A stretch of DNA of 64,000 nt from Clostridia bacterium (lineage in GTDB: Bacteria > Bacillota > Clostridia > UMGS1840), in NCBI GenBank assembly GCA_017625695.1, contig JAGAKI010000069.1, positions 2,228 through 66,227 of the forward strand. The letters are read 5' to 3'. Both the position numbers and the translations under genes were made by a program. Shown here in pieces: positions 1 through 64,000 of the stretch. The notes beneath the pieces were generated by a model that had not been told where the DNA came from, made no database searches, and saw only the letters and a program-made list of their open reading frames with translations. Each line of letters opens with the position of its first letter. Position 1 is the first letter of the stretch.

Positions 1-391
1 TCTCGCTTGCACCAAAGGCAAGGAGCAAGTCCTTGTTCCAGTTAAGCAAAACTGCGGTCAGGATAACCGAAACAACAATCTGCAGACTAAAGCAGTTGCC
101 AAGTGTCTTTTCTGCAGATTTAATATCCTTTTCACCCATAAAGATAGACGCTCTCGGTGCACCGCCTGAGCTTACTAACGCCGCAAAAGCTGCAACAAGC
201 ATAATCAGGGGCATACACACACCAACACCTGTAAGTGCCATACTTCCGTCTCCGGGCATATGACCTATGTATATGCGGTCAACTATATTGTAAAGCATAT
301 TGATAAGCTGTGCCACAACTGTCGGAATAGACAGTCTGAACAAAAGCTTACCGATAGGCTCCGTCGCTAAAAATTCTTTTTTGTTATCCAT
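1..391 (-). CDS. MATE family efflux transporter, N-terminal part (gene continues past window start)
   Basis: Not in the ORF track because there is no stop in the window. Manual minus-strand translation from ATG 391..389 gives MDNKKEFLATEPIGKLLFRLSIPTVVAQLINMLYNIVDRIYIGHMPGDG..., a typical MATE N-terminus. AAAGGTG RBS upstream. Confidence 0.8.
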   Translation of the reverse strand, partial: MDNKKEFLATEPIGKLLFRLSIPTVVAQLINMLYNIVDRIYIGHMPGDGSMALTGVGVCMPLIMLVAAFAALVSSGGAPRASIFMGEKDIKSAEKTLGNCFSLQIVVSVILTAVLLNWNKDLLLAFGASE

Positions 392-498
392 TTCATAAAA
401 CACCTTTTTTCGTTTGTAATTCATTCAAGCACACTCAATTTGGCGAGAGTCTTGTTTGTCCTTGCTTTTTGACTAGTCAAGTACCTTTTCTTAACTTA

Positions 499-527
499 AT
501 TATACTACATTCCCTTAAAATTTTCAA
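499..527 (-). promoter_or_regulatory. sigma-A type promoter for the MATE gene (TTGAAA-17 nt-TATAAT on minus strand)
   Basis: Plus strand reads ATTATA(499-504)-17 nt-TTTCAA(522-527). The perfect 12-bp palindrome TTGACTAGTCAA (469-480) lies just downstream in the 5' UTR. Confidence 0.5.
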
Positions 528-737
528 TAACGCTGAAACACTTCGTCATATTTTTTAATATTTTTCTAGCACTTTTCTAGCGAAAACCAAAAAAATGCAT
601 CAAAAAGCGGCAATATGAAAATTTCAAGAACAGCAAAGGCTTTGAAGGGTTTCAACCCCTCAAAACCTTGATTTTACGCATATTTTATCGTCAGAACAGA
701 TCATCAGCTTCCTTATCTATCTGATAGAAAACGGTCA

Positions 738-771
738 TAAAAAAACGGTATCCGACGATACCGTTTTTTTA
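738..771. terminator. bidirectional intrinsic terminator hairpin
   Basis: ACGGTATC-cgac-GATACCGT stem flanked by an A-run and a T7 run. It lies downstream of hisD on the minus strand. Confidence 0.7.
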
Positions 772-942
772 TTGAATTGATGTAAGAATTTCATTCATAA
801 CGAAAATATGAATCAATCCTCAAAACGCGGAAAAATGGATGCAAAAAGCAGAAATCGAGAAGGCTTCGCCTTTTTCCCGACGGCGTACTGAGTGTACGCC
901 GAGGGCGAGATTCATGGTTTTTGCGCCATTTTTCAAGTTTCC

Positions 943-2238
943 TTATAAAGGACGTTTTCTTACCGCCATAGCATGTGCCGCAAAACCTTCCAACTCTGCA
1001 AAGTTTCCGGCTTTATCTTTTACGGAAACAAAACCGTCTTTGGTTACATAGCCAAAGGAAGAACGTTTCATAAAGTCTAATACGCCGACGGAGGAGTAGG
1101 TTTTTGCAAAGCCACCGGTGGGAAGAATAGCGTTGGGACCCATTAAGAAGTTACATAAAGTAACAGGAGTCCACTCACCCAAGAGAATTTCTCCGGCATT
1201 TTTAATCTGAGGAAGCACATCAAAGGGTTTTTCGCATAGCACTTCCATATGCTCGGGTGCATATTCGTTGACAAACGCAACAGACTGCTCAAAATTGTCG
1301 GTAATGATTGCACCGCCGTAGGTAGACAAATTGGTATTGATGAAGTTCTGACGCAGTTCGGGCAATTCTTTGATATATTCGATTGCCAATGCACAGACTT
1401 CATGCACAAAAGCTTCGTTGTGACATACCAGAAGTGCCGCAGAATCGGGACCGTGTTCCGCTTCAATCAACCAGTCTAATGCCGCTTTTTTGGGGTCGGT
1501 GGAATCGTCACATAAGATGATGGACTCGCTTGGCCCTGCGGGTAAACCGGTATCAATATAGTTTGCCAGCACACGTTTTGCCGCCGTAGCAAAGGCATTG
1601 CCGGGACCAATTACTTTTCTGGTTTTCGGAATGGATTCGGTACCGAATGCAACCGCTGCAATCGCCTGAATACCGCCAACCTTGAAGATTTCGGTAATCC
1701 CCAGCAGTTTTGCCGCAGTTAAAATGGCATCATCCACTTTCCCCTCTTTATTGGGAGGGGTTACCACTACGATTTTTTCTACCCCTGCAACCACTGCCGG
1801 AACCCCCAGCATCAGAAGAACGGAGGGAAAGCTTCCCTTACCGCCGGGAACATACAGGCATACACTTTCAATGGGAGTCGTCTTTTCCCCTGCTAAGATG
1901 CCTTTATCCACTTCGGTCATCCACATTTCTTCGGGTTTCTGTTTTTCGTGGAAATTTCGGATGTTGTGGTATGCATAAGTAATGGCTTCTTTGGAAGTTG
2001 CATCAATACGGTTGTATGCTTCCTCAATTTCTTCGGGAGTAACCTTCATGGTTTCAGATGTCAAAGCAATTTTGTCAAATTTTTCGGTGTATTTTAATAC
2101 TGCTTTGTCTCCGTTCTCTTTTACGTCCCAGGAAACTTCTTTCGCCACGTCCATATAAGCGGTGATATCAATTTCGGCACGTTTTAAAATAAACTCCTTC
2201 TTTTCGGGAGTGAGTTCGCTGTATTTATAAATATTCAT
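943..2238 (-). CDS. hisD: histidinol dehydrogenase
   Basis: 431-aa ORF with family-typical blocks (GPGNAFATAAKR, EAEHGPDSAALLV, YAPEHMEV). Confidence 0.95.
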   Translation of the reverse strand: MNIYKYSELTPEKKEFILKRAEIDITAYMDVAKEVSWDVKENGDKAVLKYTEKFDKIALTSETMKVTPEEIEEAYNRIDATSKEAITYAYHNIRNFHEKQKPEEMWMTEVDKGILAGEKTTPIESVCLYVPGGKGSFPSVLLMLGVPAVVAGVEKIVVVTPPNKEGKVDDAILTAAKLLGITEIFKVGGIQAIAAVAFGTESIPKTRKVIGPGNAFATAAKRVLANYIDTGLPAGPSESIILCDDSTDPKKAALDWLIEAEHGPDSAALLVCHNEAFVHEVCALAIEYIKELPELRQNFINTNLSTYGGAIITDNFEQSVAFVNEYAPEHMEVLCEKPFDVLPQIKNAGEILLGEWTPVTLCNFLMGPNAILPTGGFAKTYSSVGVLDFMKRSSFGYVTKDGFVSVKDKAGNFAELEGFAAHAMAVRKRPL

Positions 2239-2254
2239 AGAAACGCTCCTACCA

Positions 2255-2848
2255 TTAAACTTTCAGATTTCGGCTGCCGGGTTTTACCAGAGGCAGTTTG
2301 CCTTCTTTACAGATGGGACAGTTTTCAGGCTCAAAGGATTCTACTGCCATAGAAAGAACAGAATAATAAGGAACACCGAAATCAATCTGTCCGCCGGTTC
2401 TGTCTACAATAGAACCAACACCGCAAACGATACCGCCTGCTTCCTGAATCAATTTGATAACTTCTTTTACGGAACCGCCGGTGGTAACAACATCTTCCAC
2501 CACCAATACTTTCTGTCCTTTTTCCACACCGAAGCTGCGACGGAACGTCATTTCGCCATTTTCTCTTTCCGCAAAAATGTTAGGAACGTTCAAATGACGG
2601 GACACTTCATAAGACATCAGGATTGCACCGATTGCAGGTCCGCAAACGATATCGGGTTTATTTTCACCCAAACGGTCTGCCAGTTCTTTACAGAGCAGTT
2701 CAGACAATTTTGCATCTTTAAAAATTTTTGCACACTGTAAGTATCTGTCGGAATGACGACCGGAGGTCAGTAAAAAATGACCTTCCAAAAGAACGCCTGC
2801 TTCCTTTAACAGTTCCATTGCTTTTTCATTGGTAATCATAAGTTTCAA
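2255..2848 (-). CDS. pyrE: orotate phosphoribosyltransferase
   Basis: 197 aa with the PRTase PRPP-binding motif VLVVEDVVTTGGS. Confidence 0.9.
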   Translation of the reverse strand: MKLMITNEKAMELLKEAGVLLEGHFLLTSGRHSDRYLQCAKIFKDAKLSELLCKELADRLGENKPDIVCGPAIGAILMSYEVSRHLNVPNIFAERENGEMTFRRSFGVEKGQKVLVVEDVVTTGGSVKEVIKLIQEAGGIVCGVGSIVDRTGGQIDFGVPYYSVLSMAVESFEPENCPICKEGKLPLVKPGSRNLKV

Positions 2849-3055
2849 TCCTTTCTTTTATCCCACACAAATTGTGTTATTGATATAGTTTCGCCATTAT
2901 ACATACAACAATTCCATTTATTATAACACACATTTCCCAAAAATGCTATAGTTTTTTTAAAAATTTTACAATTTCTTGAAATTATAATAATTTGCTTGAT
3001 TTTTTCCCCTGGAGTATAGTATAATGGAAAAGCAAAAAAGGAAGGGGTGTTCCCT

Positions 3056-3505
3056 ATGAAATGTCCGTACTGCGGATTTTTAGAAAGTAAAGTAATTGAT
3101 TCCAGACGTCTGGAGGAAACCAACTCCATCAAACGGCGCCGGGAATGTTTATCTTGTGAAAAACGGTTTTCCACCTATGAACGGGTGGAATTGGCACCCC
3201 TGGTGGTGATTAAGAAAAACGGTGACCGGGAACAGTTCGACCGTCAGAAGCTTCTTCGGGGAATTATGCACGCCTGCGAAAAACGTCCGGTCTCCATTGA
3301 TATGATGGAAATGATGGTATCCGAAGTGGAAACCACCTTAAACAACGAACTGATGCAGGAAGTGGAAAGCGAACGTATCGGGGAGCTTGTGATGGATAAA
3401 CTAAAAGAAGTAGACGAAGTTGCTTATGTGCGTTTTGCTTCGGTCTACCGGCAGTTCCGTGATATCAACACCTTTATGGAAGAATTGCAAAAGCTACTGA
3501 AATAG
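3056..3505 (+). CDS. nrdR: transcriptional repressor NrdR
   Basis: Zinc ribbon MKCPYCG...CLSCEKRF followed by an ATP-cone. Start moved to ATG 3056, behind the GGAAGGGG RBS. Confidence 0.95.
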
Positions 3506-3529
3506 CGTTTTTGCGAAAGGAATCAATTT

Positions 3530-4594
3530 ATGAATCAGAAAAAAATTGCTGTGGGAATGAGCGGTGGTGTAGATTCTTCGGTTTGTGCCGTACTGCTCAA
3601 AGAAGCAGGCTACGATGTAGCAGGCATTACCATGCTTCTGCACGGTGGCTGTGAAGATGAAAAAGTCTGCGGCTCTTCTTCAGATATCGAAGATGCCAAA
3701 GCAGTTGCCGACCGTTTGGAAATCCCGTTATATATCTGCGACCAGACCAAAAACTTTGAAGCTCAGGTCATTGAACGGTTTGCAAAAAGCTATGAGCTTG
3801 CCCAAACGCCAAACCCCTGCATTCTGTGTAACCGCTATTTAAAATTTGATGCCATGCTGACAGAAGCACTCTCTCTGGGAATGGACGGAATTGCCACAGG
3901 TCATTATGCCCGTGTGGAATATGACAAAACGGCGGGACGTTATCTGTTAAAAAAAGCAATCGATGAAACCAAAGACCAGAGCTACGTGTTGTATTCTTTG
4001 ACTCAGCATCAATTGTCTCACACCTTATTTCCCCTGGGAAGGCTTGAAAAAGCGGATGTCAGAAAAATTGCTGAGGAAAAAGAGCTGAAAAACGCCCACA
4101 AAAAGGAAAGTCAGGACATCTGTTTTGTACCGGACGGTGACTATGCGGAATTTATCCGCCGTTATCGGGGAATTTCTTTTCCCGAGGGGAACTTTGTTGA
4201 TAAAGACGGAAACATCCTCGGAACCCACAAGGGCATTATTCACTACACCGTAGGTCAGAGAAAGGGGCTGGGGCTTTCATTTTCTTGCCCCATGTACGTC
4301 ATTTCCAAAAACTTAGAAACCAACACCGTAGTTTTGGGACCGATTGATGAACTGTATCAATCTACCTTCCGTGCTACGGATATCAATTTGATATCTTTGG
4401 ATAAAATTGAAGGCGAGCTTCAAGTTTCAGCTAAAATCCGATACAATCAGAAGGAACAGCCTGCCACTGTCAGACAAATTGATAAAAACACCATTGAAGT
4501 TACGTTTTTGGAGCCTCAGAAAGCCATCACCAAAGGACAGGCTGTTGTATTGTATGACGGTGACACCGTGGTGGGCGGAGGCACCATTTTATAG
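3530..4594 (+). CDS. mnmA: tRNA 2-thiouridine(34) synthase MnmA
   Basis: 354 aa with PP-loop SGGVDSS and the conserved NPCILCN block. Confidence 0.95.
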   Translation: MNQKKIAVGMSGGVDSSVCAVLLKEAGYDVAGITMLLHGGCEDEKVCGSSSDIEDAKAVADRLEIPLYICDQTKNFEAQVIERFAKSYELAQTPNPCILCNRYLKFDAMLTEALSLGMDGIATGHYARVEYDKTAGRYLLKKAIDETKDQSYVLYSLTQHQLSHTLFPLGRLEKADVRKIAEEKELKNAHKKESQDICFVPDGDYAEFIRRYRGISFPEGNFVDKDGNILGTHKGIIHYTVGQRKGLGLSFSCPMYVISKNLETNTVVLGPIDELYQSTFRATDINLISLDKIEGELQVSAKIRYNQKEQPATVRQIDKNTIEVTFLEPQKAITKGQAVVLYDGDTVVGGGTIL

Positions 4595-4629
4595 GATTTC
4601 TTATCACAAAAGAAAGGAAGAAACTACCC

Positions 4630-5046
4630 ATGAAATTTTTAAAAAAACTGTTCCCTGTGATTCTGGTTGCCGGCACTGTTGTTACGGTATCTGCACTGGC
4701 ATCAGGAGACGACCCGCTGATTTCCTTAAGCTACTTAAACGAAATTTTTATGCCCAAGGTAGAAACTAAAATCGCAGAAACTACCGTCTACTCCGTCATC
4801 ACCGTGGAAAAGGGAAAAACCTTTGTGGCAGGTGCAGGCTGTGAATTTATCGTAAGAAGTGGTTCGGCATCTGTCATTTCTTCCGCAAGCGGCGGCATCT
4901 GTGATACCACTGACGGTGTGGATTTATCCGGAGGAACCGTTGCTCCGAGCAATCATCTTTTGATTGCTCCCCGTGATGACGGAAGAGGCTTTTCGGCAAC
5001 TACTGACGTTATCTTAATGGTAAAAGGTTCTTATACCATCCGTTAA
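4630..5046 (+). CDS. hypothetical secreted protein
   Basis: 138 aa with an N-terminal signal-like segment MKFLKKLFPVILVAGTVVTVSALA. No family recognised. Confidence 0.55.
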   Translation: MKFLKKLFPVILVAGTVVTVSALASGDDPLISLSYLNEIFMPKVETKIAETTVYSVITVEKGKTFVAGAGCEFIVRSGSASVISSASGGICDTTDGVDLSGGTVAPSNHLLIAPRDDGRGFSATTDVILMVKGSYTIR

Positions 5047-5083
5047 CTCTAAAAAATTTCCAGATTTTTTTAGCAAAAATCAC

Positions 5084-5112
5084 TTGTAAAAATCATTGAT
5101 TGATGATACAAT
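5084..5112 (+). promoter_or_regulatory. candidate promoter TTGTAA-17 nt-TACAAT driving the 6S-like RNA
   Basis: Hexamers at 5084-5089 and 5107-5112 with 17-nt spacing. No CDS follows. Confidence 0.45.
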
Positions 5113-5118
5113 AATAAC

Positions 5119-5330
5119 ACACTTAAAGTGTGCAACGAAAAATCCTGCCGTTCACGTCAGCCGGGTATTTATTAGAACCAACACTTTTTATAAGGGAGCC
5201 AATCTCCTCTCGTCAATTGTAGGCCCACCGCCTTTACGGCCGTATGGGGAACGTGCGACTGAGGGTAAGCACCCACCTGCACATGCAGGTTTCTAATATT
5301 ATCTTGGGGCAACGGTCCGGCGGGTTTTTT
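5119..5330 (+). ncRNA. ssrS: candidate 6S RNA (SsrS-like)
   Basis: About 210-nt non-coding interval. The 5' segment AAAAATCCTGCCGTT...TATTAGAACC is complementary to the 3' segment GGTTTCTAATA...AACGGTCCGGCGGGTTTTTT, giving a long interrupted closing stem. The internal GTAAGCACCCACCTGC resembles my recollection of the CTTACACCCACCTAC stretch of B. subtilis 6S-1. It ends in a T-run. Confidence 0.5.
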
Positions 5331-5372
5331 ATTATTTTCTTGCTGCTTGAAAAAAGAATACAAGCCAAATAA

Positions 5373-5409
5373 AAGGCATAGGATCACTATAAAATCCTAT
5401 GCCTTTTTT
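5373..5409. terminator. bidirectional terminator hairpin (AAGGCATAGGA-loop-TCCTATGCCTT); copy 1 of a repeated element
   Basis: 11-bp perfect stem flanked by an A-run and a T-run. A near-identical hairpin is at 40656-40693. Confidence 0.7.
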
Positions 5410-5420
5410 GATAAAAAGGA

Positions 5421-5810
5421 TGCAGAATTTGAACATCGAACCCGAAGCTGTATATAGGATACTGCGAGTGGTGAAATTCACAGATTCTGCGCTTTTTTCT
5501 ATTCCCAAAGGCGCAGAGAAAAGGCTGCAGAATTTGAACATCGAATCCGAAGCTGTATATAGGATACCGAGAGTGGTGAGATTCACGAATTCTTCGCTTT
5601 TTTCTATTCCCAAAGGCGCAGAGAAAAGGCTGCAGAATTTGAACATCGAACCCGAAGCTGTATCTAGGATACTGCGAATGGTGAGATTCGCGAATTCTTC
5701 GCTTTTTTCCATTCCCAAAGGCGCAGAGAAAAGGATGCAGAATTTGAACATCGAACCCGAAGCTGTATATAGGATACTGCGAGTGGTGAGATTCGCGAAT
5801 TCTGCACCTT
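5421..5810. repeat. 105-bp tandem repeat, 3 full units plus a decaying 4th
   Basis: TGCAGAATTTGAACATCGAA recurs at 5421, 5526, 5631 and 5736, an exact 105-bp period. Units differ at only a few positions. Confidence 0.95.
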
Positions 5811-5830
5811 TTCTCAAGCCGTCACAGGTG

Positions 5831-6013
5831 CTACTCGTAGAGTGCCTCCTTCAACCTTTCTTCCATCCGTTTTATCACAAAACTTCCCCTGGCTTTCGGG
5901 GGTAAGGTTGGTTTTGGAGGTGTGAGGGCTTTTTTCCACTGTGTGACAAACTGACGGAATTGAAAGAGTTGAAACACTTGTAATAATATCAGAATCAATA
6001 GTAATACGGTCAT
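5831..6013 (-). CDS. small membrane protein (single N-terminal TM, basic Pro/Lys tail)
   Basis: 60 aa, MTVLLLILILLQVFQLF.... Its start overlaps the stop of the 597-aa gene as ATGA (6010-6013). Confidence 0.5.
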   Translation of the reverse strand: MTVLLLILILLQVFQLFQFRQFVTQWKKALTPPKPTLPPKARGSFVIKRMEERLKEALYE

Positions 6014-7803
6014 AGCTTATCTCTCTCCTTCCTGATGTGAAGATAGATATTTAAAATGGTCAGTTTTTTGGTATCCGCCGGATTGGCAGTTCCAAAAACC
6101 TCCAGTAAAAAGATGTTGCCCGATACCTTCCAGGGGAAAAAGGATTCCGAAAATTCACTGTCAAGATACCGGTATTTCCAGTTTGTATTCCCGTACATCA
6201 GATGATTGGTGTGCAGTAATTTTCCTTCCCGGGATTCCTTTTCCGAAGAAAGCTTCAGATAACAGTCAATCTCCCTGGGCATTCCCAACGCTTTAACCAC
6301 GACTTCCTCACAACGGGCAATTTCATTTTCTTTGACAGTTCCCAAAACCGGTGCTGTCATATGATACGAAATAGGAACGTCGGTATCGGTTTTTGGATCA
6401 TAATCGGTAGATACCCCACCGGCAAACGCCGTTACATACCTTCCGGACCCCATCAGAATATTCCCGTCGTAGTCTTCTGTCATACAACTGCAAGTAATTC
6501 CCTCATAACAAAGGAAGGCGGAAAGGTAAAAATTATACAGATACATGACGGAATCAATCACCAAATACAAAACACCGTTTTTGTAATAAGAAAACGCTGT
6601 TTTTTCAGGTTTTGGCAATCGGATTTTATCTCTGGACAAAAATTTGTACAAAGAACTGGAGGGTGAATACAACATCTGAACCGTCAGCATAGAAGAAGAA
6701 AAGTTCATCAATCCGCTTTCAGACAAAAAGCTGACACTTCCCGGCGTAGAACAAACCGTTTTTCCGTAAGGAGTACCGTCCGGCACACTTAACAGGGACC
6801 ATTGCCCGTCTTCGGTGGGGTCCGAGCCGACATAATGACTCCAACCGTATTCATATGCAACTACCACCGATTTTTCCACCACGGAAAGACCCGTAATTTT
6901 CCCCAGATGCAAATGCGGGTACAGCACATTTTCTTGGGAGTAAGTCTTCCAGTCATTGGGTTCACTGATATAAAGTGCCGTAGGATGGTCGGGATGTCCG
7001 CCTGCAAAATAGCGCATGGAAGCGGGATGCCACACAATGTAGGGACACCGGATTGCCAGTAATCCCGTTGCATCAGGTGTAGCTACTTTTTCAAAAACAT
7101 CTGATAAAGAATAACATTTTGTACGTTCAAATCCGGAATGACTGCAATAGAGTGTTCGCAGGTTCAGCTCAGCTTCCAACGCCTGTTTCTGTTTCATATG
7201 CAATAAATCGCCCAATTTCCCCAATTGCACAAACTGAGAGGTACCAAGCAAGTCACGGATGTTCTCACGAGTGGCATCGGTATGACTTTTCGCATAATAG
7301 AGAATGTTGGTTTCTTCATCCCAGATATTGGTGCCATATAAATCGGCAGGAAAATCTCCCGAAGTAGAATAATCCTCAGGCAAACGCTCAATCACCAGGT
7401 ATCCCTCCCAGGGATGCTCGACGATGAGGACACCGTCCACACGGCGGTAGATCGGCTTCAGCTGACAGATTGTTCCACCGTACAGAAAGGTAAAACCGTC
7501 GGTTACGGGAAGGACCTTAAAGTTGGTTGCAGTCATACTGAGATTGCACATGACGCCTGCCACCAGGATGTGCAGAGTGTTTTTGCATTGCACAAATAAG
7601 ATTTCGTGTCCTTTGGTGCTTAATGCCTTATGAATGTTGGTAACCTCCCCCGAAAAGGGACCGTATTTTCGTTGGGTACCGTCTCTGACGGTCAAACCGC
7701 CTCCCTCCACGTCCAGATTGGTCAAATCCAAAAGTTCGTTGGTTTTCATCAGATAGGGCGATTTCTGATTGACAATTCCCCCGGAAAAATCATAGTAATT
7801 CAA
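6010..7803 (-). CDS. phage virion-associated protein, aromatic/beta-rich (possible nozzle or tail-tubular-B-like)
   Basis: 597 aa with a TTG start 8 nt after GGAGG. Its position downstream of capsid and adaptor-like genes matches podovirus gene order. No motif recognised with certainty. Confidence 0.45.
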   Translation of the reverse strand: MNYYDFSGGIVNQKSPYLMKTNELLDLTNLDVEGGGLTVRDGTQRKYGPFSGEVTNIHKALSTKGHEILFVQCKNTLHILVAGVMCNLSMTATNFKVLPVTDGFTFLYGGTICQLKPIYRRVDGVLIVEHPWEGYLVIERLPEDYSTSGDFPADLYGTNIWDEETNILYYAKSHTDATRENIRDLLGTSQFVQLGKLGDLLHMKQKQALEAELNLRTLYCSHSGFERTKCYSLSDVFEKVATPDATGLLAIRCPYIVWHPASMRYFAGGHPDHPTALYISEPNDWKTYSQENVLYPHLHLGKITGLSVVEKSVVVAYEYGWSHYVGSDPTEDGQWSLLSVPDGTPYGKTVCSTPGSVSFLSESGLMNFSSSMLTVQMLYSPSSSLYKFLSRDKIRLPKPEKTAFSYYKNGVLYLVIDSVMYLYNFYLSAFLCYEGITCSCMTEDYDGNILMGSGRYVTAFAGGVSTDYDPKTDTDVPISYHMTAPVLGTVKENEIARCEEVVVKALGMPREIDCYLKLSSEKESREGKLLHTNHLMYGNTNWKYRYLDSEFSESFFPWKVSGNIFLLEVFGTANPADTKKLTILNIYLHIRKERDKL

Positions 7804-7815
7804 AACCGTTTCCTC

Positions 7816-8346
7816 CTATCTCCACTCCGGTGTTTCAATGGGTGTTGGTCGTTTTCTTTGTCTCTTTGCGATACTCTCGTGAATGGCAGTACAGTTTCCG
7901 TGAAACTCTTCAATCAGAGTATCTGCCAAACGGTTGGAGGGATCATCGGCACGAAGGACGGAAAATGCCACATATTTGCAAAGCTCCGAATCATATTCCG
8001 GAGCAACCGGGATAGGCTCTTCCGCCGATAGTTCTCCGGAAAATACGCTGTAATAATAGACCAGATAACTGCCCGGTTCTGAAAAAGAAAGCCCTCTCTC
8101 ATCACATTGGTAGTCAAAATAGCGATGCTTGTCCCGATAGATTTTGTAAATCCCCCTGTGTTTGGGTAAAGGATAGGGAATGTCCGTCTCGGTACACTCC
8201 ACCGAAAGGCATTTGATAGGACAGGCAGTATCATATTTGGCAAACATCAGCCGAAGTCCTTCCGTGAGATAAATTTTTGCAAGTGAAATATCCACCTGCT
8301 TTCCGATGAGGATGGATGCCACATCGGTTACTTCCTGTAAGGTCAT
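7816..8346 (-). CDS. phage head-tail adaptor-like protein (tentative)
   Basis: 176 aa with a strong AAGGAGGA RBS. The N-terminus MTLQEVTDVASIL resembles connector/adaptor family starts. Assignment rests mainly on position. Confidence 0.4.
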   Translation of the reverse strand: MTLQEVTDVASILIGKQVDISLAKIYLTEGLRLMFAKYDTACPIKCLSVECTETDIPYPLPKHRGIYKIYRDKHRYFDYQCDERGLSFSEPGSYLVYYYSVFSGELSAEEPIPVAPEYDSELCKYVAFSVLRADDPSNRLADTLIEEFHGNCTAIHESIAKRQRKRPTPIETPEWR

Positions 8347-8374
8347 GGTATATCCTCCTTATGTTTTGTTTCAT

Positions 8375-8770
8375 TTATATAAAACGCGTAGAATAGGCAT
8401 CCCGATCTACGGTGTCTTTGGATTCATGATGATTCAGATACGAAAGCACCTCTTTGGTTTTCACACAAGCTTCCTCAGGAATTTCCCGGTTTTTTTCTTC
8501 CAGTCTCCGGTTGTTTTGATCCATCTCGGAAATCAAGGTATCCAGGTTGGAAATTCTGGTTTTTTGGACCAGGTCCAGGGTTCTTGCATCCAGCTCCGGA
8601 TAGGGTACCGTCAAACAATAGGTGGTTCCTGCCTGCCCGCTGTGATGCACCTCGAAGGTCTTTTTTTCGTGATTTCTTACCACAAAATAATTGGAATCTA
8701 TTTCCCTGAGACGTTCAGGAATCCGATAAACATTAGTTAAGATAGGTGTAGTTTGAAACTGTTTTTGCAT
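8375..8770 (-). CDS. hypothetical phage-module protein
   Basis: 131 aa with RBS AGAGGAAG. Located directly after the post-capsid terminator. Confidence 0.5.
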   Translation of the reverse strand: MQKQFQTTPILTNVYRIPERLREIDSNYFVVRNHEKKTFEVHHSGQAGTTYCLTVPYPELDARTLDLVQKTRISNLDTLISEMDQNNRRLEEKNREIPEEACVKTKEVLSYLNHHESKDTVDRDAYSTRFI

Positions 8771-8785
8771 AGCTTCCTCTTTTTT

Positions 8786-8813
8786 GAAAAAGGGAGGAGA
8801 AAAGTCTCCTCCC
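8786..8813 (-). terminator. intrinsic terminator directly after the capsid gene
   Basis: On the minus strand, GGGAGGAG-acuuuu-CTCCTCCC followed by TTTTT. It lies 16 nt upstream of the next start codon. Confidence 0.6.
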
Positions 8814-8932
8814 TTCTGTTGATAGGGAAACGGGAAAAACTTTTAAACTGGCACACCGAACCATAAGCATACCAAGTGTCTGCCCGGTGATACGGTTTGT
8901 TTTCCGAAGCTTTTTCCCATTTCCTTTTTACA

Positions 8933-10081
8933 TTACACAGTAATTCCTGTGAGTCTTGCCTGACCGCCCGGGTGGTCACACATTAACTCGCCGTATTTGG
9001 CAAGCACAGCGGTCCAGGCAGGTTTTCCGGCAATCTGTTTTAAGATTTTGCCGTCATCATCCAGCCAATCCCAATCGGACAGAACGTGCATTGCAAACGA
9101 TTTGGAGTTCAACAAATCCATCGTGCCGTCAGGACAGTGACGGTCTGCAACCACGGGAATTCCACCAAAGGAAATTGCCTGGAAACCGCCCTCTAAGGTC
9201 AAGGGATCAATATTTCTTCTGGTTAATTCCAGATAAGACAGATAACTTCTTCTCACATCGTAGGAACAGGAAATATAGTCCACGGTGGAGCCGGCGGTTT
9301 CTTCCAGATAGTCGATGGCAGTCTGAATTTTCAAATCAGAAATTTCACCGGTATTTGCCGACAGATAGGGCATCATCCAGTAATTTTCCGCACGGTTCAC
9401 ACCGTAAAGAGTCTGAGTAGTATCGGAATTAAAAATGGCACCTAAGCCGGTGAGTTCCTTTCCGTAAGAATTCTGAACGGTTATCTTATCTCCCTCTGAC
9501 GCAGAGGTTGCCGAATCCAGTACCAGAACTTTTTCTGCACGGTTAATGGCAATAATTCGTTTGCCTTTTTCCGTATAGGAGGGACCGATGATATCGATAA
9601 TCATCCCTTCCATCAGATACTTAACCGAATCGACAAAAATCTGATTTGCTGCTGCTACCATAACGGTTGCAATCACACCGCTGCCGTCGGTAAATAAAGC
9701 TCTGGAATAGTTGAATTTGGCAGCTTCTAAGATGCCTTTCATTTCCTCAGTGAGTAAATCCACAAAGGAATTGGTGTTCAGACGTGATGCTTTCATGGCT
9801 TTATCGGAAATTTCGATTACTCCATACATATCTTTGGTGGTAGTCTCAAAATGAGTGTAGTTGTTGGAACCTGCTTTGGGCAAACTGCCGGAATCGGAAG
9901 AAAAACCGAAGCCGCCATTTAATGCATAGGGAGCAAGTCTTACCACCTTGTTACCGATGATGTTTTTGGAGGTTGTAACAATTTTGTTGTAAAAAGGGTT
10001 GGTGTTTGTGTTTAACTGGTTTCTTAAAACGTCCAGATAATAGCTTTTTAAAGCCACGTCTGCTGTGTTGGTAGTAATCAT
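8933..10081 (-). CDS. phage major capsid protein (HK97-fold type)
   Basis: 382 aa. Typical capsid-family layout (MYGVIEISDKAMKAS..., ...GGFQAISFGGIPVVADRHCPDGTMDLL...). It directly follows a scaffold-like gene. Confidence 0.8.
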   Translation of the reverse strand: MITTNTADVALKSYYLDVLRNQLNTNTNPFYNKIVTTSKNIIGNKVVRLAPYALNGGFGFSSDSGSLPKAGSNNYTHFETTTKDMYGVIEISDKAMKASRLNTNSFVDLLTEEMKGILEAAKFNYSRALFTDGSGVIATVMVAAANQIFVDSVKYLMEGMIIDIIGPSYTEKGKRIIAINRAEKVLVLDSATSASEGDKITVQNSYGKELTGLGAIFNSDTTQTLYGVNRAENYWMMPYLSANTGEISDLKIQTAIDYLEETAGSTVDYISCSYDVRRSYLSYLELTRRNIDPLTLEGGFQAISFGGIPVVADRHCPDGTMDLLNSKSFAMHVLSDWDWLDDDGKILKQIAGKPAWTAVLAKYGELMCDHPGGQARLTGITV

Positions 10082-10124
10082 AATTGCGAAGTCCTTTCTT
10101 TTCGTTACAGGTAAGAGATTTCTC

Positions 10125-10658
10125 TTACTGTTTTACCATCTGAAGAAACAAGTCTCCTGCTTCTTCAAAAGTTTTTGGTTTGGTGCCCGGAGTGGTATAA
10201 AACTCACCGCCTTGTCCGGCAATCATTGCCGGGGGCATCTGAGACAGACTGCTCGCATACTCACGATAGATGTGGGGCGGAGTTGTAAGCATCCGTTTGA
10301 CAAAGGTGAAGGCAGCCTGGTTATCCAAAGACAAAAGCTCAGGATTTTCGGTCAGATAAGAGATAAATTCGTAAGCCCGATCAGTTAAGGCGTGCTCCTG
10401 TAAGAATTGATCAAGGTCACTTTGGAATACTGCAGTTTCATCCGGGATAGCGGAATCCTTCAGGAGTTCACGTGCCTCTTTTAATTCTTCTCTGGTCTGG
10501 GAAATAAATTTTTCGCTTTCGCGATAGGCTTTTTCCAATTCGGAATAATCTTTGAATTTCCCGAGAATCAGAGGAGGTTCTCCCCCGTTCCCGTCCTGAT
10601 CGGTCTCAAGTGAAGGTTGGAGAGACTCCAACTGAGTTTCATTGGGATTATCAATCAT
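10125..10658 (-). CDS. phage capsid scaffolding protein (tentative)
   Basis: Start moved to ATG 10658 (MIDNPNETQLE) behind AGGAAGG. Acidic, helix-prone, with GKFKDYSELEKAYRESEKF, a pattern common in scaffolds. Located immediately upstream of the capsid gene. Confidence 0.6.
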   Translation of the reverse strand: MIDNPNETQLESLQPSLETDQDGNGGEPPLILGKFKDYSELEKAYRESEKFISQTREELKEARELLKDSAIPDETAVFQSDLDQFLQEHALTDRAYEFISYLTENPELLSLDNQAAFTFVKRMLTTPPHIYREYASSLSQMPPAMIAGQGGEFYTTPGTKPKTFEEAGDLFLQMVKQ

Positions 10659-10909
10659 TTTGGTTCCTTCCTTTCTGTATATCAAAATGTTTGCCGGAAT
10701 ACCGTTATCACTACCACATCCGGGACTTCTTGCGGCTTCCGTCTCACACAGTATGTCAAATTCCAACCCCTTTTACAAGTTCAACATTTTACCCGCTTTT
10801 TCGTCACATCAAAAGGCAGAAACACAAGAATCCCATTCCTATTTACCAAATAAACATTTTTCCCCCACCAATTCGGTAAATAAAAATACAGAAATTCGCC
10901 AAGAGTTTC

Positions 10910-10938
10910 TTGACAATAGAAGAAAAAAGTAGTATAAT
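10910..10938 (+). promoter_or_regulatory. consensus sigma-A promoter TTGACA-17 nt-TATAAT for serC-serA
   Basis: Exact hexamers at 10910-10915 and 10933-10938. Confidence 0.75.
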
Positions 10939-11031
10939 TGTTCTAATCATCCATCGGATATTGTTAAAATATAAACAATCCGTGGTGAAATGACATCAAA
11001 AAACTTGTGAAATCAGATTGGAGTACGGATT

Positions 11032-12114
11032 ATGAAAAGAGTTTATAATTTCAGTGCAGGCCCCTCTGCCCTGCCCGAAGAAGTATTGAAAAAAGCTGCT
11101 GACCAGATGTTGGATGCTTACGGTGCAGGAATGTCCGTTATGGAAATGAGCCATCGCTCCAAGGACTATCAGGCAATTATCGACCGTGCAGAAGAACTGT
11201 TCCGTGAACTGATGGGAATCCCCGAAGAATATGCAGTATTATTTCTGCAGGGCGGTGCATCCTCTCAGTTTGCTATGATTCCTTTAAATTTAATGACCAA
11301 AAACGGCAAAGGCGACTATGTCATCACCGGTCAATGGGCGAAAAAAGCTTATCAGGAAGGTGCACACTACGGAGATGCGTATCAGGTAGCATCTTCTGCC
11401 GATAAAACCTTCTCCTATATTCCCAAATTGGATCGCTCCATGTTCCGTCCCGATGCGGATTTTGTACATATCACCTTAAACAACACCATCTACGGAACCA
11501 AGTTCAACGAACTGCCCGATGTGGGTAATGTTCCTCTTATCGCAGATATTTCTTCCTGCATCCTGTCTGAAGAATTAGACGTAACCAAATTCGGTATGCT
11601 CTATGCAGGTGCACAGAAAAACATCGGTCCCGCAGGTCTCACCGTGGTGATCATCCGAAAAGACCTGATCGGTAATGCAATGGATATCTGCCCCATTATG
11701 TTCAACTACCAGACTCACTTAGATTCCGGTTCTATGTATAACACTCCCCCCACCTATGCAATCTATATCTGCAAACTGGTGCTGGAATGGTTAAAAGACT
11801 TGGGAGGCGTAGAAAAAATCCAGGAATTAAACTACAAAAAAGCAAAAATTCTCTATGATTATCTGGATTCTTCCGATTTCTTCACCGGAACGGTTGTAAA
11901 AGAAGACCGTTCCATTATGAACATTCCCTTCCTGTCTCCCTCCGATGAACTGAACAAAAAATTCATCGCAGAAGCAAAAGAAGCAGGCTTTGTTAATCTG
12001 GCAGGTCACCGTTCCGTGGGCGGTATGCGTGCAAGTATCTACAATGCAATGCCTGTAGAAGGTGTTCAGGCATTGGTTGACTTTATGAAGAAATTTGAAG
12101 CAGAAAACAAATAG
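11032..12114 (+). CDS. serC: phosphoserine aminotransferase
   Basis: 360 aa. N-terminus MKRVYNFSAGPSALPEEVL is typical of SerC. Confidence 0.95.
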   Translation: MKRVYNFSAGPSALPEEVLKKAADQMLDAYGAGMSVMEMSHRSKDYQAIIDRAEELFRELMGIPEEYAVLFLQGGASSQFAMIPLNLMTKNGKGDYVITGQWAKKAYQEGAHYGDAYQVASSADKTFSYIPKLDRSMFRPDADFVHITLNNTIYGTKFNELPDVGNVPLIADISSCILSEELDVTKFGMLYAGAQKNIGPAGLTVVIIRKDLIGNAMDICPIMFNYQTHLDSGSMYNTPPTYAIYICKLVLEWLKDLGGVEKIQELNYKKAKILYDYLDSSDFFTGTVVKEDRSIMNIPFLSPSDELNKKFIAEAKEAGFVNLAGHRSVGGMRASIYNAMPVEGVQALVDFMKKFEAENK

Positions 12115-12132
12115 AAAGGCGGCTTATGTGGT

Positions 12133-13287
12133 ATGAAAATCGCTACGTTAAACAAAATCTCCGATATCGGCTTAAATGAACTGAGACCCGCTTATGAAAT
12201 CAGCGATGATTTGAACGGTGCAGCAGGGATTTTAGTAAGAAGTGCAGCAATGCACGAAATAGAATTTGACAAAGAACTCCACGCCATTGCAAGAGCAGGT
12301 GCAGGGGTAAACAATATTCCCATTGACAGATGTGCTGATGAAGGGATTGTAGTATTCAACACTCCCGGTGCCAATGCGAACGCAGTAAAAGAACTGGTAA
12401 TCGCAGGTCTCTTAATGGCATCCCGTGATTTGCTCGGCGGCAATGCCTGGGCAAAAACCTTAACCGAAGACGTTGCCAAAGCTGTAGAAAAAGGAAAAGG
12501 TATGTTTGCAGGCTGTGAAATCGCCGGCAAAACCTTAGGCGTTATCGGTTTGGGTGCTATTGGTGCAAAAGTGGCTAACACCGCCCTGGATTTAGGGATG
12601 AAAGTAATCGGCTATGACCCTTTCATTTCTATCGACGGTGCCTGGAGAATTTCAAAAAACGTTGCTCATGCAACCGATTTAAAACAAATTTATGAAAACT
12701 GTGACTATATCACCATTCATGTACCTCTGACTCCTGATACCAAAGGTTTCATCAACAACGAAACCATCAGTCAGATGAAACAGGGCGTAGTCATCTTAAA
12801 CTACTCCAGAGCGGGACTGGTATCTGACGACGGCATCAAAGCAGGCCTCTCCAGCGGAAAAGTACGTCGCTATGTAACTGACTTCCCCGACGGCGATATT
12901 GCATCCTACCCGGGTGTTATCGCATTCCCCCACTTGGGTGCCTCCACCGAAGAATCTGAAGAAAACTGTGCTTATATGGCAGCGATTCAGTTAAAGGATT
13001 ACTTAGAAAACGGTAATATCAAAAATTCTGTCAACTATCCTGAAATGAACTGTGCAAGAATCCCCGGTCAGAAACGTGTGGTAGTGCTTCACAAAAACAT
13101 TCCCGCAATGCTGTCTCAGATTTCCGGTGAATTTTCCAAATTATCTTTAAACATTGATAATCTGCAAAACCGTTCCAAAAAAGAATACGCTTGCACCGTA
13201 TTGGATGTAGCAGGTGATATTCCTGCAGATACCGAAACAGCCTTAAAAGCGATTGACGGCGTAATCCGCGTTCGCATTTTAGACTAA
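12133..13287 (+). CDS. serA: D-3-phosphoglycerate dehydrogenase
   Basis: 384 aa with NAD-binding GVIGLGAIGAKVA and a C-terminal ACT-like segment. Adjacent to serC. Confidence 0.9.
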   Translation: MKIATLNKISDIGLNELRPAYEISDDLNGAAGILVRSAAMHEIEFDKELHAIARAGAGVNNIPIDRCADEGIVVFNTPGANANAVKELVIAGLLMASRDLLGGNAWAKTLTEDVAKAVEKGKGMFAGCEIAGKTLGVIGLGAIGAKVANTALDLGMKVIGYDPFISIDGAWRISKNVAHATDLKQIYENCDYITIHVPLTPDTKGFINNETISQMKQGVVILNYSRAGLVSDDGIKAGLSSGKVRRYVTDFPDGDIASYPGVIAFPHLGASTEESEENCAYMAAIQLKDYLENGNIKNSVNYPEMNCARIPGQKRVVVLHKNIPAMLSQISGEFSKLSLNIDNLQNRSKKEYACTVLDVAGDIPADTETALKAIDGVIRVRILD

Positions 13288-13353
13288 TATCCGGTCTGAT
13301 AAAAGGCGCATAACCTTTTCTCTGCACCTTAACTTGTGTAAACGAAACCAAAT

Positions 13354-13388
13354 AAAAAACAGTTATCCAATCGGATAACTGTTTTTTT
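13354..13388. terminator. intrinsic terminator after serA
   Basis: CAGTTATCC-aatc-GGATAACTG flanked by A6 and T7. Confidence 0.8.
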
Positions 13389-13399
13389 ACGGAAAAATA

Positions 13400-13428
13400 T
13401 TTACAAACGGAAAAACTTGTGTTATAAT
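13400..13428 (+). promoter_or_regulatory. promoter TTTACA-17 nt-TATAAT with upstream TG (extended -10)
   Basis: Hexamers at 13400-13405 and 13423-13428, with TGT immediately before TATAAT. Confidence 0.6.
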
Positions 13429-13432
13429 AATT

Positions 13433-13602
13433 CTGCGACATAAATTCAATATGATTCCTATTAAAGTGTGTATTTTTATACCTTTTTGTGTAAAAATGCA
13501 GGCTCTGTTTCAGCATGCTTTAATAGGATGAATGAATTTGTGTCGCAGCAAAAGGAGCTGTGCATTTTTCATGCGTGGCGTTCCAAACGCTACGCATTTT
13601 TT
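13433..13602 (+). promoter_or_regulatory. structured 5' leader with internal intrinsic terminator (attenuator or riboswitch-like, class unknown)
   Basis: 16-nt arms CTGCGACATAAATTCA (13433-13448) and TGAATTTGTGTCGCAG (13533-13548) are complementary at 15 of 16 positions. The terminator ATGCGTGGCGT-tccaa-ACGCTACGCAT plus T5 (13571-13602) sits 40 nt before the start codon. Confidence 0.5.
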
Positions 13603-13642
13603 ATGTCCGGCAATACACGAATGTCCCAAAGGAGGAAAAAAC

Positions 13643-14740
13643 ATGAAACAAAACATCAAAAGTCTGGTTTCCGGCATTGTCATCGGTTCTCTGTTAACCG
13701 GTGGAATCACCTTTGCAAAAACAGGAAACGAAACTCTGGAAGCCTGGTATTCCAACATCAAGCTCTATATCAACGGAACCCAGCTTACCCCAAAAGATGC
13801 CAATGGTAATCCGACAGAACCTTTCATCGTAAACGGAACCACCTATCTCCCCATCCGTGCCGTTGGAGAAGCCTTGGAAAAAGACGTGCGCTGGGACGGT
13901 ACCACCAACAGCGTCTACTTAACCGACAAAACACAACCCACACCCAAACCTACCGAAACCATCGAACCGGAAGAAACACCCCAACCGACTGTCACTCCCA
14001 CAGAAACACCCAAACCAACCGAATTGCCTGCCCCCACCGAATATTCCTACACCACCAAACAAATTCTGCAAATTTCCGGTTATCGGGAAAAAGCCATCAA
14101 AGGAGAAGTTACAACCGCCTGGGATTCCAACTCTGCCAATGCTGTTTTTCAGGCAAAAATGCGGTGCAACAACGGCGGACTGGCAGATTATGTTGACTGT
14201 GAAATCACACTGACAGAAGTAATTTCCACCAAAGATAACGGCTTCACCGGCTATTTTAACGTTTCTATGAATGATTCGATACGACACAAAAACATCAAAG
14301 GAACCGTTACCGTAGAAGGTACCAAGCTTTCCTTACATACCGAAGAATATGACTATAAACTGACAGCTATGCTTCCCCAATCAGAAGAACCTTCTAAAAC
14401 CGAGTCTGCCACATTTTACAGCCTCCAGGCCACTTCGTTTGACGGCAAAAAAGCAACCGGTCTCATCGGTCTGGATTTTTCACAAGACCCCTCCGCTCCC
14501 GATTTCAGCGGTACCTTTACCGCAGGAGAGCAAAGTTACACCTTGGAATTAAACGAACTCACCTCCGTTTCTGACAATCAGATGACAGGCGTTTTCTCCG
14601 TCATCTGTGACGGAGAACCCCTCGTAGACCAGGCAAACGGCACCATAAAAAACTTATCTGCTCCCTTAGGTGAGGTCATGGAGTTGACCATTGAAGACTT
14701 TGCCACCTTACAGCTTCGGGTCGTAGAAATCGGATATTAA
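13643..14740 (+). CDS. secreted copper-amine-oxidase N-terminal-domain (stalk-like) protein
   Basis: Start moved to ATG 13643 behind AAAGGAGG. Signal/TM segment MKQNIKSLVSGIVIGSLLTGG, a NGTTYLPIRAVGEALEKDVRWDG motif, and a Pro/Thr/Glu linker. Confidence 0.7.
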   Translation: MKQNIKSLVSGIVIGSLLTGGITFAKTGNETLEAWYSNIKLYINGTQLTPKDANGNPTEPFIVNGTTYLPIRAVGEALEKDVRWDGTTNSVYLTDKTQPTPKPTETIEPEETPQPTVTPTETPKPTELPAPTEYSYTTKQILQISGYREKAIKGEVTTAWDSNSANAVFQAKMRCNNGGLADYVDCEITLTEVISTKDNGFTGYFNVSMNDSIRHKNIKGTVTVEGTKLSLHTEEYDYKLTAMLPQSEEPSKTESATFYSLQATSFDGKKATGLIGLDFSQDPSAPDFSGTFTAGEQSYTLELNELTSVSDNQMTGVFSVICDGEPLVDQANGTIKNLSAPLGEVMELTIEDFATLQLRVVEIGY

Positions 14741-14767
14741 CAGTTTTTCACGCACGCATAACACCAT

Positions 14768-14803
14768 ACAACCACCGACCTTGCCGGTGGTTGTTTTCTT
14801 TTT
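14768..14803 (+). terminator. intrinsic terminator
   Basis: ACAACCACCG-accttgc-CGGTGGTTGT followed by a T-rich run. Confidence 0.75.
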
Positions 14804-14826
14804 CCATAGGAATTCGCCAAAAGTTC

Positions 14827-14855
14827 TTGATTTTTTCACAATCTTACGCTATAAT
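14827..14855 (+). promoter_or_regulatory. promoter TTGATT-17 nt-TATAAT
   Basis: Hexamers at 14827-14832 and 14850-14855, upstream of the DUF1385-prmC genes. Confidence 0.6.
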
Positions 14856-14925
14856 TACAGTAGGAATTTATAGGCTGTAAAACCATAGCCAAAAACGAAC
14901 TCTCCACAAGAAAGGAATTTGATAT

Positions 14926-15879
14926 ATGGAACAGAAAAAATGTACGCCTACCTCCATTGGCGGTCAGGCGGTAATCGAAGGGATTATGATGAAAGGTCCC
15001 AGCTGTATGGCAACCGCAATCCGGAAATCAGACGGCTCTATTTTAGTGGACAAACAGGAATCTTCTTCTTTTATCCGCAAATATAAATTAAACAAAATCC
15101 CGATTTTACGTGGATTTTTAGCATTTTTTGAATCCTTGTTCACCGGTGTAAAATGCCTGATGTTTTCTGCCAAAGAATGTGACCTGGAAGATAACTCCTA
15201 CGAAATGAGCAAAACCGAAAAATGGGTGATGGATAAATTCGGCGACCAGCTGTTTGACATTTTAATGTATGTTTCCGTCCTGATTTCTCTGGTGTTAGGG
15301 GTGGGTCTGTTTATGATTCTGCCCAAGCTGACGGTAGAATGGGTTTCCAAACTCATCGGCACCAACATCCACGAAAGCATTTCTGTGCTCATTGAAGGTG
15401 TCATCCGCATCACTTTATTTGTGATTTATATGCTCTTAATCTCCAAAATGAAAGATATCCATCGGGTATTCCAATACCACGGTGCAGAACACAAAACCAT
15501 TTTTGCTTACGAATACGGCGACGAATTAACTGTGGAAAACGTGAAAAAACATACCCGTTTCCATCCCCGTTGCGGTACCAGCTTTCTGGTGTTGGTAATG
15601 ATTGTATCCATCATTGTATTCTTCTTTGTGCCGGCAACCACTCTCTGGAGTAAAATTCTCTGGAGAATTGCTCTGCTTCCTGTAGTGGCAGGCATTTCTT
15701 ATGAACTTATCAAATACGCAGGAAAATGCTCCAATCCATTCACCAGAGCTTTATCCAAACCCGGTGTATGGCTGCAGCATTTCACCACCAAAGAACCGGA
15801 TGATTCCATGATTGAAGTAGCAATCGCTGCTTTGAAAGCAGTATTACCCGACGATGAAAACGAATCCACCAAATGGTAA
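14926..15879 (+). CDS. DUF1385 domain membrane protein
   Basis: 317 aa with the GGQAVIEGIMMKGP block and several TM segments. It is the conserved partner gene of prmC. Confidence 0.8.
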   Translation: MEQKKCTPTSIGGQAVIEGIMMKGPSCMATAIRKSDGSILVDKQESSSFIRKYKLNKIPILRGFLAFFESLFTGVKCLMFSAKECDLEDNSYEMSKTEKWVMDKFGDQLFDILMYVSVLISLVLGVGLFMILPKLTVEWVSKLIGTNIHESISVLIEGVIRITLFVIYMLLISKMKDIHRVFQYHGAEHKTIFAYEYGDELTVENVKKHTRFHPRCGTSFLVLVMIVSIIVFFFVPATTLWSKILWRIALLPVVAGISYELIKYAGKCSNPFTRALSKPGVWLQHFTTKEPDDSMIEVAIAALKAVLPDDENESTKW

Positions 15880-15886
15880 ATTCCCT

Positions 15887-16714
15887 ATGACAGTCAGAGA
15901 ATTATATGAACAGGGGATTTCTCTTCTTTCCGAACTTGAAACCCCAAAAACCGATGCCCGTGCTATTTTAGAGTATGTTCTGAATTTAGAATTCGGAAAA
16001 CTTCCCCTGATGTTCCCCGAAAATGCAACCGAAATTTCCGGAAAATACCTCAGCCTGATCAAAGAGCGGGCAAACAACAAACCCTTGTCCTATATCACAG
16101 GAAAAAAAGAGTTTTTCTCCCGTGACTTTCACGTGAGAGAAGGGGTTTTGATTCCCCGTCCCGAAACTGAAAATTTAGTTTCCGCAGTACTGGAACGGTT
16201 ACCGGACAAACCCGTCCGGATAGCAGATGTCTGTTCCGGTTCGGGTTGTATTGGTATCACCTTAGCCTTAGAATCAAGCAATCCGGTAGATTTATATGAA
16301 CTATCTCCCGAAGCCATTGCTGTTTCCCAAAAGAATGCCGAACAACTCAACGCAAACAAGATTCAAATATTTCAAACAGACATTCTGTCAGAAAGTTTAC
16401 GTGAAACCTATGATATCATAGTGTCCAACCCGCCATATATTCCCCTTTCGGATATGGACCTTCTGATGCCTGATGTAGTAGATTACGAACCCAAAATGGC
16501 ATTGACCGACGGTGGTGACGGACTGCTGTTTTACCGTCGCCTGGTTGTTTTGGCGGAAAAGCATCTTGCCGATGACGGCATTTTGGCAGTAGAAGTTGGC
16601 ATCAACCTGCACACCCCGGTGGCAGAACTGATGGCACCGTTGGGAAAGGTTGAAATCATTCCCGACTATTTTGGTGTGGAACGGGTTGTGCTTGTAAAAA
16701 AAGGAGCTTTTTAA
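15887..16714 (+). CDS. prmC: release factor glutamine N5-methyltransferase
   Basis: NPPY motif (VSNPPYIP) and SAM-binding DVCSGSGCIG. The start is ambiguous: 15854 in the track, but 15887 avoids overlap with the upstream gene. Confidence 0.85.
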   Translation: MTVRELYEQGISLLSELETPKTDARAILEYVLNLEFGKLPLMFPENATEISGKYLSLIKERANNKPLSYITGKKEFFSRDFHVREGVLIPRPETENLVSAVLERLPDKPVRIADVCSGSGCIGITLALESSNPVDLYELSPEAIAVSQKNAEQLNANKIQIFQTDILSESLRETYDIIVSNPPYIPLSDMDLLMPDVVDYEPKMALTDGGDGLLFYRRLVVLAEKHLADDGILAVEVGINLHTPVAELMAPLGKVEIIPDYFGVERVVLVKKGAF

Positions 16715-17250
16715 TGAAATTAACTGAAAAAACCATAGACAGCAAACTGCATTTTAAAGGCAGAGTCATCAATCTGAGAGAAGACACCGTAGAACTGGAA
16801 AACGGTTCTTTGGCAAGCCGTGAAATTGTGGAACATCCCGGTGGCGTCTGTGTCATCGGAATGGATGAGAATGGAAAAATTCCCATGGTCCGGCAATTCC
16901 GTGCTCCCTTTGGAAGAGTGCTGTTGGAAGTACCCGCCGGAAAATTAAATTACGGTGAAGACCATTTTGAGTGCGGCAAACGGGAATTTTTGGAAGAAAC
17001 CGGCTACGAAGCATCGGAATATGTCTATTTCGGTGCCTTATATCCGTCCGTCGGATTCCTGACCGAAACACTTCACATCTACTATGCCAAAGGTCTGACA
17101 AAAAAAGAACAGCATTTAGATGAAGATGAATTTTTAAATGTGGAATTTTTCACCTTGGACGAACTGCTCGACCTGGTGGAACAAAACGAAATCAAAGATG
17201 CCAAAACCGTAGTTGCCATCTTACGACTGGCACGGTTTTTATCCAAATAA
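16714..17250 (+). CDS. NUDIX hydrolase (ADP-ribose pyrophosphatase-like)
   Basis: Nudix box GKLNYGEDHFECGKREFLEETGY. Confidence 0.85.
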   Translation: MKLTEKTIDSKLHFKGRVINLREDTVELENGSLASREIVEHPGGVCVIGMDENGKIPMVRQFRAPFGRVLLEVPAGKLNYGEDHFECGKREFLEETGYEASEYVYFGALYPSVGFLTETLHIYYAKGLTKKEQHLDEDEFLNVEFFTLDELLDLVEQNEIKDAKTVVAILRLARFLSK

Positions 17251-17265
17251 AACGAGGTAAAAAAG

Positions 17266-18024
17266 ATGCTGACAAAACGTGTCATCCCTTGCCTGGACGT
17301 AGCAAACGGCAGAGTGGTAAAGGGCGTTAATTTTGTAAATTTAATCGATGCGGGTGACCCGGTGGAATGTGCCCGTGCTTACGACAAAGAAGGTGCTGAC
17401 GAACTGGTGTTTTTAGACATCACCGCATCTTCCGATCACAGAAAAACCACCGTAGATATGGTTCGTCAGGTAGCTGAAAATGTATTTATCCCATTTACCG
17501 TGGGCGGCGGCATCCGAAAAGCGGAGGATTTCCGGGAATTGCTGTTAGCCGGTGCCGACAAGGTTTCAGTCAACACTGCAGCCATCCATAATCCTACCCT
17601 GATTACCGAAGCTGCTGAAAAATTCGGTTCCCAATGTGTGGTAGTAGCCATTGATGCCAAACGCCGGGGAGACGGCGGTTTCAACATTTTCACCCACGGA
17701 GGCAGAAATGATACCGGTATTGATGCGATAGAATGGGCAATCCGTTGCGAACAACTGGGTGCAGGCGAAATTCTTCTGACCAGTATGGACGCAGACGGTA
17801 CGAAAGCAGGATACGATATTGAACTGACCCGTCTGATTTCCGACGAATTGAAAATCCCCGTGATTGCATCCGGAGGTGCCGGAGCACTTTCTCACTTTGC
17901 CGATGCTGTTACCAAGGGGCATGCTGATGCAGTATTGGCAGCCTCGCTGTTTCATTTTAAGGAACTGACCATCCGGGAAGTAAAAGAAGCAATGCGAAAA
18001 GAAAACATCCCTGTCAGATTATAA
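17266..18024 (+). CDS. hisF: imidazole glycerol phosphate synthase cyclase subunit
   Basis: 252 aa with the [12 protein letters not shown] start and the conserved GADKVS and SGGAG blocks. Confidence 0.95.
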
Positions 18025-18038
18025 CTTGTAGGATATAA

Positions 18039-18073
18039 CAGAAAAGAGCCTTCCGAAAGAAGGCTCTTTTCTG
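18039..18073. terminator. shared hairpin between convergent hisF and htrA
   Basis: CAGAAAAGAGCCTTC-cgaaa-GAAGGCTCTTTTCTG. Confidence 0.65.
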
Positions 18074-18136
18074 TTAGGAAATTTATTTAGGAGAAAGAGT
18101 TCCAAAAAATGAAATTCTCTTTCCGTAGAAGGGGCA

Positions 18137-19399
18137 TTAATTTACCTGAGTTGTAGGTTTTTCTTCCTGAAGTGTCAGTTTCACTTTGATGGTATCTTCA
18201 CCACGAATCACAGTTAACGTAACCGAATCGCCGGCTTTGTGTTTTTCTTTTTCTGTGTTCAGTTCATCAATGGTTTCGATTTTCACACCATCAATTTCGG
18301 TAATAACATCCGAAGTTTTAATACCGGCTTTTTCCGCTGCAGAATAGGGAGTCAGCTCCAGTACATAAACACCAACGGGAATTCCGTAGTATTCAGAATC
18401 CTGCTTGGTTACGTTTCTTCCTGCAATTCCAATTACAGGTCTGCCTTTGACATAACCACCGTTTTTCAAATCTTCAATAATGGGCTTCGCTTCATCAATC
18501 GGGATAGCAAATCCAATCCCCTCTACGCCGGAAGCAGACATTTTAACAGAGTTAATGCCAATGACTTCCCCATAGTTATTTACCAATGCACCGCCGGAAT
18601 TTCCGGGATTGATGGCAGCATCCGTCTGAATCAGATTAAACTTTCTGTCATCCACCGTAATGGAACGGTTCAAAGCACTGATGTAGCCACCGGTAACGCT
18701 GCCGGCAAGCTCATTCCCCAAAGGATTTCCGATGGCAACCGCAAGTTCCCCTACCTGAAGCTCAGAGGAATTTCCCAACGTCGCATAAGGGAAATTCAGT
18801 CCTTCCATTTTTAATACAGCCAAATCGGTACGGGCATCTGCACCCACCAGTTTTGCTTCAAATTCTTTCCCGTCACTTAACAGCACCTTAATTTCGGATG
18901 CCCCTTCAATTACGTGATTATTGGTTACCACATAACCGTCGGAGCTGATAATGATGCCGGAACCGGAACCATCCTGCATGGTGGGCATCCCAAAGAAATT
19001 CTGCATTGCAACCTTGGTATTGATTCCCACCACAGTGGGACCAACCTTACGGGCAATCTCCACAACGGAAAGCAACTGTTTATTTGCTACCTGAGTGGCA
19101 CCGCCCTGCTCTGCCGTCATGGACGGATTGGGAGGCACATTCAGAGAATAAGAAGAACCGGGCAATTTGGCAACCTCCCGTTCCACCAGTTTGGGAAGGG
19201 CAAAAAAGGACGCCACTGAAGTAGCACCCACGCCAATCACAAAGGCGAGCAGTACCGCCATCCCACGGTTTTTCTTCTTTTTGGAAGATTCCTGCACCAT
19301 AACGATGGGTTCTTCATAGGAAACTCTGTATAATGAATACTCATTCCCCGCTTGATTGGGAGAATTCTGATCTTGAAAATTAAAATTCTGATAATCCAT
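18137..19399 (-). CDS. htrA: HtrA/DegP-family serine protease (membrane anchored, one PDZ)
   Basis: 420 aa with an N-terminal TM segment, the trypsin-like GNSGGALVN serine motif and a C-terminal PDZ-like segment. Confidence 0.9.
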   Translation of the reverse strand: MDYQNFNFQDQNSPNQAGNEYSLYRVSYEEPIVMVQESSKKKKNRGMAVLLAFVIGVGATSVASFFALPKLVEREVAKLPGSSYSLNVPPNPSMTAEQGGATQVANKQLLSVVEIARKVGPTVVGINTKVAMQNFFGMPTMQDGSGSGIIISSDGYVVTNNHVIEGASEIKVLLSDGKEFEAKLVGADARTDLAVLKMEGLNFPYATLGNSSELQVGELAVAIGNPLGNELAGSVTGGYISALNRSITVDDRKFNLIQTDAAINPGNSGGALVNNYGEVIGINSVKMSASGVEGIGFAIPIDEAKPIIEDLKNGGYVKGRPVIGIAGRNVTKQDSEYYGIPVGVYVLELTPYSAAEKAGIKTSDVITEIDGVKIETIDELNTEKEKHKAGDSVTLTVIRGEDTIKVKLTLQEEKPTTQVN

Positions 19400-19449
19400 A
19401 ACAAACCTTCTTTCTACTTTGTTGTTGTGACCCTATCTTAACATCCGAT

Positions 19450-19466
19450 TGTGAAAACATTGTGAA
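19450..19466. promoter_or_regulatory. direct repeat TGTGAA-N5-TGTGAA (11-bp period) upstream of htrA; candidate OmpR-family response-regulator site
   Basis: TGTGAA at 19450 and 19461. A third, inverted copy (TTCACA) is at 19495-19500. Confidence 0.35.
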
Positions 19467-19660
19467 AATTAGTTGGATTTTTGGTGACGGCATTTTCACA
19501 CGTCTCCATTTCCCATATGAATTAGTATATCCTGTCTGTATCACCCTATGAATGTTTTTAAAAAATTATGAAAAGAATGAAAAAAACAAAAAAATTCTCA
19601 CAAACTACAAAAAACTGTGATAAACTGCCAACAATAACAAAAAAAGGAGACGATTTTCCC

Positions 19661-20077
19661 ATGCGAAGCTTTTTTTCCCGACTGCTTGGTTCCCTTGCTC
19701 GTTTTATGAACGGCAGATACGGCATTGACGGACTTTTTATGCCGATTGTAGTGACCTCTTGTGTGTGTACCCTGCTTTCTTCTTTCGGTGTCCTTTGGTT
19801 TTTCCGTCCCATCGGTACGCTGTTGCTTTTATACGCCCTGTTTCGTGCCTGCTCAAAAAATTACGATAAACGCCGTCAGGAACTGTACCGCTATCAGAAA
19901 TTTGCAACCGCCTTTTCCAAAAAAATCGGCTTTCTCCGTCAACAGTATCAGGATCGACACATCAGAAAATACTTCAAATGCCCCAGCTGTAAAACCCGTC
20001 TCTTTGTTCCCAAAGGGAAAGGAAAAATTCAGATTACCTGCCGTCAATGCGGACACAAGTTTATCAAAAAAACATAA
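19661..20077 (+). CDS. zinc-ribbon membrane protein, function unknown
   Basis: Start moved to ATG 19661 behind AAGGAGA. Hydrophobic segments, then CPSC...CRQC. Confidence 0.6.
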   Translation: MRSFFSRLLGSLARFMNGRYGIDGLFMPIVVTSCVCTLLSSFGVLWFFRPIGTLLLLYALFRACSKNYDKRRQELYRYQKFATAFSKKIGFLRQQYQDRHIRKYFKCPSCKTRLFVPKGKGKIQITCRQCGHKFIKKT

Positions 20078-20107
20078 AAAACGGAAAGCAGCTGCTTTCC
20101 GTTTTTT
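20076..20107 (+). terminator. intrinsic terminator
   Basis: ACGGAAAGC-agct-GCTTTCCGT followed by T5. Confidence 0.8.
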
Positions 20108-20397
20108 ATGTTTGGTTCAAAAGACTGTTTTCCATAGAAACACCCTAAAACAGACGATGCTGTTTCCAAACCTATCGTATTACAATCAAATAATACCATA
20201 ATTAATTTTTTGTCAAGAAAAGAGAGTCTTGTGTCACCCCTGACGTATAACAAATTGTACCCATGGGAAAAATAGAAAGAATCCATCCGGAATCTCTTGA
20301 CAAAAAAGAAAAAAAACAGTATACCATAATGAGCGAAATTTGCGTCGTATTTGGACGAAATAATAGCCGTAGGAAAAACGGCAGATTGGAGACGAGA

Positions 20398-22308
20398 ATG
20401 GAACAAAACAACAACTTTAAACCTTACATTCCCGCAGAAAAAGTCACTCCCGAAATTACCGTAACCTCCATTATTATGGGGATTTTACTGGCAGTTATTT
20501 TCGGTGCCGCAAACGCCTATTTAGGTCTTCGTGTCGGTATGACCGTATCTGCTTCTATCCCCGCAGCAGTTATTTCTATGGGTGTTATCCGCGTCTTGAT
20601 GCGGAAAAACTCCATTTTGGAAAGCAATGTGGTACAGACCATCGGTTCTGCCGGTGAATCGGTTGCCGCAGGTGCCATTTTCACCTTGCCTGCTCTGTTT
20701 TTATGGGCAGCAGAAGGAATCACACAAAAGCCCGGCATCATTGAAATCACTCTGATTGCATTAATCGGTGGGTTACTTGGGGTATTCTTTATGATTCCCT
20801 TACGTAACGCTCTCATTGTAAAAGAACACGGCGTTCTCCCCTATCCGGAGGGAACCGCTTGTGCTGAAGTGTTATTAGCCGGTGAAGAAGGCGGTGCCAA
20901 TGCCTCTACCGTATTTGCCGGAATGGGCTTTGCCGCACTCTTCAAACTGATTATCGATGGTTTGAAAGCTGTTCCCGGAGAAATTGCTTTCCGTGTAAAA
21001 GGCTTTGCCGGAGAAATTGGAACTCAGATTTACCCCGCAGTTATGAGCGTTGGATTTATCTGCGGTCCCCGAATTTCTTCCTATATGTTTGCCGGCGGTC
21101 TGGTAAGCTGGATGGTAATTATTCCGCTGATTGTTACCTTTGGCGAAAATATCGTGTTATATCCCGGCGTTACCACCATCGGGCAGATGTTCTCTGAAGG
21201 TGGTGCAAGTGCCATCTGGAGTTCTTACATCCGTTATATCGGTGCCGGTGCTTTAGCGGCAGGCGGTATCATCAGTTTAATCAAATCTCTGCCCTTAATC
21301 ATCCGTACTTTCCGTGATTCTGTTGCAAGCTTAAGTACCAAAAGCAGCAACAATCAGCTTCGTACCGAACGAGATATCCCCATGTCTGTCGTTCTAATTG
21401 TAATTGCAATTCTGACCTTAGCCGTATGGCTCATCCCCGCAATTCCCGTTTCCTTATTGGGTGCTGTAATTGTGGTTGTGTTCGGGTTCTTCTTTGCTGC
21501 AGTGTCCTCCCGTATGGTAGGTCTGGTGGGAAGCTCCAACAACCCCGTTTCCGGTATGGCGATTGCAACCTTGTTGATTGCCACTCTGATTTTAAAAGTG
21601 ACCGGTGAAGGCGGCGTAGCGGGAATGACCGCAGCCATCGCAATCGGTTCCATTATCTGTATCGTTGCAGCAATTGCCGGCGATACCTCTCAGGACTTGA
21701 AAACCGGTTATCTCTTAGGCTCAACCCCCAAAAAACAGCAGTACGGCGAAATCATCGGTGTTGTGGCATCCTCTCTGGCAATCGGCGGTACTCTGTATCT
21801 GTTAGACAGTGCCTGGGGCTTTGGTTCCGAACAGCTGGCAGCTCCTCAGGCAACCTTAATGAAAATGATTATCGAAGGGGTTATGAATGCACAGCTTCCC
21901 TGGAATTTAGTATTCATCGGCGTATTCATTGCAGTTGCAGTTGAATTTATCGGAATCCCCGTGTTACCCTTTGCAATTGGTGTATATCTGCCCGTTCACT
22001 TAAATGCCTGCATTATGGTAGGCGGTTTCATCCGTCTGTTTATGGATAAATCCAAAAAAGAAGAATCCAAAAAACAGGCAATGGTCAACGACGGTATTCT
22101 CTACTGCTCCGGTATGATTGCCGGGGAAGGTTTAGCCGGTATTCTGTTGGCACTTCTCGCAATCTTCCACGTGGATAAAGTCATTGATATCTCCGGTTTC
22201 TTAAACCTGCCTCCCGTTGTGGCAACCGTGTTAAGCTTAGTTCTCTTTGCAATCATCATTTGCACCGTGTTAAAATTCTCTGCATGGAGAAAACGCAAAC
22301 AGGGTTAA
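20398..22308 (+). CDS. OPT-family oligopeptide transporter
   Basis: Polytopic membrane protein. Start moved to MEQNNNFKPYIPAEK (ATG 20398). The block GAANAYLGLRVGMTVSASIPAAVISMG is typical of the OPT superfamily. Confidence 0.85.
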   Translation: MEQNNNFKPYIPAEKVTPEITVTSIIMGILLAVIFGAANAYLGLRVGMTVSASIPAAVISMGVIRVLMRKNSILESNVVQTIGSAGESVAAGAIFTLPALFLWAAEGITQKPGIIEITLIALIGGLLGVFFMIPLRNALIVKEHGVLPYPEGTACAEVLLAGEEGGANASTVFAGMGFAALFKLIIDGLKAVPGEIAFRVKGFAGEIGTQIYPAVMSVGFICGPRISSYMFAGGLVSWMVIIPLIVTFGENIVLYPGVTTIGQMFSEGGASAIWSSYIRYIGAGALAAGGIISLIKSLPLIIRTFRDSVASLSTKSSNNQLRTERDIPMSVVLIVIAILTLAVWLIPAIPVSLLGAVIVVVFGFFFAAVSSRMVGLVGSSNNPVSGMAIATLLIATLILKVTGEGGVAGMTAAIAIGSIICIVAAIAGDTSQDLKTGYLLGSTPKKQQYGEIIGVVASSLAIGGTLYLLDSAWGFGSEQLAAPQATLMKMIIEGVMNAQLPWNLVFIGVFIAVAVEFIGIPVLPFAIGVYLPVHLNACIMVGGFIRLFMDKSKKEESKKQAMVNDGILYCSGMIAGEGLAGILLALLAIFHVDKVIDISGFLNLPPVVATVLSLVLFAIIICTVLKFSAWRKRKQG

Positions 22309-22312
22309 GACT

Positions 22313-22660
22313 ATGAAAAAACAAACCAAAATTTCTAAAAACTATCTGGAAAAGATTCCCGCTATCCCGGAACATATCGGTTTTTCCACCGACGAAAATG
22401 GTATCGTTACCTTGGAAGTGGAAAATACGGGACTTATGAACCGCATTGCTCAGAAGATTTTTAGAAAACCGAAGATTTCCTATATTCACCTGGATGAATT
22501 GGGAAGTTTCATCTGGAATTTGATTGACGGCGAAACCACCATCACTATGATGGGAAGCCCCGTAAAAGAGCGTTTTGGCGAAACAGCAGAACCACTGTAT
22601 CCCAGAATGGCAAAATATTTTTCCATTCTGGAAAGTTACGGGTTTATCACTTTAAAATAG
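22313..22660 (+). CDS. PqqD-family (RRE-like) small protein
   Basis: 115 aa. HLDELGSFIWNLIDGETTI...LYPRMAKYFSILESYGFI matches the PqqD-like fold pattern. Confidence 0.65.
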   Translation: MKKQTKISKNYLEKIPAIPEHIGFSTDENGIVTLEVENTGLMNRIAQKIFRKPKISYIHLDELGSFIWNLIDGETTITMMGSPVKERFGETAEPLYPRMAKYFSILESYGFITLK

Positions 22661-22673
22661 ACTGGATAAAACA

Positions 22674-22707
22674 AAAACACCGCAAAGGTTACCTTTGCGG
22701 TGTTTTT
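22674..22707. terminator. bidirectional intrinsic terminator
   Basis: CACCGCAAAGG-tt-ACCTTTGCGGTG flanked by A5 and T5. Confidence 0.8.
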
Positions 22708-22711
22708 ATAT

Positions 22712-22921
22712 TCAGTTCATTTTATCTGTTAACCCTATAATATAATCTGCCGAAACATTGTATAATCGACATAAAATTGCCAAATCTTCAATCTTTAATT
22801 CTGCTCTGCCTGCCTCAATATGATTATAACCTTGTTGGGATTTATTTAAAACTTCTCCGATATATGCCTGCGTATAGTCATGGTCTTCCCGTAAGGCTCT
22901 CAGCCGTTCCCGATAGTTCAT
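22712..22921 (-). CDS. XRE-family helix-turn-helix transcriptional regulator
   Basis: About 69 aa HTH_3-type protein (YTQAYIGEVLNKSQQGYNHIEAG). Start set to ATG 22921, 8 nt after GGAGG. Confidence 0.85.
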   Translation of the reverse strand: MNYRERLRALREDHDYTQAYIGEVLNKSQQGYNHIEAGRAELKIEDLAILCRLYNVSADYIIGLTDKMN

Positions 22922-22963
22922 AACCATATCCTCCACAATTCAACTTTGGAAAAATTATATCAT

Positions 22964-23008
22964 ACTCATAAATTGAGTATTGACATTTACTCAAACATTG
23001 AGTATAAT
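22964..23008 (+). promoter_or_regulatory. consensus promoter TTGACA-17 nt-TATAAT overlapped by two ACTCA-N5-TGAGT palindromes (candidate XRE operators)
   Basis: Operator 1 at 22964-22978, operator 2 at 22989-23003. The -35 is at 22980-22985 and the -10 at 23003-23008. Confidence 0.6.
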
Positions 23009-23041
23009 GAATTTATCATTTATTCTACGGAGGGAAAATTT

Positions 23042-25345
23042 ATGAATATGAAAAGATTAAGTGTTACAAACCGGATCGTCGCTTTCAGCTTAATTTTTAT
23101 AATGTTATACGGATTGTTACCAAGCAAAAACGTATATGCATATACCGCAACAGTTACCTACAATAACGCTGTATCCAGTATTTCAGAAATTGATACCCGT
23201 ATCGACAATTTAATCGAAAAATATGTAGGCACCTATTGGACAACAAATGGGAAAGCCGCTGATTCCAGTGGCTCAACATCATTATCATATTACGGTATTC
23301 AATGTAATGGTTTTGCAAAATTAATTTTCAACGATCTATTTGACTGTGGTAGCATAGGAACCTATGATACAAATAAGTATTATTTTCCAAATACAACCGT
23401 TGCAACACTTGTTGAAAAAAAGTACAATATTTCGGAAACAGATTCCACAACAGTTAAAAATATTTTGTCAAAAGGCAAAAAAGGTGATTTTATACAAGTC
23501 AGAAGAAGAGGAAAAGACTATGGTCATTCTATGATTTTAGTTGATGCAGACGACAGTGGACTTTGGATTTTCGATTGTAACTCCGATGGAAAATGCAGTG
23601 TAAAATACTATTATCAAAGTTATAAAACATTTGCATCTAAAAACGTAGGTCTATCGCTCTACCATGCCAATAACTATCCTTTAGATAGTATTCCCACAAT
23701 CACAAGTGCTTACGGTGAGAGCCACTCCGAAATAAAAATCAAATGGAACAAAGTTCCGTCCGCTACAAAGTATGAAGTTAAGAGAAGAAAAGCCGGAACT
23801 TCAGATTACATCACGGTAACCGGTTCTGTAACCGATACCAGTTATACCGATACAGGATTGAATAAAAACCAACGGTATTTTTACAAAATAACTGCTTATA
23901 ACGGTTCTACCCCCTTAGGCACTTCAGACGGCGTAGGTGCATACACAAAATTTGACGCCCCCGATGTAGTTTCAGAAAGCAACACAAAATTAACAATCAG
24001 TTGGGATTCTGTTTCTATGGCAGAAAGCTACACCATCAAACGTAGACGGGCAGATGAAGAAGAATACAAAACCATAAAAACAGTCAACAGTTCCACTCGG
24101 ACCTATACCGACAGCAACTTAGATCCCGCCACACAATACCTCTATTTGATTCAGGCAAATTGCAATGTTGATGAAATCGAAATGGTTTCCAGATCAACAA
24201 TCGGAACTTGCTATACTATGATGAATATGCCCGTTGTCTCTTTAAACGATGATTCCTGTATAACCATTACCTGGGAAAAACCGAAGGATTTTACAGAAGG
24301 TAAACATAAGTTCCGCATTTACAGAAAGTTAGATACCGATGCAAGCTTCGCCAACAAAACACTTGCAGAAGTTACCAATGGCAATACTTACATTGATACT
24401 CAAACAGAACCGAATACCGTCTATCAGTACCGAATTGTAATGTTAGACACTTCCGATAACCGCTACACATATTCGAGTGTCGGAACAGGTTACTCTCTTA
24501 TGAATGCTCCTGCCATAACACTGACGGACAATTCAACATTGAAAATCAGCTGGGAAGCCCCCTCAGATCTTGATTTATCAAACCATACCTACCAGATATA
24601 CAGAAAATTACCTGATGAAGAAAGCTTTAAATACCATACTCTTGCATATGTGACCGGTCAAACCTATTACGAAGATTCCGACATTGACCCCAATCAGACG
24701 TATCAGTACCGAATCGTTTTGCTGGATCAAAAGGAAAATCGGTTGACCTATTCCAGCATCGGAACAGGATATTCTCTTATGAATGCACCTACCATAACAC
24801 AGACTGATAGTGAAACGTTAAAAATCAGCTGGAACGCTCCCCAAGGGGTTAATTCATCCAATCATACCTATCAGATATACAGAAAACTGCCTGAGGAAGA
24901 AAGCTTTAAATATCATACCCTTGCATATGTAACCGGTCAAACCCATTACGAAGATTCCAACATTGACCCCAATCAGATATATCAGTACAGAATTGTTTTG
25001 CTGGATCAAGAGAAGAATCGGTTAACCTATTCCGATATTGGTTCCGGTTGTGTCATCAAAAACACTGATGCATCTTCGGTTTCCAATGTCACCGTCAAAG
25101 AAAATACATATTTGGTAACAACATCCTTACAAAATATCCAGAATTCTTGTGATATCATTGTTTCCGGATATCAAAATAAAGAATTAGTTGATATTACCAG
25201 TGTTCCATATACCGAAGCCGGACACAGCACAACTCTGTATGGCACAATTGATGAAATTAAAGTTATGGTATGGGATAGTCTATCCACAATGTCTCCTCTA
25301 TGCGAAGCTGAGATAATTACTGAAAATAATTTCATTACAGAATAG
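23042..25345 (+). CDS. secreted NlpC/P60-like cysteine peptidase domain protein with about 8 FN3-type repeats
   Basis: Start moved to ATG 23042 (signal peptide MNMKRLSVTNRIVAFSLIFIMLYGLLPSKNVYA). Cys/His pair context YYGIQCNGFAKLIF ... GDFIQV..DYGHSMILV. Repeated about 90-aa units contain the W..V..A..Y.(I/V).R motif. Confidence 0.7.
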   Translation: MNMKRLSVTNRIVAFSLIFIMLYGLLPSKNVYAYTATVTYNNAVSSISEIDTRIDNLIEKYVGTYWTTNGKAADSSGSTSLSYYGIQCNGFAKLIFNDLFDCGSIGTYDTNKYYFPNTTVATLVEKKYNISETDSTTVKNILSKGKKGDFIQVRRRGKDYGHSMILVDADDSGLWIFDCNSDGKCSVKYYYQSYKTFASKNVGLSLYHANNYPLDSIPTITSAYGESHSEIKIKWNKVPSATKYEVKRRKAGTSDYITVTGSVTDTSYTDTGLNKNQRYFYKITAYNGSTPLGTSDGVGAYTKFDAPDVVSESNTKLTISWDSVSMAESYTIKRRRADEEEYKTIKTVNSSTRTYTDSNLDPATQYLYLIQANCNVDEIEMVSRSTIGTCYTMMNMPVVSLNDDSCITITWEKPKDFTEGKHKFRIYRKLDTDASFANKTLAEVTNGNTYIDTQTEPNTVYQYRIVMLDTSDNRYTYSSVGTGYSLMNAPAITLTDNSTLKISWEAPSDLDLSNHTYQIYRKLPDEESFKYHTLAYVTGQTYYEDSDIDPNQTYQYRIVLLDQKENRLTYSSIGTGYSLMNAPTITQTDSETLKISWNAPQGVNSSNHTYQIYRKLPEEESFKYHTLAYVTGQTHYEDSNIDPNQIYQYRIVLLDQEKNRLTYSDIGSGCVIKNTDASSVSNVTVKENTYLVTTSLQNIQNSCDIIVSGYQNKELVDITSVPYTEAGHSTTLYGTIDEIKVMVWDSLSTMSPLCEAEIITENNFITE
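24482..25039 (+). repeat. two near-identical 279-bp (93-aa) intragenic tandem units
   Basis: GGAACAGG(T/A)TA(C/T)TCTCTTATGAATGC recurs at 24482 and 24761. The units encode ...HTYQIYRKLP(D/E)EESFKYHTLAYVTGQT.... Confidence 0.9.
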
Positions 25346-25346
25346 C

Positions 25347-25385
25347 AAAACCACCGTAGAAACTGAGTTTCTACGGTGGTTTTTT
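25347..25385 (+). terminator. intrinsic terminator
   Basis: CCACCGTAGAAAC-tgag-TTTCTACGGTGG followed by T6. Confidence 0.85.
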
Positions 25386-25530
25386 ACGATAAAAGTTTTC
25401 TCTGTCAGGCGAAGAAAAACGGATGAAAATGGAAAAACCGAACACCCACCGGGTGATTATTATGCCATAAGCCGTACAAAGGTATGGCGAGTGATAAGGT
25501 TCATCCATTTTACGCTTTTTTTCAAGCCTC

Positions 25531-27252
25531 TTATTTTAACAAATCACGAATCGCTTTGTCATACTTATCTTTGTTTGCCAAAGCTTCTTCATTGGTTTTG
25601 CCCTTCGTCATAATATATGCCTTGATTTTGGGTTCCGTACCGGAAGGACGGAAGGAAAGCAAGGTTTTATCTTCTAATTCATAGCTTAATACATTGGAGG
25701 GCGGGAACGGCAATTCCGTTTCTTCGCCGGTCATAAGATTTTTGGTGGTAGCTACGCTGTAGTCATTTGCTAAAACGGTTTTCACCCCTGCAAATTCAGT
25801 AGGCACATTCGCACGAAGACCAGCCATTAAGCTCTTGATTTTTTCAATTCCTGCCATCCCTTCGTGGGTAATGGAAACCAGACCTTCCCGATAGTAGCCA
25901 TATTTTTCATACAATGCAGTCTGAACATCTTTTAAGGTCTTGCCCTGTTTCTTATAAAACGCTGCCGCTTCGCATAAAAGTAAGCAAGCATTAACAGCAT
26001 CTTTATCTCTTGCATGGGTACCGGATAAGAAGCCGTAGCTTTCTTCAAAACCAAACAGATAGGTATGCTTACCGGTTTCTTCAAACAGCTTAATTTGTTC
26101 CCCGATGAATTTAAAGCCGGTATATACATTGATTACTTCAATGGGATAATCCTTCTGGAATTCATAAATCATATTGGTGGTTACGATGGTTTTAATTACC
26201 GCACCGTTATCCGGAAGTGCATTTTTCGCTTTTAAGCCTTCCAAAATATAGTTCACAATCAGAACACCAATCTGATTTCCGTTTAAGATTTCATATTCGC
26301 CGGGTGCGGTTTTCAGAAGTATTCCTACACGGTCGGAGTCGGGGTCGGTACCGATAATGATGTCTGCATCTTCACGGTTTGCGTATTCTCTGGCAAGGGT
26401 GAAGCCTTCGGATTCTTCCGGATTGGGAGATTTTACAGTGGGGAATGCACCGTCGGGCAATTCCTGTTCTTTTACCACGGTAAGATGTTTCAGTCCCATT
26501 CTGCCCAGCACTTCTCTCACAGGAATGTTACCGGAACCGTGGAACGGAGTATATACGACTTTTAAATCGGTATCTTTTAAGGCATCGGGATTTACCGATA
26601 AATTCATAACTGCCCGGTAATATGCTTCATCCACCGATGCAGGCATCCATTCAATGCGTCCCGAAGCAAGTCCTTCTTCAAAGGGAATGGTTTTCACATC
26701 AGCAAAAATATCTACCTGCTTCATTTCCTGATATACTACATCTGCTTCTTCCGGCGGAAGCTGTCCGCCGTCGGACCAATAGGCCTTGTAGCCGTTGTAT
26801 TTGGCAGGGTTATGAGATGCAGTAATAACAATCCCTGCAGTAGTATTCATTTCACGGATAGCAAAGGACAGCATAGGAGTCGGACGAAGAGAGGGGAAAA
26901 TATAAACCTTGATACCATTTGCTGCCAGTACACTTGCTGCTTCTTTGGCAAACACATCAGAAAAATGACGGGAATCATATCCGATGGCAACTCCGTTGTC
27001 CATCGCTGCCTGTCCGTTTTTCACAATCAGATTGGCTAACCCCTGGGTTGCCTGACGAACAGTATACACATTCATGCCGTTGGTGCCTGCACGGATGATT
27101 CCGCGAATTCCCCCGGTCCCGAATTCCATCGTAGCAGAAAAACGTTCTAAAATTTCTGTTTCATCGTTGGCAATTGCCACAAGTTCTTCTTTTAATGTAG
27201 CATCTGACTCTGCAAACTTGAGCCATTTTTCATAAGTTTCATGTGCATTCAT
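25531..27252 (-). CDS. phosphoglucomutase/phosphomannomutase family protein
   Basis: 573 aa with the active-site loop TASHNPAKYNGYK. Confidence 0.9.
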   Translation of the reverse strand: MNAHETYEKWLKFAESDATLKEELVAIANDETEILERFSATMEFGTGGIRGIIRAGTNGMNVYTVRQATQGLANLIVKNGQAAMDNGVAIGYDSRHFSDVFAKEAASVLAANGIKVYIFPSLRPTPMLSFAIREMNTTAGIVITASHNPAKYNGYKAYWSDGGQLPPEEADVVYQEMKQVDIFADVKTIPFEEGLASGRIEWMPASVDEAYYRAVMNLSVNPDALKDTDLKVVYTPFHGSGNIPVREVLGRMGLKHLTVVKEQELPDGAFPTVKSPNPEESEGFTLAREYANREDADIIIGTDPDSDRVGILLKTAPGEYEILNGNQIGVLIVNYILEGLKAKNALPDNGAVIKTIVTTNMIYEFQKDYPIEVINVYTGFKFIGEQIKLFEETGKHTYLFGFEESYGFLSGTHARDKDAVNACLLLCEAAAFYKKQGKTLKDVQTALYEKYGYYREGLVSITHEGMAGIEKIKSLMAGLRANVPTEFAGVKTVLANDYSVATTKNLMTGEETELPFPPSNVLSYELEDKTLLSFRPSGTEPKIKAYIMTKGKTNEEALANKDKYDKAIRDLLK

Positions 27253-27282
27253 ACCGATAAACTCCTTTATATGTATTTTGGT

Positions 27283-27999
27283 TTATTTTCCTGCAGCACT
27301 CATGAGTGCCTGTACTTCATTGGGATTTAATTTCCGAATCCGACCAAGCTTTAAATTTCCAAGCTCCAACGGTCCGATTTGTACCCGCTTTAGTTCAATC
27401 ACGTGATGTCCCACAGCTTCAAACATCTTTCTGACCTGACGATTACGACCCTCCCGGATGGTAATTTCCACCACACATTTGTCTTTGAAAATTTCAGACA
27501 AAAACACTTTGGCAGGTGCGGTTTTTTTCTTATCAACCATAACCCCCCGCTTTAGTTTTTCGATGTTTTCTTCTTTCACAATACCATTCACCACAGCGAT
27601 ATATTTTTTTTCGATTTCATTTTTCGGATGCGTGATGGTATTGACAAATTCTCCGTCGTTGCTTAAAATCAGCAACCCCTCGGTGTGATAATCCAGTCTG
27701 CCGGCAGGATAAATCCGTTCTTTGATATCCTCCCCGATGAAATCCATCACACAGGGGCGGTCAAACTGGTCCTTAACGGTAGTCACATAGCCCACCGGTT
27801 TATTCATCATATAGTATACCTTTTTTTCAAAACCGCAAATTTCCTGCCCATCTACCTCAACCCGGTCATTTTCCTGTACCTGATAACCAAACTCGCTAAG
27901 AGTTTCGCCATTGACTTTTACCAGACCCTTTTCAATGAGTTCTTCAGCTTTCCGACGGGAGCAAATACCTGCTTCGGCAATATATTTTTGAATTCTCAA
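27283..27999 (-). CDS. rluB: rRNA pseudouridine synthase (RluB/RsuA family)
   Basis: S4 domain MRIQKYIAEAGICSRRKAEELI plus the catalytic AGRLDYHTEGLLILSND. Confidence 0.85.
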   Translation of the reverse strand: MRIQKYIAEAGICSRRKAEELIEKGLVKVNGETLSEFGYQVQENDRVEVDGQEICGFEKKVYYMMNKPVGYVTTVKDQFDRPCVMDFIGEDIKERIYPAGRLDYHTEGLLILSNDGEFVNTITHPKNEIEKKYIAVVNGIVKEENIEKLKRGVMVDKKKTAPAKVFLSEIFKDKCVVEITIREGRNRQVRKMFEAVGHHVIELKRVQIGPLELGNLKLGRIRKLNPNEVQALMSAAGK

Positions 28000-28004
28000 G
28001 GTTG

Positions 28005-28787
28005 TTAAGACTCCTTTTTCAAATAACTTTGATATAAGCTGATATGATCGTTCCAGTCATCCGAATCGTTTAAGGTCACGCAGATTAAATTCCGTTCTCC
28101 GTCCGATGCAAAAGACACCAGGGTGCGTCCCGCTTTTTTGGTATAGCCGGTTTTCACCCCACGGGTACGTTCATACATCCAGAGCAGCTTATTATGATTT
28201 TTTAAATATCGGGTATAGCCATCTTCCGATACAATATTTTTTTGTTTCGTGGCAACAATTTCGCAAAAGAGAGGGTTTTTCATAGCATAGGCAGTCAGCT
28301 TTGCCATATCCAGTGCAGTCACCCGATGGTTTTCCCCATCCAGACCTGAGGGATTTTCAAAATGAGAATCCGTAGCCTCCGAAAGACGGACGGTTTCATT
28401 CATTTCTTCCACAAATTCCTCATAGCCAAAATGGTGGGCAATGGCATTTGCCGCATCGTTGCCCGAATGTAGCATCATCCCGTAGATTAAATCCAGAAGC
28501 TTGATTTTCTCCCCTGCTTTTAAGTAAATGCTGGAGCCTTCCGTATTGGCGGCAGCAGCATTCACCGTTACCACATCTTCGGGATTTCCCAACCGCAGTG
28601 CAGTAATGGCTGTTACAATTTTGGTAATAGAGGCAGGAAGCATCCGGATTTCTTCGTTGTATCCGTAAATCATTTGTTTCGCATCCACATCATACAGACA
28701 GATAGCCTTTGCGGAATAGGAAAAGCTGTGGATATTGCCAAACAAAAGAATGAAAACAGAAACCACAGCCATAAAACGAAATTTCAC
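28005..28787 (-). CDS. dacB: D-alanyl-D-alanine carboxypeptidase (serine type)
   Basis: SxxK motif (ASITKI) and HSGND. Start moved to GTG 28787, 8 nt after GGGAGG, which gives the signal peptide (M)KFRFMAVVSVFILLFG. Confidence 0.8.
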   Translation of the reverse strand: MKFRFMAVVSVFILLFGNIHSFSYSAKAICLYDVDAKQMIYGYNEEIRMLPASITKIVTAITALRLGNPEDVVTVNAAAANTEGSSIYLKAGEKIKLLDLIYGMMLHSGNDAANAIAHHFGYEEFVEEMNETVRLSEATDSHFENPSGLDGENHRVTALDMAKLTAYAMKNPLFCEIVATKQKNIVSEDGYTRYLKNHNKLLWMYERTRGVKTGYTKKAGRTLVSFASDGERNLICVTLNDSDDWNDHISLYQSYLKKES

Positions 28788-28886
28788 AAAAAACGCCTCC
28801 CAAAAAGCAGCCGGATGCTGACAAGCCGACAGGTCTTTTTTCTTACACTCTATGAAATTCCAAAATGGCTTATGCAAAAATTTAAA

Positions 28887-29297
28887 CTATTCTATGATGA
28901 TTTCTTCTTCGGAAATCACAGTTTTAGATTCTTTTTTTTCAAATTTTTTCAAAACTTTTTCTACCAGGTCGGGCGCTAAGTCGATAATCTTATCCACGGT
29001 GCTGGTCTGATCTACCGGTAACATTCTGACCGAACCGTTGGAAACCACCAAAAAGGCAACCGGAGAAATGCTGACTCCGCCGCCTGCACCGCCGCCAAAA
29101 GACTGTTTTTCCACGTCGGTTTTTCCGTCACCAAAGTTGGAACCGCCGGCTCCGAACCCAAACGCCACACGGGAAATGGGAATCAATACCACGCCGTCTC
29201 CTGCCTGGATGGGTTCTCCGATGATGGTGTTTACATCCACCATACTTTTAATGTTTTTTAAGGCAGAGTCCATAAGACCTTCAATTGGATGTGCCAT
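28887..29297 (-). CDS. ytfJ: sporulation protein YtfJ (GerW family)
   Basis: 136 aa with IGEPIQAGDGVVLIPISRVAFGFGAGG. Confidence 0.8.
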   Translation of the reverse strand: MAHPIEGLMDSALKNIKSMVDVNTIIGEPIQAGDGVVLIPISRVAFGFGAGGSNFGDGKTDVEKQSFGGGAGGGVSISPVAFLVVSNGSVRMLPVDQTSTVDKIIDLAPDLVEKVLKKFEKKESKTVISEEEIIIE

Positions 29298-29312
29298 AAC
29301 ACAAACCTCCTT

Positions 29313-29864
29313 TTACTGTTTCCGATATTTTAAGAAAATGAGTGCTGCTTTTAATAAATATATAGGTTTTGTTTTTACAATCATCGCAAACTTCAGCTCA
29401 AAAACCAACTTGTCATATTCCAGCTGCAAATTGCGGTAAGGAGCCTTATCAAACGAAAAATAGTGCTGTAAAAAGCCTGTCACCATCCCGGCAAAGGCTT
29501 CCACCATTCCGTAACTCATTCCGGTGACTGCTGCATTGCCAAGTCCGAATTTCCCAACCACTCCCGTTTCATGAATGTGAATCTTACGAGAAAGGTAGGA
29601 AAGAGCTTTCTCCAGCGCCCCACGGATTCGGGTAAAATTGTTCCGCATTTCCAAAAACTTCTGCAAAACAGAATCCTGATTTTCTTCTTTGGCTTCCTCC
29701 GTTTTTTCTTTCTTTTGCAGAGGAATCTGAATGGTAATTTTTAAAACTCTGATTTTCACGGTCAGATTTTTTTCACTTACCGATAGTATAACCAAAAAGG
29801 GCGAAAATAACAATACCAAAATCAAAAAAATGAGTACCAATAAAACAATTCCTGCAATTATCAT
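29313..29864 (-). CDS. DUF2953-type membrane protein (YtfI-like)
   Basis: 183 aa with an N-terminal TM segment. Conserved position upstream of ytfJ. Confidence 0.55.
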   Translation of the reverse strand: MIIAGIVLLVLIFLILVLLFSPFLVILSVSEKNLTVKIRVLKITIQIPLQKKEKTEEAKEENQDSVLQKFLEMRNNFTRIRGALEKALSYLSRKIHIHETGVVGKFGLGNAAVTGMSYGMVEAFAGMVTGFLQHYFSFDKAPYRNLQLEYDKLVFELKFAMIVKTKPIYLLKAALIFLKYRKQ

Positions 29865-30454
29865 ACTACGGGTTCCTCCTCACGGACACTTTCCTCCAGG
29901 TCGGTAAACGTCAGATTGTCCGGTTCCTTCATATTATCAAATACTTTCAGTTCCAGTTTGGGAAGCTCATCTAAGCTTTCCAAGCCGAACACCCGTAAAA
30001 ATTCCGAGGTGGTACCGTACAACATGGGCCGTCCCGGTGCATCCAGTCTGCCCCGCTGTTCAATCAGTTCCCGTTCTAAAAGCCGTACAATGGAATTGTA
30101 GCTGTCCACACCACGAACTGCATCCACCATGGCTTTGGTCACCGGCTGATTGTAGGCAATGATAGAAACGGTTTCCAACTGAGACTGACTCAACCCCTTT
30201 TGTGCCTTGGTTTCCAATACTTTTGCAATGTAGGCATGATGCTCGCTTTTTGACACCATCTGTAGGGAATCGTTGAGCCTGATGACTTTCATTCCACGGG
30301 ATTTTTTATTAAAATCTTTCACAAACCTGTCTGCCAAGGTTAAAAACTCGTCCATCGACAGTTCTAAAACCTCTGCCAGTTTGCCATATTCCACGGGACT
30401 TCCCAACGCAAACAACACGCTTTCCAAAATCCCGAATCTTACTTCCTGTTCCAT
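29861..30454 (-). CDS. scpB: segregation and condensation protein B
   Basis: 197 aa with family-typical LETVSIIAYNQPVTK..V..RGV blocks. Follows scpA. Confidence 0.9.
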   Translation of the reverse strand: MEQEVRFGILESVLFALGSPVEYGKLAEVLELSMDEFLTLADRFVKDFNKKSRGMKVIRLNDSLQMVSKSEHHAYIAKVLETKAQKGLSQSQLETVSIIAYNQPVTKAMVDAVRGVDSYNSIVRLLERELIEQRGRLDAPGRPMLYGTTSEFLRVFGLESLDELPKLELKVFDNMKEPDNLTFTDLEESVREEEPVV

Positions 30455-30464
30455 ACTGATTTCC

Positions 30465-31178
30465 TTATCGGTTTATAATAAATTCATCGTTTTGATAGGT
30501 AATTTTCAACTTCTCTTCCTTCATCAAATCCAGTAGTGCCATAAAGGTAGCTGCCACCTGAGCACGGGTAGAACAAATCGCTAAAAAAGCATCCACCAAA
30601 GAAATGCCCGGCTTTTCTTTCACTGTAAGTAACAGCTTGTCTCCCATCAGGGCAACCGAAACCACTTCCCGTTCCACAATGCCGGAAAATACACCCTTAT
30701 CCGGGGGAAGCTTGGTTTCAATCCGCATTACTAACTCCTCTAATGCAGTCACCAGCTGTTCTTTGGGCAAATCCAGCTTGGTATAGCGAATCAGTCCTTT
30801 GATTTTTTCACCGGTTTTGGTAAAGGTATAGGCTCCCAAAGGCTCCCGTTGCTTTAAATATCCCGAAAGTTCCTTATACTGCTGATAATCCAGCAACTTT
30901 TGCATCAGTTCCCGACGGGGGTCATCTTCTTGCGTTTCTTCCTCTTTGGGCGGTGCGGGAAGCAACATTTTGGACTTGATATACAAAAGCTCCGACGCCA
31001 TGACAATAAACTCCGATGCAATTTCCATATTCAGGCTTTCCATTGCTTTCAAATAGGAAATATACTGTTCGGTGAGGGTGAAAATGGGAATATCATAAAT
31101 ATCGATTTTATGGGTTCTGATTAAATGAAGCAGAAGGTCCATCGGTCCTTCAAACTGCTCTAATTTTAATTCTATCAT
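30465..31178 (-). CDS. scpA: segregation and condensation protein A
   Basis: 237 aa with FEGPMDLLLHLIRTHKIDIYDIPI. Confidence 0.9.
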   Translation of the reverse strand: MIELKLEQFEGPMDLLLHLIRTHKIDIYDIPIFTLTEQYISYLKAMESLNMEIASEFIVMASELLYIKSKMLLPAPPKEEETQEDDPRRELMQKLLDYQQYKELSGYLKQREPLGAYTFTKTGEKIKGLIRYTKLDLPKEQLVTALEELVMRIETKLPPDKGVFSGIVEREVVSVALMGDKLLLTVKEKPGISLVDAFLAICSTRAQVAATFMALLDLMKEEKLKITYQNDEFIINR

Positions 31179-31179
31179 A

Positions 31180-31884
31180 TTATAACCCCATCACCTTGGA
31201 AACAATTCCAAAGAAGGCGTTGAAAATATTCTGAGAACCTCTGTTCAACAGAAGGTCAAAAGTGCCGTTATATACCAGCAGTAAAAAGATAATCATAATG
31301 TAGCGTTCATACTGCATCACTTTAAAATAATAACGGGTAGGCAAAAATGCAAACAGCACTCGGGAACCGTCCAGAGGAGGTACGGGAATCAGGTTAAACA
31401 CCGCCAAACGAATGTTATAAACCACCAAAAGCTGGAAAAATAGATTGAGGTATGTGCCAACATAAGGAATCTCAGTCTTTACGGAAAGCACCCATAAAAA
31501 CATTCCCACAAAAGCAATCACTAAATTGGTGACAGGTCCCATCAAAGCTGTAATCGCCATTCCCTTTTTGGGATCACGGAAATTGGCAGGATGAATCGGT
31601 ACCGGCTTTAGCAGAAGCACAAAGCCGACCCAAACCATAAGATCTGTTAAAAATCCCAACTGGGGAATCAGTTTTCCCAAAAGAATCCCGCCAAAAATCC
31701 ATCCGGCATAGGCAGGATTGATGTGACGAAACGGATTTAAGGTCAAACGTCTTTGATATTTTGCAGTATTGTCGCCCAGAAGCATGGCAGTATAGCCATG
31801 TGCAACCTCGTGGGGAAGCAGGGCAAACACTAAAATTACGATAATAAAAACGACCTCTATCAGCAGGTCTATGATGTTGTACAT
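31180..31884 (-). CDS. site-2 protease family (M50) membrane metalloprotease
   Basis: HEVAHG motif in the first TM region. Polytopic. Confidence 0.8.
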   Translation of the reverse strand: MYNIIDLLIEVVFIIVILVFALLPHEVAHGYTAMLLGDNTAKYQRRLTLNPFRHINPAYAGWIFGGILLGKLIPQLGFLTDLMVWVGFVLLLKPVPIHPANFRDPKKGMAITALMGPVTNLVIAFVGMFLWVLSVKTEIPYVGTYLNLFFQLLVVYNIRLAVFNLIPVPPLDGSRVLFAFLPTRYYFKVMQYERYIMIIFLLLVYNGTFDLLLNRGSQNIFNAFFGIVSKVMGL

Positions 31885-31974
31885 AACCGTAAAAAATTCC
31901 TTTCCGGCGAATAGAATCTACCTATCCTACAGTATAGCACATTCTTCTTTATTTTGCAACGGATTTTAGAAATT

Positions 31975-32688
31975 TTATTCAATCATATTGATTAAATCAT
32001 CCTTGACTTTGCCGGGTTCGGTTTCCAGATTGGTATAACTGTTGGGAACAGAGCCAACTACCACCGTTTCACTCATTGGAATTCTGGCAGTTACCTGTGT
32101 ACCAACCGACCGGTAATCCGGCATCAGAAGAGACAAATCCAGCGACACGGTAGCAATCATCTGATGACGGGTCTGATTAATGCCTGCATCGGAAAAATGA
32201 CTTTCCAAATCCACCAAAGTTCTGCCGTAAGGAATCAGACGAATGGGAAGTCTTGGCCCGTATGCCGACAAAAATTCCACACCCAGCAGACTTCCCGCCG
32301 GCACAAACACAGTGGTTTCTTCCGTTTGGGACAGCTTTTGCTGAATCCTGAGCGCCAGTTTTGCTTTGTAGCGGTTCATCTGTACCACATCCGGCACTAC
32401 CGCTGCAATCTGTCCATCCTCCGAAAGCTCCAAAGACACCAGTTTTGCATCGGCAAATTCGTCCTCTCCTGCTACTTCCATCACCGCAGAATGAAGAATT
32501 TCCTGTGCCAAACGGGATGCCTGTGCCTCTCCCAACTGTGTAAGCGTGGGTTGAAATACCTGAAAATAAATATAACCGCCATATCCCAAAATACACAAAA
32601 ACACAAGCAACAAAAACCAACGTGCCAAATGAACACATTGCAACCGATACCCGATTTTATTTGCCGTCCGCCGATATCCAAATCCCAT
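31975..32688 (-). CDS. yunB: sporulation protein YunB (tentative)
   Basis: 237 aa with an N-terminal TM segment. Size and overall pattern resemble YunB. Confidence 0.55.
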   Translation of the reverse strand: MGFGYRRTANKIGYRLQCVHLARWFLLLVFLCILGYGGYIYFQVFQPTLTQLGEAQASRLAQEILHSAVMEVAGEDEFADAKLVSLELSEDGQIAAVVPDVVQMNRYKAKLALRIQQKLSQTEETTVFVPAGSLLGVEFLSAYGPRLPIRLIPYGRTLVDLESHFSDAGINQTRHQMIATVSLDLSLLMPDYRSVGTQVTARIPMSETVVVGSVPNSYTNLETEPGKVKDDLINMIE

Positions 32689-32803
32689 TTTGCTCCCCCT
32701 CTTTCCCTCTTAATACTGTATGAGAACAAAAAAATTCTGATACTATTTCTCTAAAAACTCCCAACAGCAAGCTGCCAAAAAGCGTTCTCAAACAACCGAA
32801 CAG

Positions 32804-32843
32804 AAAAAGCCTTATCAAAACCGTGATTTTGATAAGGCTTTTT
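32804..32843 (-). terminator. intrinsic terminator after sigA
   Basis: AAGCCTTATCAAAA-loop-TTTTGATAAGGCTT with flanking A and T runs. Confidence 0.8.
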
Positions 32844-32883
32844 GGTTATGCATCATAGAATATAAAAGCAGAATTTCGAGAGT

Positions 32884-33972
32884 TTAGTCCAGATAATCTT
32901 TCAGTTTTTTACTTCTGGAGGGATGGCGGAGTTTTCTTAAAGCTTTTGCTTCAATCTGACGGATTCTTTCACGGGTTACGTTAAATTCTTTTCCCACTTC
33001 TTCCAACGTTCTCATTCTGCCGTCATCCAGACCGAAGCGGAGCTTTAAGACTCTGGATTCTCTGGGAGTTAAGGTGTCTAACACATTGGTCAGCTGTTCC
33101 CGCAGTAACATATAGGTAGCAGAATCTGCAGGTGCAGGAGCCGATTCATCCTGAATAAAGTCGCCCAGATGGCTGTCTTCTTCTTCCCCGATAGGAGTTT
33201 CCAAAGAAACGGGGTCCTGTGCAATCTTCTGAATTTCTCTGACTCTTTCCACGCTGGTGCCCAGTGCTTTTGCCAGTTCCTCGTGGGTAGGTTCTCTTCC
33301 CAGTTCCTGAAGTAACTGACGGGTCACACGGAGCAGTTTATTAATGGTTTCTACCATATGAACAGGAATACGGATGGTTCTTGCCTGATCCGCAATGGCA
33401 CGGGTAATAGACTGACGAATCCACCAGGTAGCATAAGTAGAAAATTTATAACCTTTACGGTAATCAAATTTTTCTACCGCTTTAATGAGACCTAAATTTC
33501 CTTCCTGAATCAAATCTAAAAACAGCATCCCACGACCAACATAACGTTTTGCAATGCTGACAACCAGACGCAGATTGGCTTCCGCTAACTGACGTTCTGC
33601 TTCTTCATCACCTTCTGCCATCCGTTCTGCCAGTTTCAATTCGTCTTCGGTGTGCAACAGCGGAACTTTCCCGATTTCTTTTAAATACATACGAACCGGG
33701 TCGTCGATGGAAATTCCTTCCGCATTCAGCACAATATTCATTTCTGTCTCGTCGGGAAATTCGATTTCTGCAGCATCTTCAAACTCTTCATCCCCAACGA
33801 TTTCAATGCCCATTTTTTCCAGACGTTCATAAATTTTTTCGATATCATTTACCGAAACGTCAATCTGATCCAGACGGACATTCAACTCGTTTAATGTAAT
33901 TTTTCCCTGTTTTTTTGCATAGTCAATCAGTTCCTTGATGACTTGCTTTTTACTTTCCACAATTTCAGACAT
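32884..33972 (-). CDS. sigA: RNA polymerase primary sigma factor
   Basis: 362 aa with regions 2-4 ([24 protein letters not shown], the [23 protein letters not shown]). Confidence 0.95.
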
Positions 33973-34005
33973 AATAACCTCTCATTTCCTAAGAATCCTG
34001 CTTTT

Positions 34006-35718
34006 TTAATTCTTATCATTCTTTTGTCGGAGTTTCTGAGTATATTCCAGAAGCTTTTGCATATCGTCCCGGTCATCCTCGGAGAATATCAGCGGTTCTG
34101 CCTCATTTTCCAATTTATTGATCAGAGAATCCAAATAAATAAAATAGTCTAAATAAGGCTCCCGTTCCATAAACATTTCGCTTGCCTGCTTGGCTTCGTC
34201 CGGCTCCAGCCGTTCTATCAGCATGGAAATATCCGGCTTTTTCATCTGGTCGGTAAATTCAGTAAAAATATGGTACAGCTTCTTGTGAAGCTCTTCCTTA
34301 AAATACTGAGGTTTTATTTTTTCCCGAATTTTCCCAAAATATGACGGATTTTCTACAATCAGCTTGACCAGCGACTGAGAAACGCTTTTTTTTCGGATAA
34401 ACGCCATTTCTGCCGCATCCACGGGTGTTTCAAACCTTCTCTTTTTCTGTGCCTGCTTGATTTGTGCCAGCACCGAATCATAACTGATATTCACAAGCTC
34501 TGCCACCTTTTTGGCATACACCTCAAGCTCTAACTTGTTGTGAATATTTTTCAAAATACCGACTGCTTTTTTGGTATATTCAATTCGTTCTTCATCATCC
34601 GAAAAGCCACCGGGCGGATAAATGGAAGAAAGTTCATAATCCACACCGCTTAACGCATTGCGGATAGCTTCTCCGTAAGCCTCCGGGCCGAATTTCTTAA
34701 TCAACTCGTCCGGGTCCTTGGCACCCGTTATTTTTAAAACTCTGACCTGGATGCCGTCTCTTTTCAAGATATCTACCGCTTTTTTGGTGGCTGCCTGACC
34801 GGCACCGTCACCATCAAAGGAGATAATCACTCGGCCGGTAAAGCGTTTTAACAATCGGGCATGGTCTTCACAAAACGCCGTCCCAAGCGATGCGACCGCA
34901 TTCTGAAAGCCCGCCTGATACAACGCAATGACGTCCATATAGCCTTCCGCCAATATCAGATAGTCTTCCGAAGTGTTTTTTGCCAGATGTAAGCTAAACA
35001 GATTCTGCCGTTTGGAAAATACGGGAGTTTCGCCGGTGTTTAAATACTTGGGCATCCCGTCTCCCATCACTCTTCCGCCAAAAGCTATGACATTGCCCCG
35101 TAAATCCATCACGGGGAACATAACACGATCCCGGAAGAAGTCAAAGATTTTGCCGTTTTTCTCAATGCAGAGTCCGCTTTTTACAATATCATAATCGGAA
35201 AAGCCGTTTTCTTTTAAGGTCCGATACATAAAGTCCCATCGGTTGGGAGCATATCCCAAGCCGTAGGTCTTGATGGTATCATCCGAAAGACCCCGTCCGC
35301 GAAGATACGAAAGTGCTTCTCTGCCTGCTTCGCTGATCAGCTGACGAAAATAGGTTCGTCCGGCAATTTTATTCATTTCCCGGATGTTGCGCTTTAAGCG
35401 GGTATAATCGCTGACCTCGTGCTTCTCCTCCGGAAGAGGAATCCCTGCACGCTGTGCCAGAAACTTGACTGCTTCCACAAAATCCAGGTTCTCCATTTGT
35501 TCGATAAAGTGAATCACGGTACCACCGGCACCGCACCCGAAGCAGTGATAGAGCTGCATTGCGGGATTCACAAAAAAGGAAGGCGTTTTTTCCGAGTGAA
35601 ACGGACAGAGTCCGAGATATCGGTTGCCGCTCCGACGAAGGCTCACATAGCCGGAAATAATATCCACAATATCATTTTTTTCTTTGACTTCCTGGAGATA
35701 CTCTTCTTCAAAGAACAA
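34006..35718 (-). CDS. dnaG: DNA primase
   Basis: 570 aa with zinc finger CPFHSEKTPSF...CFGC and TOPRIM EGYMDV. Upstream of sigA. Confidence 0.95.
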   Translation of the reverse strand: MFFEEEYLQEVKEKNDIVDIISGYVSLRRSGNRYLGLCPFHSEKTPSFFVNPAMQLYHCFGCGAGGTVIHFIEQMENLDFVEAVKFLAQRAGIPLPEEKHEVSDYTRLKRNIREMNKIAGRTYFRQLISEAGREALSYLRGRGLSDDTIKTYGLGYAPNRWDFMYRTLKENGFSDYDIVKSGLCIEKNGKIFDFFRDRVMFPVMDLRGNVIAFGGRVMGDGMPKYLNTGETPVFSKRQNLFSLHLAKNTSEDYLILAEGYMDVIALYQAGFQNAVASLGTAFCEDHARLLKRFTGRVIISFDGDGAGQAATKKAVDILKRDGIQVRVLKITGAKDPDELIKKFGPEAYGEAIRNALSGVDYELSSIYPPGGFSDDEERIEYTKKAVGILKNIHNKLELEVYAKKVAELVNISYDSVLAQIKQAQKKRRFETPVDAAEMAFIRKKSVSQSLVKLIVENPSYFGKIREKIKPQYFKEELHKKLYHIFTEFTDQMKKPDISMLIERLEPDEAKQASEMFMEREPYLDYFIYLDSLINKLENEAEPLIFSEDDRDDMQKLLEYTQKLRQKNDKN

Positions 35719-35913
35719 GCGGCCATCACGCTCCTTTCTTCCCCACGAAAATACCCCGCAAACGGGTTTTTAGGGGACTTCTATCAGTATATTTCGACAC
35801 GAATTGGAAATATCCTTTTTTTTCAGACAATTTTACATACTTTTACCCTCTCTTTTTGGGTTGAATCCGCCTGTTTGTAACAAAGATGAAACAGAAATTT
35901 ATTGGTAATTCTC

Positions 35914-35942
35914 TTGAATTTCCCCAAAGACTGTGCTATACT
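35914..35942 (+). promoter_or_regulatory. promoter TTGAAT-17 nt-TATACT with TGc extended -10
   Basis: Hexamers at 35914-35919 and 35937-35942, upstream of the PBP gene. Confidence 0.5.
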
Positions 35943-36040
35943 GAAGAAAATAATGGGGGATGCTGTCCCCATCGTATTTTTTGACTTTCCCAGTAACCAT
36001 CGAATAATTCTCAACGTTTTTTTTAAAATGAGGTGATTCC

Positions 36041-38323
36041 TTGAAAAAAAGCAGAAAAAATCTAACCTTCGGCAAACTGTTCTGGACAGCCTTAAAAGCA
36101 ATTTTTAAAGTTTTGATTCCCGTGGCTTTCTTTGTGGGAATTGCATTGGTAATTTTTATCATTGCGGCGGCAGAACCCATTGATGTGGATGATTTGCGCC
36201 TGGATTTAACCAGTAGCATCTGTTATTTAAACGAAGACGGAAAGGTCATGGAATTTGAAACAATTTCCGGCTCGACCAACCGTTTCTGGGTGGAATATGA
36301 TAAGGTTCCCCAACATATGAAGGATGCTTTCATCTCCATTGAAGATGAGCGTTTCCTTTCCCACAAGGGGTTTGACATCAAGCGTACCACCAAAGCAGTA
36401 TTTGACTATTTCCGGGTAGGCTCCAAAGCACAGGGCGGAAGTACCATCACCCAACAGCTGGTGAAAAACCTTACCAATAACCAGAAGCGTACCCCCATCC
36501 GTAAAATCCAGGAAATCTGGATTGCCTACCAGCTGGAACGGCAGTTGACCAAGGACCAGATTTTAGAACTCTATATGAACACCATCTATCTGGCGCAAGG
36601 GGTAAACGGTGTACAAACCGCTTCTCAGCTGTACTTTGACAAAGACGTTTCTGAACTGAGTCTGGCACAGTGTGCCTCCATTGCGGGTATCACCCAGTAC
36701 CCCAGTTACTATGACCCTTTCCTGCAACCGGAAAACAACAAAAACAAACAGGAAGTTGTCCTCAGAAAAATGCTGGAATTGGGCAAAATTTCCCAGGAAG
36801 AACACGACCAGGCTGTAGCAGAAAAACTGGACTTTAAAAAAGGCAATATGAAAGTCACGGTTTCCTCCCAGTCCTATATGGCAGAAACCGTAATCTCCGA
36901 CGCCATTGATTTATTGGTCAATGAAAAAGGCATTTCCGAAACCATTGCCAAAAAGAAAATCTTATCCGGCGGTTATCAGATTATTTCTACCGTAGATCCC
37001 AAGGTTCAGGCCGCCATCGACAAAGTATTTAAAGATCCCTCCAATTTCCCCTCCTCTCCCTACAGCGAATATCCTCAGGGTGCTATCGTGGTCATGGACC
37101 CTCAGACCGGTCATATCAAAGGTCTGTATGGCGGAATTGGTCCCAAACCCGGTTTATATTCCTTAAACCGTGCCATCGCAACCACCCGCCAGCCCGGTTC
37201 CTGTATCAAACCAATTGCAGTTTATGCACCGGCAGTAGAAGAAGGTCTCATCACTCCCAACACCCTCTATACCGACCAGAAGGTTTCCTACGGAAGCTGG
37301 AGCCCCAAAAACTATTACAGTGGTTTTCGCGGCTCTATGACGGTACAGCAGGCAGTTGCCCAGTCAGTCAACACCATCCCGGTGCAAATTCTGGATTCTC
37401 TGGGCGTGGACAAGTCCTATAAATTTTTGAAAAACAAAATGCATATTTCCAGCCTGGTGGAAGAAGACAAAGGTCTGGCAGCATTGGCACTCGGCGGCAT
37501 GACCAACGGAATCTCCGTAAAAGAAATAACTGCAGCCTATGCTACGTTCGGCAACAACGGTGTCTATACCGAACCGGTTACCATTTTGGAAATCCGTGAC
37601 AGCTACGGAAAACCCGTGGTTAAAGTGACCCCGGAAACCACAGTGGCAATGAGCGAAAAAACAGCTTCTGCAATGCATCAGATGCTTTGTAGTGTTATCA
37701 ACTACGGTACCGGTACTGCCGCCCGGATTTCCGGCGTTCAGGCAGGTGGAAAAACAGGGACCACCGATGAAGACAAAGACCGTTGGTTTGTGGGATACAC
37801 TCCCAACTATGTGGCAGCGGTATGGTACGGATTTGATACCCCGAAAGGAATGGATTATGTCAGCGGAAATCCGGCATTAAACGCCTGGAAAAAAGTGATT
37901 GGTCCTCTGATGGAAACTGCGCCAGAACGGGAATATACCACCAAATCCACCGGAAAATACTACTACTCAGAACCCAAACCGGATACAGATGATGTAAAAG
38001 TCAGCGTTTGCAGTTTTTCGGGACTCTTACCCGTTCAGTATTGCTACGATACCAAAACCGTAACGGTATCCAGTTTCCCACCCGATCAGCAACCTACGCT
38101 GTACTGTTCGGAAGAAATCCACTTGAATCCGGATGCAAATTCCGGCGAAGTCACCACTCCCGATGAATCTGGAAATTCCGGTACAGTTCCCCCGGTTTCG
38201 GGTGAGCCAACTGCTCCCACCGAACCCATAGCTACGCCGATGGCAGAACCCACGGATGCACCTGTAACAGATCCCGTAACCCCACCCGTTTCAGACCCGG
38301 CAGTGGTAGCTCCGGCAGCATAA
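36041..38323 (+). CDS. class A penicillin-binding protein (transglycosylase/transpeptidase) with Pro/Thr-rich tail
   Basis: 760 aa, TTG start after AGGTGA. Motifs EDERFLSHKGFD, GGSTITQQL, SCIKP (SxxK) and KTGTT. Confidence 0.9.
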   Translation: MKKSRKNLTFGKLFWTALKAIFKVLIPVAFFVGIALVIFIIAAAEPIDVDDLRLDLTSSICYLNEDGKVMEFETISGSTNRFWVEYDKVPQHMKDAFISIEDERFLSHKGFDIKRTTKAVFDYFRVGSKAQGGSTITQQLVKNLTNNQKRTPIRKIQEIWIAYQLERQLTKDQILELYMNTIYLAQGVNGVQTASQLYFDKDVSELSLAQCASIAGITQYPSYYDPFLQPENNKNKQEVVLRKMLELGKISQEEHDQAVAEKLDFKKGNMKVTVSSQSYMAETVISDAIDLLVNEKGISETIAKKKILSGGYQIISTVDPKVQAAIDKVFKDPSNFPSSPYSEYPQGAIVVMDPQTGHIKGLYGGIGPKPGLYSLNRAIATTRQPGSCIKPIAVYAPAVEEGLITPNTLYTDQKVSYGSWSPKNYYSGFRGSMTVQQAVAQSVNTIPVQILDSLGVDKSYKFLKNKMHISSLVEEDKGLAALALGGMTNGISVKEITAAYATFGNNGVYTEPVTILEIRDSYGKPVVKVTPETTVAMSEKTASAMHQMLCSVINYGTGTAARISGVQAGGKTGTTDEDKDRWFVGYTPNYVAAVWYGFDTPKGMDYVSGNPALNAWKKVIGPLMETAPEREYTTKSTGKYYYSEPKPDTDDVKVSVCSFSGLLPVQYCYDTKTVTVSSFPPDQQPTLYCSEEIHLNPDANSGEVTTPDESGNSGTVPPVSGEPTAPTEPIATPMAEPTDAPVTDPVTPPVSDPAVVAPAA

Positions 38324-38339
38324 AAATTACAGAAGATAC

Positions 38340-38379
38340 AAAAAAGGCTGTGAATTTTACTGATTCACAGCCTTTTTTT
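38340..38379. terminator. bidirectional terminator between PBP gene and def
   Basis: GGCTGTGAAT-loop-ATTCACAGCC flanked by A6 and T7. Confidence 0.8.
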
Positions 38380-38791
38380 AAATCAGAATTCCGTTGCAAT
38401 GATCAATCTCGTGCTGGATAATCTGTGCCGTCCATCCCTCAAAGGTTTGCAAACGTTTTTTGCCATCCTGAGTCTGATACTCTACCTTGATTTTTTTGTA
38501 CCGTTTGGCAAGACGAGGACCGCCCAATAAGGACAGACACCCCTCCTGGGTATCATAGGCCCCCTCCTGCTTGATAATTTCGGGATTGAACATCACCTGA
38601 TAGCCTTTGTCCGACAAAAAACAGATGATCCGCTTGGATTCTCCAATCATATTGGCCGCCATTCCTACACATTCCTCTGAATGTGCCGTAATGGTATCCA
38701 CTAAATCTTTGGCAATGTGTGCATCCTCCTTGGTTGCCGGTTGGGAAGGCTTTGCTAAAAACAAGGGGTCGTGCATCAATTCTCGTATCAT
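38378..38791 (-). CDS. def: peptide deformylase
   Basis: 137 aa with GMAANMIG, EGCLS and HEIDH motifs. Confidence 0.9.
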   Translation of the reverse strand: MIRELMHDPLFLAKPSQPATKEDAHIAKDLVDTITAHSEECVGMAANMIGESKRIICFLSDKGYQVMFNPEIIKQEGAYDTQEGCLSLLGGPRLAKRYKKIKVEYQTQDGKKRLQTFEGWTAQIIQHEIDHCNGILI

Positions 38792-38794
38792 AAA

Positions 38795-39100
38795 TTACTC
38801 CTTTTCTGCTTCCACATAAAAGCTGACGGGACGGAAGCCGTCATTACAGGAAATCATGGCAGAATATGGATTTTTCATCCAACCGTCATAGAAATTCCCG
38901 CCACCTGAAGCCAGCGTTTTGACAAAGGGTTTCATACTTTCCCAGGCACTTTCGCACAGTCCTTCCGGTTTCTGTGCGTTCACACTGACAAAGGTCTGTC
39001 CGACCATAACATCACAAGCATGCTCAATGGGATTTTCATATAGTTTCATCAAATCCGGATATTCACTTTTTCTTATCACAGTAATTGTAACAGTTTTCAT
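38795..39100 (-). CDS. TIGR04076-like small Cys-containing protein
   Basis: Start moved to ATG 39100 (MKTVTITVIRKSEYPDL...), which overlaps the upstream stop by 1 nt (TAATG). Family assignment is from memory of this sequence pattern. Confidence 0.5.
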   Translation of the reverse strand: MKTVTITVIRKSEYPDLMKLYENPIEHACDVMVGQTFVSVNAQKPEGLCESAWESMKPFVKTLASGGGNFYDGWMKNPYSAMISCNDGFRPVSFYVEAEKE

Positions 39101-39648
39101 TATAATTTCACGTCCTTCAGTCGTTGCTTCAAACGTTTCCAGTCGGGACAGACTGTTTCCAGTTGTGCATAAAACGTTTGCGAATGGTTCGGCACCAGAA
39201 AATGGGTCCATTCGTGCCACACCACGTAGCTGATACATTCATAAGGGGCATAGCAAAGATTTTTGTTAAACGTCAGAATTCCCTGCTTCGGTCGGCAATT
39301 TCCCCATTGGGAGGTCATTTTCCGGAATTTGATTTGGGGATAGGAAATCCCCTTTTCCCGATAATAGGGATAAATCGCTTCGCATAGTCCTTTCACCAAG
39401 CGAATCAGTTCCGCTTCCGAATACTGTGCCACCGCTTCACCGCCGTGTTCCCACGTTTTTAGATGCTTCATAATCCAATCCGACTTCTCTGCCACAAAAG
39501 AAGAAATTTCCGACTCCTGACATCTCGGATGAGCAGAAACCCAGACTCTTCCATCATTTTCCAGATGTAAAATCAGATGTTTGACCGATTTTCTCCGAAT
39601 CTCATACGAAAGTGAGGTTCCATCCGGCAATAACAATGTTTTTTCCAT
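39100..39648 (-). CDS. YgjP/DUF45-type (M48-like) metal-dependent hydrolase
   Basis: 182 aa with HEWTHFLVPNHS (HExxH). Confidence 0.8.
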   Translation of the reverse strand: MEKTLLLPDGTSLSYEIRRKSVKHLILHLENDGRVWVSAHPRCQESEISSFVAEKSDWIMKHLKTWEHGGEAVAQYSEAELIRLVKGLCEAIYPYYREKGISYPQIKFRKMTSQWGNCRPKQGILTFNKNLCYAPYECISYVVWHEWTHFLVPNHSQTFYAQLETVCPDWKRLKQRLKDVKL

Positions 39649-39657
39649 ACCGACTCC

Positions 39658-40278
39658 TCAATTTTCACCGGATTTTACCACACAGATTCCGTAAATGACT
39701 CCGATGACGGTGTAAGGAATCAAAAGCAGAAGGCAAACAATCGCCGCAATGGGCGGTAAGAAAATACTGATCAGAAACAAAACGCCCATGATTGCCGTTT
39801 CATATCCCAAAAAACGGTTGATTTTTCTTGCTTTAGCGGTATCTATTTGATAATGCTTCACGTAATCCAGTTTTGGCAGATAATTTCCGGTAACCAATAG
39901 GATTCCACCTACCAGCAGGGACGCTGTCATCCGGATATCAATCTTCCAGCTAAGTCCGTATCCCAGGGTTACAAAGTAGAGTACCACAGTAATCACCGGG
40001 AGTATCCACTTACTGACCCACTCGACTTTTTTCTGTTCTCCTCTTGTTTTGGATTGCAAATCAACTGCCACACAGGCAACAGCCTGAAACAATCCCATCA
40101 GACACGGCAATCCATATACCACAAAGCCTTTGGGGGCAAAATGATCGGGTTCTCCATTAAAATTAAAATGAATCGCCATAGTTTCGGGCAGACGTTCCCA
40201 CCACACAACCCCCAAAAGAATGGGCAACAAACAAATCAGAACGGTAATCAAAAGAATTCTAAATCGAATCGTTTTCAT
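39658..40278 (-). CDS. SdpI/DUF1648-family membrane protein
   Basis: 206 aa and polytopic. Overlaps and follows an ArsR/SdpR-type regulator gene. Confidence 0.7.
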   Translation of the reverse strand: MKTIRFRILLITVLICLLPILLGVVWWERLPETMAIHFNFNGEPDHFAPKGFVVYGLPCLMGLFQAVACVAVDLQSKTRGEQKKVEWVSKWILPVITVVLYFVTLGYGLSWKIDIRMTASLLVGGILLVTGNYLPKLDYVKHYQIDTAKARKINRFLGYETAIMGVLFLISIFLPPIAAIVCLLLLIPYTVIGVIYGICVVKSGEN

Positions 40279-40544
40279 TCTTTTTTTCCTCCCAAAGTAT
40301 AAATCCAGGTAATCACTTCTTCAAATACCGATGTGTTCAGATAATAATAGATATAATTTTTATACTTTTCTTCCGCAATCAAATCTGCCGCTTTCAGTTT
40401 GGATAAATGATACGACACCGTCGCTCCCGTCAGTTGAAACTGCTCGCCGATTTCCCCTGCAGACTTTTTTCCGCTTTTTAATAAATTTAAAATATCTCTG
40501 CGGACCGGGTCGGAGATTGCTTTCAAGGTTTCATTCATTCCCAT
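40275..40544 (-). CDS. ArsR/SdpR-family autorepressor
   Basis: 89 aa. LKAISDPVRRDILNLL...GEIGEQFQLTGATVSYHLSKL is a winged HTH. Confidence 0.85.
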   Translation of the reverse strand: MGMNETLKAISDPVRRDILNLLKSGKKSAGEIGEQFQLTGATVSYHLSKLKAADLIAEEKYKNYIYYYLNTSVFEEVITWIYTLGGKKE

Positions 40545-40655
40545 AGAAGGTTTCTCCTCATCTTTTTCGATGTTTTTCTAAATAGATTGTAACACAGATT
40601 CCGCAGCCTGTCAATAGCTATTTCGATTTTCTTCTAAATAGGTTAAAATTACCGG

Positions 40656-40693
40656 TGAAAAAGGCATAGGATATGCTATAAATCCTATGCCTT
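40656..40693 (-). terminator. terminator hairpin, copy 2 of the AAGGCATAGGA/TCCTATGCCTT element
   Basis: Same 11-bp stem and similar loop as 5373-5409. T5 follows on the minus strand, downstream of the NifX-like gene. Confidence 0.7.
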
Positions 40694-40721
40694 GTTACAT
40701 TTATGTGCTATCAATAGCCGT

Positions 40722-41120
40722 TTAGTGACAACTGTGGCTGCCGCAACCGTGATCCCCGCAAGTATGTCCTTCTCCATGATGATGTCCGTGATGATTACAT
40801 GTTACATCAGGACGATAGGCCAGCTTTCCGTCAAGATAAGCCTGTACTGCTTCATCGCAGTTGCCTGTCACACCGCCGAACAACTGAATTCCTGCATCAT
40901 GCAGTGCAACTTGCGCACCGCCGCCGATACCTCCGCAGATTAACACCTCTACGTCGAATTCCGCTAACAGGCGGGAAAGAGCACCGTGACCGCTGCCGCC
41001 GGTAGAAACCACCCGGGAAGTAAGGATTTTTCCATCTTCAATTTCATAAATTTTAAAAAACTCGGTATGACCGAAATGCTGAAAAATCATTTCGTTTTCA
41101 TAAGTTACTGCAAGTTTCAA
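40722..41120 (-). CDS. NifB/NifX-family (dinitrogenase FeMo-cofactor-binding fold) protein with His/Cys-rich tail
   Basis: 132 aa. MKLAVTYENEMIFQHFGHTEFFKIYEIEDGKI... plus the C-terminal NHHGHHHGEGHTCGDHGCGSHSCH. Confidence 0.8.
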   Translation of the reverse strand: MKLAVTYENEMIFQHFGHTEFFKIYEIEDGKILTSRVVSTGGSGHGALSRLLAEFDVEVLICGGIGGGAQVALHDAGIQLFGGVTGNCDEAVQAYLDGKLAYRPDVTCNHHGHHHGEGHTCGDHGCGSHSCH

Positions 41121-41196
41121 ATGATAACATTCCTCTCTATATCAATTTCAATATTCACAGTATACCACTTTTTTATAAGGATGTAAAGGGATTTTC

Positions 41197-41225
41197 TTGC
41201 TTTTTTTGAAAAAACGTGCTATACT
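41197..41225 (+). promoter_or_regulatory. promoter TTGCTT-17 nt-TATACT with TGc extended -10
   Basis: Hexamers at 41197-41202 and 41220-41225. Confidence 0.5.
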
Positions 41226-41258
41226 ATTGTTCATAAAAAACGAAAGGAGGAACAGTAG

Positions 41259-42128
41259 ATGCTTTCAGGAGAAGTTGCTCTACTACAATGGCTGGAACAG
41301 TTTCGTACACCATTTTGGAATGTATTTTGGGAAACCGTGACCCTGTTGGGAGAAGACACTGTTTTCATTTTTTTGATTGCCGCCTTGTACTTCCTTCGCG
41401 ATAAAAAACTGGCATACCGCATTTCTTTTTTAGCTGTCACCTCTTTAGGATTGAACGGAATTCTAAAAAATACCTTACAAATTCCCCGTCCTTTTGCCGA
41501 AGGAGAGATTACCGGAATTCGTGCTGAAACAGCAACCGGATATTCCTTTCCCAGCGGGCATACCCAGAATTTCACCACATGGAGCGTGGCATTGGCAGAC
41601 ACTAAAAAGCAAAAAAAATGGCTGATTCTTGCCATTGTTCTATCCGTCGGAGTAGCTTTTTCTCGCCTGTTTTTAGGGGTACACTATCCCAGCGATGTCA
41701 TCGCAGCTTTGCTGCTTGGAATCGGGATTTCCCTGCTTGGCAACCGGCTGTATGATATCATCGAAAATAAGAACAGATTATACCTTGGCATCTTTCTGCT
41801 CTTAACTCCGTTTTTCCTTTGGTTTTTATCTGTCCCAAATCCCTTATTTGAAGATTTCTTCAAATGCTACGGGATGATGGGCGGATTTCTGATATCTGTA
41901 AGAATCGAACAAAAACACGGACAATTCAGAGAAGATGTTTCCTTCCTGTTCCGCCTTTGCCGGATGATTGTAGGAGTTGCTGTCGCACTTTTCTTAAAAG
42001 CGTTACTTTCCGCCTGTTCTCCCAACGAAGTGCACCTGGCACTTTTATGGGACAGCTTGCGGTATTTTCTGTTGGTTTTGATCATTTTCGGGGGATATCC
42101 CGTTTTTTTAAACAAATGTAAACTGTAG
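41259..42128 (+). CDS. PAP2-family membrane phosphatase
   Basis: Motifs KNTLQIPRP, PSGHT and SRLFLGVHYPSDV. Confidence 0.85.
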   Translation: MLSGEVALLQWLEQFRTPFWNVFWETVTLLGEDTVFIFLIAALYFLRDKKLAYRISFLAVTSLGLNGILKNTLQIPRPFAEGEITGIRAETATGYSFPSGHTQNFTTWSVALADTKKQKKWLILAIVLSVGVAFSRLFLGVHYPSDVIAALLLGIGISLLGNRLYDIIENKNRLYLGIFLLLTPFFLWFLSVPNPLFEDFFKCYGMMGGFLISVRIEQKHGQFREDVSFLFRLCRMIVGVAVALFLKALLSACSPNEVHLALLWDSLRYFLLVLIIFGGYPVFLNKCKL

Positions 42129-42141
42129 AGGAGATGTTACC

Positions 42142-42660
42142 ATGAATTTTTATGAACTGGCAAAAAGCCGTTATTCCGTGAGAAGTTTTAAGGATGAGAA
42201 AATCTCGAAAGAAACCATAAACAAAATCTTAGCCTATGGGCATCTGGCTCCCACAGGCTGTAATTTGCAACCACAGCGAATTTTGGTGTTAAACGAAGAA
42301 GAATCTCTCGCCAAACTGAAAGAATGTACCAGAAGCCATTTTGACGCACCTCTGGCGATGCTTGTCTGCTATCACAAGGAGGAAGGGTGGACTCGTCGGT
42401 ATGATGGTGCAAAATCGGCACCCGTAGACTGCTCCATTGTTACCACTCATTTGATGTTAGGCGCCTGGGAAATGGGAATCGGCTCCTGTTGGGTGATGAG
42501 CTTTGACCCGCAGAAAATGAAAGAAAATTTCAACATCCCCAAAGAACTGGACCCTGTGGCACTGTTGGTGATGGGTTACCCTGCAGAGGACAGTGTTCCC
42601 AATCCTCTGCACAATCAGTTCCGCCCTTTAGAAGAAATTGTATCTTACGAAGCATTTTAA
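42142..42660 (+). CDS. nitroreductase family protein
   Basis: 172 aa with RYSVRSF near the N-terminus and typical nitroreductase length. Confidence 0.8.
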   Translation: MNFYELAKSRYSVRSFKDEKISKETINKILAYGHLAPTGCNLQPQRILVLNEEESLAKLKECTRSHFDAPLAMLVCYHKEEGWTRRYDGAKSAPVDCSIVTTHLMLGAWEMGIGSCWVMSFDPQKMKENFNIPKELDPVALLVMGYPAEDSVPNPLHNQFRPLEEIVSYEAF

Positions 42661-42722
42661 TGGTTAATATTACGAAACAGCACCCCAAAAGTGATTCAAC
42701 TTTTGGGGTGCTTTGTTTTGCG

Positions 42723-43658
42723 TTATTTTACAGGAACAAACTGATATTCGGTTACGGTTGCCGCAGGATAGAAAGGAGTACCGTTCAGATAGGTCAGAAC
42801 CAAACTTCCGTCTTTCACATCCCAGCGGTAAATACCGTCCACATCTGTGTGAAGCCCCGTAGCGCCAGGCATTTTGGAATCCTGCGTGCTACCGCCAAAC
42901 TCCATGCGAATTCTACCATCAGATATTACCATCCAATGTCCATGGTATGAACCGGTCATTGTTTCACCTTGGAAGGAATACTCTACTCCGTCAGGCGAAA
43001 TGGATAATTTCAAATCAACAACATCACCGTTGAATTCAGAAACCTTACAAACCCAATCTCCGTAAAAATCCCACTCAACCGTAGGATCCCAACCATTAAA
43101 CTGTGCCATCAGCTCATAGGGAGAAAATTCATAAATCTTTTGTTCAGAATTATCCATAGTTCCGTTCTGCAAAGAAAGACAGGGAACAAATTCTGTCACT
43201 GCATCTCCGCTTTTTGCTACAATCATCAGATTTGGCGTAATGTCGCTGATATTGCCACGAACGAGAATCGGTTGCCCGTTTTTCACGGTGATCAGTTGCT
43301 CACCCTTTTGCAAAACGGATTCCGAAGACATTTCTGCTTTATACACACTCAAAGTAACATGTTCGTCGGCGGGAATCACACAATAAAGCTCATTTCCTTC
43401 GTTCTGTATAAACGACTTTTCGGGAATCTCCTGAAGGAACGGATAGTTTTTTACGTATTCCTGTCCGTCAATAAAATTCTGTACTGCGTCATAATCGCCT
43501 TCCACAGTACCAAGATAAGCCACACCGAACGGTTTTTCGGAACCCTGAATCTGATTTCTGATATCAATAAAGTAGGGATTATGATCCAAAGATGCACCGC
43601 AAGCAGTCAATAAACATAAGCACAACAAGATGCAAAACAGTTTTTTCATCTTTCTCAT
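42723..43658 (-). CDS. lipoprotein, function unknown
   Basis: Start moved to ATG 43658. MRKMKKLFCILLCLCLLTAC carries a lipobox (LTAC). Confidence 0.65.
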   Translation of the reverse strand: MRKMKKLFCILLCLCLLTACGASLDHNPYFIDIRNQIQGSEKPFGVAYLGTVEGDYDAVQNFIDGQEYVKNYPFLQEIPEKSFIQNEGNELYCVIPADEHVTLSVYKAEMSSESVLQKGEQLITVKNGQPILVRGNISDITPNLMIVAKSGDAVTEFVPCLSLQNGTMDNSEQKIYEFSPYELMAQFNGWDPTVEWDFYGDWVCKVSEFNGDVVDLKLSISPDGVEYSFQGETMTGSYHGHWMVISDGRIRMEFGGSTQDSKMPGATGLHTDVDGIYRWDVKDGSLVLTYLNGTPFYPAATVTEYQFVPVK

Positions 43659-43773
43659 AGAATTTTCTCCTTTTTTCTTGTTCGCAGACAAGTATACCAC
43701 AAAATGCGATATTTGTAAAGACATTTCCACAAAAAAACGGCATCTTTTTAGATGCCGTTTTTCATAGTTACTT

Positions 43774-45957
43774 TTAGTATTTTTTCCAGAATTTCATGGA
43801 ATTTTCACATGCTTTTTTCAAATCGCCACTGGGTTTGGTCCGGTAATTTTCGGTAGACAGGGTAAATACATAATCTTGTTCGGTGAAGCTGATATTGGGT
43901 TCCAATCCCTGGTTTTCTCTACCGAAATGTAAAGACAGCCAGGTGAAGTAAGCCATCCAACGCTTTTTATAGTAACCGGAGAGCATACCGTCATATTCAC
44001 GGAATGCATAGTCTCTTAAACGGAACCGTCCGGGTTTACCGCACCAGAGCGTCATCATATTTTTCACGTTATATTCAAAGATTCTCTTTTCGGTATCGTT
44101 TCTGCCGTAGTCTCTTGCACGCTGAATCCATGCACCGAGTAAGGTATGTTCGTTGGTACGAACAACAGCTTCCTGCAGGTCATAGAGTTTTAAGAAACGT
44201 CGTGCTTCTTTTTCAAACTGAGCACGTTTGCCACCTTTATACGCGTTTTTCATTGCTTCAATGATTTCCCAACCGTAATCGGCATTTGCCTGACGGCAGA
44301 GTTCCATCAAATCGAAGCGATAACATTCGTTATCTTTTAATTTATCATATTCTTTCAACATCAGCTGAGTTGCTTTCTGCAGAATTTCAATGGGATACGG
44401 ACTTCCGCCCCGTGATTCAAACCAACCAACGGTACGAACGTTGATGTTGGGGCAGGTACACAGGGAAGAAGATTTACTTGCATTGTATGCAAAACCTTTC
44501 CACAGAGTGTAGATATTTTCAATGACCAGATCATAGGCTTCTTTGATATTTTCGTTGTAGTAACCGTATCTTGCTTTGAAGAACCGTTCCACAAAATCAT
44601 CCTGCTGCAACGGTTTTTCACGGATGGTGTTAGACGCCAGTACATCATAGATGATTTCGTCGGTTTCGATCCCTTCCATTGCCATACCGATACCAACCAT
44701 CATATCGTTTAAAGAACCGGGCTGCTGCAATTCAAAAGGCTGATTCAAAAACTCGGGAATATTACCGGTAAATCTCTGCACGCCACCGAAGTTACCAATC
44801 TGCATATACATATAAGGATAATCACCAAACAGTTCTTTTGCAGTATTTACTACACGGTCGCCGGACAGCAGACCGATTAATACTTCTTCGTGTTTTAACA
44901 CGTTCAGCAATTCCTGTCTGGGATTCCCAACCCAGCCCTGATAGAACCATACATTACCGTCGGAATATTTTTTCATAGTTTCGATATTGGTTTTGGAATA
45001 TTCCGCAATATCAATACCGTCAGTAATACCGCCTTCGTGGAAGGGGTCACCGCCATAGTAGTGAATTTCACCGAAATGTTCTTTGGATTTTCTGTAATAA
45101 ATTTCCGCCATTTTTTCATACAAAGGATCATGCACATCAATCAACGGAGGACGATCACCCTTTTGTGCCAGATTCCAGGTACCCTGTGCATAAATTTTAG
45201 CATTCGGATATTTATCACAGATATTGTTGGGCACTTTTCCGTAGAATGCAGGACGAATCACATCACCGCCAAAATCACGGAGACGTTCGGTCATTTTATT
45301 TGCCAGCATCTTCTGGTCTTCGTACCACCATGCGGGAATATCCCCACCAAATTCGCTGATGTTACCCATAATCTGCCAGGGAAGCATACCTGCTCCGCAG
45401 ATATCGTCATTGGCTTCCTGTGCGGTATAGCCAATTTCCATCAGCATATCTCTCCATACAATTTCGTGACCCAACTGGTTTAACACCAGGTTAATCCCTG
45501 CCAATAACATCCAGTCAATCAATTTTTCATACTGTTCCCATTTCCAATAAATGCAAGTGTAAACATAGGTACAGTAATTCATAAAGTAACGATATAAAAA
45601 TACTGATTTATTTTCAATCACTTCACCAACCACAGGCGGTTTTTTCGGCAAAGCTTTCACATCCTGGGTAATGGGACCGAAAAATACGTGACATTTTTCT
45701 TTCAAATAGGTATTAAACGCAACGGCAGCCGCAACACCGGAGGTTGCTTCAATTACAATCTTACCGTCTTTGTCATACATCTTATATTGATCCATACCGG
45801 TTTTTTCTTCCGCAATCTGTTTGATTACAAAATTCTTACGATAAGTTTTGGAACCAGTAACACGTTCAATCAAATCCAGCACAGCTTCTTCTTTTAAAGT
45901 AGTGCCGAGGTTTTGTTTTTTGACGTTTGCAATTTTGTCGAAAACTTTTTTATCCAT
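43774..45957 (-). CDS. alpha-N-acetylglucosaminidase (GH89, NAGLU-like), no signal peptide
   Basis: Start moved to ATG 45957 behind AGAGAGG. Long collinear resemblance to my recollection of human NAGLU blocks (MVGIGMAMEGIETDEIIY, LLGAWIQRARDYG, MTLWCGKPG...RDYAFREYDGMLSGYYKKRW). Confidence 0.85.
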   Translation of the reverse strand: MDKKVFDKIANVKKQNLGTTLKEEAVLDLIERVTGSKTYRKNFVIKQIAEEKTGMDQYKMYDKDGKIVIEATSGVAAAVAFNTYLKEKCHVFFGPITQDVKALPKKPPVVGEVIENKSVFLYRYFMNYCTYVYTCIYWKWEQYEKLIDWMLLAGINLVLNQLGHEIVWRDMLMEIGYTAQEANDDICGAGMLPWQIMGNISEFGGDIPAWWYEDQKMLANKMTERLRDFGGDVIRPAFYGKVPNNICDKYPNAKIYAQGTWNLAQKGDRPPLIDVHDPLYEKMAEIYYRKSKEHFGEIHYYGGDPFHEGGITDGIDIAEYSKTNIETMKKYSDGNVWFYQGWVGNPRQELLNVLKHEEVLIGLLSGDRVVNTAKELFGDYPYMYMQIGNFGGVQRFTGNIPEFLNQPFELQQPGSLNDMMVGIGMAMEGIETDEIIYDVLASNTIREKPLQQDDFVERFFKARYGYYNENIKEAYDLVIENIYTLWKGFAYNASKSSSLCTCPNINVRTVGWFESRGGSPYPIEILQKATQLMLKEYDKLKDNECYRFDLMELCRQANADYGWEIIEAMKNAYKGGKRAQFEKEARRFLKLYDLQEAVVRTNEHTLLGAWIQRARDYGRNDTEKRIFEYNVKNMMTLWCGKPGRFRLRDYAFREYDGMLSGYYKKRWMAYFTWLSLHFGRENQGLEPNISFTEQDYVFTLSTENYRTKPSGDLKKACENSMKFWKKY

Positions 45958-46113
45958 AACAAGTACCTCTCTTTGCTCCCTATATTGACAGAGCATATTT
46001 GGTTTCATTATAAAGGAAAATACAGAATTTGTAAACCTGAATTTTTGCTTTTCATACCTTGGAAAATATGCTGATTATATCAGCTTTCCGATTCGGTAAC
46101 ATGATACGGATAC

Positions 46114-46150
46114 AAAAAAGCAGAGAGAATTGCTTCTCTCCGCTTTTTTT
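46114..46150. terminator. terminator hairpin downstream of the 930-aa gene
   Basis: GAGAGAA-ttgc-TTCTCTC extended stem, flanked by A6 and T7. Confidence 0.65.
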
Positions 46151-46160
46151 GCATCAATAA

Positions 46161-48953
46161 TTAGTCAACCATTTCAACAAAGATAGAGTTTACGTTCATA
46201 TTTCTGTTGAAGTAAATGGTAGAACCGGCAATTAAGTCCGCTTCGGTTAAAGATACATATTCTACTTTACCATTTTTGAATCTAATGCCTGTAACCTGAC
46301 AGTTGTTACCAATGTGGTAAGCTGCACCGTCATCCAGGAACAGTCTGTAGTCAGTTATCTTTTTCAGAGTACCGATTAAATATCCGGGCATAATGTTCTG
46401 ATGCCACTGTTCGATGGTCATATCAGAACCGTCGGAGCTCTTGGGATATTCTTCCACACCGGTGATATAAATTTCGTTGTTGCAGAACAGTGCACCATCC
46501 ATGAATTCTACCTTCATACCTACTTCCAGTTTATCGGGAGCAGGTTCGTTAGAAGGTCTGTGGTGAGTAACAGTCCAGGAAGGATCAATCGCAATAGAAT
46601 CTAATTCCCATTCGATATCGCCACTGTCTAACACCACTTCATAGTAGTTCTTATCTGCTTCAGCATCATATCTTAAGGTAATGGAATCGATGGTAGCATC
46701 TCTATCACCCTGGTGACGGCGAACCTTATCGGTATTACCGTATAAGAACCAGAAGCTGGGAGTAGATGCGTTGGGTTCTGCAAACATTGCAATATTAACT
46801 CTTAAGGTATCGCTGCTCATATTGAAGGTACCGTGTGCTAATAATTCATTATAAGATTTTTCCATAACACCTAACTGACCATCAATGTTGGTTAAAACGA
46901 CAAATCTTTCGTTACGAATGTAGAACAACTGAGTGGAAGCTAAGCTGCTGCCGATACCGGTAGTAATACCATTGGTAGTGGTAGTAGGTAAGTAAATTGC
47001 ACGATAATCACCGATAAAGTGGTCTAAGGGAATGTTAATTGCAGGCAGACAAGGAACAGTCTGAGTCACAATTTCCTTAGTAGTAGAATCCATATAGCTT
47101 ACATCATGTTCTTCACCGAATAAGAGATAGTAATCAGGTTCAGAAATCTGAGTGATTACACCTTCGTCGTTAACAGTAAACTTAAAGAGCTTATCAGTTG
47201 CATTCATCTTGTCGCTCCATCTCATTGCATTTGCTGCAATGCTGGATGCGGAAGAGAACACGGTAGTGATATCGCTTACCGGAGTTGCCGGATTGTCAAT
47301 GAGTTTAGAAGCCGGGAAATCTACAGGCAGAGTAACAACCGCTTCTTCTACATCAGGGTAAATTTTCTGAACTTTAATTTTGATATCCTCAAAGCCCTTC
47401 TGGGAAGAACCTACGATATAAGCAGTAAACTCATTTTTCGCATTCAGTTCACCGTTTGCTTTGATGTAACGAACGTTGCCGAAGATATCTACATAAGCCA
47501 TAATCTGTGTTTCATAGATACGATCGAAGTTATTTTCTACATAATCTGTACCGTTTTCGGAAACATAAATATCTTCTTTGGTGGGATAGAAATGTCTACC
47601 GATTTCAATTTCGTTATCCGCCATACTTCCGAAATTGCCGGCAATTGTTTTTTCGGAAACTACGATTACCAACAGATCATCACTCTGATAATAGTAGAAT
47701 AAACTTCCGGGTTTGATCTGAGTACGGTCTGTGCTTCTGCCATCGATGATAACCATAATGTCATCATATTCACCGACTCTTTTCAGTCTGCCGGCAGATT
47801 CACCTTTTACGTAAGCAACAAAACTGTTGTTCACTTCAGTTACCATACCTGCTTCCTGAAGATTCCAGGTTTCGATAAAGGTAACTTTGTTATTGATTAA
47901 TACGATTTTTGCATATTTTCCGGCTAATTTTACAGGAGTTCTTACGATTTCACCGTTGTAACTTACTTTTGCACCCGCTGCAATTCTGTATTCTTCTTCA
48001 TCACGTTTGAGTTCAATGTTATCAACCAGATTCAGTGCATAAGCATTGTTCGGATTGGTATCATTGTTTACGCTGTAAATTACATCGTAGAATACTTCTA
48101 CATTGGTCTGGGGAGTAATGTAGATAATCATACCATCTTTATCTGCCCAAAGTTCAACGGGAATATTGTAGTAGAAGTTCAGGTCCACTTTACCGTTGGT
48201 CAAAAAGTCATAATCGTTACCAACAGTCAGCAGTTCCGGATTTGCACCGGAAACATTTTTGGTAATGTTTACTTTTGCACTCTGTTTCTGATTGTTTACT
48301 TCAATAATAGAACCGTAGTAACGGGAAATTCCGAAATACTGAGACAGTACAGTCTTTTTATTACCGGAATCTTCCAGATTTGCAGTACCGTTACTATCAT
48401 AGCTATAGTTAAATTCGGTAATATCTGCAGTTAACAGATTGTAAATTAATTTACGGAACTGTTTCACGGTAACAGTATCATAAGTGCTAACAGCAACATC
48501 TTTGTACAGACGCAGCTCGGTTACGGTTTTCATATTACCTGCTTCGCCGCCGCCATTTACAGCTGCAATGGTTTCATAAGACAGTAATTTAATTACTGCA
48601 GCGTTGAAATCATGGAAGCTGATGGGGTCGTTGGGGCAGAACATATTGCCTTCGCTAGGTAAGAAACCGTTGATGGTTGCATAGTAGACATAACCGGAGT
48701 ATTCGTCATCAGCCGGAACATCCACATAAGCAGTTTCTCTGGGTTCCATTTCTTCGTTGCTTAAAATACTGGAAATGGTGTATGCAAATTCTTTACGAGT
48801 TACTAAATTGTCGGAATCTGCAGAACAAGATAATGGCATAATGCTGAAGTTGGAAATGACTTCACTTACGCCGGACGAAGCTGCAGAAACAATCTGGAAG
48901 GAGCCAAGAATCAGCGCCAGAACCAGAAATAAAATTGTACCTTTTCTCATCAT
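46161..48953 (-). CDS. large secreted protein with degenerate N-terminal SLH-like repeats; remainder unknown, beta-rich
   Basis: 930 aa with signal peptide MMRKGTILFLVLALILGSFQIVSA. SLH-like VTRKEFAYTISSIL / YVDVPADDEYSGYVYYATINGFL. Its start overlaps the upstream stop as ATGA. Confidence 0.65.
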   Translation of the reverse strand: MMRKGTILFLVLALILGSFQIVSAASSGVSEVISNFSIMPLSCSADSDNLVTRKEFAYTISSILSNEEMEPRETAYVDVPADDEYSGYVYYATINGFLPSEGNMFCPNDPISFHDFNAAVIKLLSYETIAAVNGGGEAGNMKTVTELRLYKDVAVSTYDTVTVKQFRKLIYNLLTADITEFNYSYDSNGTANLEDSGNKKTVLSQYFGISRYYGSIIEVNNQKQSAKVNITKNVSGANPELLTVGNDYDFLTNGKVDLNFYYNIPVELWADKDGMIIYITPQTNVEVFYDVIYSVNNDTNPNNAYALNLVDNIELKRDEEEYRIAAGAKVSYNGEIVRTPVKLAGKYAKIVLINNKVTFIETWNLQEAGMVTEVNNSFVAYVKGESAGRLKRVGEYDDIMVIIDGRSTDRTQIKPGSLFYYYQSDDLLVIVVSEKTIAGNFGSMADNEIEIGRHFYPTKEDIYVSENGTDYVENNFDRIYETQIMAYVDIFGNVRYIKANGELNAKNEFTAYIVGSSQKGFEDIKIKVQKIYPDVEEAVVTLPVDFPASKLIDNPATPVSDITTVFSSASSIAANAMRWSDKMNATDKLFKFTVNDEGVITQISEPDYYLLFGEEHDVSYMDSTTKEIVTQTVPCLPAINIPLDHFIGDYRAIYLPTTTTNGITTGIGSSLASTQLFYIRNERFVVLTNIDGQLGVMEKSYNELLAHGTFNMSSDTLRVNIAMFAEPNASTPSFWFLYGNTDKVRRHQGDRDATIDSITLRYDAEADKNYYEVVLDSGDIEWELDSIAIDPSWTVTHHRPSNEPAPDKLEVGMKVEFMDGALFCNNEIYITGVEEYPKSSDGSDMTIEQWHQNIMPGYLIGTLKKITDYRLFLDDGAAYHIGNNCQVTGIRFKNGKVEYVSLTEADLIAGSTIYFNRNMNVNSIFVEMVD

Positions 48954-51900
48954 ATACCTAACACCTCCATCATAACATAAATTACTTTTGCGGTCTGTGC
49001 TCTGGTTGCGTTTGCGATAGGAGCAAAGGTGTTTTCGCCCATACCATTAATAACGCCAACTTTTTCTAATGATAAAACAGCTGCTTTTGCATAATCTGCA
49101 ATGGCATCAGCATCTGCAAATTCTGCTTTACCTTCAGCAAGGGTAATACCTAATCTCTGGAAGGTTCTGTAAACCATAACAGCTAAATCCTGACGGGTAA
49201 TCTGCTGACCTAAGCCAAAGGTTCCATCCGGATTTCCTTTGATAATGCCTAAATTCTGAGCAGTTGCAATGTAAGAGGTTGCCCAATGGTCTTCAGCTAC
49301 ATCGGTCAGATTGGATACTGCTTTTGCATCGTGTGAACCAATTGCAGTTACAATCATTTTTACAACTTCTTCACGGGTGATATTGTCCATCGGACGGAAT
49401 TTTCTTTCGTCGTTTTTGGAAACGATGCCTTTACCAACTAAGGTATGAACCATATCTTTAGCCCAGGAAGCTTCTTCCATATCGTCGAAGAAATAGCCGG
49501 ACTGTTTATCGTCTTCTTCTTCCACTTTTTCCTTCGGAGGAGCAACATATCCGCCACCGCCGGAGCTGCCGGAAGGTCTGCTTGCAGGTTTCTCAGGTTT
49601 CTGACGAATGGTTGCAGTAATGCTGCCACCGGTTACTGAGATGGGTAAATCAACAAAAATTTTATTGTTCTGTTCATCTTTCAGACCGGTATCAAAAGTA
49701 TAAATAACAGATGCTTCTACATCAATGTCATGAGTTCCGATCACAGATGCCTGCAGAGCGATTTTACCAACTTCATCGTAGGAAATGGTTTCATCATATG
49801 CAAAGCCGATGGTGAAGGTTGCAGTATCTCCGTCGATAACAACTTCGTTGGAAATTGCATCTTCTGCTACTGCTTCTGCGTTTTCAAGCAGGTCTGCTTC
49901 TTCAGTAGTTACGACTACTTCAATTGCTTTTACTTTGGTCTGTGCATTCTGGAAGTCAACCGGAATTGCAATTTCACCTGCATAGTATGCAGAGGTAATT
50001 GCGTCAGAAAGGTCCAGACTGGTAGGAGTGATACCGTTGGTTTCTAAAATCCATGCATCCAGTAAGGTTGCAATTCTTTCTAAGAACGCTTCTTCAGAAG
50101 TGCTGGGACCGTTTGTTCTGGTATCTTCTGCAATTTTATCAGAGAAAGAAGTTTTCTTAGTGTCGGTGTTTACTAAGTTTAATTTGTCGGAAGCGATACC
50201 GATTAACTCACAAGCATCCGCTTGATTTAAGAAGTTGGATTTAATGTAAGAACCGGTAGTTGCCTGGTTCATCTGTTCTAATTTCAGCATTTTGCCATAG
50301 AAAGGAGCAACCTCTCTCACAGCTGCAAAATCTTTTCCTTCAAAGTGAGCTAAGAATAAGTCTTCATTTGCTAAGCTGTCGCAATCTGCTGCATAATCAG
50401 GAACTAATAAAACTTCGCCGTATTCTTCAAAGATAGCATATACAGCATCGGAAGTGGTTGCATCTTCAAATAAGCCGATAATTCTTAATTCTTCTTCTTC
50501 CGATACATAACTTACAACTGCGGGTGTAGTTGCACCATATTCAGTGGTAACAGTGTAAGTGTAAGCACCTGCAGCTGTACCGTCTGCGATGTTGAATTCT
50601 ACAGTAAATGCACCGTCATCACCGGAGATTACAGTTTCAACTTCGTCACCTTCAGGAGAGGTAACAGTTACAGTTCTGCCTTTGATACCGTGACCGGTAG
50701 AACCCAATGCGGTACCTTTGATGGTTACCGCTTCACGGTAAGATTCCACTTCGGAAACAACAACAGCATCGATTCCTTCATCAGCGGAATCATCACCGGT
50801 AGTGAAGGTATAGGTTCTGTCATCCAATGCTTCTGCATCGTTGATACCCTGTAAATTGGTAACTTCTAACAGATATTCAGTGCCGTAAGACAGAGTTTCC
50901 AAGAAAGAAACAATGACTTTGGTTCCGTCAACATCAACTGCAACAGGAATTTCAGCACCGTCTGCGGTTAAGGTAGCTTCTACACCTGCCATCATAGTGT
51001 CGTTGAAGGTAATGGTTAAGTTATCGGTACCTCTTGTAACAGTTTCACCGTCAACGAAAGATTCGCTTTCAACGCCGGTTGCGTAAGGAGATACGTATTC
51101 CACTTTTACCCAAGCTAAACTGTAGTTAGAGAAACCATCTAAGGTTAAAGTATATTCGCCTTCCGTTAAGGAGAAGATACCAATTTCGCTGTAACCGTAG
51201 GTAGTTACTTCTACATCCACATCATTTTCTTTCACGGTTTTGGTAATTCTGGATACGGTTGCAGTTTTCACATCGTCGCCAAAATCAGCAGAAACAGTGG
51301 AAGAGCCTTCGGTAATACCCATTACGGAAACTTTGTATTTACCGTCTGCCGGAATATTTACGGGGAAAGTCAGGGGTGTGTTGCTTACATCAGCCTGATT
51401 GTAACCGTCATTAAAAATAACGGTTAAATCCCCGATTTCATTTGCGGATGCGATAGGAGCCACTAAAGCTGCTACGGTAGCATCTACAGATTCATCCAAG
51501 GTTAAAGTCATGGTTCTGAAGTTTACATATGAGGTAGATTTGTGATCTACATACACATAGTTGGTGCCTTCTTCCAAATAAATGTAACCTAAGTTAGTTG
51601 CATTTACAAAAGTATTCTGGTTCGCAGTTTTGGGTAAATCAGTTTCTAAAATACTCTTTTCGGTACGAACATAGAATTTTGCGCTGGGGGTTGCACCAAC
51701 AGAAGCATCCACATCAACAGAATAGTATCCTGCAGTGTCTGCGGTAACTTCAAATCTTACCCATTCACCTGCTTTCATATTCAAAGAAGCACGACTTATA
51801 GGGTTAGACCATACATCCAGGGGAGCGTAGGCTCTGTTGTTGTTTGTGGTACTGTCCAATGATCCAGATGTGGTGTCAAAGTACAGTTCACCTTGTCTGT

Positions 51901-52042
51901 TGGCCAGGGAGCCATAAGTCAATAAGTCCGTATATGATACGGTAATGGTTGTGTCGGTTGCAAAAGCGGGAATTACAAAATTCACTGCCATAACAACCAA
52001 GGTGAGTGCTGTTGAAAGCACTCGTTTCAAATTACGGTTCAT
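48950..52042 (-). CDS. S-layer-type protein: CBM-like modules, Ig-like domains, helical module, three C-terminal SLH domains
   Basis: About 1030 aa. Start set to ATG 52042, 6-7 nt after AAGGAGGA. Signal peptide ...VIPAFA. The C-terminus has three SLH repeats (FDDMEEASWAKDMVHTLVGKGIV.., LTDVAEDHWATSYIATAQNLGII.., FADADAIADYAKAAVLSLEKVGVI..). Confidence 0.8.
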   Translation of the reverse strand: MNRNLKRVLSTALTLVVMAVNFVIPAFATDTTITVSYTDLLTYGSLANRQGELYFDTTSGSLDSTTNNNRAYAPLDVWSNPISRASLNMKAGEWVRFEVTADTAGYYSVDVDASVGATPSAKFYVRTEKSILETDLPKTANQNTFVNATNLGYIYLEEGTNYVYVDHKSTSYVNFRTMTLTLDESVDATVAALVAPIASANEIGDLTVIFNDGYNQADVSNTPLTFPVNIPADGKYKVSVMGITEGSSTVSADFGDDVKTATVSRITKTVKENDVDVEVTTYGYSEIGIFSLTEGEYTLTLDGFSNYSLAWVKVEYVSPYATGVESESFVDGETVTRGTDNLTITFNDTMMAGVEATLTADGAEIPVAVDVDGTKVIVSFLETLSYGTEYLLEVTNLQGINDAEALDDRTYTFTTGDDSADEGIDAVVVSEVESYREAVTIKGTALGSTGHGIKGRTVTVTSPEGDEVETVISGDDGAFTVEFNIADGTAAGAYTYTVTTEYGATTPAVVSYVSEEEELRIIGLFEDATTSDAVYAIFEEYGEVLLVPDYAADCDSLANEDLFLAHFEGKDFAAVREVAPFYGKMLKLEQMNQATTGSYIKSNFLNQADACELIGIASDKLNLVNTDTKKTSFSDKIAEDTRTNGPSTSEEAFLERIATLLDAWILETNGITPTSLDLSDAITSAYYAGEIAIPVDFQNAQTKVKAIEVVVTTEEADLLENAEAVAEDAISNEVVIDGDTATFTIGFAYDETISYDEVGKIALQASVIGTHDIDVEASVIYTFDTGLKDEQNNKIFVDLPISVTGGSITATIRQKPEKPASRPSGSSGGGGYVAPPKEKVEEEDDKQSGYFFDDMEEASWAKDMVHTLVGKGIVSKNDERKFRPMDNITREEVVKMIVTAIGSHDAKAVSNLTDVAEDHWATSYIATAQNLGIIKGNPDGTFGLGQQITRQDLAVMVYRTFQRLGITLAEGKAEFADADAIADYAKAAVLSLEKVGVINGMGENTFAPIANATRAQTAKVIYVMMEVLGI

Positions 52043-52258
52043 AAGCAATCCTCCTTATCTTTTTGCTTGTAATTTGAGATATATAATAAATTTTTATTAG
52101 CAAAATCAGCAATATATAGAAATATAAAATATTTATTTTCAAATTCGGGGTTTCCCGGGCAGAACCTGCATGGGTTCTGCCCGAAAAACATTTGGTAATC
52201 AAATCAATCCTAAGAGGTCATATGCCTTCTTCGTAAGGTTTACTCACAAAGTAAGGAC

Positions 52259-55200
52259 TTAGTCCTGGGGAACATCCAGCATACGCATGGTTCTCCAAGT
52301 GGGATAGGTATCAATGTCTTCTAATCTGGTCTTATCTTCCAGGCCTGCTTCTGCCATAATTTTCTGTGCGGTGGTGTCGTAGCTGGATACTCTGTAGTTG
52401 TTACCTTGCAGAGCAACTTCATTGGTGTTGGTTGCGTTAGATCCATAAATCCTAGCGGGGTTACGACCATCAGTATGATTGTAGCCGGCAAAACAGTTAT
52501 TGATATTTACATACTGTCTTGCAAAGAACCAATAATCGGTGGTGGTAGTATAAGCTTCGGTTACTACGTTATCACAAACGAAAGTGTATCCGGTTCCCTG
52601 GTCGAAGTAGATACCGGGAGCTTTGACCTGACCCGGGTCGATGACATAGTTATCGTTAATCTGAGTGCCTCGGAGATTACCTAAGGTGTAGATATGAGCA
52701 CCGTCACCCATGGTCTGCATTACATCATCAATTTTGTTGTAGGAAATGATGTGGTTACCGCAGTCTGCAGGATCATCATATCCCCAACCCCAACCGATAA
52801 CGATACCGGAATAAGAGGTATCTTTAATATCGTTGTGGTGAATGTTGGCATTGCCCACATAATACACAGAAATTGCGGTTAAGCCCTGGAATTCCTGAGC
52901 AGTACGACGGAAGATGTTGTTATCCACTTCGATGTTCTGGCAACGTTCGGTAGTAGAGGATGCGGCGTTACCGTCTCTGTAGTCACCAAGTACCACGCCG
53001 GTACCGGCAAGATCGTGGAAGTAGCTTCCTGTAATTTGAGAATTGGAAACGCCTTCTTCTAAAATGATGGCGCTGGAGCCCATAGAACCGAATTCACAAT
53101 TCTTAAATACTAAAGAATCTGCATAATTTACCCAAATCTGACCGGGGAAAATGTGGGAACCGTAATAGGTTTCAGAACCAAGTCTCCATTCTTCGGTCTG
53201 GTTGAAGGCTGCACCTTTTACGGTGATATCATCATAACCGCCGTAACGGAATGCGATGCCGTCAAATTCCAGATTGGTTACCTTGTTAGCGGAACCAATA
53301 CCGGTAATGCTCATCATACGGTCAGTGGTTGCACACCAGGTTTCAATGGTGTTCATATCTTCCTGAGCATAGGGGTAATAGTACATTTTGCGAGTTTCTT
53401 TATCGAAGTAGAATTCACCGGGCTGATCCAACAGCAGGAGAGAGTTTTCTAAATAGAAACCTGAACCTGCGGTAGGAGTAATGGTAGAGGTGTGTAATCC
53501 ATCGATACAGAATGCATTGTAGTAAGGATAGGTAGTGTAAATGGATACATTGCCGTTGGTGCTGTTGTATTCAATACTGTCAATGGGGAAACGATGGTTT
53601 GCCCACTGCAGGCTGAATACAATTTGCATTCTGGACTGCTGGGTGGCAGTCTGCTGATCCAATCCTTGGGGGAAATCAGCATTTCCATAGCTGGAAACCA
53701 GAATACCATCCGCTACATGAGCATCGTTTTTCGGTTCAGCAGGAGAAATCTCTACGCCTCTGTACCAACCATCGCTTCTTGCCATGGTTGCCTGATATCC
53801 GTTTACAAACAAGGCTCTGGTTTCACGGGTGGTAGTAGAAGCTACCCAGTAATTTTCACCGTCTACCTTAGTCCATTTACCGGTCAGGTCTTCCCCGCCG
53901 GAAATCACAGGTTTGTTATCGGGATCTTCTGCACGAATGATTACTTTGTGTCCGTTTTTACCGCCCATGGTGGGATCAATTTCGATAGCAACGGAACTTT
54001 TGTAAGTACCGGGAGCAACATTAACGATAATGTCGCCGGTCATATCATTGTTGATGGTTTTTACAATTTTTAATGCATTTGCCAGGTTGTTTACGGGAGC
54101 TTCCTTGGTACCTGCATTGGTAGATTTACCGCCGGTGGAAACATAAATTTCACGGTAAGGCGTTGCGTAAACATCTTTTGCGTAGGGCTTCGCATCATCC
54201 ATATGGGAGAATGTCAGCACTTTTAAAGTGCAGCCCGCACCAAGATTGGTAAAGCTTGCAGTTGCAACATCACCTTCGCGGGTTAATGCGCTGATGGCAA
54301 CTAATTTGTTACCGTTATATACTGCAGCAACCATAGATGTATCGGACGGAATATGCATGCAGTTTGCACTTACATAAGCAGTGCCTGCAGGCAGAGCATC
54401 CACTTCCTGACCGGAAGAATCCTTCACAATAACAGTAGGATCTACGATACATTCGTTGTATGCTTCCAGCATTTCGGCTGCAGTTTCGTATTTCTGTGCC
54501 ACCATCTTCCAGAAGGACATGGGAGCATATACATGGTTTACGGTATCTGCATTCACGTCGATATTGGCTGCTTCACCGTATTGTTCCAGAAGGTCAAATG
54601 CACCTTCTGCAGTGGTAACATTTTCAAAATCATGAATCAGATGGTAAGCCATGGAGTTGGTATCTTCCAAAACAATAGAATCAAAGTAGAAGCTATCGCA
54701 GTAGAATACGAATTTTAAGGTATGGGTACCTGCAGTCAGGTAGAGCTGTGCCACTTCTTCCTGCAGATATGCCCAAGCGGAATCGGTTCTGTCATTCTGG
54801 AAATGCATGGTTAAGTAATCCACAAAAACATCATCCACATAAAGGTCGAAGTTTACATCTTTCCAAGCCGCACCAACCAGATTCAGATTGTAAATGGTGT
54901 CTTCGGAAACTTCTACGGTGTAGCTTGCAATGGATTCGCTCTTAATCGCTAACACATCTTTACCGTTGTAGGTAGCAACATTACCTGCTGTTTCCGCTTC
55001 AATTACGGTGTATAAGTTGGTGTTAGAAACATCGGGAAGTTCCGGAACGGGAGTTGCGGTAGGAGCGGAAGAAGAGCTTCCGGTATCCACCTTTAAGTTT
55101 TGTAAGTTCATCTGGGGACCCCATACTTCGTGGTCTGCCAGACTGTCTTCCCCGTCAGTCATAGAGAGACGCAACGCCGTTAAGGTTGCGATGGAGGAAC

Positions 55201-58000
55201 CTGTATTTTTAATGGTAATCAGGTTAGCCCCTTCTCTTACATACAAAAATTCCATATCCTGCTGGTCGGCATCTGCCCAACAGAAGGAACCGCTGGTTGC
55301 AGGTTTTAAAATTTCTGCATAGAAGCCGGTATCAGAGGTAATTGCAAAGGTGTTTTCTGCAGTGTCTAAAACACCAATGTAGGGATATACGATACCTGCA
55401 CCGTCTGCGGACATGGTTAATTCATAGGTAACAGCTGCGCCGGGAGACAGGTTTACAAAGTTACCGGTATCATTGGTACCGGTCTGATAGGTACCGTCTG
55501 CTTCCACAAAGTTGTGAATATCAGCAACAGAAACGTGCTGTTCACCGTATGCGGTAAATGCAGTTTCAATTTTAGACATATAGGTCATGCCATAACCGTC
55601 TAAAGCAGTAAAGGTAATGTCAGCGGATAAATCAGAGGTGCTCAGTTTATTCACACCTTTGATCATAAACAAATATTTTACAGTACCGCTGCCGGATAAG
55701 GTTGCGGTGGAACCGTTTTCGTTGATTAAAGTAACGGCTCTGTCGGATGCCACACGGTAGATACCTGCGTTTTCAGCAGTGTAGGTAATGGTGCCAACCG
55801 GTGCATAGGTGGGAACCGGAGGCGGAGTGGGTTCAGGCAATTCAACCGCAATGGTTTTTAAGCTTGCTAAGTTCACCTGGGGACCCCATACTGCGTGGTC
55901 TTTGATTGCGGTTTCTGCAGTTTGAGACAGACGCAAAGAAGCAATGGTTGCAGTATTGGAACCGGTATTGGTAATGGTGATTTGGTTTGCACCTTCTCTT
56001 ACATACAAAAATTCCATATCCTGCTGAGCGGAACCGTCTGCCCAGCAAGTACTCTGCCAACCGGTAGCATCTTTGGTAACCTCTGCATAGAAACCGGTAT
56101 CGGAAGTCAGTTCAAAGGTATGCTGATAGCTATCCTGAACATTGATATAAGGATAAACAATCCCTGCACCGGAAGCACTCACGGTTGCAGTTAAGGTTGC
56201 GGATTCGCCGGCACCAAGATACAGCGTACCGTTCGTTGTTTGTGTGTGACTTTCCGCGTAACAAACAGATTGGGTAACAATCTGATCCATATATGCTAAA
56301 CCATTGCCTTCTAAGTTTGTGAAGGTTAGGGTTGCATCAGTGTTAGTGGTTTCAATTTTATTTACACCTGCAATTAAGTAGATGTATTTGGTTTCGCCTG
56401 CCGCTAGCGTTACGGTAGAACCGGTTTCGTTCGTCAAAGTAACCGCTTTGTCGCTCGTTACCTGATGAACACCTGCATAAAGGGCATTGTAGGTAACAAT
56501 GTCGGCCGCAGGAGTCGGTTCGGGGGTGGGCGTCGGATCGGGTTCTGCCACATAGGGAACAACCTTCAAAGATGCCATATTCATCTGGTCTTTCCAGTAA
56601 TCCGCTTCTGCTAAAACGCCGGTGGTACAAATTTTAACAGCGTACAAGCTAACAGAGGAAGTACCAATATTTTCAATGGTGATTTCCTGTTCACCGTCTC
56701 TTACATAGAGCATTTCAGGATCCTGACGGCCTGCATCTGCCCATGCAGAAGAACTATAGTTAGCAGCAAAATAAATGTCTGCATAGTAGCCGGTATCGGT
56801 GGTCACTCTTACAGTGTTGCCTGCACCGGATGCAGGAGCAATGTAGGGATACACCAAACCTGCATTGATTACATTCGGAGTGTAGGTTGCGGTGTATTTC
56901 TGACCGGGATCCAACGTTACATTGGCAAAGCCGGCAATGGTATCGCCGGTATCGCCGGGAAGAATGGGCTCTTCGGTCATCGTAACTTCGCTGATGTAAT
57001 CTAAACCGTTGCCATCTAATTCGGTTACGGTTAAGGTGATAGTAGTATCAGTGGTTTCAATAATGTTTTCACCTGCGATCAGGTAGAAGTAATCGGTAGC
57101 ACCTGCTGCTAAAGTAACGGTGTGACCGGTTTCGTTGGTCAAGGTTACCGCTTTGTCGCTCGTTACCTGATACACACCTGCATAAGGAGCAGTATAGGTG
57201 ATGGTGGGAGTGGGTTCGGGAGTTGCTTCGGGTTCTGCCACATACGGAACCACTTTCAGAGATGCCATATTCATCTGGTCTTTCCAGTAATTCGCTTCCG
57301 CTAAAACGCCGGTCGTACGAATGCCAACAGAATACAGCGTAACAGAGGAATTACCAATATTTTCAATGGTAATTTCCTGTGCGCCGTCTCTTACATAGAG
57401 CATTTCAGGATCCTGACGGGCTGCATCTGCCCATGCGGAAGAGCTGTAGTTGTAATCCAGATAAACATCTGCATAGTAACCGGTATCTGTGGTTACTCTA
57501 ACAGTGTTGCCTGCACCAACAGCAGGAGCAATGTAGGGATATACCAAACCTGCACTAATTACATTCGGAGTGTAGGTTGCAGTGTATTTCTGACCGGGAG
57601 CTAAAGTCACGTTACTAAAGCCGGCAACGGTATCACCGGTATCGCCGGGAAGAATAGGCTCATTGGTCATTGTAACTTGGCTGATGGAATCCAAACCGTT
57701 TCCGTCTAATGCGGTAAAGGTCAGGTTTGCGGATGCACTGCTTTTGGTAAGATTGTTGTTGCCTTGAATCAGGTAGAAGTAATCACTAATACCTGCTTTT
57801 AAGGTAACGGTATGCCCGGTTTCGTTGGTCAAGGTAACTGCTTTATCAGAAGTTACCTGATACACACCTGCATAAGGTGCATCGGTGTACGAGATGATTT
57901 CACTTGCTGCTGCAGTCATTGGTATCAACGCTACCAATAGGCTGCTCATCATGGTGCAAACCACAAGGAATGAAAGTAGTTTTTTAAAGCTTGTTTGCAT
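52259..58000 (-). CDS. giant secreted protein: 4 x about 230-aa CBM-like repeats + CBM-like module + helical module + Ig-like + right-handed beta-helix C-terminal domain (paralog 1)
   Basis: 1913 aa with RBS AAGGAGGG and signal peptide ...LIPMTAAAS. Beta-helix-type repeats with HHNDI, GWGWG and VDNNIFRR blocks. Confidence 0.8.
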   Translation of the reverse strand: MQTSFKKLLSFLVVCTMMSSLLVALIPMTAAASEIISYTDAPYAGVYQVTSDKAVTLTNETGHTVTLKAGISDYFYLIQGNNNLTKSSASANLTFTALDGNGLDSISQVTMTNEPILPGDTGDTVAGFSNVTLAPGQKYTATYTPNVISAGLVYPYIAPAVGAGNTVRVTTDTGYYADVYLDYNYSSSAWADAARQDPEMLYVRDGAQEITIENIGNSSVTLYSVGIRTTGVLAEANYWKDQMNMASLKVVPYVAEPEATPEPTPTITYTAPYAGVYQVTSDKAVTLTNETGHTVTLAAGATDYFYLIAGENIIETTDTTITLTVTELDGNGLDYISEVTMTEEPILPGDTGDTIAGFANVTLDPGQKYTATYTPNVINAGLVYPYIAPASGAGNTVRVTTDTGYYADIYFAANYSSSAWADAGRQDPEMLYVRDGEQEITIENIGTSSVSLYAVKICTTGVLAEADYWKDQMNMASLKVVPYVAEPDPTPTPEPTPAADIVTYNALYAGVHQVTSDKAVTLTNETGSTVTLAAGETKYIYLIAGVNKIETTNTDATLTFTNLEGNGLAYMDQIVTQSVCYAESHTQTTNGTLYLGAGESATLTATVSASGAGIVYPYINVQDSYQHTFELTSDTGFYAEVTKDATGWQSTCWADGSAQQDMEFLYVREGANQITITNTGSNTATIASLRLSQTAETAIKDHAVWGPQVNLASLKTIAVELPEPTPPPVPTYAPVGTITYTAENAGIYRVASDRAVTLINENGSTATLSGSGTVKYLFMIKGVNKLSTSDLSADITFTALDGYGMTYMSKIETAFTAYGEQHVSVADIHNFVEADGTYQTGTNDTGNFVNLSPGAAVTYELTMSADGAGIVYPYIGVLDTAENTFAITSDTGFYAEILKPATSGSFCWADADQQDMEFLYVREGANLITIKNTGSSIATLTALRLSMTDGEDSLADHEVWGPQMNLQNLKVDTGSSSSAPTATPVPELPDVSNTNLYTVIEAETAGNVATYNGKDVLAIKSESIASYTVEVSEDTIYNLNLVGAAWKDVNFDLYVDDVFVDYLTMHFQNDRTDSAWAYLQEEVAQLYLTAGTHTLKFVFYCDSFYFDSIVLEDTNSMAYHLIHDFENVTTAEGAFDLLEQYGEAANIDVNADTVNHVYAPMSFWKMVAQKYETAAEMLEAYNECIVDPTVIVKDSSGQEVDALPAGTAYVSANCMHIPSDTSMVAAVYNGNKLVAISALTREGDVATASFTNLGAGCTLKVLTFSHMDDAKPYAKDVYATPYREIYVSTGGKSTNAGTKEAPVNNLANALKIVKTINNDMTGDIIVNVAPGTYKSSVAIEIDPTMGGKNGHKVIIRAEDPDNKPVISGGEDLTGKWTKVDGENYWVASTTTRETRALFVNGYQATMARSDGWYRGVEISPAEPKNDAHVADGILVSSYGNADFPQGLDQQTATQQSRMQIVFSLQWANHRFPIDSIEYNSTNGNVSIYTTYPYYNAFCIDGLHTSTITPTAGSGFYLENSLLLLDQPGEFYFDKETRKMYYYPYAQEDMNTIETWCATTDRMMSITGIGSANKVTNLEFDGIAFRYGGYDDITVKGAAFNQTEEWRLGSETYYGSHIFPGQIWVNYADSLVFKNCEFGSMGSSAIILEEGVSNSQITGSYFHDLAGTGVVLGDYRDGNAASSTTERCQNIEVDNNIFRRTAQEFQGLTAISVYYVGNANIHHNDIKDTSYSGIVIGWGWGYDDPADCGNHIISYNKIDDVMQTMGDGAHIYTLGNLRGTQINDNYVIDPGQVKAPGIYFDQGTGYTFVCDNVVTEAYTTTTDYWFFARQYVNINNCFAGYNHTDGRNPARIYGSNATNTNEVALQGNNYRVSSYDTTAQKIMAEAGLEDKTRLEDIDTYPTWRTMRMLDVPQD
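55076..57898 (-). repeat. intragenic array of four about 230-245-aa repeats; units 1-2 nearly identical
   Basis: YAGVYQVTSDKAVTLTNETGHTVTL recurs at aa 43 and 273 (manual count). Nucleotide blocks around 57230-57320 and 56540-56630 are almost the same. Confidence 0.85.
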
Positions 58001-58061
58001 GTTTTGAACCCTCCTTAAGATGTAAAAACACAGTAGATTGCGCGGGGTTTTATTTTTTTGT

Positions 58062-58097
58062 TTCCGGAATATGCCAATTCTTTGGCATATTCCGGAA
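58062..58097. other. perfect 16-bp inverted repeat hairpin between paralogs 1 and 2
   Basis: TTCCGGAATATGCCAA-ttct-TTGGCATATTCCGGAA. T-runs flank it on the plus strand only. Confidence 0.8.
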
Positions 58098-58111
58098 TAT
58101 TTTTATTGCAA

Positions 58112-61100
58112 TTATTCGTCTGCGGGAACGTCCAGCATACGCATGGTTCTCCAGGACGGATAGTAATCCACGTTCTGAAGTTCCGTCTGATTGTCAACAC
58201 CTGCTTCAGACATAATTCTCTGTGCAGATAAAGACCAGCTGGTAACATTTACGTTATTGTTTTCCATGGTCACAGCATTGCTTGCGAAACCGTAAGAACC
58301 GTTTGCAGAAGGCATCGGACCGTCAGTGTGGTTATAAGAACCGTAACAGTCTGCAATGTCAACATATCTTCTTGCAAACAACCAACGGTCGTCGGAAGCT
58401 TTTGCATCGGTGAACACGTTATCGCTGAAGTACAGATCCTGAGTTGCCTGGTCAAGGTACAGACCGCTCTTTAACAGATTACCCGGGTCGATAAAGTAGT
58501 TATCGTTAATCTGGTTGTAGCCCTGCAAACCAACGGTGTAGATATGAGAACCATCATTCATAGTCTGCATTACATCTTCAATCTTATTGTAAGCCACAAC
58601 GTTGTTTCCGCAATCGTCGGGTAATGCTGCACCCCAGCCCCAACCAACGGAAATACCGGTGTAGGGCATATCTGCGATGTCATTGTGATGAACTTTGGAA
58701 TCACCGGTGTAGTACATTGCTATTGCGGTGGTACCTAAGAATTCCTGTGCACAACGGCGGAAGATGTTGTTGTCTACTTCAATATGGGTAGAACGCTGTT
58801 TATCGGTAGACATATTCACATCGTGTAAGAAGTTTCCGACTACAACACCGGTACCGGAAATATCGTGGAAGGAGCTTCCGGTTACACGGCAGTTGGTGTC
58901 CCCTTCTTCAAAGAGAACTGCACTGGAGCCTAAGTTTGCAAATTCACAGTTTTTAAATACTACGCTATCAGCATAGTTTAAGGTAACCTGTGCAGGGAAC
59001 ATATAGCTTCCGTACCAGATTTCGCCGCCTAAACGGAGTTCGTCTGCCTGGTTGAAAGCTGCACCGTTGGTGGTAGCATCATCATAAGCACCGTGCTGGA
59101 AGGAAATACCGTCAAATTCGATGTTTGATACCTTGTTGGTAGCGCTAACACCGGTAATAGTCATCAGACCATCGGTTACTGCACAGAAGGTTTCTGCAGT
59201 GTTCATGTTTTCTTCCGGATAAGGATAGTAATACATCTTACGATTGGTTTTATCGAAGAAGAATTCACCGGGTTCATCTAAAAGATCCATAGAGTTTTCT
59301 AAGTAGAAGGAACCGGTAGGCTGAATGGTAGTGGTGGTAGCATCATCATTTAAGAAGATGTGGTATCTGGGGAACGGAATGTATACATATGCGTATTCAT
59401 AACCGTAGTAATCAGCATAGACTACTTTTTCCACAGGGAAACGATGGTTTGCCCAGTTTTTCTGGAATACTACCTGAAGTCTGGTATCGTCAGCTAAGGT
59501 TCTGGGGAAGTCGGTATCCCACTGTTCAATATTAACCAGGAAGCCGTCTGCAACATGCACATCATTTACCGGACTTTCGGGAGTAATGACATCATCAGCA
59601 ATATACCAGCCGCTGCTTCGTGCCATAGTTGCCTGATAGCCGTTTACATATAATGCTCTGGTTTCACGGGTGGTGGTAGATGCTACCCAGTAATCTTCGC
59701 CGGAAACCTTAGACCATTTACCGGTTAAGGGTTCCCCACCGGATAAAATGGGACGGTTGTTGGGATCCTCTGCTTTGATGATAACTTTGTAACCGTTCAT
59801 ACCGCCCATGTTCTGGTCAATTGCGATGGTGGTATTGCTGCGGTAGGTACCGGGAGCAATGTGCACCACGATATCGCCGGTCATGGTGGTATTGTATGCT
59901 TTAACCTTGGTTAATGCCTGAGCGAGGGTTGCCACGGGAGTTTCCGGAGTCAGACCGTCGTTGGAGGATTTACCGGTCGTTGCTACATAAATATCTTTAT
60001 AAACACCAACAGAATAGTAGGGTTTTGCTTCTTCCATATCGGAGAACACCATAATTTTTACCTGGCTCTGGGTGGTTAAACCGGTTAAGGTACAGGTAAC
60101 GGTGGTGGAGGTGCTCTTTAAGGTGTTTAAGTTGCCTGCCATTTTGCTTCCCTGATATTCTGCCACAACAATGGTAGAATTTGCAGGCATATTGGAGGTG
60201 TTGATAATCAGTCTTGCAGTGCCGGTAGGTAAGCTGCTTACCGGAGTGTTGGAAGAATTGTATAACTTCACAGTGGGGCTGGAAGCCTCGGTGGAAATGA
60301 TGGAGTTATAAGTGGAAAGCATATCATCTAAAGATTCAAAATCCTTGCCAACCATGGGCCAGAAGGACATCTGGGGATAGAAGATATTTGCAGTATCATT
60401 TACCACGTTGATGCCAAGCAGGGAGCCATATTCCACTAAAAGATTGTATGCTTCCTGAGAGGTGGTGGCATCTTTGAAGCCATATAACAGGTGATAGGTT
60501 CTGCTGCTGGTGTTTTCCAGACGGAAATCATCAAAGTAGAACACATCACAGAAATAGGTAAACTGAAGGGTATGAGTACCTGCAGTTAAATTCATGGAGT
60601 AGATTTTTTCAGTCTGCAGCGGATAGGAATCTTCTTTATGCAGATTGAAATGCATGGTTTCGTAAGACAAATAGGTTTCGTCAACGGTGATGTCTACGGA
60701 AACGTCTTTCCATGCAGCACCTCTTAAATACAGGTTATACACACCGGTATCAGGAACGGTAATGGTATAAGTAGAGGTGGATTCGTTGGTAGCGGTAATA
60801 ACTGTCGCACCGCCGTGAGATCCCTGAGTGGTACCGCTCTGAGAGGTGTAGCTTTCTGCTTCGGTAATAATCATATATTCAGAATCGGTGATGTTGGGAG
60901 TTGCAGTGGGAGTGGGAGTTACCACAGGTTCTGCCGGCATGGAAGATACCGGTTTTACAAAGCTGATATAAGACATGGAGTCATATCCGGTGGCATTTAA
61001 ATAACCGTAATCTATGGTAGATAAAATCACCGAATTAGCACCAATATTTTTTAAGGTAAAGGTATTTGCACCTTCGGTAAAGTACATGGGCTGGTCAATC

Positions 61101-62710
61101 TGAACACCATCCTGATTGGTCCAGCCGGTGGCGGTCAGATTAAAGTCCGCATAGTAATCACCTGCGATCATACGAACGGTGGTGGGACTGCTGATAGAAG
61201 CAACTTCCAGCTGAACACCGTAAACACCGCTGTAAGGTGCGTTGAAAGTGTAAGTTCCCCATTCACCGTTCGCCATGGTGAAACTATCGCCGTTGATATG
61301 GTTGCTCTGTGCGTAATATTCACCGCTGAAGCTGGTTGCGGGCACTTCACCGCTGTAACCGCCAAATGCAGGTTCTAATTTTACGTTACCAATCCAGGTG
61401 GTTACCTGAGTGGGAGTAGAAGTGGGAGTAGGAGTTGCGGTAGGAGTAGCAGTAGGTGCTACGGTAGGAGTCGGAGTTGCGGTGGGAGTTGCAGTAGGTG
61501 CCACGGTAGGAGTCGGAGTCGGGGTGGGAGCAACTGCAAATTTTACAAATTCCAGATAATCCAGAGTTTTGTCTGCACCGGAAGCATCCAGTCTTCCGAA
61601 GTCGATGGAAGAAACGGTTGCATTGTAATCACCGCGTAATTCTAATTTAAAGGTGTTAGTGCCTTCTTTTAAGTAGATAGGCTGGTCCTGTAAACAACCG
61701 GAGCTCCATCCCATGGTGGTCACGGCATATTCTGCACCGTATCCATCTTCAGTGGTCACATACCAGTTTACGGGAGTACCGTTGGACCATTCGGTGCGGA
61801 TCTGCATTGCATACACACCGGTATAAGGCATATCCACAGTGATATATGCCCAGTCCCCTTTTACCATGGTAAAGGCACCGTTTGCAGCAAAGGGAGCACC
61901 GGAGGTTGCCTGATAGTCAGTACCTGCAACAGCAGCATCACCGTTACGGATTGCACCTTTAATGTTTTCCACGGTAGAAGTATAACCGTTTTTATAAGTC
62001 TCCGGCAAATCCCCATAGGCACCGGGCCAGGTTAAGGGAGCCTCGGTGGGAGTGGGAGTTTCGGTAGGTTCGGGAGTTTCAGTCGGTTCCGGAGTTGCGG
62101 TAGGTTCCGGTAAATCAGCAGTCTGTTTTACCAGAGGCAGGAAATCCAAAGAAGATTCTGCGCCCTGAGCATCCAGACGGCCTAAGTCCCAAGCACCTAA
62201 CATCGCATTGCCGGGACCAATACATTCAATGGTAATGATATTGGTACCTTCCTCCAGATAGAGGGGCTGGTCCTGTAAACAACCGGAGCTCCAGCTGGTG
62301 TCGGTAATGCTGTAGTCTGCATAGTAGCCATGTTCGGTGGTTACACGGTAGCCGGTAGAAGAACCGCTATACCAGTCGGTGCGAAGCTGGAATGCATACA
62401 CGCCGGTATAGGGCACTGTGAGTTCATATTTGCCCCAGTTCCCCACAACCATAACGAACTCGCCGTTGGCGCCAAAGGGAGAGGATGAGGTTGCAACATA
62501 GTCGGTGCCGGCTACGGAAGATCCGTCAGCACCGCTTTTGGTAAAAGTAGTCATAGCGTAATGTTCGCCCACATAACCGTTGGTATAACCGGCTAAATCG
62601 CCGAATTTACCGGTCCAGGTGGGAGCCGCACTTACGGGGAATGTCATCATACTGCCAATCATCGCAATCAGCAGGCAGATAGATAGCAGCTTTCTGAATT
62701 CGATTTTCAA
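58112..62710 (-). CDS. giant secreted protein: 3 x about 170-190-aa CBM-like repeats with PT linkers + shared central and beta-helix modules (paralog 2)
   Basis: Start moved to TTG 62710, 7 nt after AAGGAGGA, giving the signal peptide (M)KIEFRKLLSICLLIAMIGSMMTFPVSA. The C-terminal about 630 aa is collinear with paralog 1. Confidence 0.8.
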   Translation of the reverse strand: MKIEFRKLLSICLLIAMIGSMMTFPVSAAPTWTGKFGDLAGYTNGYVGEHYAMTTFTKSGADGSSVAGTDYVATSSSPFGANGEFVMVVGNWGKYELTVPYTGVYAFQLRTDWYSGSSTGYRVTTEHGYYADYSITDTSWSSGCLQDQPLYLEEGTNIITIECIGPGNAMLGAWDLGRLDAQGAESSLDFLPLVKQTADLPEPTATPEPTETPEPTETPTPTEAPLTWPGAYGDLPETYKNGYTSTVENIKGAIRNGDAAVAGTDYQATSGAPFAANGAFTMVKGDWAYITVDMPYTGVYAMQIRTEWSNGTPVNWYVTTEDGYGAEYAVTTMGWSSGCLQDQPIYLKEGTNTFKLELRGDYNATVSSIDFGRLDASGADKTLDYLEFVKFAVAPTPTPTPTVAPTATPTATPTPTVAPTATPTATPTPTSTPTQVTTWIGNVKLEPAFGGYSGEVPATSFSGEYYAQSNHINGDSFTMANGEWGTYTFNAPYSGVYGVQLEVASISSPTTVRMIAGDYYADFNLTATGWTNQDGVQIDQPMYFTEGANTFTLKNIGANSVILSTIDYGYLNATGYDSMSYISFVKPVSSMPAEPVVTPTPTATPNITDSEYMIITEAESYTSQSGTTQGSHGGATVITATNESTSTYTITVPDTGVYNLYLRGAAWKDVSVDITVDETYLSYETMHFNLHKEDSYPLQTEKIYSMNLTAGTHTLQFTYFCDVFYFDDFRLENTSSRTYHLLYGFKDATTSQEAYNLLVEYGSLLGINVVNDTANIFYPQMSFWPMVGKDFESLDDMLSTYNSIISTEASSPTVKLYNSSNTPVSSLPTGTARLIINTSNMPANSTIVVAEYQGSKMAGNLNTLKSTSTTVTCTLTGLTTQSQVKIMVFSDMEEAKPYYSVGVYKDIYVATTGKSSNDGLTPETPVATLAQALTKVKAYNTTMTGDIVVHIAPGTYRSNTTIAIDQNMGGMNGYKVIIKAEDPNNRPILSGGEPLTGKWSKVSGEDYWVASTTTRETRALYVNGYQATMARSSGWYIADDVITPESPVNDVHVADGFLVNIEQWDTDFPRTLADDTRLQVVFQKNWANHRFPVEKVVYADYYGYEYAYVYIPFPRYHIFLNDDATTTTIQPTGSFYLENSMDLLDEPGEFFFDKTNRKMYYYPYPEENMNTAETFCAVTDGLMTITGVSATNKVSNIEFDGISFQHGAYDDATTNGAAFNQADELRLGGEIWYGSYMFPAQVTLNYADSVVFKNCEFANLGSSAVLFEEGDTNCRVTGSSFHDISGTGVVVGNFLHDVNMSTDKQRSTHIEVDNNIFRRCAQEFLGTTAIAMYYTGDSKVHHNDIADMPYTGISVGWGWGAALPDDCGNNVVAYNKIEDVMQTMNDGSHIYTVGLQGYNQINDNYFIDPGNLLKSGLYLDQATQDLYFSDNVFTDAKASDDRWLFARRYVDIADCYGSYNHTDGPMPSANGSYGFASNAVTMENNNVNVTSWSLSAQRIMSEAGVDNQTELQNVDYYPSWRTMRMLDVPADE
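60944..62626 (-). repeat. intragenic array of three diverged CBM-like repeats separated by Pro/Thr linkers
   Basis: Recurring PYTGVYA(F/M)Q(L/I)RT..., SSGCLQDQP(L/I)YL(E/K)EGTN and GRLDA(Q/S)GA blocks. Confidence 0.8.
61430..61513 (-). repeat. 42-bp x 2 tandem duplication inside the PT linker
   Basis: GGAGTTGCGGT(A/G)GGAGT(A/T)GCAGTAGGTGC(T/C)ACGGTAGGAGTC occurs twice back to back, encoding PTVAPTATPTATPT x 2. Confidence 0.9.
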
Positions 62711-62788
62711 TGATAAGTCCTCCTTCAAACGATAATCGTTTGTATTTTATATGCCGGACAAAGATTAGCAGGTCCGGACAGTTCAGTA

Positions 62789-64000
62789 CTAATCAATAAT
62801 TGCATCTGCAGGAAGGTTAAACATGGGAAGAGTACGCCAGGAAGGATAGTAACTCACGTCTGCTACTCTGGTCTTGTCTTCTACACCTGCTTCTGCCATA
62901 ATTCTCTGCGCTGTCGTTTTCCAGGATGTCTGATTGATATAGTTGGTTGCGTAGGTTACACCGGAGGTATCCAAGGGGAAGGTAGCGAATGATTTGGGAT
63001 TACCACCATCAGTATGGTTATATGCGACATAGTTATCATTTAAGTTGACACGTCTTCTTGCAAAGAGCCAAAAGTCACCAGACTGATTTGCCTGCTGTAT
63101 CACGTTGTCAGTCATAGAAATATAACCGGTTGCTTCGTCAAAGTAAACACCGCCACGACGATAATTACCCGGATCAATTAAGTAGTTGTCGTTTAAGTGC
63201 ATGTTCTTCTGGTCGCCTAAAGTGTAAATCTGTGCACCGTCGTCTAACACCTGACAAACCTCTTCAATCTTATTGTAGGAAACAATGTGATTGCCGGTGT
63301 CGTTAGGTTCATAGTAACCCCAGCCCCAACCGATGGAAATACCGGTGTAAGGCAGATATTTGATATCGTTGTGATGAACGTTTGCAGAATCCACATAGTA
63401 AACTGCAACTGCAGGCAGATTCATAAATTCCTGCGCCACACGGCGGAAAATGTTGTTTCCGATTTCAATGTTCTTACAACGGACACCGCCGCCGTAGTTA
63501 CTGTTGTGCAAGTAGTTGGAAACGGAGACGCCTCCGCCGGAGATATCGCGGAAATCACAATTGATAACCTTGGAGTTGGTAACACCTTCCACCAGATACA
63601 TTGCGCTGGAGCCAAGCTCTGCAAATTCACAACCGTCAAACACCAAGGAATCTGCGTAGCTTGCTACAATCTGTGCATGCATCAAATGCTGAGAATAACC
63701 GGTTTCGGTACCGCGGCGGAGTTCGTCTGCCTGATTGTATGCTGCACCATAGGTGGTGGCTTCATCCCAGGCACCGTGACGGAAAGAAACATTCTTAAAT
63801 TCCAGATTTTCCACACGGTTGGAGATATTAGCACCCTGAATGTTCAATAAACCGTCGGTTACTGCACAGTAGGTTTCTGCAGTGGTCATATCCTCATTGG
63901 CATAAGGATAATAATACATTTTGCGGTTGGCTTTGTCAAAATAGAATTCGCCGGGTCTGTCTAAGAGCGCCATTGCGTTTTCCAAGTAGAAGCCTCTGCC
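62789..64000 (-). CDS. beta-helix C-terminal domain of a third paralog (5' part outside window)
   Basis: The reading frame stays open to the window edge (...GRGFYLENAMALLDRPGEFYFDKANRKMYYYPY...). Collinear with the C-terminal 400 aa of paralogs 1 and 2. Confidence 0.8.
   Translation of the reverse strand, partial: GRGFYLENAMALLDRPGEFYFDKANRKMYYYPYANEDMTTAETYCAVTDGLLNIQGANISNRVENLEFKNVSFRHGAWDEATTYGAAYNQADELRRGTETGYSQHLMHAQIVASYADSLVFDGCEFAELGSSAMYLVEGVTNSKVINCDFRDISGGGVSVSNYLHNSNYGGGVRCKNIEIGNNIFRRVAQEFMNLPAVAVYYVDSANVHHNDIKYLPYTGISIGWGWGYYEPNDTGNHIVSYNKIEEVCQVLDDGAQIYTLGDQKNMHLNDNYLIDPGNYRRGGVYFDEATGYISMTDNVIQQANQSGDFWLFARRRVNLNDNYVAYNHTDGGNPKSFATFPLDTSGVTYATNYINQTSWKTTAQRIMAEAGVEDKTRVADVSYYPSWRTLPMFNLPADAIID

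Follow-up and report, generated by a model that had tools for sequence, protein, structure and literature searches.

A 105-bp tandem array beside a 6S RNA gene in a ruminant-gut Clostridia bacterium as a probable amplification of a dispersed family of structured elements

Introduction

The question raised by this locus is what is represented by a tandem array of 105-bp units that lies between a 6S RNA gene and a capsid-like operon. The host is an uncultured ruminant-gut Clostridia bacterium, and its closest MAGs are 75-87% identical to it in MnmA. In an earlier note, made from the sequence alone, the array had been read as possible tandem mini-sRNA genes facing a capsid module or, alternatively, as the structured 3' UTR of that module. 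The array was followed up here in the window (the whole 64-kb stretch of DNA that was analysed), in nine related MAGs (L001-L009) and in metagenome and phage contigs.

Results

TRF reported a tandem repeat at 5414-5803 with a period of 105, 3.7 copies, 93% matches, no indels and a score of 682, in agreement with the roughly 3.7 x 105 bp described before. The 20-mer that had served as a marker of the period was found exactly at 5421, 5526, 5631 and 5736 and nowhere else in the window (chance expectation 0.01). The four units, separated by linkers of about 7 nt at the 105-bp spacing, are listed with the other features of the locus in Table 1. Unit 1 is truncated at its 5' end and opens with the T-run of the preceding terminator in place of GCGCAGAG, and unit 2 is the most damaged copy, with an altered core CGAG and a weak fold. 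Unit 4 is intact, and 12 nt separate its 3' end from the stop of the converging gene, as in solitary members. The nested inverted repeats were also recovered: TGCAGAATT...AATTCTGCA is perfect in unit 4, which had been named as its best example, and TCTGCGC...GCGCAGA, assigned to unit 1, was found at the junction of units 1 and 2. Identity among the array units is 93%, and the tandem copies at the hisD locus of the related MAGs are far more diverged from one another. A CRISPR array was rejected, as the 105-bp repeats are contiguous and have no spacers. Elsewhere in the window, a 279-bp x 2.0 tandem repeat (24480-25033, 85% identity) lies inside an 799-aa ORF (22946-25345) and is probably a duplicated protein domain, and repeats of 6, 18, 24 and 42 bp (GGAGTn-type) are present at 61408-62110 in a minus-strand ORF of 1538 aa (58112-62728), which adjoins a 1913-aa ORF (52259-58000).

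Table 1. Coordinates of the array units, solitary members and adjacent features in the window
Feature	Position	Strand	R1 score (bits)	MFE (kcal/mol)	z	Remarks
Solitary member with P3	825..937	+	113.6			5 nt from hisD stop; orthologous single or tandem copies in L001-L009
6S RNA gene	5139..5330	+				Rfam RF00013, 83.2 bits against a gathering score of 46.4, full length; array downstream on same strand
Bidirectional intrinsic-terminator hairpin	5371..5407	.				A-tract/T-tract flanks; called on minus strand (5407..5371)
Unit 1	5406..5503	+	90.6	-26.7	-4.0	31/33 pairs kept
Unit 2	5511..5608	+	93.4	-20.0	-0.5	
Unit 3	5616..5713	+	97.2	-28.3	-2.9	
Unit 4	5721..5818	+	108.9	-41.2	-7.1	33/33 pairs
60-aa ORF	5831..6013	-				Last gene of 5-kb capsid-like operon; stop codon facing array
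Solitary member	25409..25526	+	82.6			Between terminator 25347-25383 and pgm stop (25531)

Upstream of the array, the window contains hisD and a gene with a phosphoribosyltransferase domain on the minus strand, a gene that is NrdR-like by Pfam, and mnmA with a 138-aa ORF on the plus strand. The plus strand at the terminator reads ...CCTATGCCTTTTTT, and the array begins at its T-run. On the other side, a minus-strand block of about 5 kb (5831-10766) encodes proteins of 213, 382, 131, 176, 597 and 60 aa, beyond which lie serC/serA-type and further housekeeping genes. The 382-aa product is a podovirus-type major capsid protein (8933-10081; NF033394 at 1.4e-65, phrog_14242 at 5e-53). No Pfam, PHROG, NCBIfam or PADLOC match was obtained for the other five proteins, and neither the capsid protein nor the 597-aa protein matched a PDB sequence; the 60-aa protein was also called in 13 metagenome contigs. 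No terminase, portal or integrase was seen in it; the block is a small capsid-like island amid housekeeping genes and no full prophage, with a domesticated capsid or a satellite remnant as possibilities. The array was also considered as a prophage end or att site, and this was rejected, as the 5-kb module stands among housekeeping genes, shows no recognised integrase and has no copy of the element at its other end. No tRNA or tmRNA was found.

In eight of the nine related MAGs, synteny with the window stops exactly past the 6S RNA gene. The ninth, L009, has leu-type genes inserted between the 6S RNA gene and the capsid-like block. Its capsid protein is 91.6% identical to that of the window, at only 75% identity in MnmA; this conservation beyond MnmA implies that the block is either mobile or strongly constrained. 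L009 thus retains the module without the array, and at the array position it has the leu-type genes and a plain terminator 12 nt after the operon stop. The proposed link between the array and the capsid module is not borne out by this genome, and absence of the repeat where the flanking genes stay, which the earlier note had set against its own reading, is what L009 presents, so that a locus-specific role fails. The unit family itself is conserved. A tie to the 6S RNA was rejected as well, since other copies of the element are not near a 6S RNA gene and the adjacency looks coincidental.

By sequence, the array units belong, in shortened form, to a dispersed family of elements 95-125 nt long. 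BLAST searches with a unit gave weak matches at 876-937 and 25469-25528 of the window and at one site in each of several related MAGs, with similarity to copies in L005, L002, L006 and L007. The matched sites proved to be full elements of 105-125 nt, to which an array unit aligns end to end except for a variable hairpin (P3). A covariance model, R1, was built from 14 copies, and it scored the four units at full length (90.6-108.9 bits) together with two solitary copies, giving three loci and six units in 64 kb. Because the array units were part of the R1 seed alignment, the independent checks are the BLAST similarity and the folds of single units. A weak R1 match on the minus strand at 36040-36139 lies within a coding region and was treated as chance.

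For the copies in L001-L009, R1 scores were mostly 73-117 bits, with two degenerate copies at 51 and 26 bits. All eight of these MAGs that cover the hisD locus carry one to three intact head-to-tail copies there, some with degenerate relics, in the interval from the upstream gene's terminator to the hisD stop. In L008, a 16-nt motif, CTGCGTACGGCATAAT, is repeated 2.9 times at 7176-7221 inside a degenerate unit of the hisD array; here half of the conserved hairpin has been amplified locally. L007 has one additional copy away from the hisD locus, in a convergent intergenic region that is highly variable between L007 and L008; at the corresponding site in L008 (about 15160-15260), a long inverted repeat of a different kind (GTCATTCCGAGG...CTCAGAATGAC) was observed, together with an additional small gene.

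Diverged full-length members scoring 35-54 bits were recovered from rumen and gut metagenome contigs and phage contigs by a metagenome scan for the core pattern, followed by filtering with R1. The scan also gave members in contigs of 64-71% GC, one of which carries an enolase 90% identical to proteins named Fibrobacterota by their sources. In a complete MAG of this Fibrobacterota-like group the element occupies the same place, diverged and with compensating changes. After the enolase-adjacent element, two Fibrobacterota MAGs have an unrelated tandem array of 86-95 bp (L224, 11463-11745; L225, 11489-11979), with 3.0 copies in the former and 5.8 in the latter. One phage contig, L218, which encodes a large terminase, a P22-like portal and a capsid, contains near-identical copies at 2768-2855 and 7458-7545 on the minus strand. 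Their orientation is that of the genes; one copy is located upstream of the terminase block, the other lies between portal and capsid, and an AU-only hairpin follows each. A phage-borne copy gave no blastn match among 50,697 GenBank phages, and the exact unit 20-mer gave none in viral contigs.

The family was not found in Rfam 15 or in the literature searched, and the family, rather than the array, is the object of interest. No known family had been recognised in the earlier note, and the Rfam 15 scans agree: at gathering thresholds the 6S RNA alone was detected in the whole window, and permissive scans of the array, of the L006 hisD array, and of eight gut-type and ten high-GC loci gave no match on the element, the best nearby matches being far below threshold and on other sequence. 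A literature search with core sequence strings returned one chance match only. Comparison by eye gave no support for a K-turn, loop E/sarcin-ricin, hammerhead, twister or group II domain V motif, nor for a retron, an integron attC or a TnpB or IscB guide-RNA scaffold: the motifs did not match, and no associated genes were present.

The inverted repeats of the array are part of a covarying structure, in which TGCAGAATT/AATTCTGCA is a real helix. In unit 4 the two ends pair (GAGAAAAGG-A-TGCAGAATT with AATTCTGCA-CCTTTTCTC), and the long end-to-end stem continues through an internal loop to a junction that bears the optional P3 hairpin, deleted from the array units, and the conserved module CCCGAAG-[GCYGUAY...RUACRGC]-CGAGNGGUGA. 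Across the family the apical consensus is CCCGAAG-[GYNGUAC hairpin]-CGAGNGG. The basal stem is AU-rich, and the strongest conservation is that of the asymmetric apical module, not of the arms; this module is common to the Clostridia of 43% GC and the contigs of 64-71% GC.

RNAalifold predicted 28 pairs from a MAFFT alignment of 14 sequences, 12 of them with compensatory changes. When 40 members were considered, 92.5% of cells were paired, as against 73.8% in shuffled controls and 31-56% with slid partners; double changes were seen in 24 of the 28 pairs and the covariation score was 0.45 against 0.148, all in an alignment (A2) that was fitted to the model, so that the counts lean towards structure. 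An independent MAFFT alignment of 11 high-GC members gave 33 pairs, 21 of which were compensatory. Single array units adopt the family shape, least well unit 2, and under the unit 4 structure the other units retain 30-31 of 33 pairs, with more G.U.

The pairing statistics favour the plus strand. G.U cells outnumbered A.C cells by 67:16 across the 40 members; one conserved U.G contributes 22 of the 67, and in the high-GC set the bias is gone once this pair is removed. Plus-strand folds were better than minus-strand folds by 4.4-7.3 kcal/mol in every array unit, and the conserved loops are purine-rich on the plus strand. The functional form would accordingly be read as a small structured RNA of the plus strand. 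No sigma-70-like promoter was called upstream of the units at the three window loci, and unit 1 starts at a terminator T-run, so that plus-strand transcription would need read-through. Judged by position, the most likely transcript here is predicted to be antisense, forming the 3' UTR of hisD, pgm and the capsid-like operon. This positional case for an antisense RNA conflicts with the pairing statistics.

In other gut members (L133, L183 and L172) the element is extended at its 5' end by a module of which the first 8-11 nt form covarying pairs with the 3' tail (CCUUGUGU/ACACAAGG, GCUUUAUGC/GCAUAAAGC and GCCUUUUGC/GCAAAAGGC); upstream of this 5' module, at a distance of 6-35 nt, there is a TATAAT or TGnTATAAT box. 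L172 has two units at a spacing of 273 bp, each with a promoter-like region of its own. These features are the best evidence that the family can form an independent plus-strand RNA gene. The consensus of the 5' module in these three is about CCUUUUGC-GGUCUGGGCAUUUUUU, and the unit becomes about 170 nt long with it; the choice of U-rich partner for the A-rich 5' strand is thereby circularly permuted.

Members of the family adjoin hisD, pgm, enolase, nrdJ, recA and other genes, and not just the capsid operon. Of 33 known downstream genes, 29 converge on the element; of 36 upstream genes, 27 are co-oriented with it. Wherever the upstream sequence was inspected, an intrinsic terminator was present at most about 100 nt upstream, and the units invariably point away from it; the gap from the terminator T-run to the element is 0-34 nt, with no fixed distance. 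Both in the array-bearing clade and in the high-GC group, the 3' end lies 4-14 nt from the converging stop, the genes concerned being hisD, pgm, gtrA, enolase, nrdJ (twice) and an FHA-domain gene. The co-directional nrdJ and ddl of one high-GC contig flank an antisense copy.

Gain and loss of the element between species are illustrated by the pgm locus, where the window has one copy, the species of L006 two and two further species none; in the species of L005 a short footprint remains on the pgm side, with one copy beyond the central terminator and directed towards the other gene. No clear boundary repeat and no target-site duplication emerged when filled and empty pgm loci were compared. Truncated relics occur upstream of arrays, and no transposase-like gene was seen beside any of about 60 loci. 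Within the species of the window, the array has 3.7 copies in contig L087 and 2.8 in L092 (units 1, 3 and 4, without unit 2), as counted from assemblies and hence open to short-read collapse; L088 has a scaffold gap within the array, and many contigs end at it.

Discussion

In our judgement, these comparisons make it probable that one member of a multicopy family of small structured-RNA elements was recently amplified in tandem to give the array, a reading held with moderate confidence. A REP/BIME-like selfish repeat ranks second, and both may hold together. Elsewhere in the family the RNA seems to be transcribed as a unit of its own, having a TATAAT box, the 5' module and a separate terminator. 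In this clade the units seem to have no promoters of their own, and the four copies, if they are made at all, would form one transcript, through read-through of the 6S terminators or from a weak start. The array would have grown, and would shrink, by unequal recombination or slippage between units. On the other strand, the stacked hairpins may double as the 3' UTR of the capsid-like operon and probably help to stop or insulate convergent transcription, the array as such having no apparent specific tie to the capsid genes.

That the element is a selfish extragenic repeat of the REP/BIME, ERIC or BOX kind, with effects only in cis (terminating, insulating or stabilising convergent transcripts), is a possibility of real weight, although we do not favour it. 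As a hairpin-forming DNA element, it would persist in the harmless gap that converging genes leave beside terminators, and its cis effects would come from stacked bidirectional hairpins. Such a repeat might spread by insertion after sites formed by a hairpin and a T-run, its own 3' end included, and insertion after its own 3' end would explain the head-to-tail arrays. Its multiplicity in 64 kb, its preference for convergent downstream genes, the nearby upstream terminators, the zero, one or two copies or footprint at the pgm locus of sister species, and the truncated relics, tandem clusters and copy-number variation between strains all argue for this reading; in addition, the units are flanked by GAAAAATGG...CCATTTTTC, which resembles a two-way terminator. 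Against it, conservation between members of 43% and 64-71% GC resides in the asymmetric apical module and not in the arms, the G.U to A.C ratio favours one strand, and some members have promoter-like boxes and a covarying outer helix. The lack of a target-site duplication, of a fixed T-run distance and of a transposase at the loci inspected also speaks against insertion of this kind.

Comparison with known repeats leads to a similar mixture of likeness and difference. REPs are GC-rich palindromes of 20-40 nt with a conserved 5' GTAG and are recognised by RAYT transposases. In E. coli, REP clusters are reported to terminate and stabilise transcripts from within 3' UTRs and to accompany convergent gene pairs (bioRxiv 10.64898/2026.03.23.713779). 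Like REP/BIME (for example REP325), the element was found to be multicopy, extragenic, placed at 3' ends and between converging genes, clustered in tandem and polymorphic between strains. Unlike a REP, it is 95-125 nt long, has an asymmetric purine-rich apical module and a wobble strand bias, and occurs across phyla; neither a REP-type palindrome nor, beside the roughly 60 loci, a RAYT-like gene was seen. The ERIC/IRU, BOX, RUP and bcr (Bacillus cereus group) repeats are imperfect palindromes or modular repeats of about 100-150 bp that are intergenic and transcribed; boxB occurs as tandem sub-units, and some such repeats have predicted RNA structure and compensatory changes. To our knowledge, each of these families is restricted to one genus or family. 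The present element reaches a phage contig and high-GC metagenome bacteria, and no sequence likeness to these repeats was apparent by eye. The preferred target of class C group II introns is the stretch immediately after an intrinsic-terminator hairpin, and the element likewise sits downstream of a terminator; it differs from them in its length of about 100 nt, its variable gap of 0-34 nt to the T-run and the absence of intron domains and of a reverse-transcriptase ORF.

A structured 3' UTR selected specifically for the capsid-like operon, for example to stabilise or terminate its mRNA, is improbable. The array does lie between the last stop of the operon (5831) and the terminator hairpin (5371-5407), as had been described, and every unit also forms a hairpin on the minus strand (-15.6 to -33.9 kcal/mol). 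However, the same element follows hisD and pgm within the window, the orthologous operon of L009 ends with its plain terminator, and the minus-strand folds are consistently weaker than those of the plus strand.

Still less probable is the reading as four autonomous mini-sRNA genes, each with a sigma-70 promoter and a T6 terminator, that act as antisense regulators of the capsid module. The sequence elements on which it was built are largely present: TTGAAC-16 nt-TATATA was found in units 1, 2 and 4, though not in unit 3, which has TATCTA instead, and GCGAA-TTC-TTCGC with T6 was located in unit 3 (5690-5702). The last unit does lack a T-run, as had been pointed out, and ends CACCTTTTCTC (T4CTC, no T6). 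The distant L172 shows, moreover, that tandem units with individual promoter-like regions can occur in the family. In the array, however, the hexamers sit within helices P1b/P2 and P4 and are missing from all other members, a sigma-70 scan calls nothing in or before the units, and a transcript starting from the hexamers would miss the 5' half of the conserved structure. As to terminators, units 1-3 end in a stem and T6, and the scan calls the one in unit 3, its sole terminator-like call inside the array; the stretch concerned is the 3' half of the helix that closes the unit. The capsid module without an array in L009 and the members beside unrelated housekeeping genes argue further against antisense regulators of this module.

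The array recalls LhrC1-5 of Listeria, the streptococcal csRNAs and Qrr in that small structured RNAs are arranged head to tail in intergenic regions. For each LhrC, csRNA and Qrr RNA, promoter and terminator are defined, and the single-stranded seed motifs are conserved. Unlike the LhrC and csRNA genes, the array units, 105 bp apart, have no promoter called by the sigma-70 scan, and the element is far more widespread, and more abundant per genome, than the tandem sRNA families. A type III toxin-antitoxin system (ToxI-like) was rejected, as no plus-strand gene follows the array, the next gene is convergent and PADLOC gave nothing for the neighbours.

A protein of 35-residue repeats is hardly credible: the period is divisible by 3, frames are open on both strands as had been stated (5399-5905, plus, 168 aa; 5332-5817, minus, 161 aa), and gene callers annotate 168-aa and 133-aa ORFs in metagenome contigs, but the plus ORF has no homolog at E <= 1e-3 among 5.8 billion proteins, both ORFs yield just sub-threshold Pfam and PHROG noise, the substitutions between units appear mostly non-synonymous in the plus frame, the matching frame is broken by stops in nearly all of 49 family members, and the plus ORF begins in the terminator hairpin and finishes within the converging gene. 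The earlier view that the array is non-coding is upheld by this absence of homologs and of a conserved frame.

The duplication itself is ordinary, and it is the element family that looks like an undescribed structured RNA or repeat. More tentatively, the unit may belong to an undescribed and phylogenetically broad class of structured RNAs of about 100-170 nt with an invariant purine-rich internal loop and hairpin, numerous in each genome, sited immediately after a terminator and capable of head-to-tail arrays, a proposal that we regard as somewhat doubtful. RNAs of this class might be protein-binding or catalytic RNAs of a new type, or a terminator-targeting, RNA-borne mobile element comparable to a bacterial SINE.

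If the element is a functional RNA, it would be a widespread, abundant and strongly covarying motif that is missing from the catalogues, at least from Rfam 15, with an unusual site after terminators and facing a stop, and its arrays would offer a natural handle on dosage. If it is selfish, it would be an extragenic repeat of a rare sort, with a core conserved across phyla and in phages, and a shared mobilising or binding factor would be indicated. Either way, the element accounts for assembly breaks at such loci in gut bacteria and for the spurious repeat ORFs that gene callers place at its arrays.

Follow-up and report, generated by a model that had tools for sequence, protein, structure and literature searches.

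A compact block of phage-like structural genes lying between the core genes mnmA and serC raises the question of whether it is the residue of a prophage, a parasite of other phages, or a particle system that the host lineage maintains for itself. The window (the whole stretch of DNA analysed, 64,000 nucleotides) carries six intact and closely packed minus-strand ORFs at positions 5831-10766, each preceded by a Shine-Dalgarno-like purine run, as the preliminary description had reported. That description read the ORFs as an orphan capsid-assembly module, with a prophage remnant as null hypothesis and a domesticated capsid-forming system or a capsid-remodelling satellite as alternatives; the evidence presented here favours the domesticated system. 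The block is probably the head-neck-nozzle operon of a podovirus-derived, vertically inherited particle system whose genes are divided among two or more loci.

The setting of the block is that of an ordinary chromosome. The flanking nrdR, mnmA, serC and serA genes were identified with Pfam and a 6S RNA was located at 5139-5330 with Rfam (83 bits), in line with the earlier assignment of mnmA and a 6S-like RNA to one flank and serC-serA to the other, and the GC content of the block is in keeping with that of its flanks. The other large ORFs of the window had Pfam matches to housekeeping, sporulation and surface proteins only. Neither a portal nor a terminase gene was found in the 64-kb window by Pfam or by tblastn with the terminase large subunit (TerL) and portal proteins of relatives, which bears out the local absence described previously. 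Chimeric assembly, an earlier worry, is unlikely because gene order across both junctions is conserved in relatives: on the serC side in five species, and on the side carrying the 6S RNA, a 138-aa gene and mnmA in one related locus (L007). On the latter side, the interval 5.3-5.9 kb includes an array of 105-bp repeats.

The first gene of the block (10125-10658, minus strand) encodes a 177-aa protein at the position of a scaffold. Its orthologues are 176-179 aa long and begin downstream of the TTG at 10766, which would give a 213-aa version, and we therefore place the true start at the ATG at 10658, as proposed before. In relatives that carry all genes in a single cassette the scaffold-position gene stands between the portal and capsid genes, and the 177-aa protein groups by BLAST with the proteins encoded there in 74 loci. 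Since no family model matched it, we infer its scaffold role from gene position together with conserved N-terminal (ILGKFK..EL..AY) and C-terminal (KPKTFEEAG) motifs. The 382-aa product of the next gene (8933-10081, minus strand) is a podovirus-type major capsid protein: it matched PHROG 14242 (E 5e-53) and NCBIfam NF033394, capsid_maj_Podo (221 bits, cutoff 80), and no other NCBIfam model at E ≤0.1, in agreement with its initial reading as an HK97-type capsid protein. A total of 2916 homologues were found; the closest GenBank phage capsid protein is approximately 28% identical and none exceeds 29%. An encapsulin was considered and dropped because the family includes a portal, scaffold, adaptor and nozzle. 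Directly 3′ of the capsid gene, a consensus scan located the expected terminator-like or attenuator hairpin (8813-8795, minus strand), with an 8-bp stem followed by a T-rich tail.

The following three genes, all on the minus strand, encode proteins of 131 aa (8375-8770), 176 aa (7816-8346) and 597 aa (6010-7803, TTG start). Sequence-profile searches of the PDB returned a weak SU10 match alone for the family of the 597-aa protein (E 0.003) and nothing for the families of the 176-aa and 131-aa proteins, so that fold comparison was needed. The AlphaFold model of the 176-aa protein (pLDDT 88.9) has the helical bundle, inserted beta domain and extended C-terminal tail of the T7 gp11/SU10 gp11 class, and its Foldseek matches were podophage adaptors (E 8e-5 to 1e-3, TM 0.43-0.66), including KHP30 (8e-5), SU10 (7z47_B, TM 0.66), GP4, A4, VP1 and PhiM1, with T7 gp11 weaker. 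It also aligned with a family of approximately 187 aa at the same cassette position (hhalign probability 86.7%), with which it has a C-terminal P.WR/RRW tail in common. The 597-aa protein was modelled with similar confidence (pLDDT 91.8, pTM 0.89) as a beta-propeller-core fold of the T7 gp12/P22 gp10/SU10 gp17 class; its top 29 PDB matches (5.5e-18 to 2.5e-10) were all chains of phage tail or portal-tail complexes, the chain being a nozzle or hub protein wherever it could be identified. Among them were cyanophage A4 (5.5e-18), SU10, the T7 gp12 nozzle (7boy_s) and the P22 gp10-gp26 entry 8eap_D (1e-12), and the protein aligned with the approximately 475-aa protein of the wider family (hhalign probability 98.1%, E 1.3e-13). 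These modelled folds confirmed the predicted portal adaptor and tail nozzle or hub, respectively, in the podovirus order first suggested for them. The 131-aa protein, for which no PDB or family-model match was obtained, aligns with a gene product of approximately 100-130 aa encoded 3′ of the capsid gene in 25 other loci and carries the motif Y.V..N...YEVH...VPY..LD.RT; across the family, its gene follows that of the capsid protein. The last gene (5831-6013, minus strand) is as originally described: it encodes a 60-aa peptide with an N-terminal transmembrane segment and is predicted to be translationally coupled to the nozzle gene by an ATGA overlap. The peptide occurs at the same place in three further loci (L007, L010 and L014) with a conserved C-terminus, PPKAR.SFV.KRMEE.LKEA.Y.

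On genomic evidence the block is not an orphan, contrary to the preliminary description, as a matching portal gene lies at a second chromosomal site within the same clade. In the closest relative (GCA_045638525.1) the block is on the contig ending in 023.1, and a portal gene of the P22/SU10 type is on the contig ending in 019.1, directly after spoIIIAA-AH; a portal gene follows spoIIIAH in four further lineages as well. The portal operon adjoins the mother-cell spoIIIA operon on its 3′ side, no terminator separating the two, and the portal is flanked by two small conserved ORFs of about 81 and 79 aa, which showed no homology to the small ORFs of single-cassette relatives. The portal (dN/dS 0.046-0.067) is more conserved than SpoIIIAA and SpoIIIAE. 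The exact capsid protein of the window and a portal locus were also found together in one metagenome assembly. The genome that links both loci is itself metagenome-assembled, and mis-binning is thus conceivable.

The two loci have a promoter motif in common. Upstream of the scaffold-position gene (10750-10783, minus strand) lies TGAACTTGT-N14-TTTGA-CATACT, which comprises a sigma-A-like -35 element (TTGTAA), an extended -10 element and a conserved TGAAC on the upstream side. The motif is kept 5′ of the scaffold gene in six species and is present upstream of the portal operon of relatives. It has one zero-mismatch match in the window, and the exact pattern occurred in 9 of the 177 loci compared, exclusively at scaffold-side and portal-side sites. 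Apart from about 5-8 extra shared bases, it resembles an ordinary sigma-A promoter. A promoter for a sporulation sigma factor (E, K, F or G) was considered by eye against the consensus sequences; the -35 element and spacing fit sigma-A better, and we therefore claim no sporulation promoter. Between promoter and start codon, the 5′ leader (10659-10749, minus strand) contains a core of approximately 55 nt, GACGGAAGCCG...AAGTCCCGG...GTGGTAATCATAACGGTTTTCC, that is strongly conserved in a six-species alignment and forms a weak hairpin only, with one compensatory pair.

Whether such a block is decaying can be judged from its relatives. The same six genes adjoin serC-serA at the same locus in at least five related species, and all six are intact there. 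Calculation of dN/dS across orthologues, which had been suggested as a check, gave 0.07-0.24 at dS 0.5-3 for the five larger genes (window versus five species): 0.17-0.19 for the scaffold-position protein, 0.07-0.095 for the capsid protein, 0.10-0.24 for the 131-aa protein, 0.10-0.16 for the adaptor and 0.09-0.19 for the nozzle. These values fall within the range of neighbouring host genes in the same comparison (serC 0.03-0.06, prmC 0.15, the 138-aa gene 0.21), and the dS of the capsid gene is close to that of serC. The structural genes are thus under purifying selection, and they are fixed in the chromosome and vertically inherited, as in gene transfer agents. No replication, integration or lysogeny genes were found with Pfam in the window or in the gene tables of loci L002, L004, L007, L008 and L010.

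A prophage remnant, in which a recent deletion left a structural fragment drifting neutrally, would account for the local absence of most phage functions, and some cassettes of the family elsewhere are plainly disrupted (type I restriction-modification genes have inserted into one and a prophage into another). Such remnants are marked by relaxed selection, pseudogenes and patchy retention, which were not seen here: the ORFs are intact in at least five species at low dN/dS, the locus, promoter and leader are common to several species, the base composition is that of the flanks, and the separately sited portal is even more conserved. We consider this reading extremely improbable and reject it as the null hypothesis; judged by its substitution pattern, the block is not a decaying prophage and is kept under strong selection by the host lineage. 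A capsid-encoding satellite that uses the portal, terminase and tail of a helper phage would in turn explain a small capsid-centred gene set with no packaging genes nearby. It is very unlikely, as neither an integrase nor att-like repeats nor replication genes were found for the block in the window, the position of the block is the same in all relatives examined, where satellites vary between strains, and at synonymous sites it has diverged to a similar extent as the adjacent serC. Moreover, the cognate portal is encoded by the host at a second fixed chromosomal locus under the same promoter motif, and adaptor and nozzle are themselves tail parts, so that a helper's tail would not be borrowed.

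The wider family shows what a complete set of genes looks like. Relatives are encoded at 573 GTDB species loci, mostly of Christensenellales. In distant Clostridia the homologues form one cassette in the order TerL, portal, scaffold, major capsid protein, adaptor and nozzle, with further genes downstream, among them those for a protein of approximately 370 aa, a DUF7934/LysM protein and proteins of 275 and 325 aa. The cassette has a fixed location, with an SSB-domain gene on one side and an RNase J gene on the other; recurring representatives of the flanking clusters were an SSB-domain protein, RNase J, an O-methyltransferase and a U32 peptidase. Pfam annotation of L002, L004 and L008 showed neither integrase nor replication domains. 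In one distant cassette (L004) serC and serA are adjacent; they flank the cassette on its other side and in that lineage only, and we therefore regard this placement as coincidence. TerL is 52-64% identical across the family and its GKT-containing P-loop-like motif is invariant. No member of the family has a prohead protease. Podoviruses that use a scaffold, P22 and T7 among them, are not known to need one for maturation, and the lack of it is therefore no deficiency; the earlier list of missing phage functions stands as a statement of local absence, but not where it counted the protease as a loss.

The TerL of the window's lineage was not found in the 64-kb window or within 10 kb of the portal loci. 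Scanning metagenome contigs for the promoter motif gave no family genes among the 120 matches listed, and an IMG/VR scan with the TerL alignment returned ordinary cassettes and three portal-less loci, none of this lineage: in L343 a truncated TerL lies beside type I restriction-modification genes, in L338 a truncated TerL lies beside the terminase and portal of another phage, and in L353 the end of TerL is followed by a Y-family polymerase. A homologue search with a chimeric 1428-aa query (nozzle, adaptor, 131-aa protein and two L008 tail proteins) gave no matches. Tail fibre, needle, ejection and lysis genes were likewise not found for the lineage in the window and the portal loci.

These results bear on a further possibility, namely that the domesticated particle no longer packages DNA, its terminase having been lost and its assembly serving another host function such as a killing particle, a protein container or a sporulation-linked structure. 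The failure to find TerL in the window, at the portal loci and in the IMG/VR scan speaks for it, as do the portal of the sister lineage L008, which also has no adjacent TerL, the strong selection on every retained gene, and the location of the portal behind the spoIIIA genes in all lineages examined. Set against this, the DNA inspected comprises about 64 kb here and some 20 kb at each other locus, so that absence of TerL is not established; an adaptor and a nozzle would be of use chiefly as a channel through which DNA leaves, and TerL is among the best-conserved genes of the wider family. To our knowledge, all gene transfer agents retain a terminase. We regard a non-packaging particle as unlikely, and by analogy the split particle system proposed above may well package DNA. 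The scaffold-to-nozzle and portal operons would be co-expressed from their shared promoter motif, scaffold and capsid protein would build a procapsid onto the portal, and the neck would be closed by adaptor and nozzle. A terminase encoded elsewhere in the genome would then package DNA into the particle, which could act like a gene transfer agent, in the manner of that of Faecalibacterium prausnitzii (FpGTA).

It is also conceivable, but distinctly doubtful, that such a gene transfer agent-like system is wired into sporulation, its particles being assembled in the sporulating mother cell and freed at no cost when that cell lyses. The lineage has no lysis genes beside its structural genes, in contrast to the amidase and holin present in L008. 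If this were so, the cost to the producer would be paid by a cell already bound to die.

FpGTA is the nearest known analogue of the block's system. It is podovirus-like, is encoded by two operons about 125 kb apart and packages 8.4-8.9 kb of host DNA (PMC12946183). Both are podovirus-like structural clusters in gut Clostridia without integrase or replication genes, both are split over two chromosomal sites and near-ubiquitous within their host group, and the wider family has the FpGTA order of TerL, portal, small protein, capsid and then nozzle. They differ in that FpGTA particles and packaging have been demonstrated, with proteomics (Nat Commun 2026, PMC12946183), whereas particles of the block's system are predicted from its genes, and in that the split in the window's lineage falls between portal and scaffold, with the portal attached to spoIIIA. 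The FpGTA capsid protein is named as N4-gp56 family (RCH50849.1), to which NCBIfam did not assign the 382-aa protein (capsid_maj_Podo); this difference, drawn from family names only with the FpGTA capsid taken by its name, suggests an independent or very distant origin.

Other known systems are more remote. Like the RcGTA-type agents of Alphaproteobacteria, the system is phage-derived, vertically inherited and under purifying selection, has no self-propagation genes, and has scattered, probably co-regulated loci, as RcGTA has in its accessory loci; RcGTA differs in being siphovirus-like, with a prohead protease, a long tail and other protein families, and in its regulation by CtrA and GafA, while the terminase of the window's lineage was not located. 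The virion modules of P22, T7 and SU10 have in common with it the P22/SU10 Pfam portal, the gene order, protease-free scaffold-assisted capsid assembly (the scaffold here being assigned by position), a dodecameric-type adaptor fold and a beta-propeller nozzle fold; unlike them, the block is chromosomal, fixed and split, with no replication, lysogeny or lysis genes or fibres nearby. PBSX of Bacillus is likewise a domesticated phage-like particle of spore-forming Firmicutes, which packages host DNA and requires lysis for release, but it is myovirus-like, occupies one contiguous locus of approximately 28 kb and is a tailocin-like killer.

Gene transfer agents have been well characterised almost only in Alphaproteobacteria, and the first podovirus-like example, that of Faecalibacterium, was reported in 2026. 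GTA-like packaging that is as yet unexplained has been observed in Christensenellaceae and other gut Clostridia (PMC12946183), and the family described here, which spans several hundred species, is a candidate for part of it. To this the lineage of the window adds a naturally split version, in which one promoter motif ties two loci together, and a portal gene stably joined to a sporulation operon. Should particles and packaging be confirmed, the system would extend the range of domesticated phage particles known from gut anaerobes and would offer a tractable case of the dispersal of a gene cluster with co-regulation.

The preliminary description had placed a six-gene minus-strand capsid module between mnmA and serC (window 5831-10766), and the ORF listing contains all six genes, each preceded by a Shine-Dalgarno-like run. 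The scaffold-position gene starts with ATG at 10658, and its 177 aa agree with the 176-179 aa of its orthologues; a 213-aa alternative from a TTG start, proposed by the ORF lister, was rejected as too far upstream relative to these. The ATGA overlap between the 597-aa nozzle gene and the 60-aa gene was confirmed, and a hairpin resembling a terminator lies downstream of the capsid gene (8813-8795). The 382-aa product is a major capsid protein (PHROG 14242, E 5e-53; NCBIfam capsid_maj_Podo, 221 bits against a cutoff of 80). An AlphaFold model of the 597-aa protein, built with 91 diverse homologues (pLDDT 91.8, pTM 0.89), supports the nozzle assignment: its best 29 Foldseek matches in the PDB were without exception chains from entries for phage tails or portal-tail complexes, and its matches included cyanophage A4 (5.5e-18), a P22 gp10-gp26 entry (1e-12), Pa223, SU10 and the T7 gp12 nozzle (7boy_s). 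The 176-aa protein (pLDDT 88.9) likewise matched podophage portal adaptors, as its proposed role predicts, namely those of KHP30, GP4, SU10 (TM 0.66), A4, VP1 and PhiM1, with a weaker match to T7 gp11. The 131-aa protein belongs to a family found directly after the capsid gene across the element family, with no known match in PDB and family searches. Gene position and conserved terminal motifs suggest that the 177-aa protein is the scaffold. The 60-aa peptide combines a transmembrane N-terminus with a charged, conserved C-terminus.

The GC content of the module (0.42-0.46) is the same as that of its flanks. At one end these hold serC-serA, and at the other nrdR, mnmA, a gene for a 138-aa protein and a 6S RNA gene (5139-5330, plus strand; Rfam, 83 bits). 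The remaining genes of the 64-kb window are housekeeping, sporulation and surface protein genes; it contains no tRNA and, as had been noted, no portal, terminase or integrase. The 138-aa protein (4630-5046, plus strand) lies between mnmA and the 6S RNA, has a signal-peptide-like N-terminus and no family match, and is kept at 67% identity (dN/dS 0.21) in the closest relative (locus L007), where a leuABCD operon absent from this position in the window separates the 6S RNA from the module. A 105-bp tandem repeat (5414-5803; 3.7 copies, 93% identity) separates the module's 3′ end from the 6S RNA terminator, each unit carrying a small GC hairpin with a T-run behind it; long spurious ORFs cross it on both strands, and it had no Rfam match and was found in none of the relatives fetched. 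A run of very large minus-strand genes at 46161-63985 (930, 1032, 1913, 1538 and at least 398 aa) includes a 930-aa protein with no match in Pfam, a 1032-aa protein with SLH and Big_5 domains and, after it, three genes with beta-helix and GH141-insertion domains; these are probably cell-surface glycan-degrading proteins unrelated to the module.

The module was initially taken, as a null hypothesis, for a prophage remnant. The same six genes adjoin serC-serA in the closest relatives too (representatives of four GTDB species plus several metagenome contigs), where the capsid protein is 87-92% identical. Pairwise comparisons of the window with five close relatives (dS 0.5 to 3) gave low dN/dS values for capsid (0.07-0.095), scaffold (0.17-0.19), the 131-aa protein (0.10-0.24), adaptor (0.10-0.16) and nozzle (0.09-0.19), alongside 0.03-0.06 for the host gene serC, 0.15 for prmC and 0.21 for the 138-aa gene. 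Capsid dS tracks serC dS, as expected if the module diverged together with its host. This conservation of place and sequence argues strongly against a remnant. Chimeric assembly, the other concern raised, is unlikely since synteny with relatives extends across both junctions and takes in the 6S RNA (L007 19162-19353).

Nor is the module an orphan, as it had been called, because a matching portal occurs at a second locus in the same clade. In the sister lineage L008, whose capsid protein is 62% identical, the portal and scaffold genes are neighbours. This portal, used as a query, recovered a closely related set of portals that share 76-91% identity among themselves, one of them in GCA_045638525.1, on another contig of the same MAG that carries a 92%-identical module. 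In this MAG and four further lineages the portal directly follows spoIIIAA-AH on the same strand (L093 9681-12179, with equivalents in L094, L096, L097 and L300). The window's exact capsid protein and one such portal locus also occur in the same metagenome assembly; the evidence that module and portal belong to one genome comes from the MAG and from this co-occurrence. In one spoIIIA-linked lineage the portal is only 65% identical, which indicates an old linkage. The portal gene has a dN/dS of 0.046-0.067, and the protein is more conserved than the neighbouring SpoIIIAA and SpoIIIAE. An ORF of 43-83 aa precedes the portal gene, overlapping its start by 8 nt, and a conserved 76-81-aa ORF follows, then convergent host genes; the two conserved flanking ORFs (~81 and ~79 aa) resemble nothing in single-cassette relatives. 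The downstream ORF gave a dN/dS of about 0.05 in two pairwise comparisons, others being saturated, and no terminator-like hairpin was evident by eye in the ~80 nt between spoIIIAH and the portal operon. Gene adjacency is what suggests a link of the portal to sporulation. A literature search covering some but not all journals found no paper on this element family or on the portal-spoIIIA linkage.

Six species share a motif ahead of the scaffold gene, TGAACTTGT-N14-TTTGG-CATACT, and the portal operon has a counterpart immediately past the spoIIIAH stop codon, TGAMCTTGT-N14-TTTGC-TACAAT. An exact pattern spanning both forms matched 9 of 177 loci, always at one or the other of these positions. In the window, the strict form occurs once without a mismatch, where 0.23 matches would be expected at up to three mismatches. 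The motif looks like a sigma-A-type promoter of the extended -10 class, preceded by an additional conserved TGAAC, and from its presence at both operons we infer that the scaffold-to-nozzle and portal operons are co-regulated. The capsid-operon leader (10659-10749, minus strand) has a core of ~55 nt that is nearly invariant in the six species, with synonymous sites close to saturation; the core may act as an RNA regulator or bind a protein, and the hairpin predicted for the leader is weak and weakly supported.

A member of this capsid protein family is encoded in at least 573 GTDB species, the majority of them Christensenellales or other uncultured Clostridia. Wherever the flank suffices, the family genes form one cassette: a DUF1492 (sigma-region-4-like) protein, a divergent ~260-330-aa gene, TerL, one or two small ORFs, portal, scaffold, capsid, a ~110-aa protein, a ~187-aa adaptor homologue (hhalign 86.7%), a ~475-aa nozzle homologue (hhalign 98.1%, E 1.3e-13) and three or four more proteins, including a DUF7934/LysM protein. 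Flanking gene clusters recur at many loci, represented upstream by an SSB-domain protein and downstream by RNase J, an O-methyltransferase and a U32 peptidase. Integrase and replication genes are missing from the gene tables of three loci (L002, L004, L008). Across the family, TerL proteins share 52-64% identity and an invariant GKT-containing P-loop-like motif. The ~150-190-aa gene upstream of TerL (L004 3270-3725, in a distant single-cassette relative, with equivalents in 39 loci) matches DUF1492 weakly (E 1.8e-4, just above the Pfam cutoff), a family that resembles the RinA/ArpU late-gene activators; its product is a candidate dedicated regulator, and no counterpart was found near the window's module. 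No GenBank phage encodes a capsid protein more than 29% identical to the window's. In IMG/VR, most relatives at 40-51% identity come from short contigs, and the TerL-portal-capsid cassette is present on many of these; relatives at 33-38% are on longer contigs (9-55 kb), which may in part be genuine phages.

Portal, scaffold and capsid are still together in L178 and in L008, with no TerL near the latter, and gene order in the lineages nearest the window shows a stepwise dispersal, the portal of the window's clade having relocated to spoIIIA. In some lineages the cassette is decaying, as three IMG/VR loci have TerL without a portal downstream: a truncated TerL beside type I R-M genes (L343), a truncated TerL beside another phage's terminase and portal (L338), and a TerL end followed by a Y-family polymerase gene (L353). 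No terminase for the window's lineage was found in the 64-kb window, in up to 10 kb around the portal loci, in an IMG/VR TerL scan or, among the matches listed, in a promoter-motif scan of metagenome contigs; DNA packaging, release and transfer by this lineage are thus suggested by analogy.

The closest described system is FpGTA, the podovirus-like gene transfer agent of Faecalibacterium prausnitzii, whose operon I (TerS, TerL, portal, capsid, nozzle) lies 125 kb from operon II (fibres, lysis) and whose 40 nm particles package 8.4-8.9 kb of host DNA (PMC12946183). GTA-like packaging of 4-7-kb fragments is also described in Christensenellaceae, for which the gene cluster was not identified (PMC12946183). 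The NCBIfam family of the window's capsid protein differs from the name given to that of FpGTA, so the two systems are treated as analogous, not orthologous. The finding holds and is of greater interest than a remnant would be: the module is best read as one operon of a particle system that derives from a podovirus, is dispersed and under selection, and is probably GTA-like.

Follow-up and report, generated by a model that had tools for sequence, protein, structure and literature searches.

A probable GH141-rich polysaccharide-utilisation locus with a coupled SLH protein pair in uncultured Clostridia

The window analysed here, a 64-kb stretch of DNA, comes from an uncultured Clostridia lineage of ruminant gastrointestinal metagenomes. 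An ORF scan reveals seven consecutive minus-strand ORFs at 42723–64000, bearing out an initial annotation that had described an all-minus-strand surface locus of at least 21 kb with seven co-oriented genes. ORFs and domain matches likewise confirm the genes it listed: a lipoprotein (g1), a GH89 enzyme (g2), a pair made up of a 930-aa protein (g3) and a protein of about 1030 aa with three SLH repeats (g4), and three giants (g5, g6 and g7). Co-orientation by itself is weak evidence; a housekeeping run at 25.5–35.7 kb also lies entirely on the minus strand. Housekeeping genes form the left flank of the locus, the flanking genes in the window include PBP1A and PAP2, and the first hairpin below marks the left boundary.

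42679–42712, no single strand: bidirectional terminator-like hairpin, stem of 14 bp, separating g1 from the convergent nitroreductase gene
42723–43730 (ORF; true start 43658), minus: g1, lipoprotein of 311 aa with a signal peptide and the lipobox LLTAC
43691–43719, minus: g1 promoter-like site, TTTACA-17-TG-TATACT, 10/12 consensus matches plus the TG extension (a consensus match only)
43731–43757, minus: intrinsic terminator after GH89 in the intergenic sequence, CGGCATC-loop-GATGCCG then T7
43774–46008 (ORF; called 43774–45957), minus: g2, GH89 alpha-N-acetylglucosaminidase of 727 aa (Pfam NAGLU_N, NAGLU and NAGLU_C)
46007–46035, minus: near-consensus sigma-70 promoter for GH89, TTTACA-17-TATAAT, 11/12 matches
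46114–46143, minus: intrinsic terminator at the end of the g4-g3 bicistron, T6 following a GC-rich hairpin
46161–48953, minus: g3, secreted protein of 930 aa (ORF; AlphaFold model, pLDDT 76)
48429–48836, minus: g3 N-terminal divergent SLH-trimer domain, aa ~40–175 (Foldseek of the AlphaFold model)
48950–52048, minus: g4, secreted protein of 1032 aa (ORF, Pfam), with Ig-like domains Big_5 and a weak Big_6 (Pfam)
48953–49501, minus: g4 C-terminal SLH repeats, three, aa ~850–1032 (Pfam; Sap SLH structure matches)
51521–51874, minus: g4 N-terminal distant CBM35-like module, aa 59–176 (module profile)
52043–52258, minus: g5/g4 intergenic region of 216 nt, GC-rich hairpin then AT-rich promoter-like stretch
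52259–58000, minus: g5, secreted GH141 protein of 1913 aa (Pfam GH141_M and Beta_helix)
52457–54139, minus: g5 C-terminal GH141 catalytic region, ~aa 1288–1848, Q336, D523 and D564 equivalents conserved
55112–57613, minus: g5 CBM35-like modules, four, aa 130–963, with Pro/Thr linkers between (module profile matches)
58062–58097, no strand assigned: hairpin with a perfect 16-bp stem in the g6/g5 gap; minus-strand transcript lacks a U-tract
58112–62728 (ORF, 1538 aa; called 58112–62710, 1532 aa), minus: g6, secreted GH141 protein
58313–59995, minus: g6 GH141 domain, aa 912–1472 (PDB 5mqp match)
60893–62641, minus: g6 CBM35-like modules, three, aa 30–612 in ORF numbering (module profile)
62789–64000, continuing off-window, minus: g7, C-terminal 403 aa of a secreted GH141 protein (GH141_M)

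The three giants are predicted to be secreted GH141 glycoside hydrolases with CBM arrays. All three carry GH141_M above the Pfam gathering threshold together with Beta_helix, and the g6 alignment covers BT_1002 in full (PDB 5mqp; E=2e-38, spanning chain residues 26–604 of 624), so the statement that no additional glycoside hydrolase was recognisable in the locus falls away. By alignment, D523, D564 and Q336 of BT_1002 are conserved in the giants, their orthologues, an SLH-anchored paralogue and remote GH141s, the catalytic Asp pair being present in the GH141 domains of all three giants. N-terminal to GH141 lie three to four CBM35/CBM6-like modules joined by Pro/Thr linkers; their profile matches the CBM35 region of the CITase 5x7g (E=3e-8) and, more weakly, the GH31 enzyme 5x7o (a region taken as CBM35) and a CBM6, and proteins related to the giants carry Pfam CBM_6 or CBM_35. 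On the source contig g7 has a full length of 1667 aa, its off-window part including three strong CBM35-like modules. A conserved tail of about 65 aa follows GH141 in each giant, and no SLH, LPXTG or other anchor was found in them. Given these GH141 domains and CBM arrays, a reading of the giants as structural 'beta-helix' proteins is not supported.

BT_1002 of Bacteroides thetaiotaomicron is the founding GH141, an alpha-L-fucosidase from a rhamnogalacturonan-II PUL, and the giants' catalytic region is homologous to it over its full length, GH141 insertion domain included. Whereas BT_1002 is a single-domain enzyme of about 620 aa in a Gram-negative Sus-type PUL, GH141 here sits at the end of proteins of 1300–1900 aa, behind the CBM35-like modules, with four to five paralogues per locus and linkage to GH89 and GH123, neither of which contributes to the degradation of RG-II. 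Xyn141E (Cthe_2195) of Acetivibrio thermocellus is cellulosomal and attached through a dockerin, a module that the giants lack. This enzyme and the Wf141 endo-fucanases of Wenyingzhuangia fucanilytica are endo-acting GH141s on polymers, and clostridial GH141s are extracellular (PMC5593877, PMC12786026).

The identity of g2 as a GH89 enzyme holds, with the three NAGLU domains matching at E=3e-83, 1.5e-53 and 7e-13. The glutamates aligned with E483 and E601 of CpGH89, which we take to be the catalytic residues of that Clostridium perfringens enzyme, are both conserved. The two share the three-domain GH89 core (PDB 2VC9 and 4A4A; E=3e-102), but CpGH89 is a large secreted multimodular protein with CBM32 that acts on gastric mucin, whereas g2 is a bare 727-aa core. 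In none of five genomes do the GH89 N-termini, compared across five orthologues, carry a signal peptide or hydrophobic leader; the enzyme is therefore predicted to be cytoplasmic and to act inside the cell, contrary to an extracellular placement. GH89 is very highly conserved in related loci, and it still points, as first read, to a glycan bearing alpha-GlcNAc. A signal peptide or lipobox is found on every locus protein other than GH89 and the off-window GH123. The lipoprotein g1, one of a family of 20 proteins in Clostridia MAGs, has no Pfam or NCBIfam match; its AlphaFold model (pLDDT 85) combines an N-terminal alpha/beta domain with a C-terminal lipocalin-like 8-stranded beta-barrel, for which Foldseek returns only marginal matches (ToxS/VtrC/HphA barrels).

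As first proposed, the two SLH-type proteins are a coupled pair, with the g4 stop overlapping the g3 start by 4 nt (ATGA). Sap of Bacillus anthracis is an S-layer protein in which an N-terminal SLH trimer is followed by a long beta-domain array. The SLH trimers of Sap and of SpaA (Paenibacillus alvei) are matched by g4 in sequence and by g3 in predicted fold: residues ~40–175 of g3 superimpose on both in Foldseek (probability 1.0, TM to target 0.57–0.65), and in the model an array of small beta-barrel domains follows, the architecture of an S-layer protein. In its model g3 thus appears SLH-like at the fold level only, being 13–19% identical to these trimers with a TRxE-type motif solely in the first of three repeats. 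It has no Pfam match at E<=1, and no enzyme fold was detected in its predicted structure. T52 and R53 of the TR(K/R)(E/D) motif are invariant in the g3 family, which comprises 21 close proteins and, more remotely, 1333 cluster representatives, some with Pfam-detectable SLH. The claim that the giants share modules with the SLH proteins stands weakly for g4, where residues 59–176 score 18 bits against the giants' CBM35-like module (at most 7.7 bits in 200 shuffles; reproduced in four orthologues), and fails for g3, which shares nothing with them.

Intergenic signals suggest that the locus is not one operon, with terminators and promoters separating g4-g3, GH89 and g1. The terminator position after g4-g3 has a hairpin and T-tract in 4/4 orthologous loci (dG -14 to -19 kcal/mol), the GH89 promoter motif recurs upstream of GH89 in L007–L010, and an equivalent of the GH89 terminator is present in L007 and L009. 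Downstream of that terminator lies the g1 promoter-like site, with a similar site in L009. The g4-g3 transcription unit probably starts within 52043–52258, a region in which a promoter scan found no high-scoring promoter; the hairpin at 58062–58097 may serve in transcript processing or stabilisation, or in partial termination. With these conserved signals the region falls into at least four transcription units, and a single co-regulated unit is not supported.

Comparison with related genomes, mostly from ruminant hindgut, shows that the genes are co-conserved, their order kept despite flanking housekeeping proteins only 45–79% identical. In eight related loci the order is lipoprotein / GH141-CBM6-SLH / (u2) / u1 / GH141 giants, then g4-g3-GH89-g1, with the GH141-CBM6-SLH enzyme and the ~630-aa lipoprotein on the same strand as the array; one relative, L010 plus L014 on a single contig, has the u2-u1 arrangement of the window's source contig. 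Farther upstream, 7/8 loci encode a pair of ABC sugar permeases along with a divergent GH123 that has no signal peptide; the eighth, L014, begins within the lipoprotein gene. The initial annotation was right that no transporter or regulator lies inside 42.7–64 kb, but the contrast it drew with Gram-positive PULs does not hold: the window truncates the locus, and its edge probably explains why no transporter appears. The window's own contig could be read to ~9 kb beyond the window, a span without transporter genes; judging from the relatives' gene order, this genome most likely encodes the transporter a short way outside the window. The clade's locus yielded no regulator, and Pfam, NCBIfam and PDB profile searches with the ~630-aa lipoprotein detected no similarity to a solute-binding family.

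More distant contexts extend the comparison. In L023, a remote version of the cassette, a permease gene is accompanied by one for a lipoprotein (46% identity to that of the clade), by GH141, g4-like and g3-like genes, and by an AraC-type response regulator with a histidine kinase. The g4 and g3 proteins could be general envelope or S-layer structural proteins with no part in glycan use, sitting beside a GH141 cluster, the locus being a juxtaposition of independently transcribed units. The architecture of g3 suits this, as do the terminator and probable promoter of g4-g3 itself, a remote homologue in Caloranaerobacter azorensis whose neighbours are other SLH envelope proteins and no GH, and the fact that g4, g3 and g1 are the fastest-diverging genes of the region, as expected of exposed envelope proteins. 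Yet the block stays intact across three different downstream flanks; the GH141/g4-like/g3-like adjacency, with its 4-nt overlap, recurs in 3/5 distant contexts (L022, L023, L026) at g3 identity of only ~25%; the g4 CBM-like module is related to those of the neighbouring enzymes; and the L025 pair lies in a sugar-utilisation context (AraC, a GH63-like gene, an SBP). We regard this reading as unlikely.

That same adjacency, the translational coupling of two wall-anchored proteins, the lack of anchors on the giants and their common tail would also suit the initial proposal of an S-layer-anchored scaffold, not based on cohesin and dockerin, that docks the giants into a multi-enzyme complex. However, the one module shared between g4 and the giants is of a carbohydrate-binding type (CBM35/6-like), and domain searches turned up neither a cohesin or dockerin nor any other repeated docking module. 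Since a GH141 paralogue has an SLH anchor of its own, anchoring is direct where needed. Giant number varies between genomes against an invariable single g4-g3 pair, and related loci share 40–60% identity in the exposed parts of g4 and g3 but 66–85% in the giants, a much faster divergence that is a poor fit to a conserved docking interface. A docking scaffold is thus very unlikely.

All parts taken together, we consider it moderately probable that a Gram-positive polysaccharide-utilisation locus of ~45 kb is present, of which this region forms the downstream half; the initial description of a cell-surface glycan-processing locus is supported. From what was directly observed (domain identities, catalytic residues, signal peptides, the relatives' gene order and transcription signals) we infer four steps. 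Four to five secreted GH141 hydrolases, targeted by CBM35/CBM6-like arrays on Pro/Thr linkers and in one paralogue wall-anchored by its own SLH, would cut a complex glycan extracellularly. Retention of the glycan, or of fragments of it, on the cell surface would fall to wall-anchored g4-g3 and to two CBM-array proteins encoded off-window, u1 and u2: g4 has a C-terminal SLH anchor, an Ig-like stalk and a distal CBM-like module, while the co-translated g3 has its SLH-like anchor at the N-terminus, followed by an array of beta-barrels. Oligosaccharides would then enter by an ABC importer at the upstream end of the locus (two CUT1-type permeases and the large lipoprotein as putative binding protein), and cytoplasmic GH89 and GH123 would remove terminal alpha-GlcNAc and beta-GalNAc. 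The likely substrate is a HexNAc-bearing glycan, with a host mucin-type O-glycan as the leading guess. Counting against this explanation, GH89 and g1 have their own promoters and GH89 is absent from the remote cassettes, so its link to GH141 could be positional only. The GH141 activities on record (alpha-L-fucosidase, endo-xylanase, endo-fucanase) also would not obviously yield alpha-GlcNAc- or beta-GalNAc-terminated oligosaccharides.

The glycan might instead be the cell's own, the locus remodelling or recycling a secondary cell-wall polymer, capsule or S-layer glycan. SLH anchors put several components on the wall polymer, and secondary cell-wall polymers of SLH-bearing Firmicutes contain alpha-GlcNAc (as in Bacillus anthracis), which would suit a cytoplasmic GH89 that is highly conserved and has a strong, constitutive-looking promoter. 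Cell-wall genes lie nearby as well, PBP1A and PAP2 in the window and, in L010, FemAB, MurT and a GT4 + pyruvyl-transferase fusion, but these flanking genes are not conserved across genomes. Nutrient acquisition is what multiple CBM arrays and a set of four to five diverged GH141 paralogues typically indicate, and linkage to a sugar ABC importer and, in L023, to the sugar-sensing pair points the same way. We give envelope recycling little chance of being correct.

Known systems resemble parts of the proposed utilisation locus. Paenibacillus sp. JDR-2 likewise combines SLH-anchored, CBM-bearing extracellular enzymes with adjacent ABC transport and with trimming enzymes that lack signal peptides and act in the cytoplasm (PMC4765114), but uses GH10, GH16 and GH13 in place of GH141, GH89 and GH123; here most enzymes are unanchored and a dedicated non-catalytic SLH pair is present. 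The Gram-positive PULs of Roseburia and Eubacterium rectale share clustered GHs with an ABC transporter and CBMs replacing Sus-like binding proteins, and their definition requires a regulator (PMC5320581), whereas none is seen in the clade's locus, which is of unusual size and includes very long genes as well as genes for SLH-anchored accessory proteins. Limousia mucinolysomes also degrade glycans with surface multi-enzyme systems, GH89 included, in animal-gut Clostridia, some species having GH123 among their non-dockerin CAZymes, but they are built on cohesin/dockerin scaffolds; GH141 and SLH go unmentioned in the main text of that paper (PMC12997984).

With GH89 and GH123 both lacking signal peptides, the locus fits the Gram-positive pattern of depolymerisation outside, ABC import and cytoplasmic trimming. 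Its most interesting part is the uncharacterised g4-g3 pair.

The locus at 42723–64000 is probably a window-truncated, unusually GH141-rich Gram-positive glycan-utilization locus, and its most interesting feature is a conserved, uncharacterized pair of SLH proteins (g4-g3) that accompanies GH141. An ORF scan reproduces the seven consecutive minus-strand genes described in the initial annotation:

42723–43730 (true start 43658), minus strand: g1, lipoprotein of 311 aa with signal peptide and lipobox
43774–46008, minus strand: g2, GH89 with three NAGLU domains
46161–48953, minus strand: g3, SLH-like protein of 930 aa, its ATG overlapping the g4 stop by 4 nt
48950–52048, minus strand: g4, protein of 1032 aa with three Pfam SLH repeats and Ig-like domains
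next upstream, minus strand: g5, giant of 1913 aa
next upstream, minus strand: g6, giant of 1538 aa
to the window end, minus strand: g7, giant cut by the edge, 1667 aa on the source contigs

Co-orientation by itself says little, because every gene of a housekeeping run at 25.5–35.7 kb lies on the minus strand as well. The left neighbors of the locus are housekeeping genes (nitroreductase, PAP2, deformylase, PBP1A, DnaG, RpoD), as is the remainder of the window. Elsewhere in the window are a 6S (SsrS) RNA gene (5139–5330, plus strand; full-length match to Rfam RF00013, 83 bits) and, at 22946–25345 (plus strand), a gene whose 799-aa product combines fibronectin type III repeats with a weak match to a purple-acid-phosphatase N-terminal domain, and which is surrounded by a low-GC stretch at 22–26 kb (GC 0.37–0.40 vs ∼0.43–0.46 elsewhere). 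Cumulative GC skew over 48000–64000 has its minimum at ∼48–52 kb and climbs through the giants, a rise that probably reflects their C-rich Thr/Pro/Ala coding strand, not a replication feature.

Beyond GH89, the initial annotation had seen no recognizable glycoside hydrolase in the locus. This is wrong, because all three giants carry the GH141 insertion domain (GH141_M, Pfam PF21231), with scores of 35.4 bits for g5, 33.5 for g6, and 33.1–36.7 for g7 against a gathering cut-off of 27, together with a Pfam Beta_helix match and the catalytic residues. Residues 912–1472 of g6 cover residues 26–604 of the 624-residue chain of the GH141 reference BT_1002 (PDB 5MQP; E = 2e-38), a homology that spans the whole right-handed parallel beta-helix catalytic domain. 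Activity of BT1002 requires D523 and D564, and Q336 sits in the active site (PMC12786026); equivalents of all three are kept in g5–g7, in four orthologues, in an SLH-anchored paralogue, and in two remote GH141 proteins. The giants are paralogues with 47–55% identity across their C-terminal ∼400–1070 residues. They are, as far as their sequences can tell, typical secreted multimodular CAZymes with a predicted GH141 catalytic region. Non-catalytic adhesins are ruled out by the retention of the catalytic residues in all paralogues and orthologues, and sortase anchoring by the absence of an LPXTG motif.

The N-terminal halves of the giants comprise three or four modules of ∼150–190 aa with Pro/Thr linkers between them. 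Searched against the PDB, a profile of this module matches the CBM35 region of the cycloisomaltooligosaccharide glucanotransferase 5x7g (E = 3e-8) and, more weakly, a CBM6 and the GH31 enzyme 5x7o, in a region that we take to be a CBM35. It is also matched by PDB 8zvk (AaBglC), on which a literature search found nothing, and Pfam CBM_6 or CBM_35 is present in relatives of the giants. Residues ∼405–741 of g7 (∼6130–7140 of L003, the source-contig locus carrying g7 and u1, off-window) hold a near-identical tandem copy of module and linker, which indicates an apparently recent module duplication. In metagenomic homologues (P0057, P0058) of the module of u1, a protein encoded off-window upstream of g7, the fusion partners are a GDSL lipase/esterase and an alkaline phosphatase, so it is a mobile targeting module beyond GH141.

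The window sequence is found on several metagenome contigs of ∼50–95 kb from ruminant gastrointestinal samples, on which two further genes lie upstream of g7 on the same strand: u1 (1141 aa), made up for the most part of CBM-like modules, and u2 (1450 aa), whose last 300 aa are common to u1. This u2-u1 arrangement is shared by one relative (L010 and L014, one contig). A u1-family profile finds nothing in the PDB, and neither u1 nor u2 can therefore be assigned a catalytic domain. We inspected the region upstream of the u1 orthologue in eight related loci (L011, L012/L021, L013, L014, L015, L016, L019, and L020), which belong to uncultured Clostridia known from metagenome-assembled genomes, with roe deer and water deer among the sources. 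Directly upstream of u1 (or u2) in all eight is a GH141 protein of 1307–1324 aa with a CBM6 and an SLH anchor of its own, and upstream of it a lipoprotein of 628–649 aa without detectable family. Further upstream, seven of the eight encode two CUT1-type ABC permeases on the same strand and a divergent GH123; L014 begins inside the lipoprotein gene, its upstream end lying out of sight. The ∼630-aa lipoprotein finds nothing by phmmer against the PDB, by a profile of seven homologues against the PDB, by Pfam with all members, or by NCBIfam, so the name ‘solute-binding protein’ would be given by position.

It is correct, as the initial annotation had it, that no transporter lies in the window and no regulator in its part from 42.7 to 64 kb, but the contrast it drew with polysaccharide utilization loci (PULs) finds no support, given the permeases upstream in seven of the eight relatives' loci. 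Because those loci continue upstream to ABC permeases, the absence is most likely a window-edge effect; the genome behind the window very probably has the same upstream genes, to judge by synteny with its relatives. When a transporter seems to be missing at the edge of a window, this is not to be taken for a property of the locus. Set against the Roseburia-based definition of a Gram-positive PUL (PMC5320581), the window supplies the enzymes (three GH141 genes plus GH89), and the transporter is found in the relatives only. No regulator occurs between GH123 and g1 in the loci of this clade; in a remote cassette, L023, genes for an AraC response regulator and for a histidine kinase come after the g4-like/g3-like pair. 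In Paenibacillus sp. JDR-2, CBM-bearing and partly SLH-anchored enzymes yield oligosaccharides at the wall, which are taken up by ABC import and processed by cytoplasmic exo-glycosidases (PMC4765114); the secreted enzymes and the signal-peptide-free GH89 and GH123 of these loci would fit the same scheme. Overall, what was first observed is largely correct, and its interpretation is supported in part.

By sequence, g2 belongs to GH89, with NAGLU_N, NAGLU, and NAGLU_C at 48.7, 279.9, and 182.6 bits (cut-offs 28.3, 25.5, and 25; E-values of the three domains, from strongest to weakest, 3e-83, 1.5e-53, and 7e-13) and a match to the reference enzyme CpGH89 (PDB 2vc9) at E = 3e-102. Both catalytic glutamates of CpGH89, which we take to be E483 and E601, align with glutamates in g2, in the motifs DPFHEGG and M-E-G (mapped with a chain offset of 25). 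A signal peptide is absent from GH89 and GH123 in every genome examined, and all other proteins of the locus carry a signal peptide or lipobox. In g1, confirmed as a lipoprotein, the N-terminus MRKMKKLFCILLCLCLLTAC is a signal peptide with a lipobox, [LVI][ASTVI][GAS]C, at its end; Cys20 is invariant across 20 homologues. In a metagenome-assembled genome from water-buffalo colon (L018, 501–12823), ∼7 kb with unrelated minus-strand genes separates the gene for a g1-like lipoprotein from that for a u2-like protein, so u2 and g1 are able to occur outside the main array.

The block is co-conserved in relatives: the order GH141 giants, g4, g3, GH89, g1 is kept in four other genomes (L007–L010), between which flanking housekeeping proteins share only 45–79% identity. 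Downstream, the window, L007, and L008 continue into nitroreductase and PAP2, L009 into FBPase and rpsB, and L010, which has no g1, into a GT4 plus pyruvyl-transferase fusion and MurT. The components of the block diverge between genomes to very unequal extents, with identities of 66–85% for the GH141 giants and u1, 44–63% for g3, 43–52% for g4, and 49–62% for g1; within g3 and g4, the SLH anchors are 56–76% and the exposed parts 40–60% identical. GH89 (window 43774–45957 vs L007–L010) is 88–97% identical, well above the flanking housekeeping proteins, and has a near-consensus promoter of its own throughout. Such conservation suggests that GH89 is under very strong constraint or was exchanged recently, and its role may be separate from that of the GH141 genes.

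A canonical hairpin with T-tract follows g3, and the consensus match TTTACA-17-TATAAT precedes GH89; this terminator and promoter are present in four of four orthologous loci. A second terminator and another consensus match, TTTACA-17-TG-TATACT, stand ahead of g1, and the g5/g4 boundary has a hairpin and an AT-rich stretch. A single operon is ruled out by the terminators and promoters conserved between units, and the consensus matches argue for at least four transcription units, of which g4-g3 would be a bicistron. An Rfam scan of the locus finds no riboswitch or leader RNA. In the g6/g5 gap, a perfect palindromic hairpin with a 16-bp stem (58062–58097) has its T-run on the plus strand only, which disqualifies it as a canonical terminator of genes on the minus strand. 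Off-window, the 350-nt intergenic region between u1 and g7 contains a T-arm-like sequence, GGTTCGATTCCC (L003, 4590–4660); a tRNA is ruled out, as ARAGORN finds none.

In the SLH pair, g4 carries, behind a signal peptide, a distal module, then Ig-like domains and a set of three SLH repeats, which match Pfam SLH in three stretches (E = 9e-27) and the SLH region of Sap (E = 6e-11), and is non-catalytic as far as can be detected. The ‘SLH-like’ label given to g3 has turned out to be right at the level of fold. By sequence, g3 lacks detectable SLH repeats and matches nothing in Pfam even at E ≤ 1, nor do NCBIfam (searched, like Pfam at E ≤ 1, with g1 as well, to the same null result) or the PDB contain a match. 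An AlphaFold model built from 18 homologues (pLDDT 76) has a helical N-terminal domain for which Foldseek returns the SpaA and Sap SLH trimers at probability 1.0 (TM to target 0.57–0.65). The label is right because this predicted fold matches SLH trimers; remote family members have SLH repeats detectable by Pfam. Of the TRAE-type motifs through which SLH proteins would bind pyruvylated secondary cell-wall polymer, g3 keeps one, TR(K/R)(E/D), in its first repeat only, with T52 and R53 invariant in the family. The remainder of the model is an array of small beta-barrels without an enzyme match. SLH domains bind a pyruvylated wall polymer. In L010 (15634–21678), the locus adjoins a 733-aa fusion of GT4 with a CsaB-like polysaccharide pyruvyl-transferase, FemAB, and MurT/GatD.

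The pair extends beyond this clade. An exhaustive g3-family profile search returned 1333 cluster representatives at E ≤ 1e-3, of which 145 pass E ≤ 1e-30; they are mostly ∼830–870 aa and align to g3 residues 1 to ∼610. Five remote contexts of g3-like proteins are as follows:

Gene contexts of remote g3-like proteins
L022: GH141, phosphodiesterase-like, CBM35 protein, g4-like, g3-like (4-nt overlap), GH4
L023: ABC permease, 610-aa lipoprotein (46% identical to that of the clade), GH141-CBM35, g4-like, g3-like (4-nt overlap), AraC response regulator, histidine kinase
L024 (Caloranaerobacter azorensis DSM 13643): homologue annotated ‘S-layer homology domain-containing protein’, among SLH envelope proteins; no GH
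L025: large SLH protein, then g3-like; AraC, GH63-like gene, SBP; GH141 absent
L026: GH141, g4-like, g3-like (4-nt overlap); MsmK-type ATPase nearby

We count the GH141/g4-like/g3-like trio as a recurrent cassette because the g4-like proteins of L022 and L023 are homologous to g4 well past its SLH region (28–32% identity over 730–850 aa). GH89 and g1 are clade-specific additions to this trio, and the wider g3 family is a general class of SLH-anchored envelope proteins. The broad family alignment was too diverse for a metagenome scan and a narrower one gave a single locus, so the frequency of the association with GH141 is read from the five remote contexts. We found no paper connecting GH141 with SLH pairs.

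The initial annotation went further and proposed modules common to the giants and the SLH proteins, the latter acting as a scaffold. All-against-all BLASTP and phmmer find no module common to the giants and g3 or g4. Against a profile of the giants' repeated module built without g4, residues 59–176 of g4 score 18.4 bits and the equivalent position in four orthologues 10–17 bits, compared with 7.7 bits for the best of 200 shuffled sequences, so that sharing holds weakly for g4, whose segment is a remote relative of the CBM-like module, and by none of the three methods for g3. That g4 and g3 dock the giants through a protein–protein system other than cohesin/dockerin is, in our judgment, highly improbable. 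It would agree with giants that have no anchor of their own and with a pair that consistently adjoins GH141, but nothing supporting docking was found: the seven proteins contain no Cohesin or Dockerin (Pfam E ≤ 0.01; NCBIfam), the modules that a cellulosome-like system would carry on its anchored scaffold and its enzymes, nor any other repeated docking module, and the module common to g4 and the giants is of the carbohydrate-binding type. Moreover, one GH141 paralogue has a direct anchor, genomes differ in how many giants they encode, and sequence divergence is faster in the exposed parts of g4 and g3 than in the enzymes. Rather doubtful, though less so, is a broader proposal in which g4-g3, being translationally coupled, would be a dedicated, undescribed SLH-anchored surface module of two proteins that co-evolved with GH141 in distant Clostridia. 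It might serve as a Gram-positive counterpart of Sus-type surface glycan-binding proteins, capturing glycan and passing on its fragments for ABC import; alternatively, the unanchored giants could dock on it. The GH141-rich loci with this pair would then target a HexNAc polysaccharide that has no known degradation pathway.

[quoted passage not shown] GH123 is a family of beta-N-acetylgalactosaminidases (PMC12997984), and GH141 includes an alpha-L-fucosidase, an endo-xylanase, and endo-fucanases (PMC12786026). For a gut organism, our leading guess at the substrate is a host glycan that bears fucose and HexNAc, for example mucin O-glycan; it may instead be a microbial glycan, a plant glycan, or the organism's own envelope polymer. 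GH141 is among the least characterized glycoside hydrolase families: a 2025 paper counted two characterized enzymes among more than 1000 sequences and added four (PMC12786026). With its four to five diverged GH141 paralogues, its GH89 and GH123 of predicted cytoplasmic location, and its probable ABC importer, the conserved locus offers a defined enzyme set and a genomic setting in which new GH141 specificity may be sought. It also suggests that uncultured Clostridia of the ruminant hindgut make use of such a glycan. The trio of GH141, g4-like, and g3-like genes, which recurs, is a candidate accessory system, and the g3 family, which is without annotation, could explain how substrate is retained at the wall in Gram-positive bacteria.
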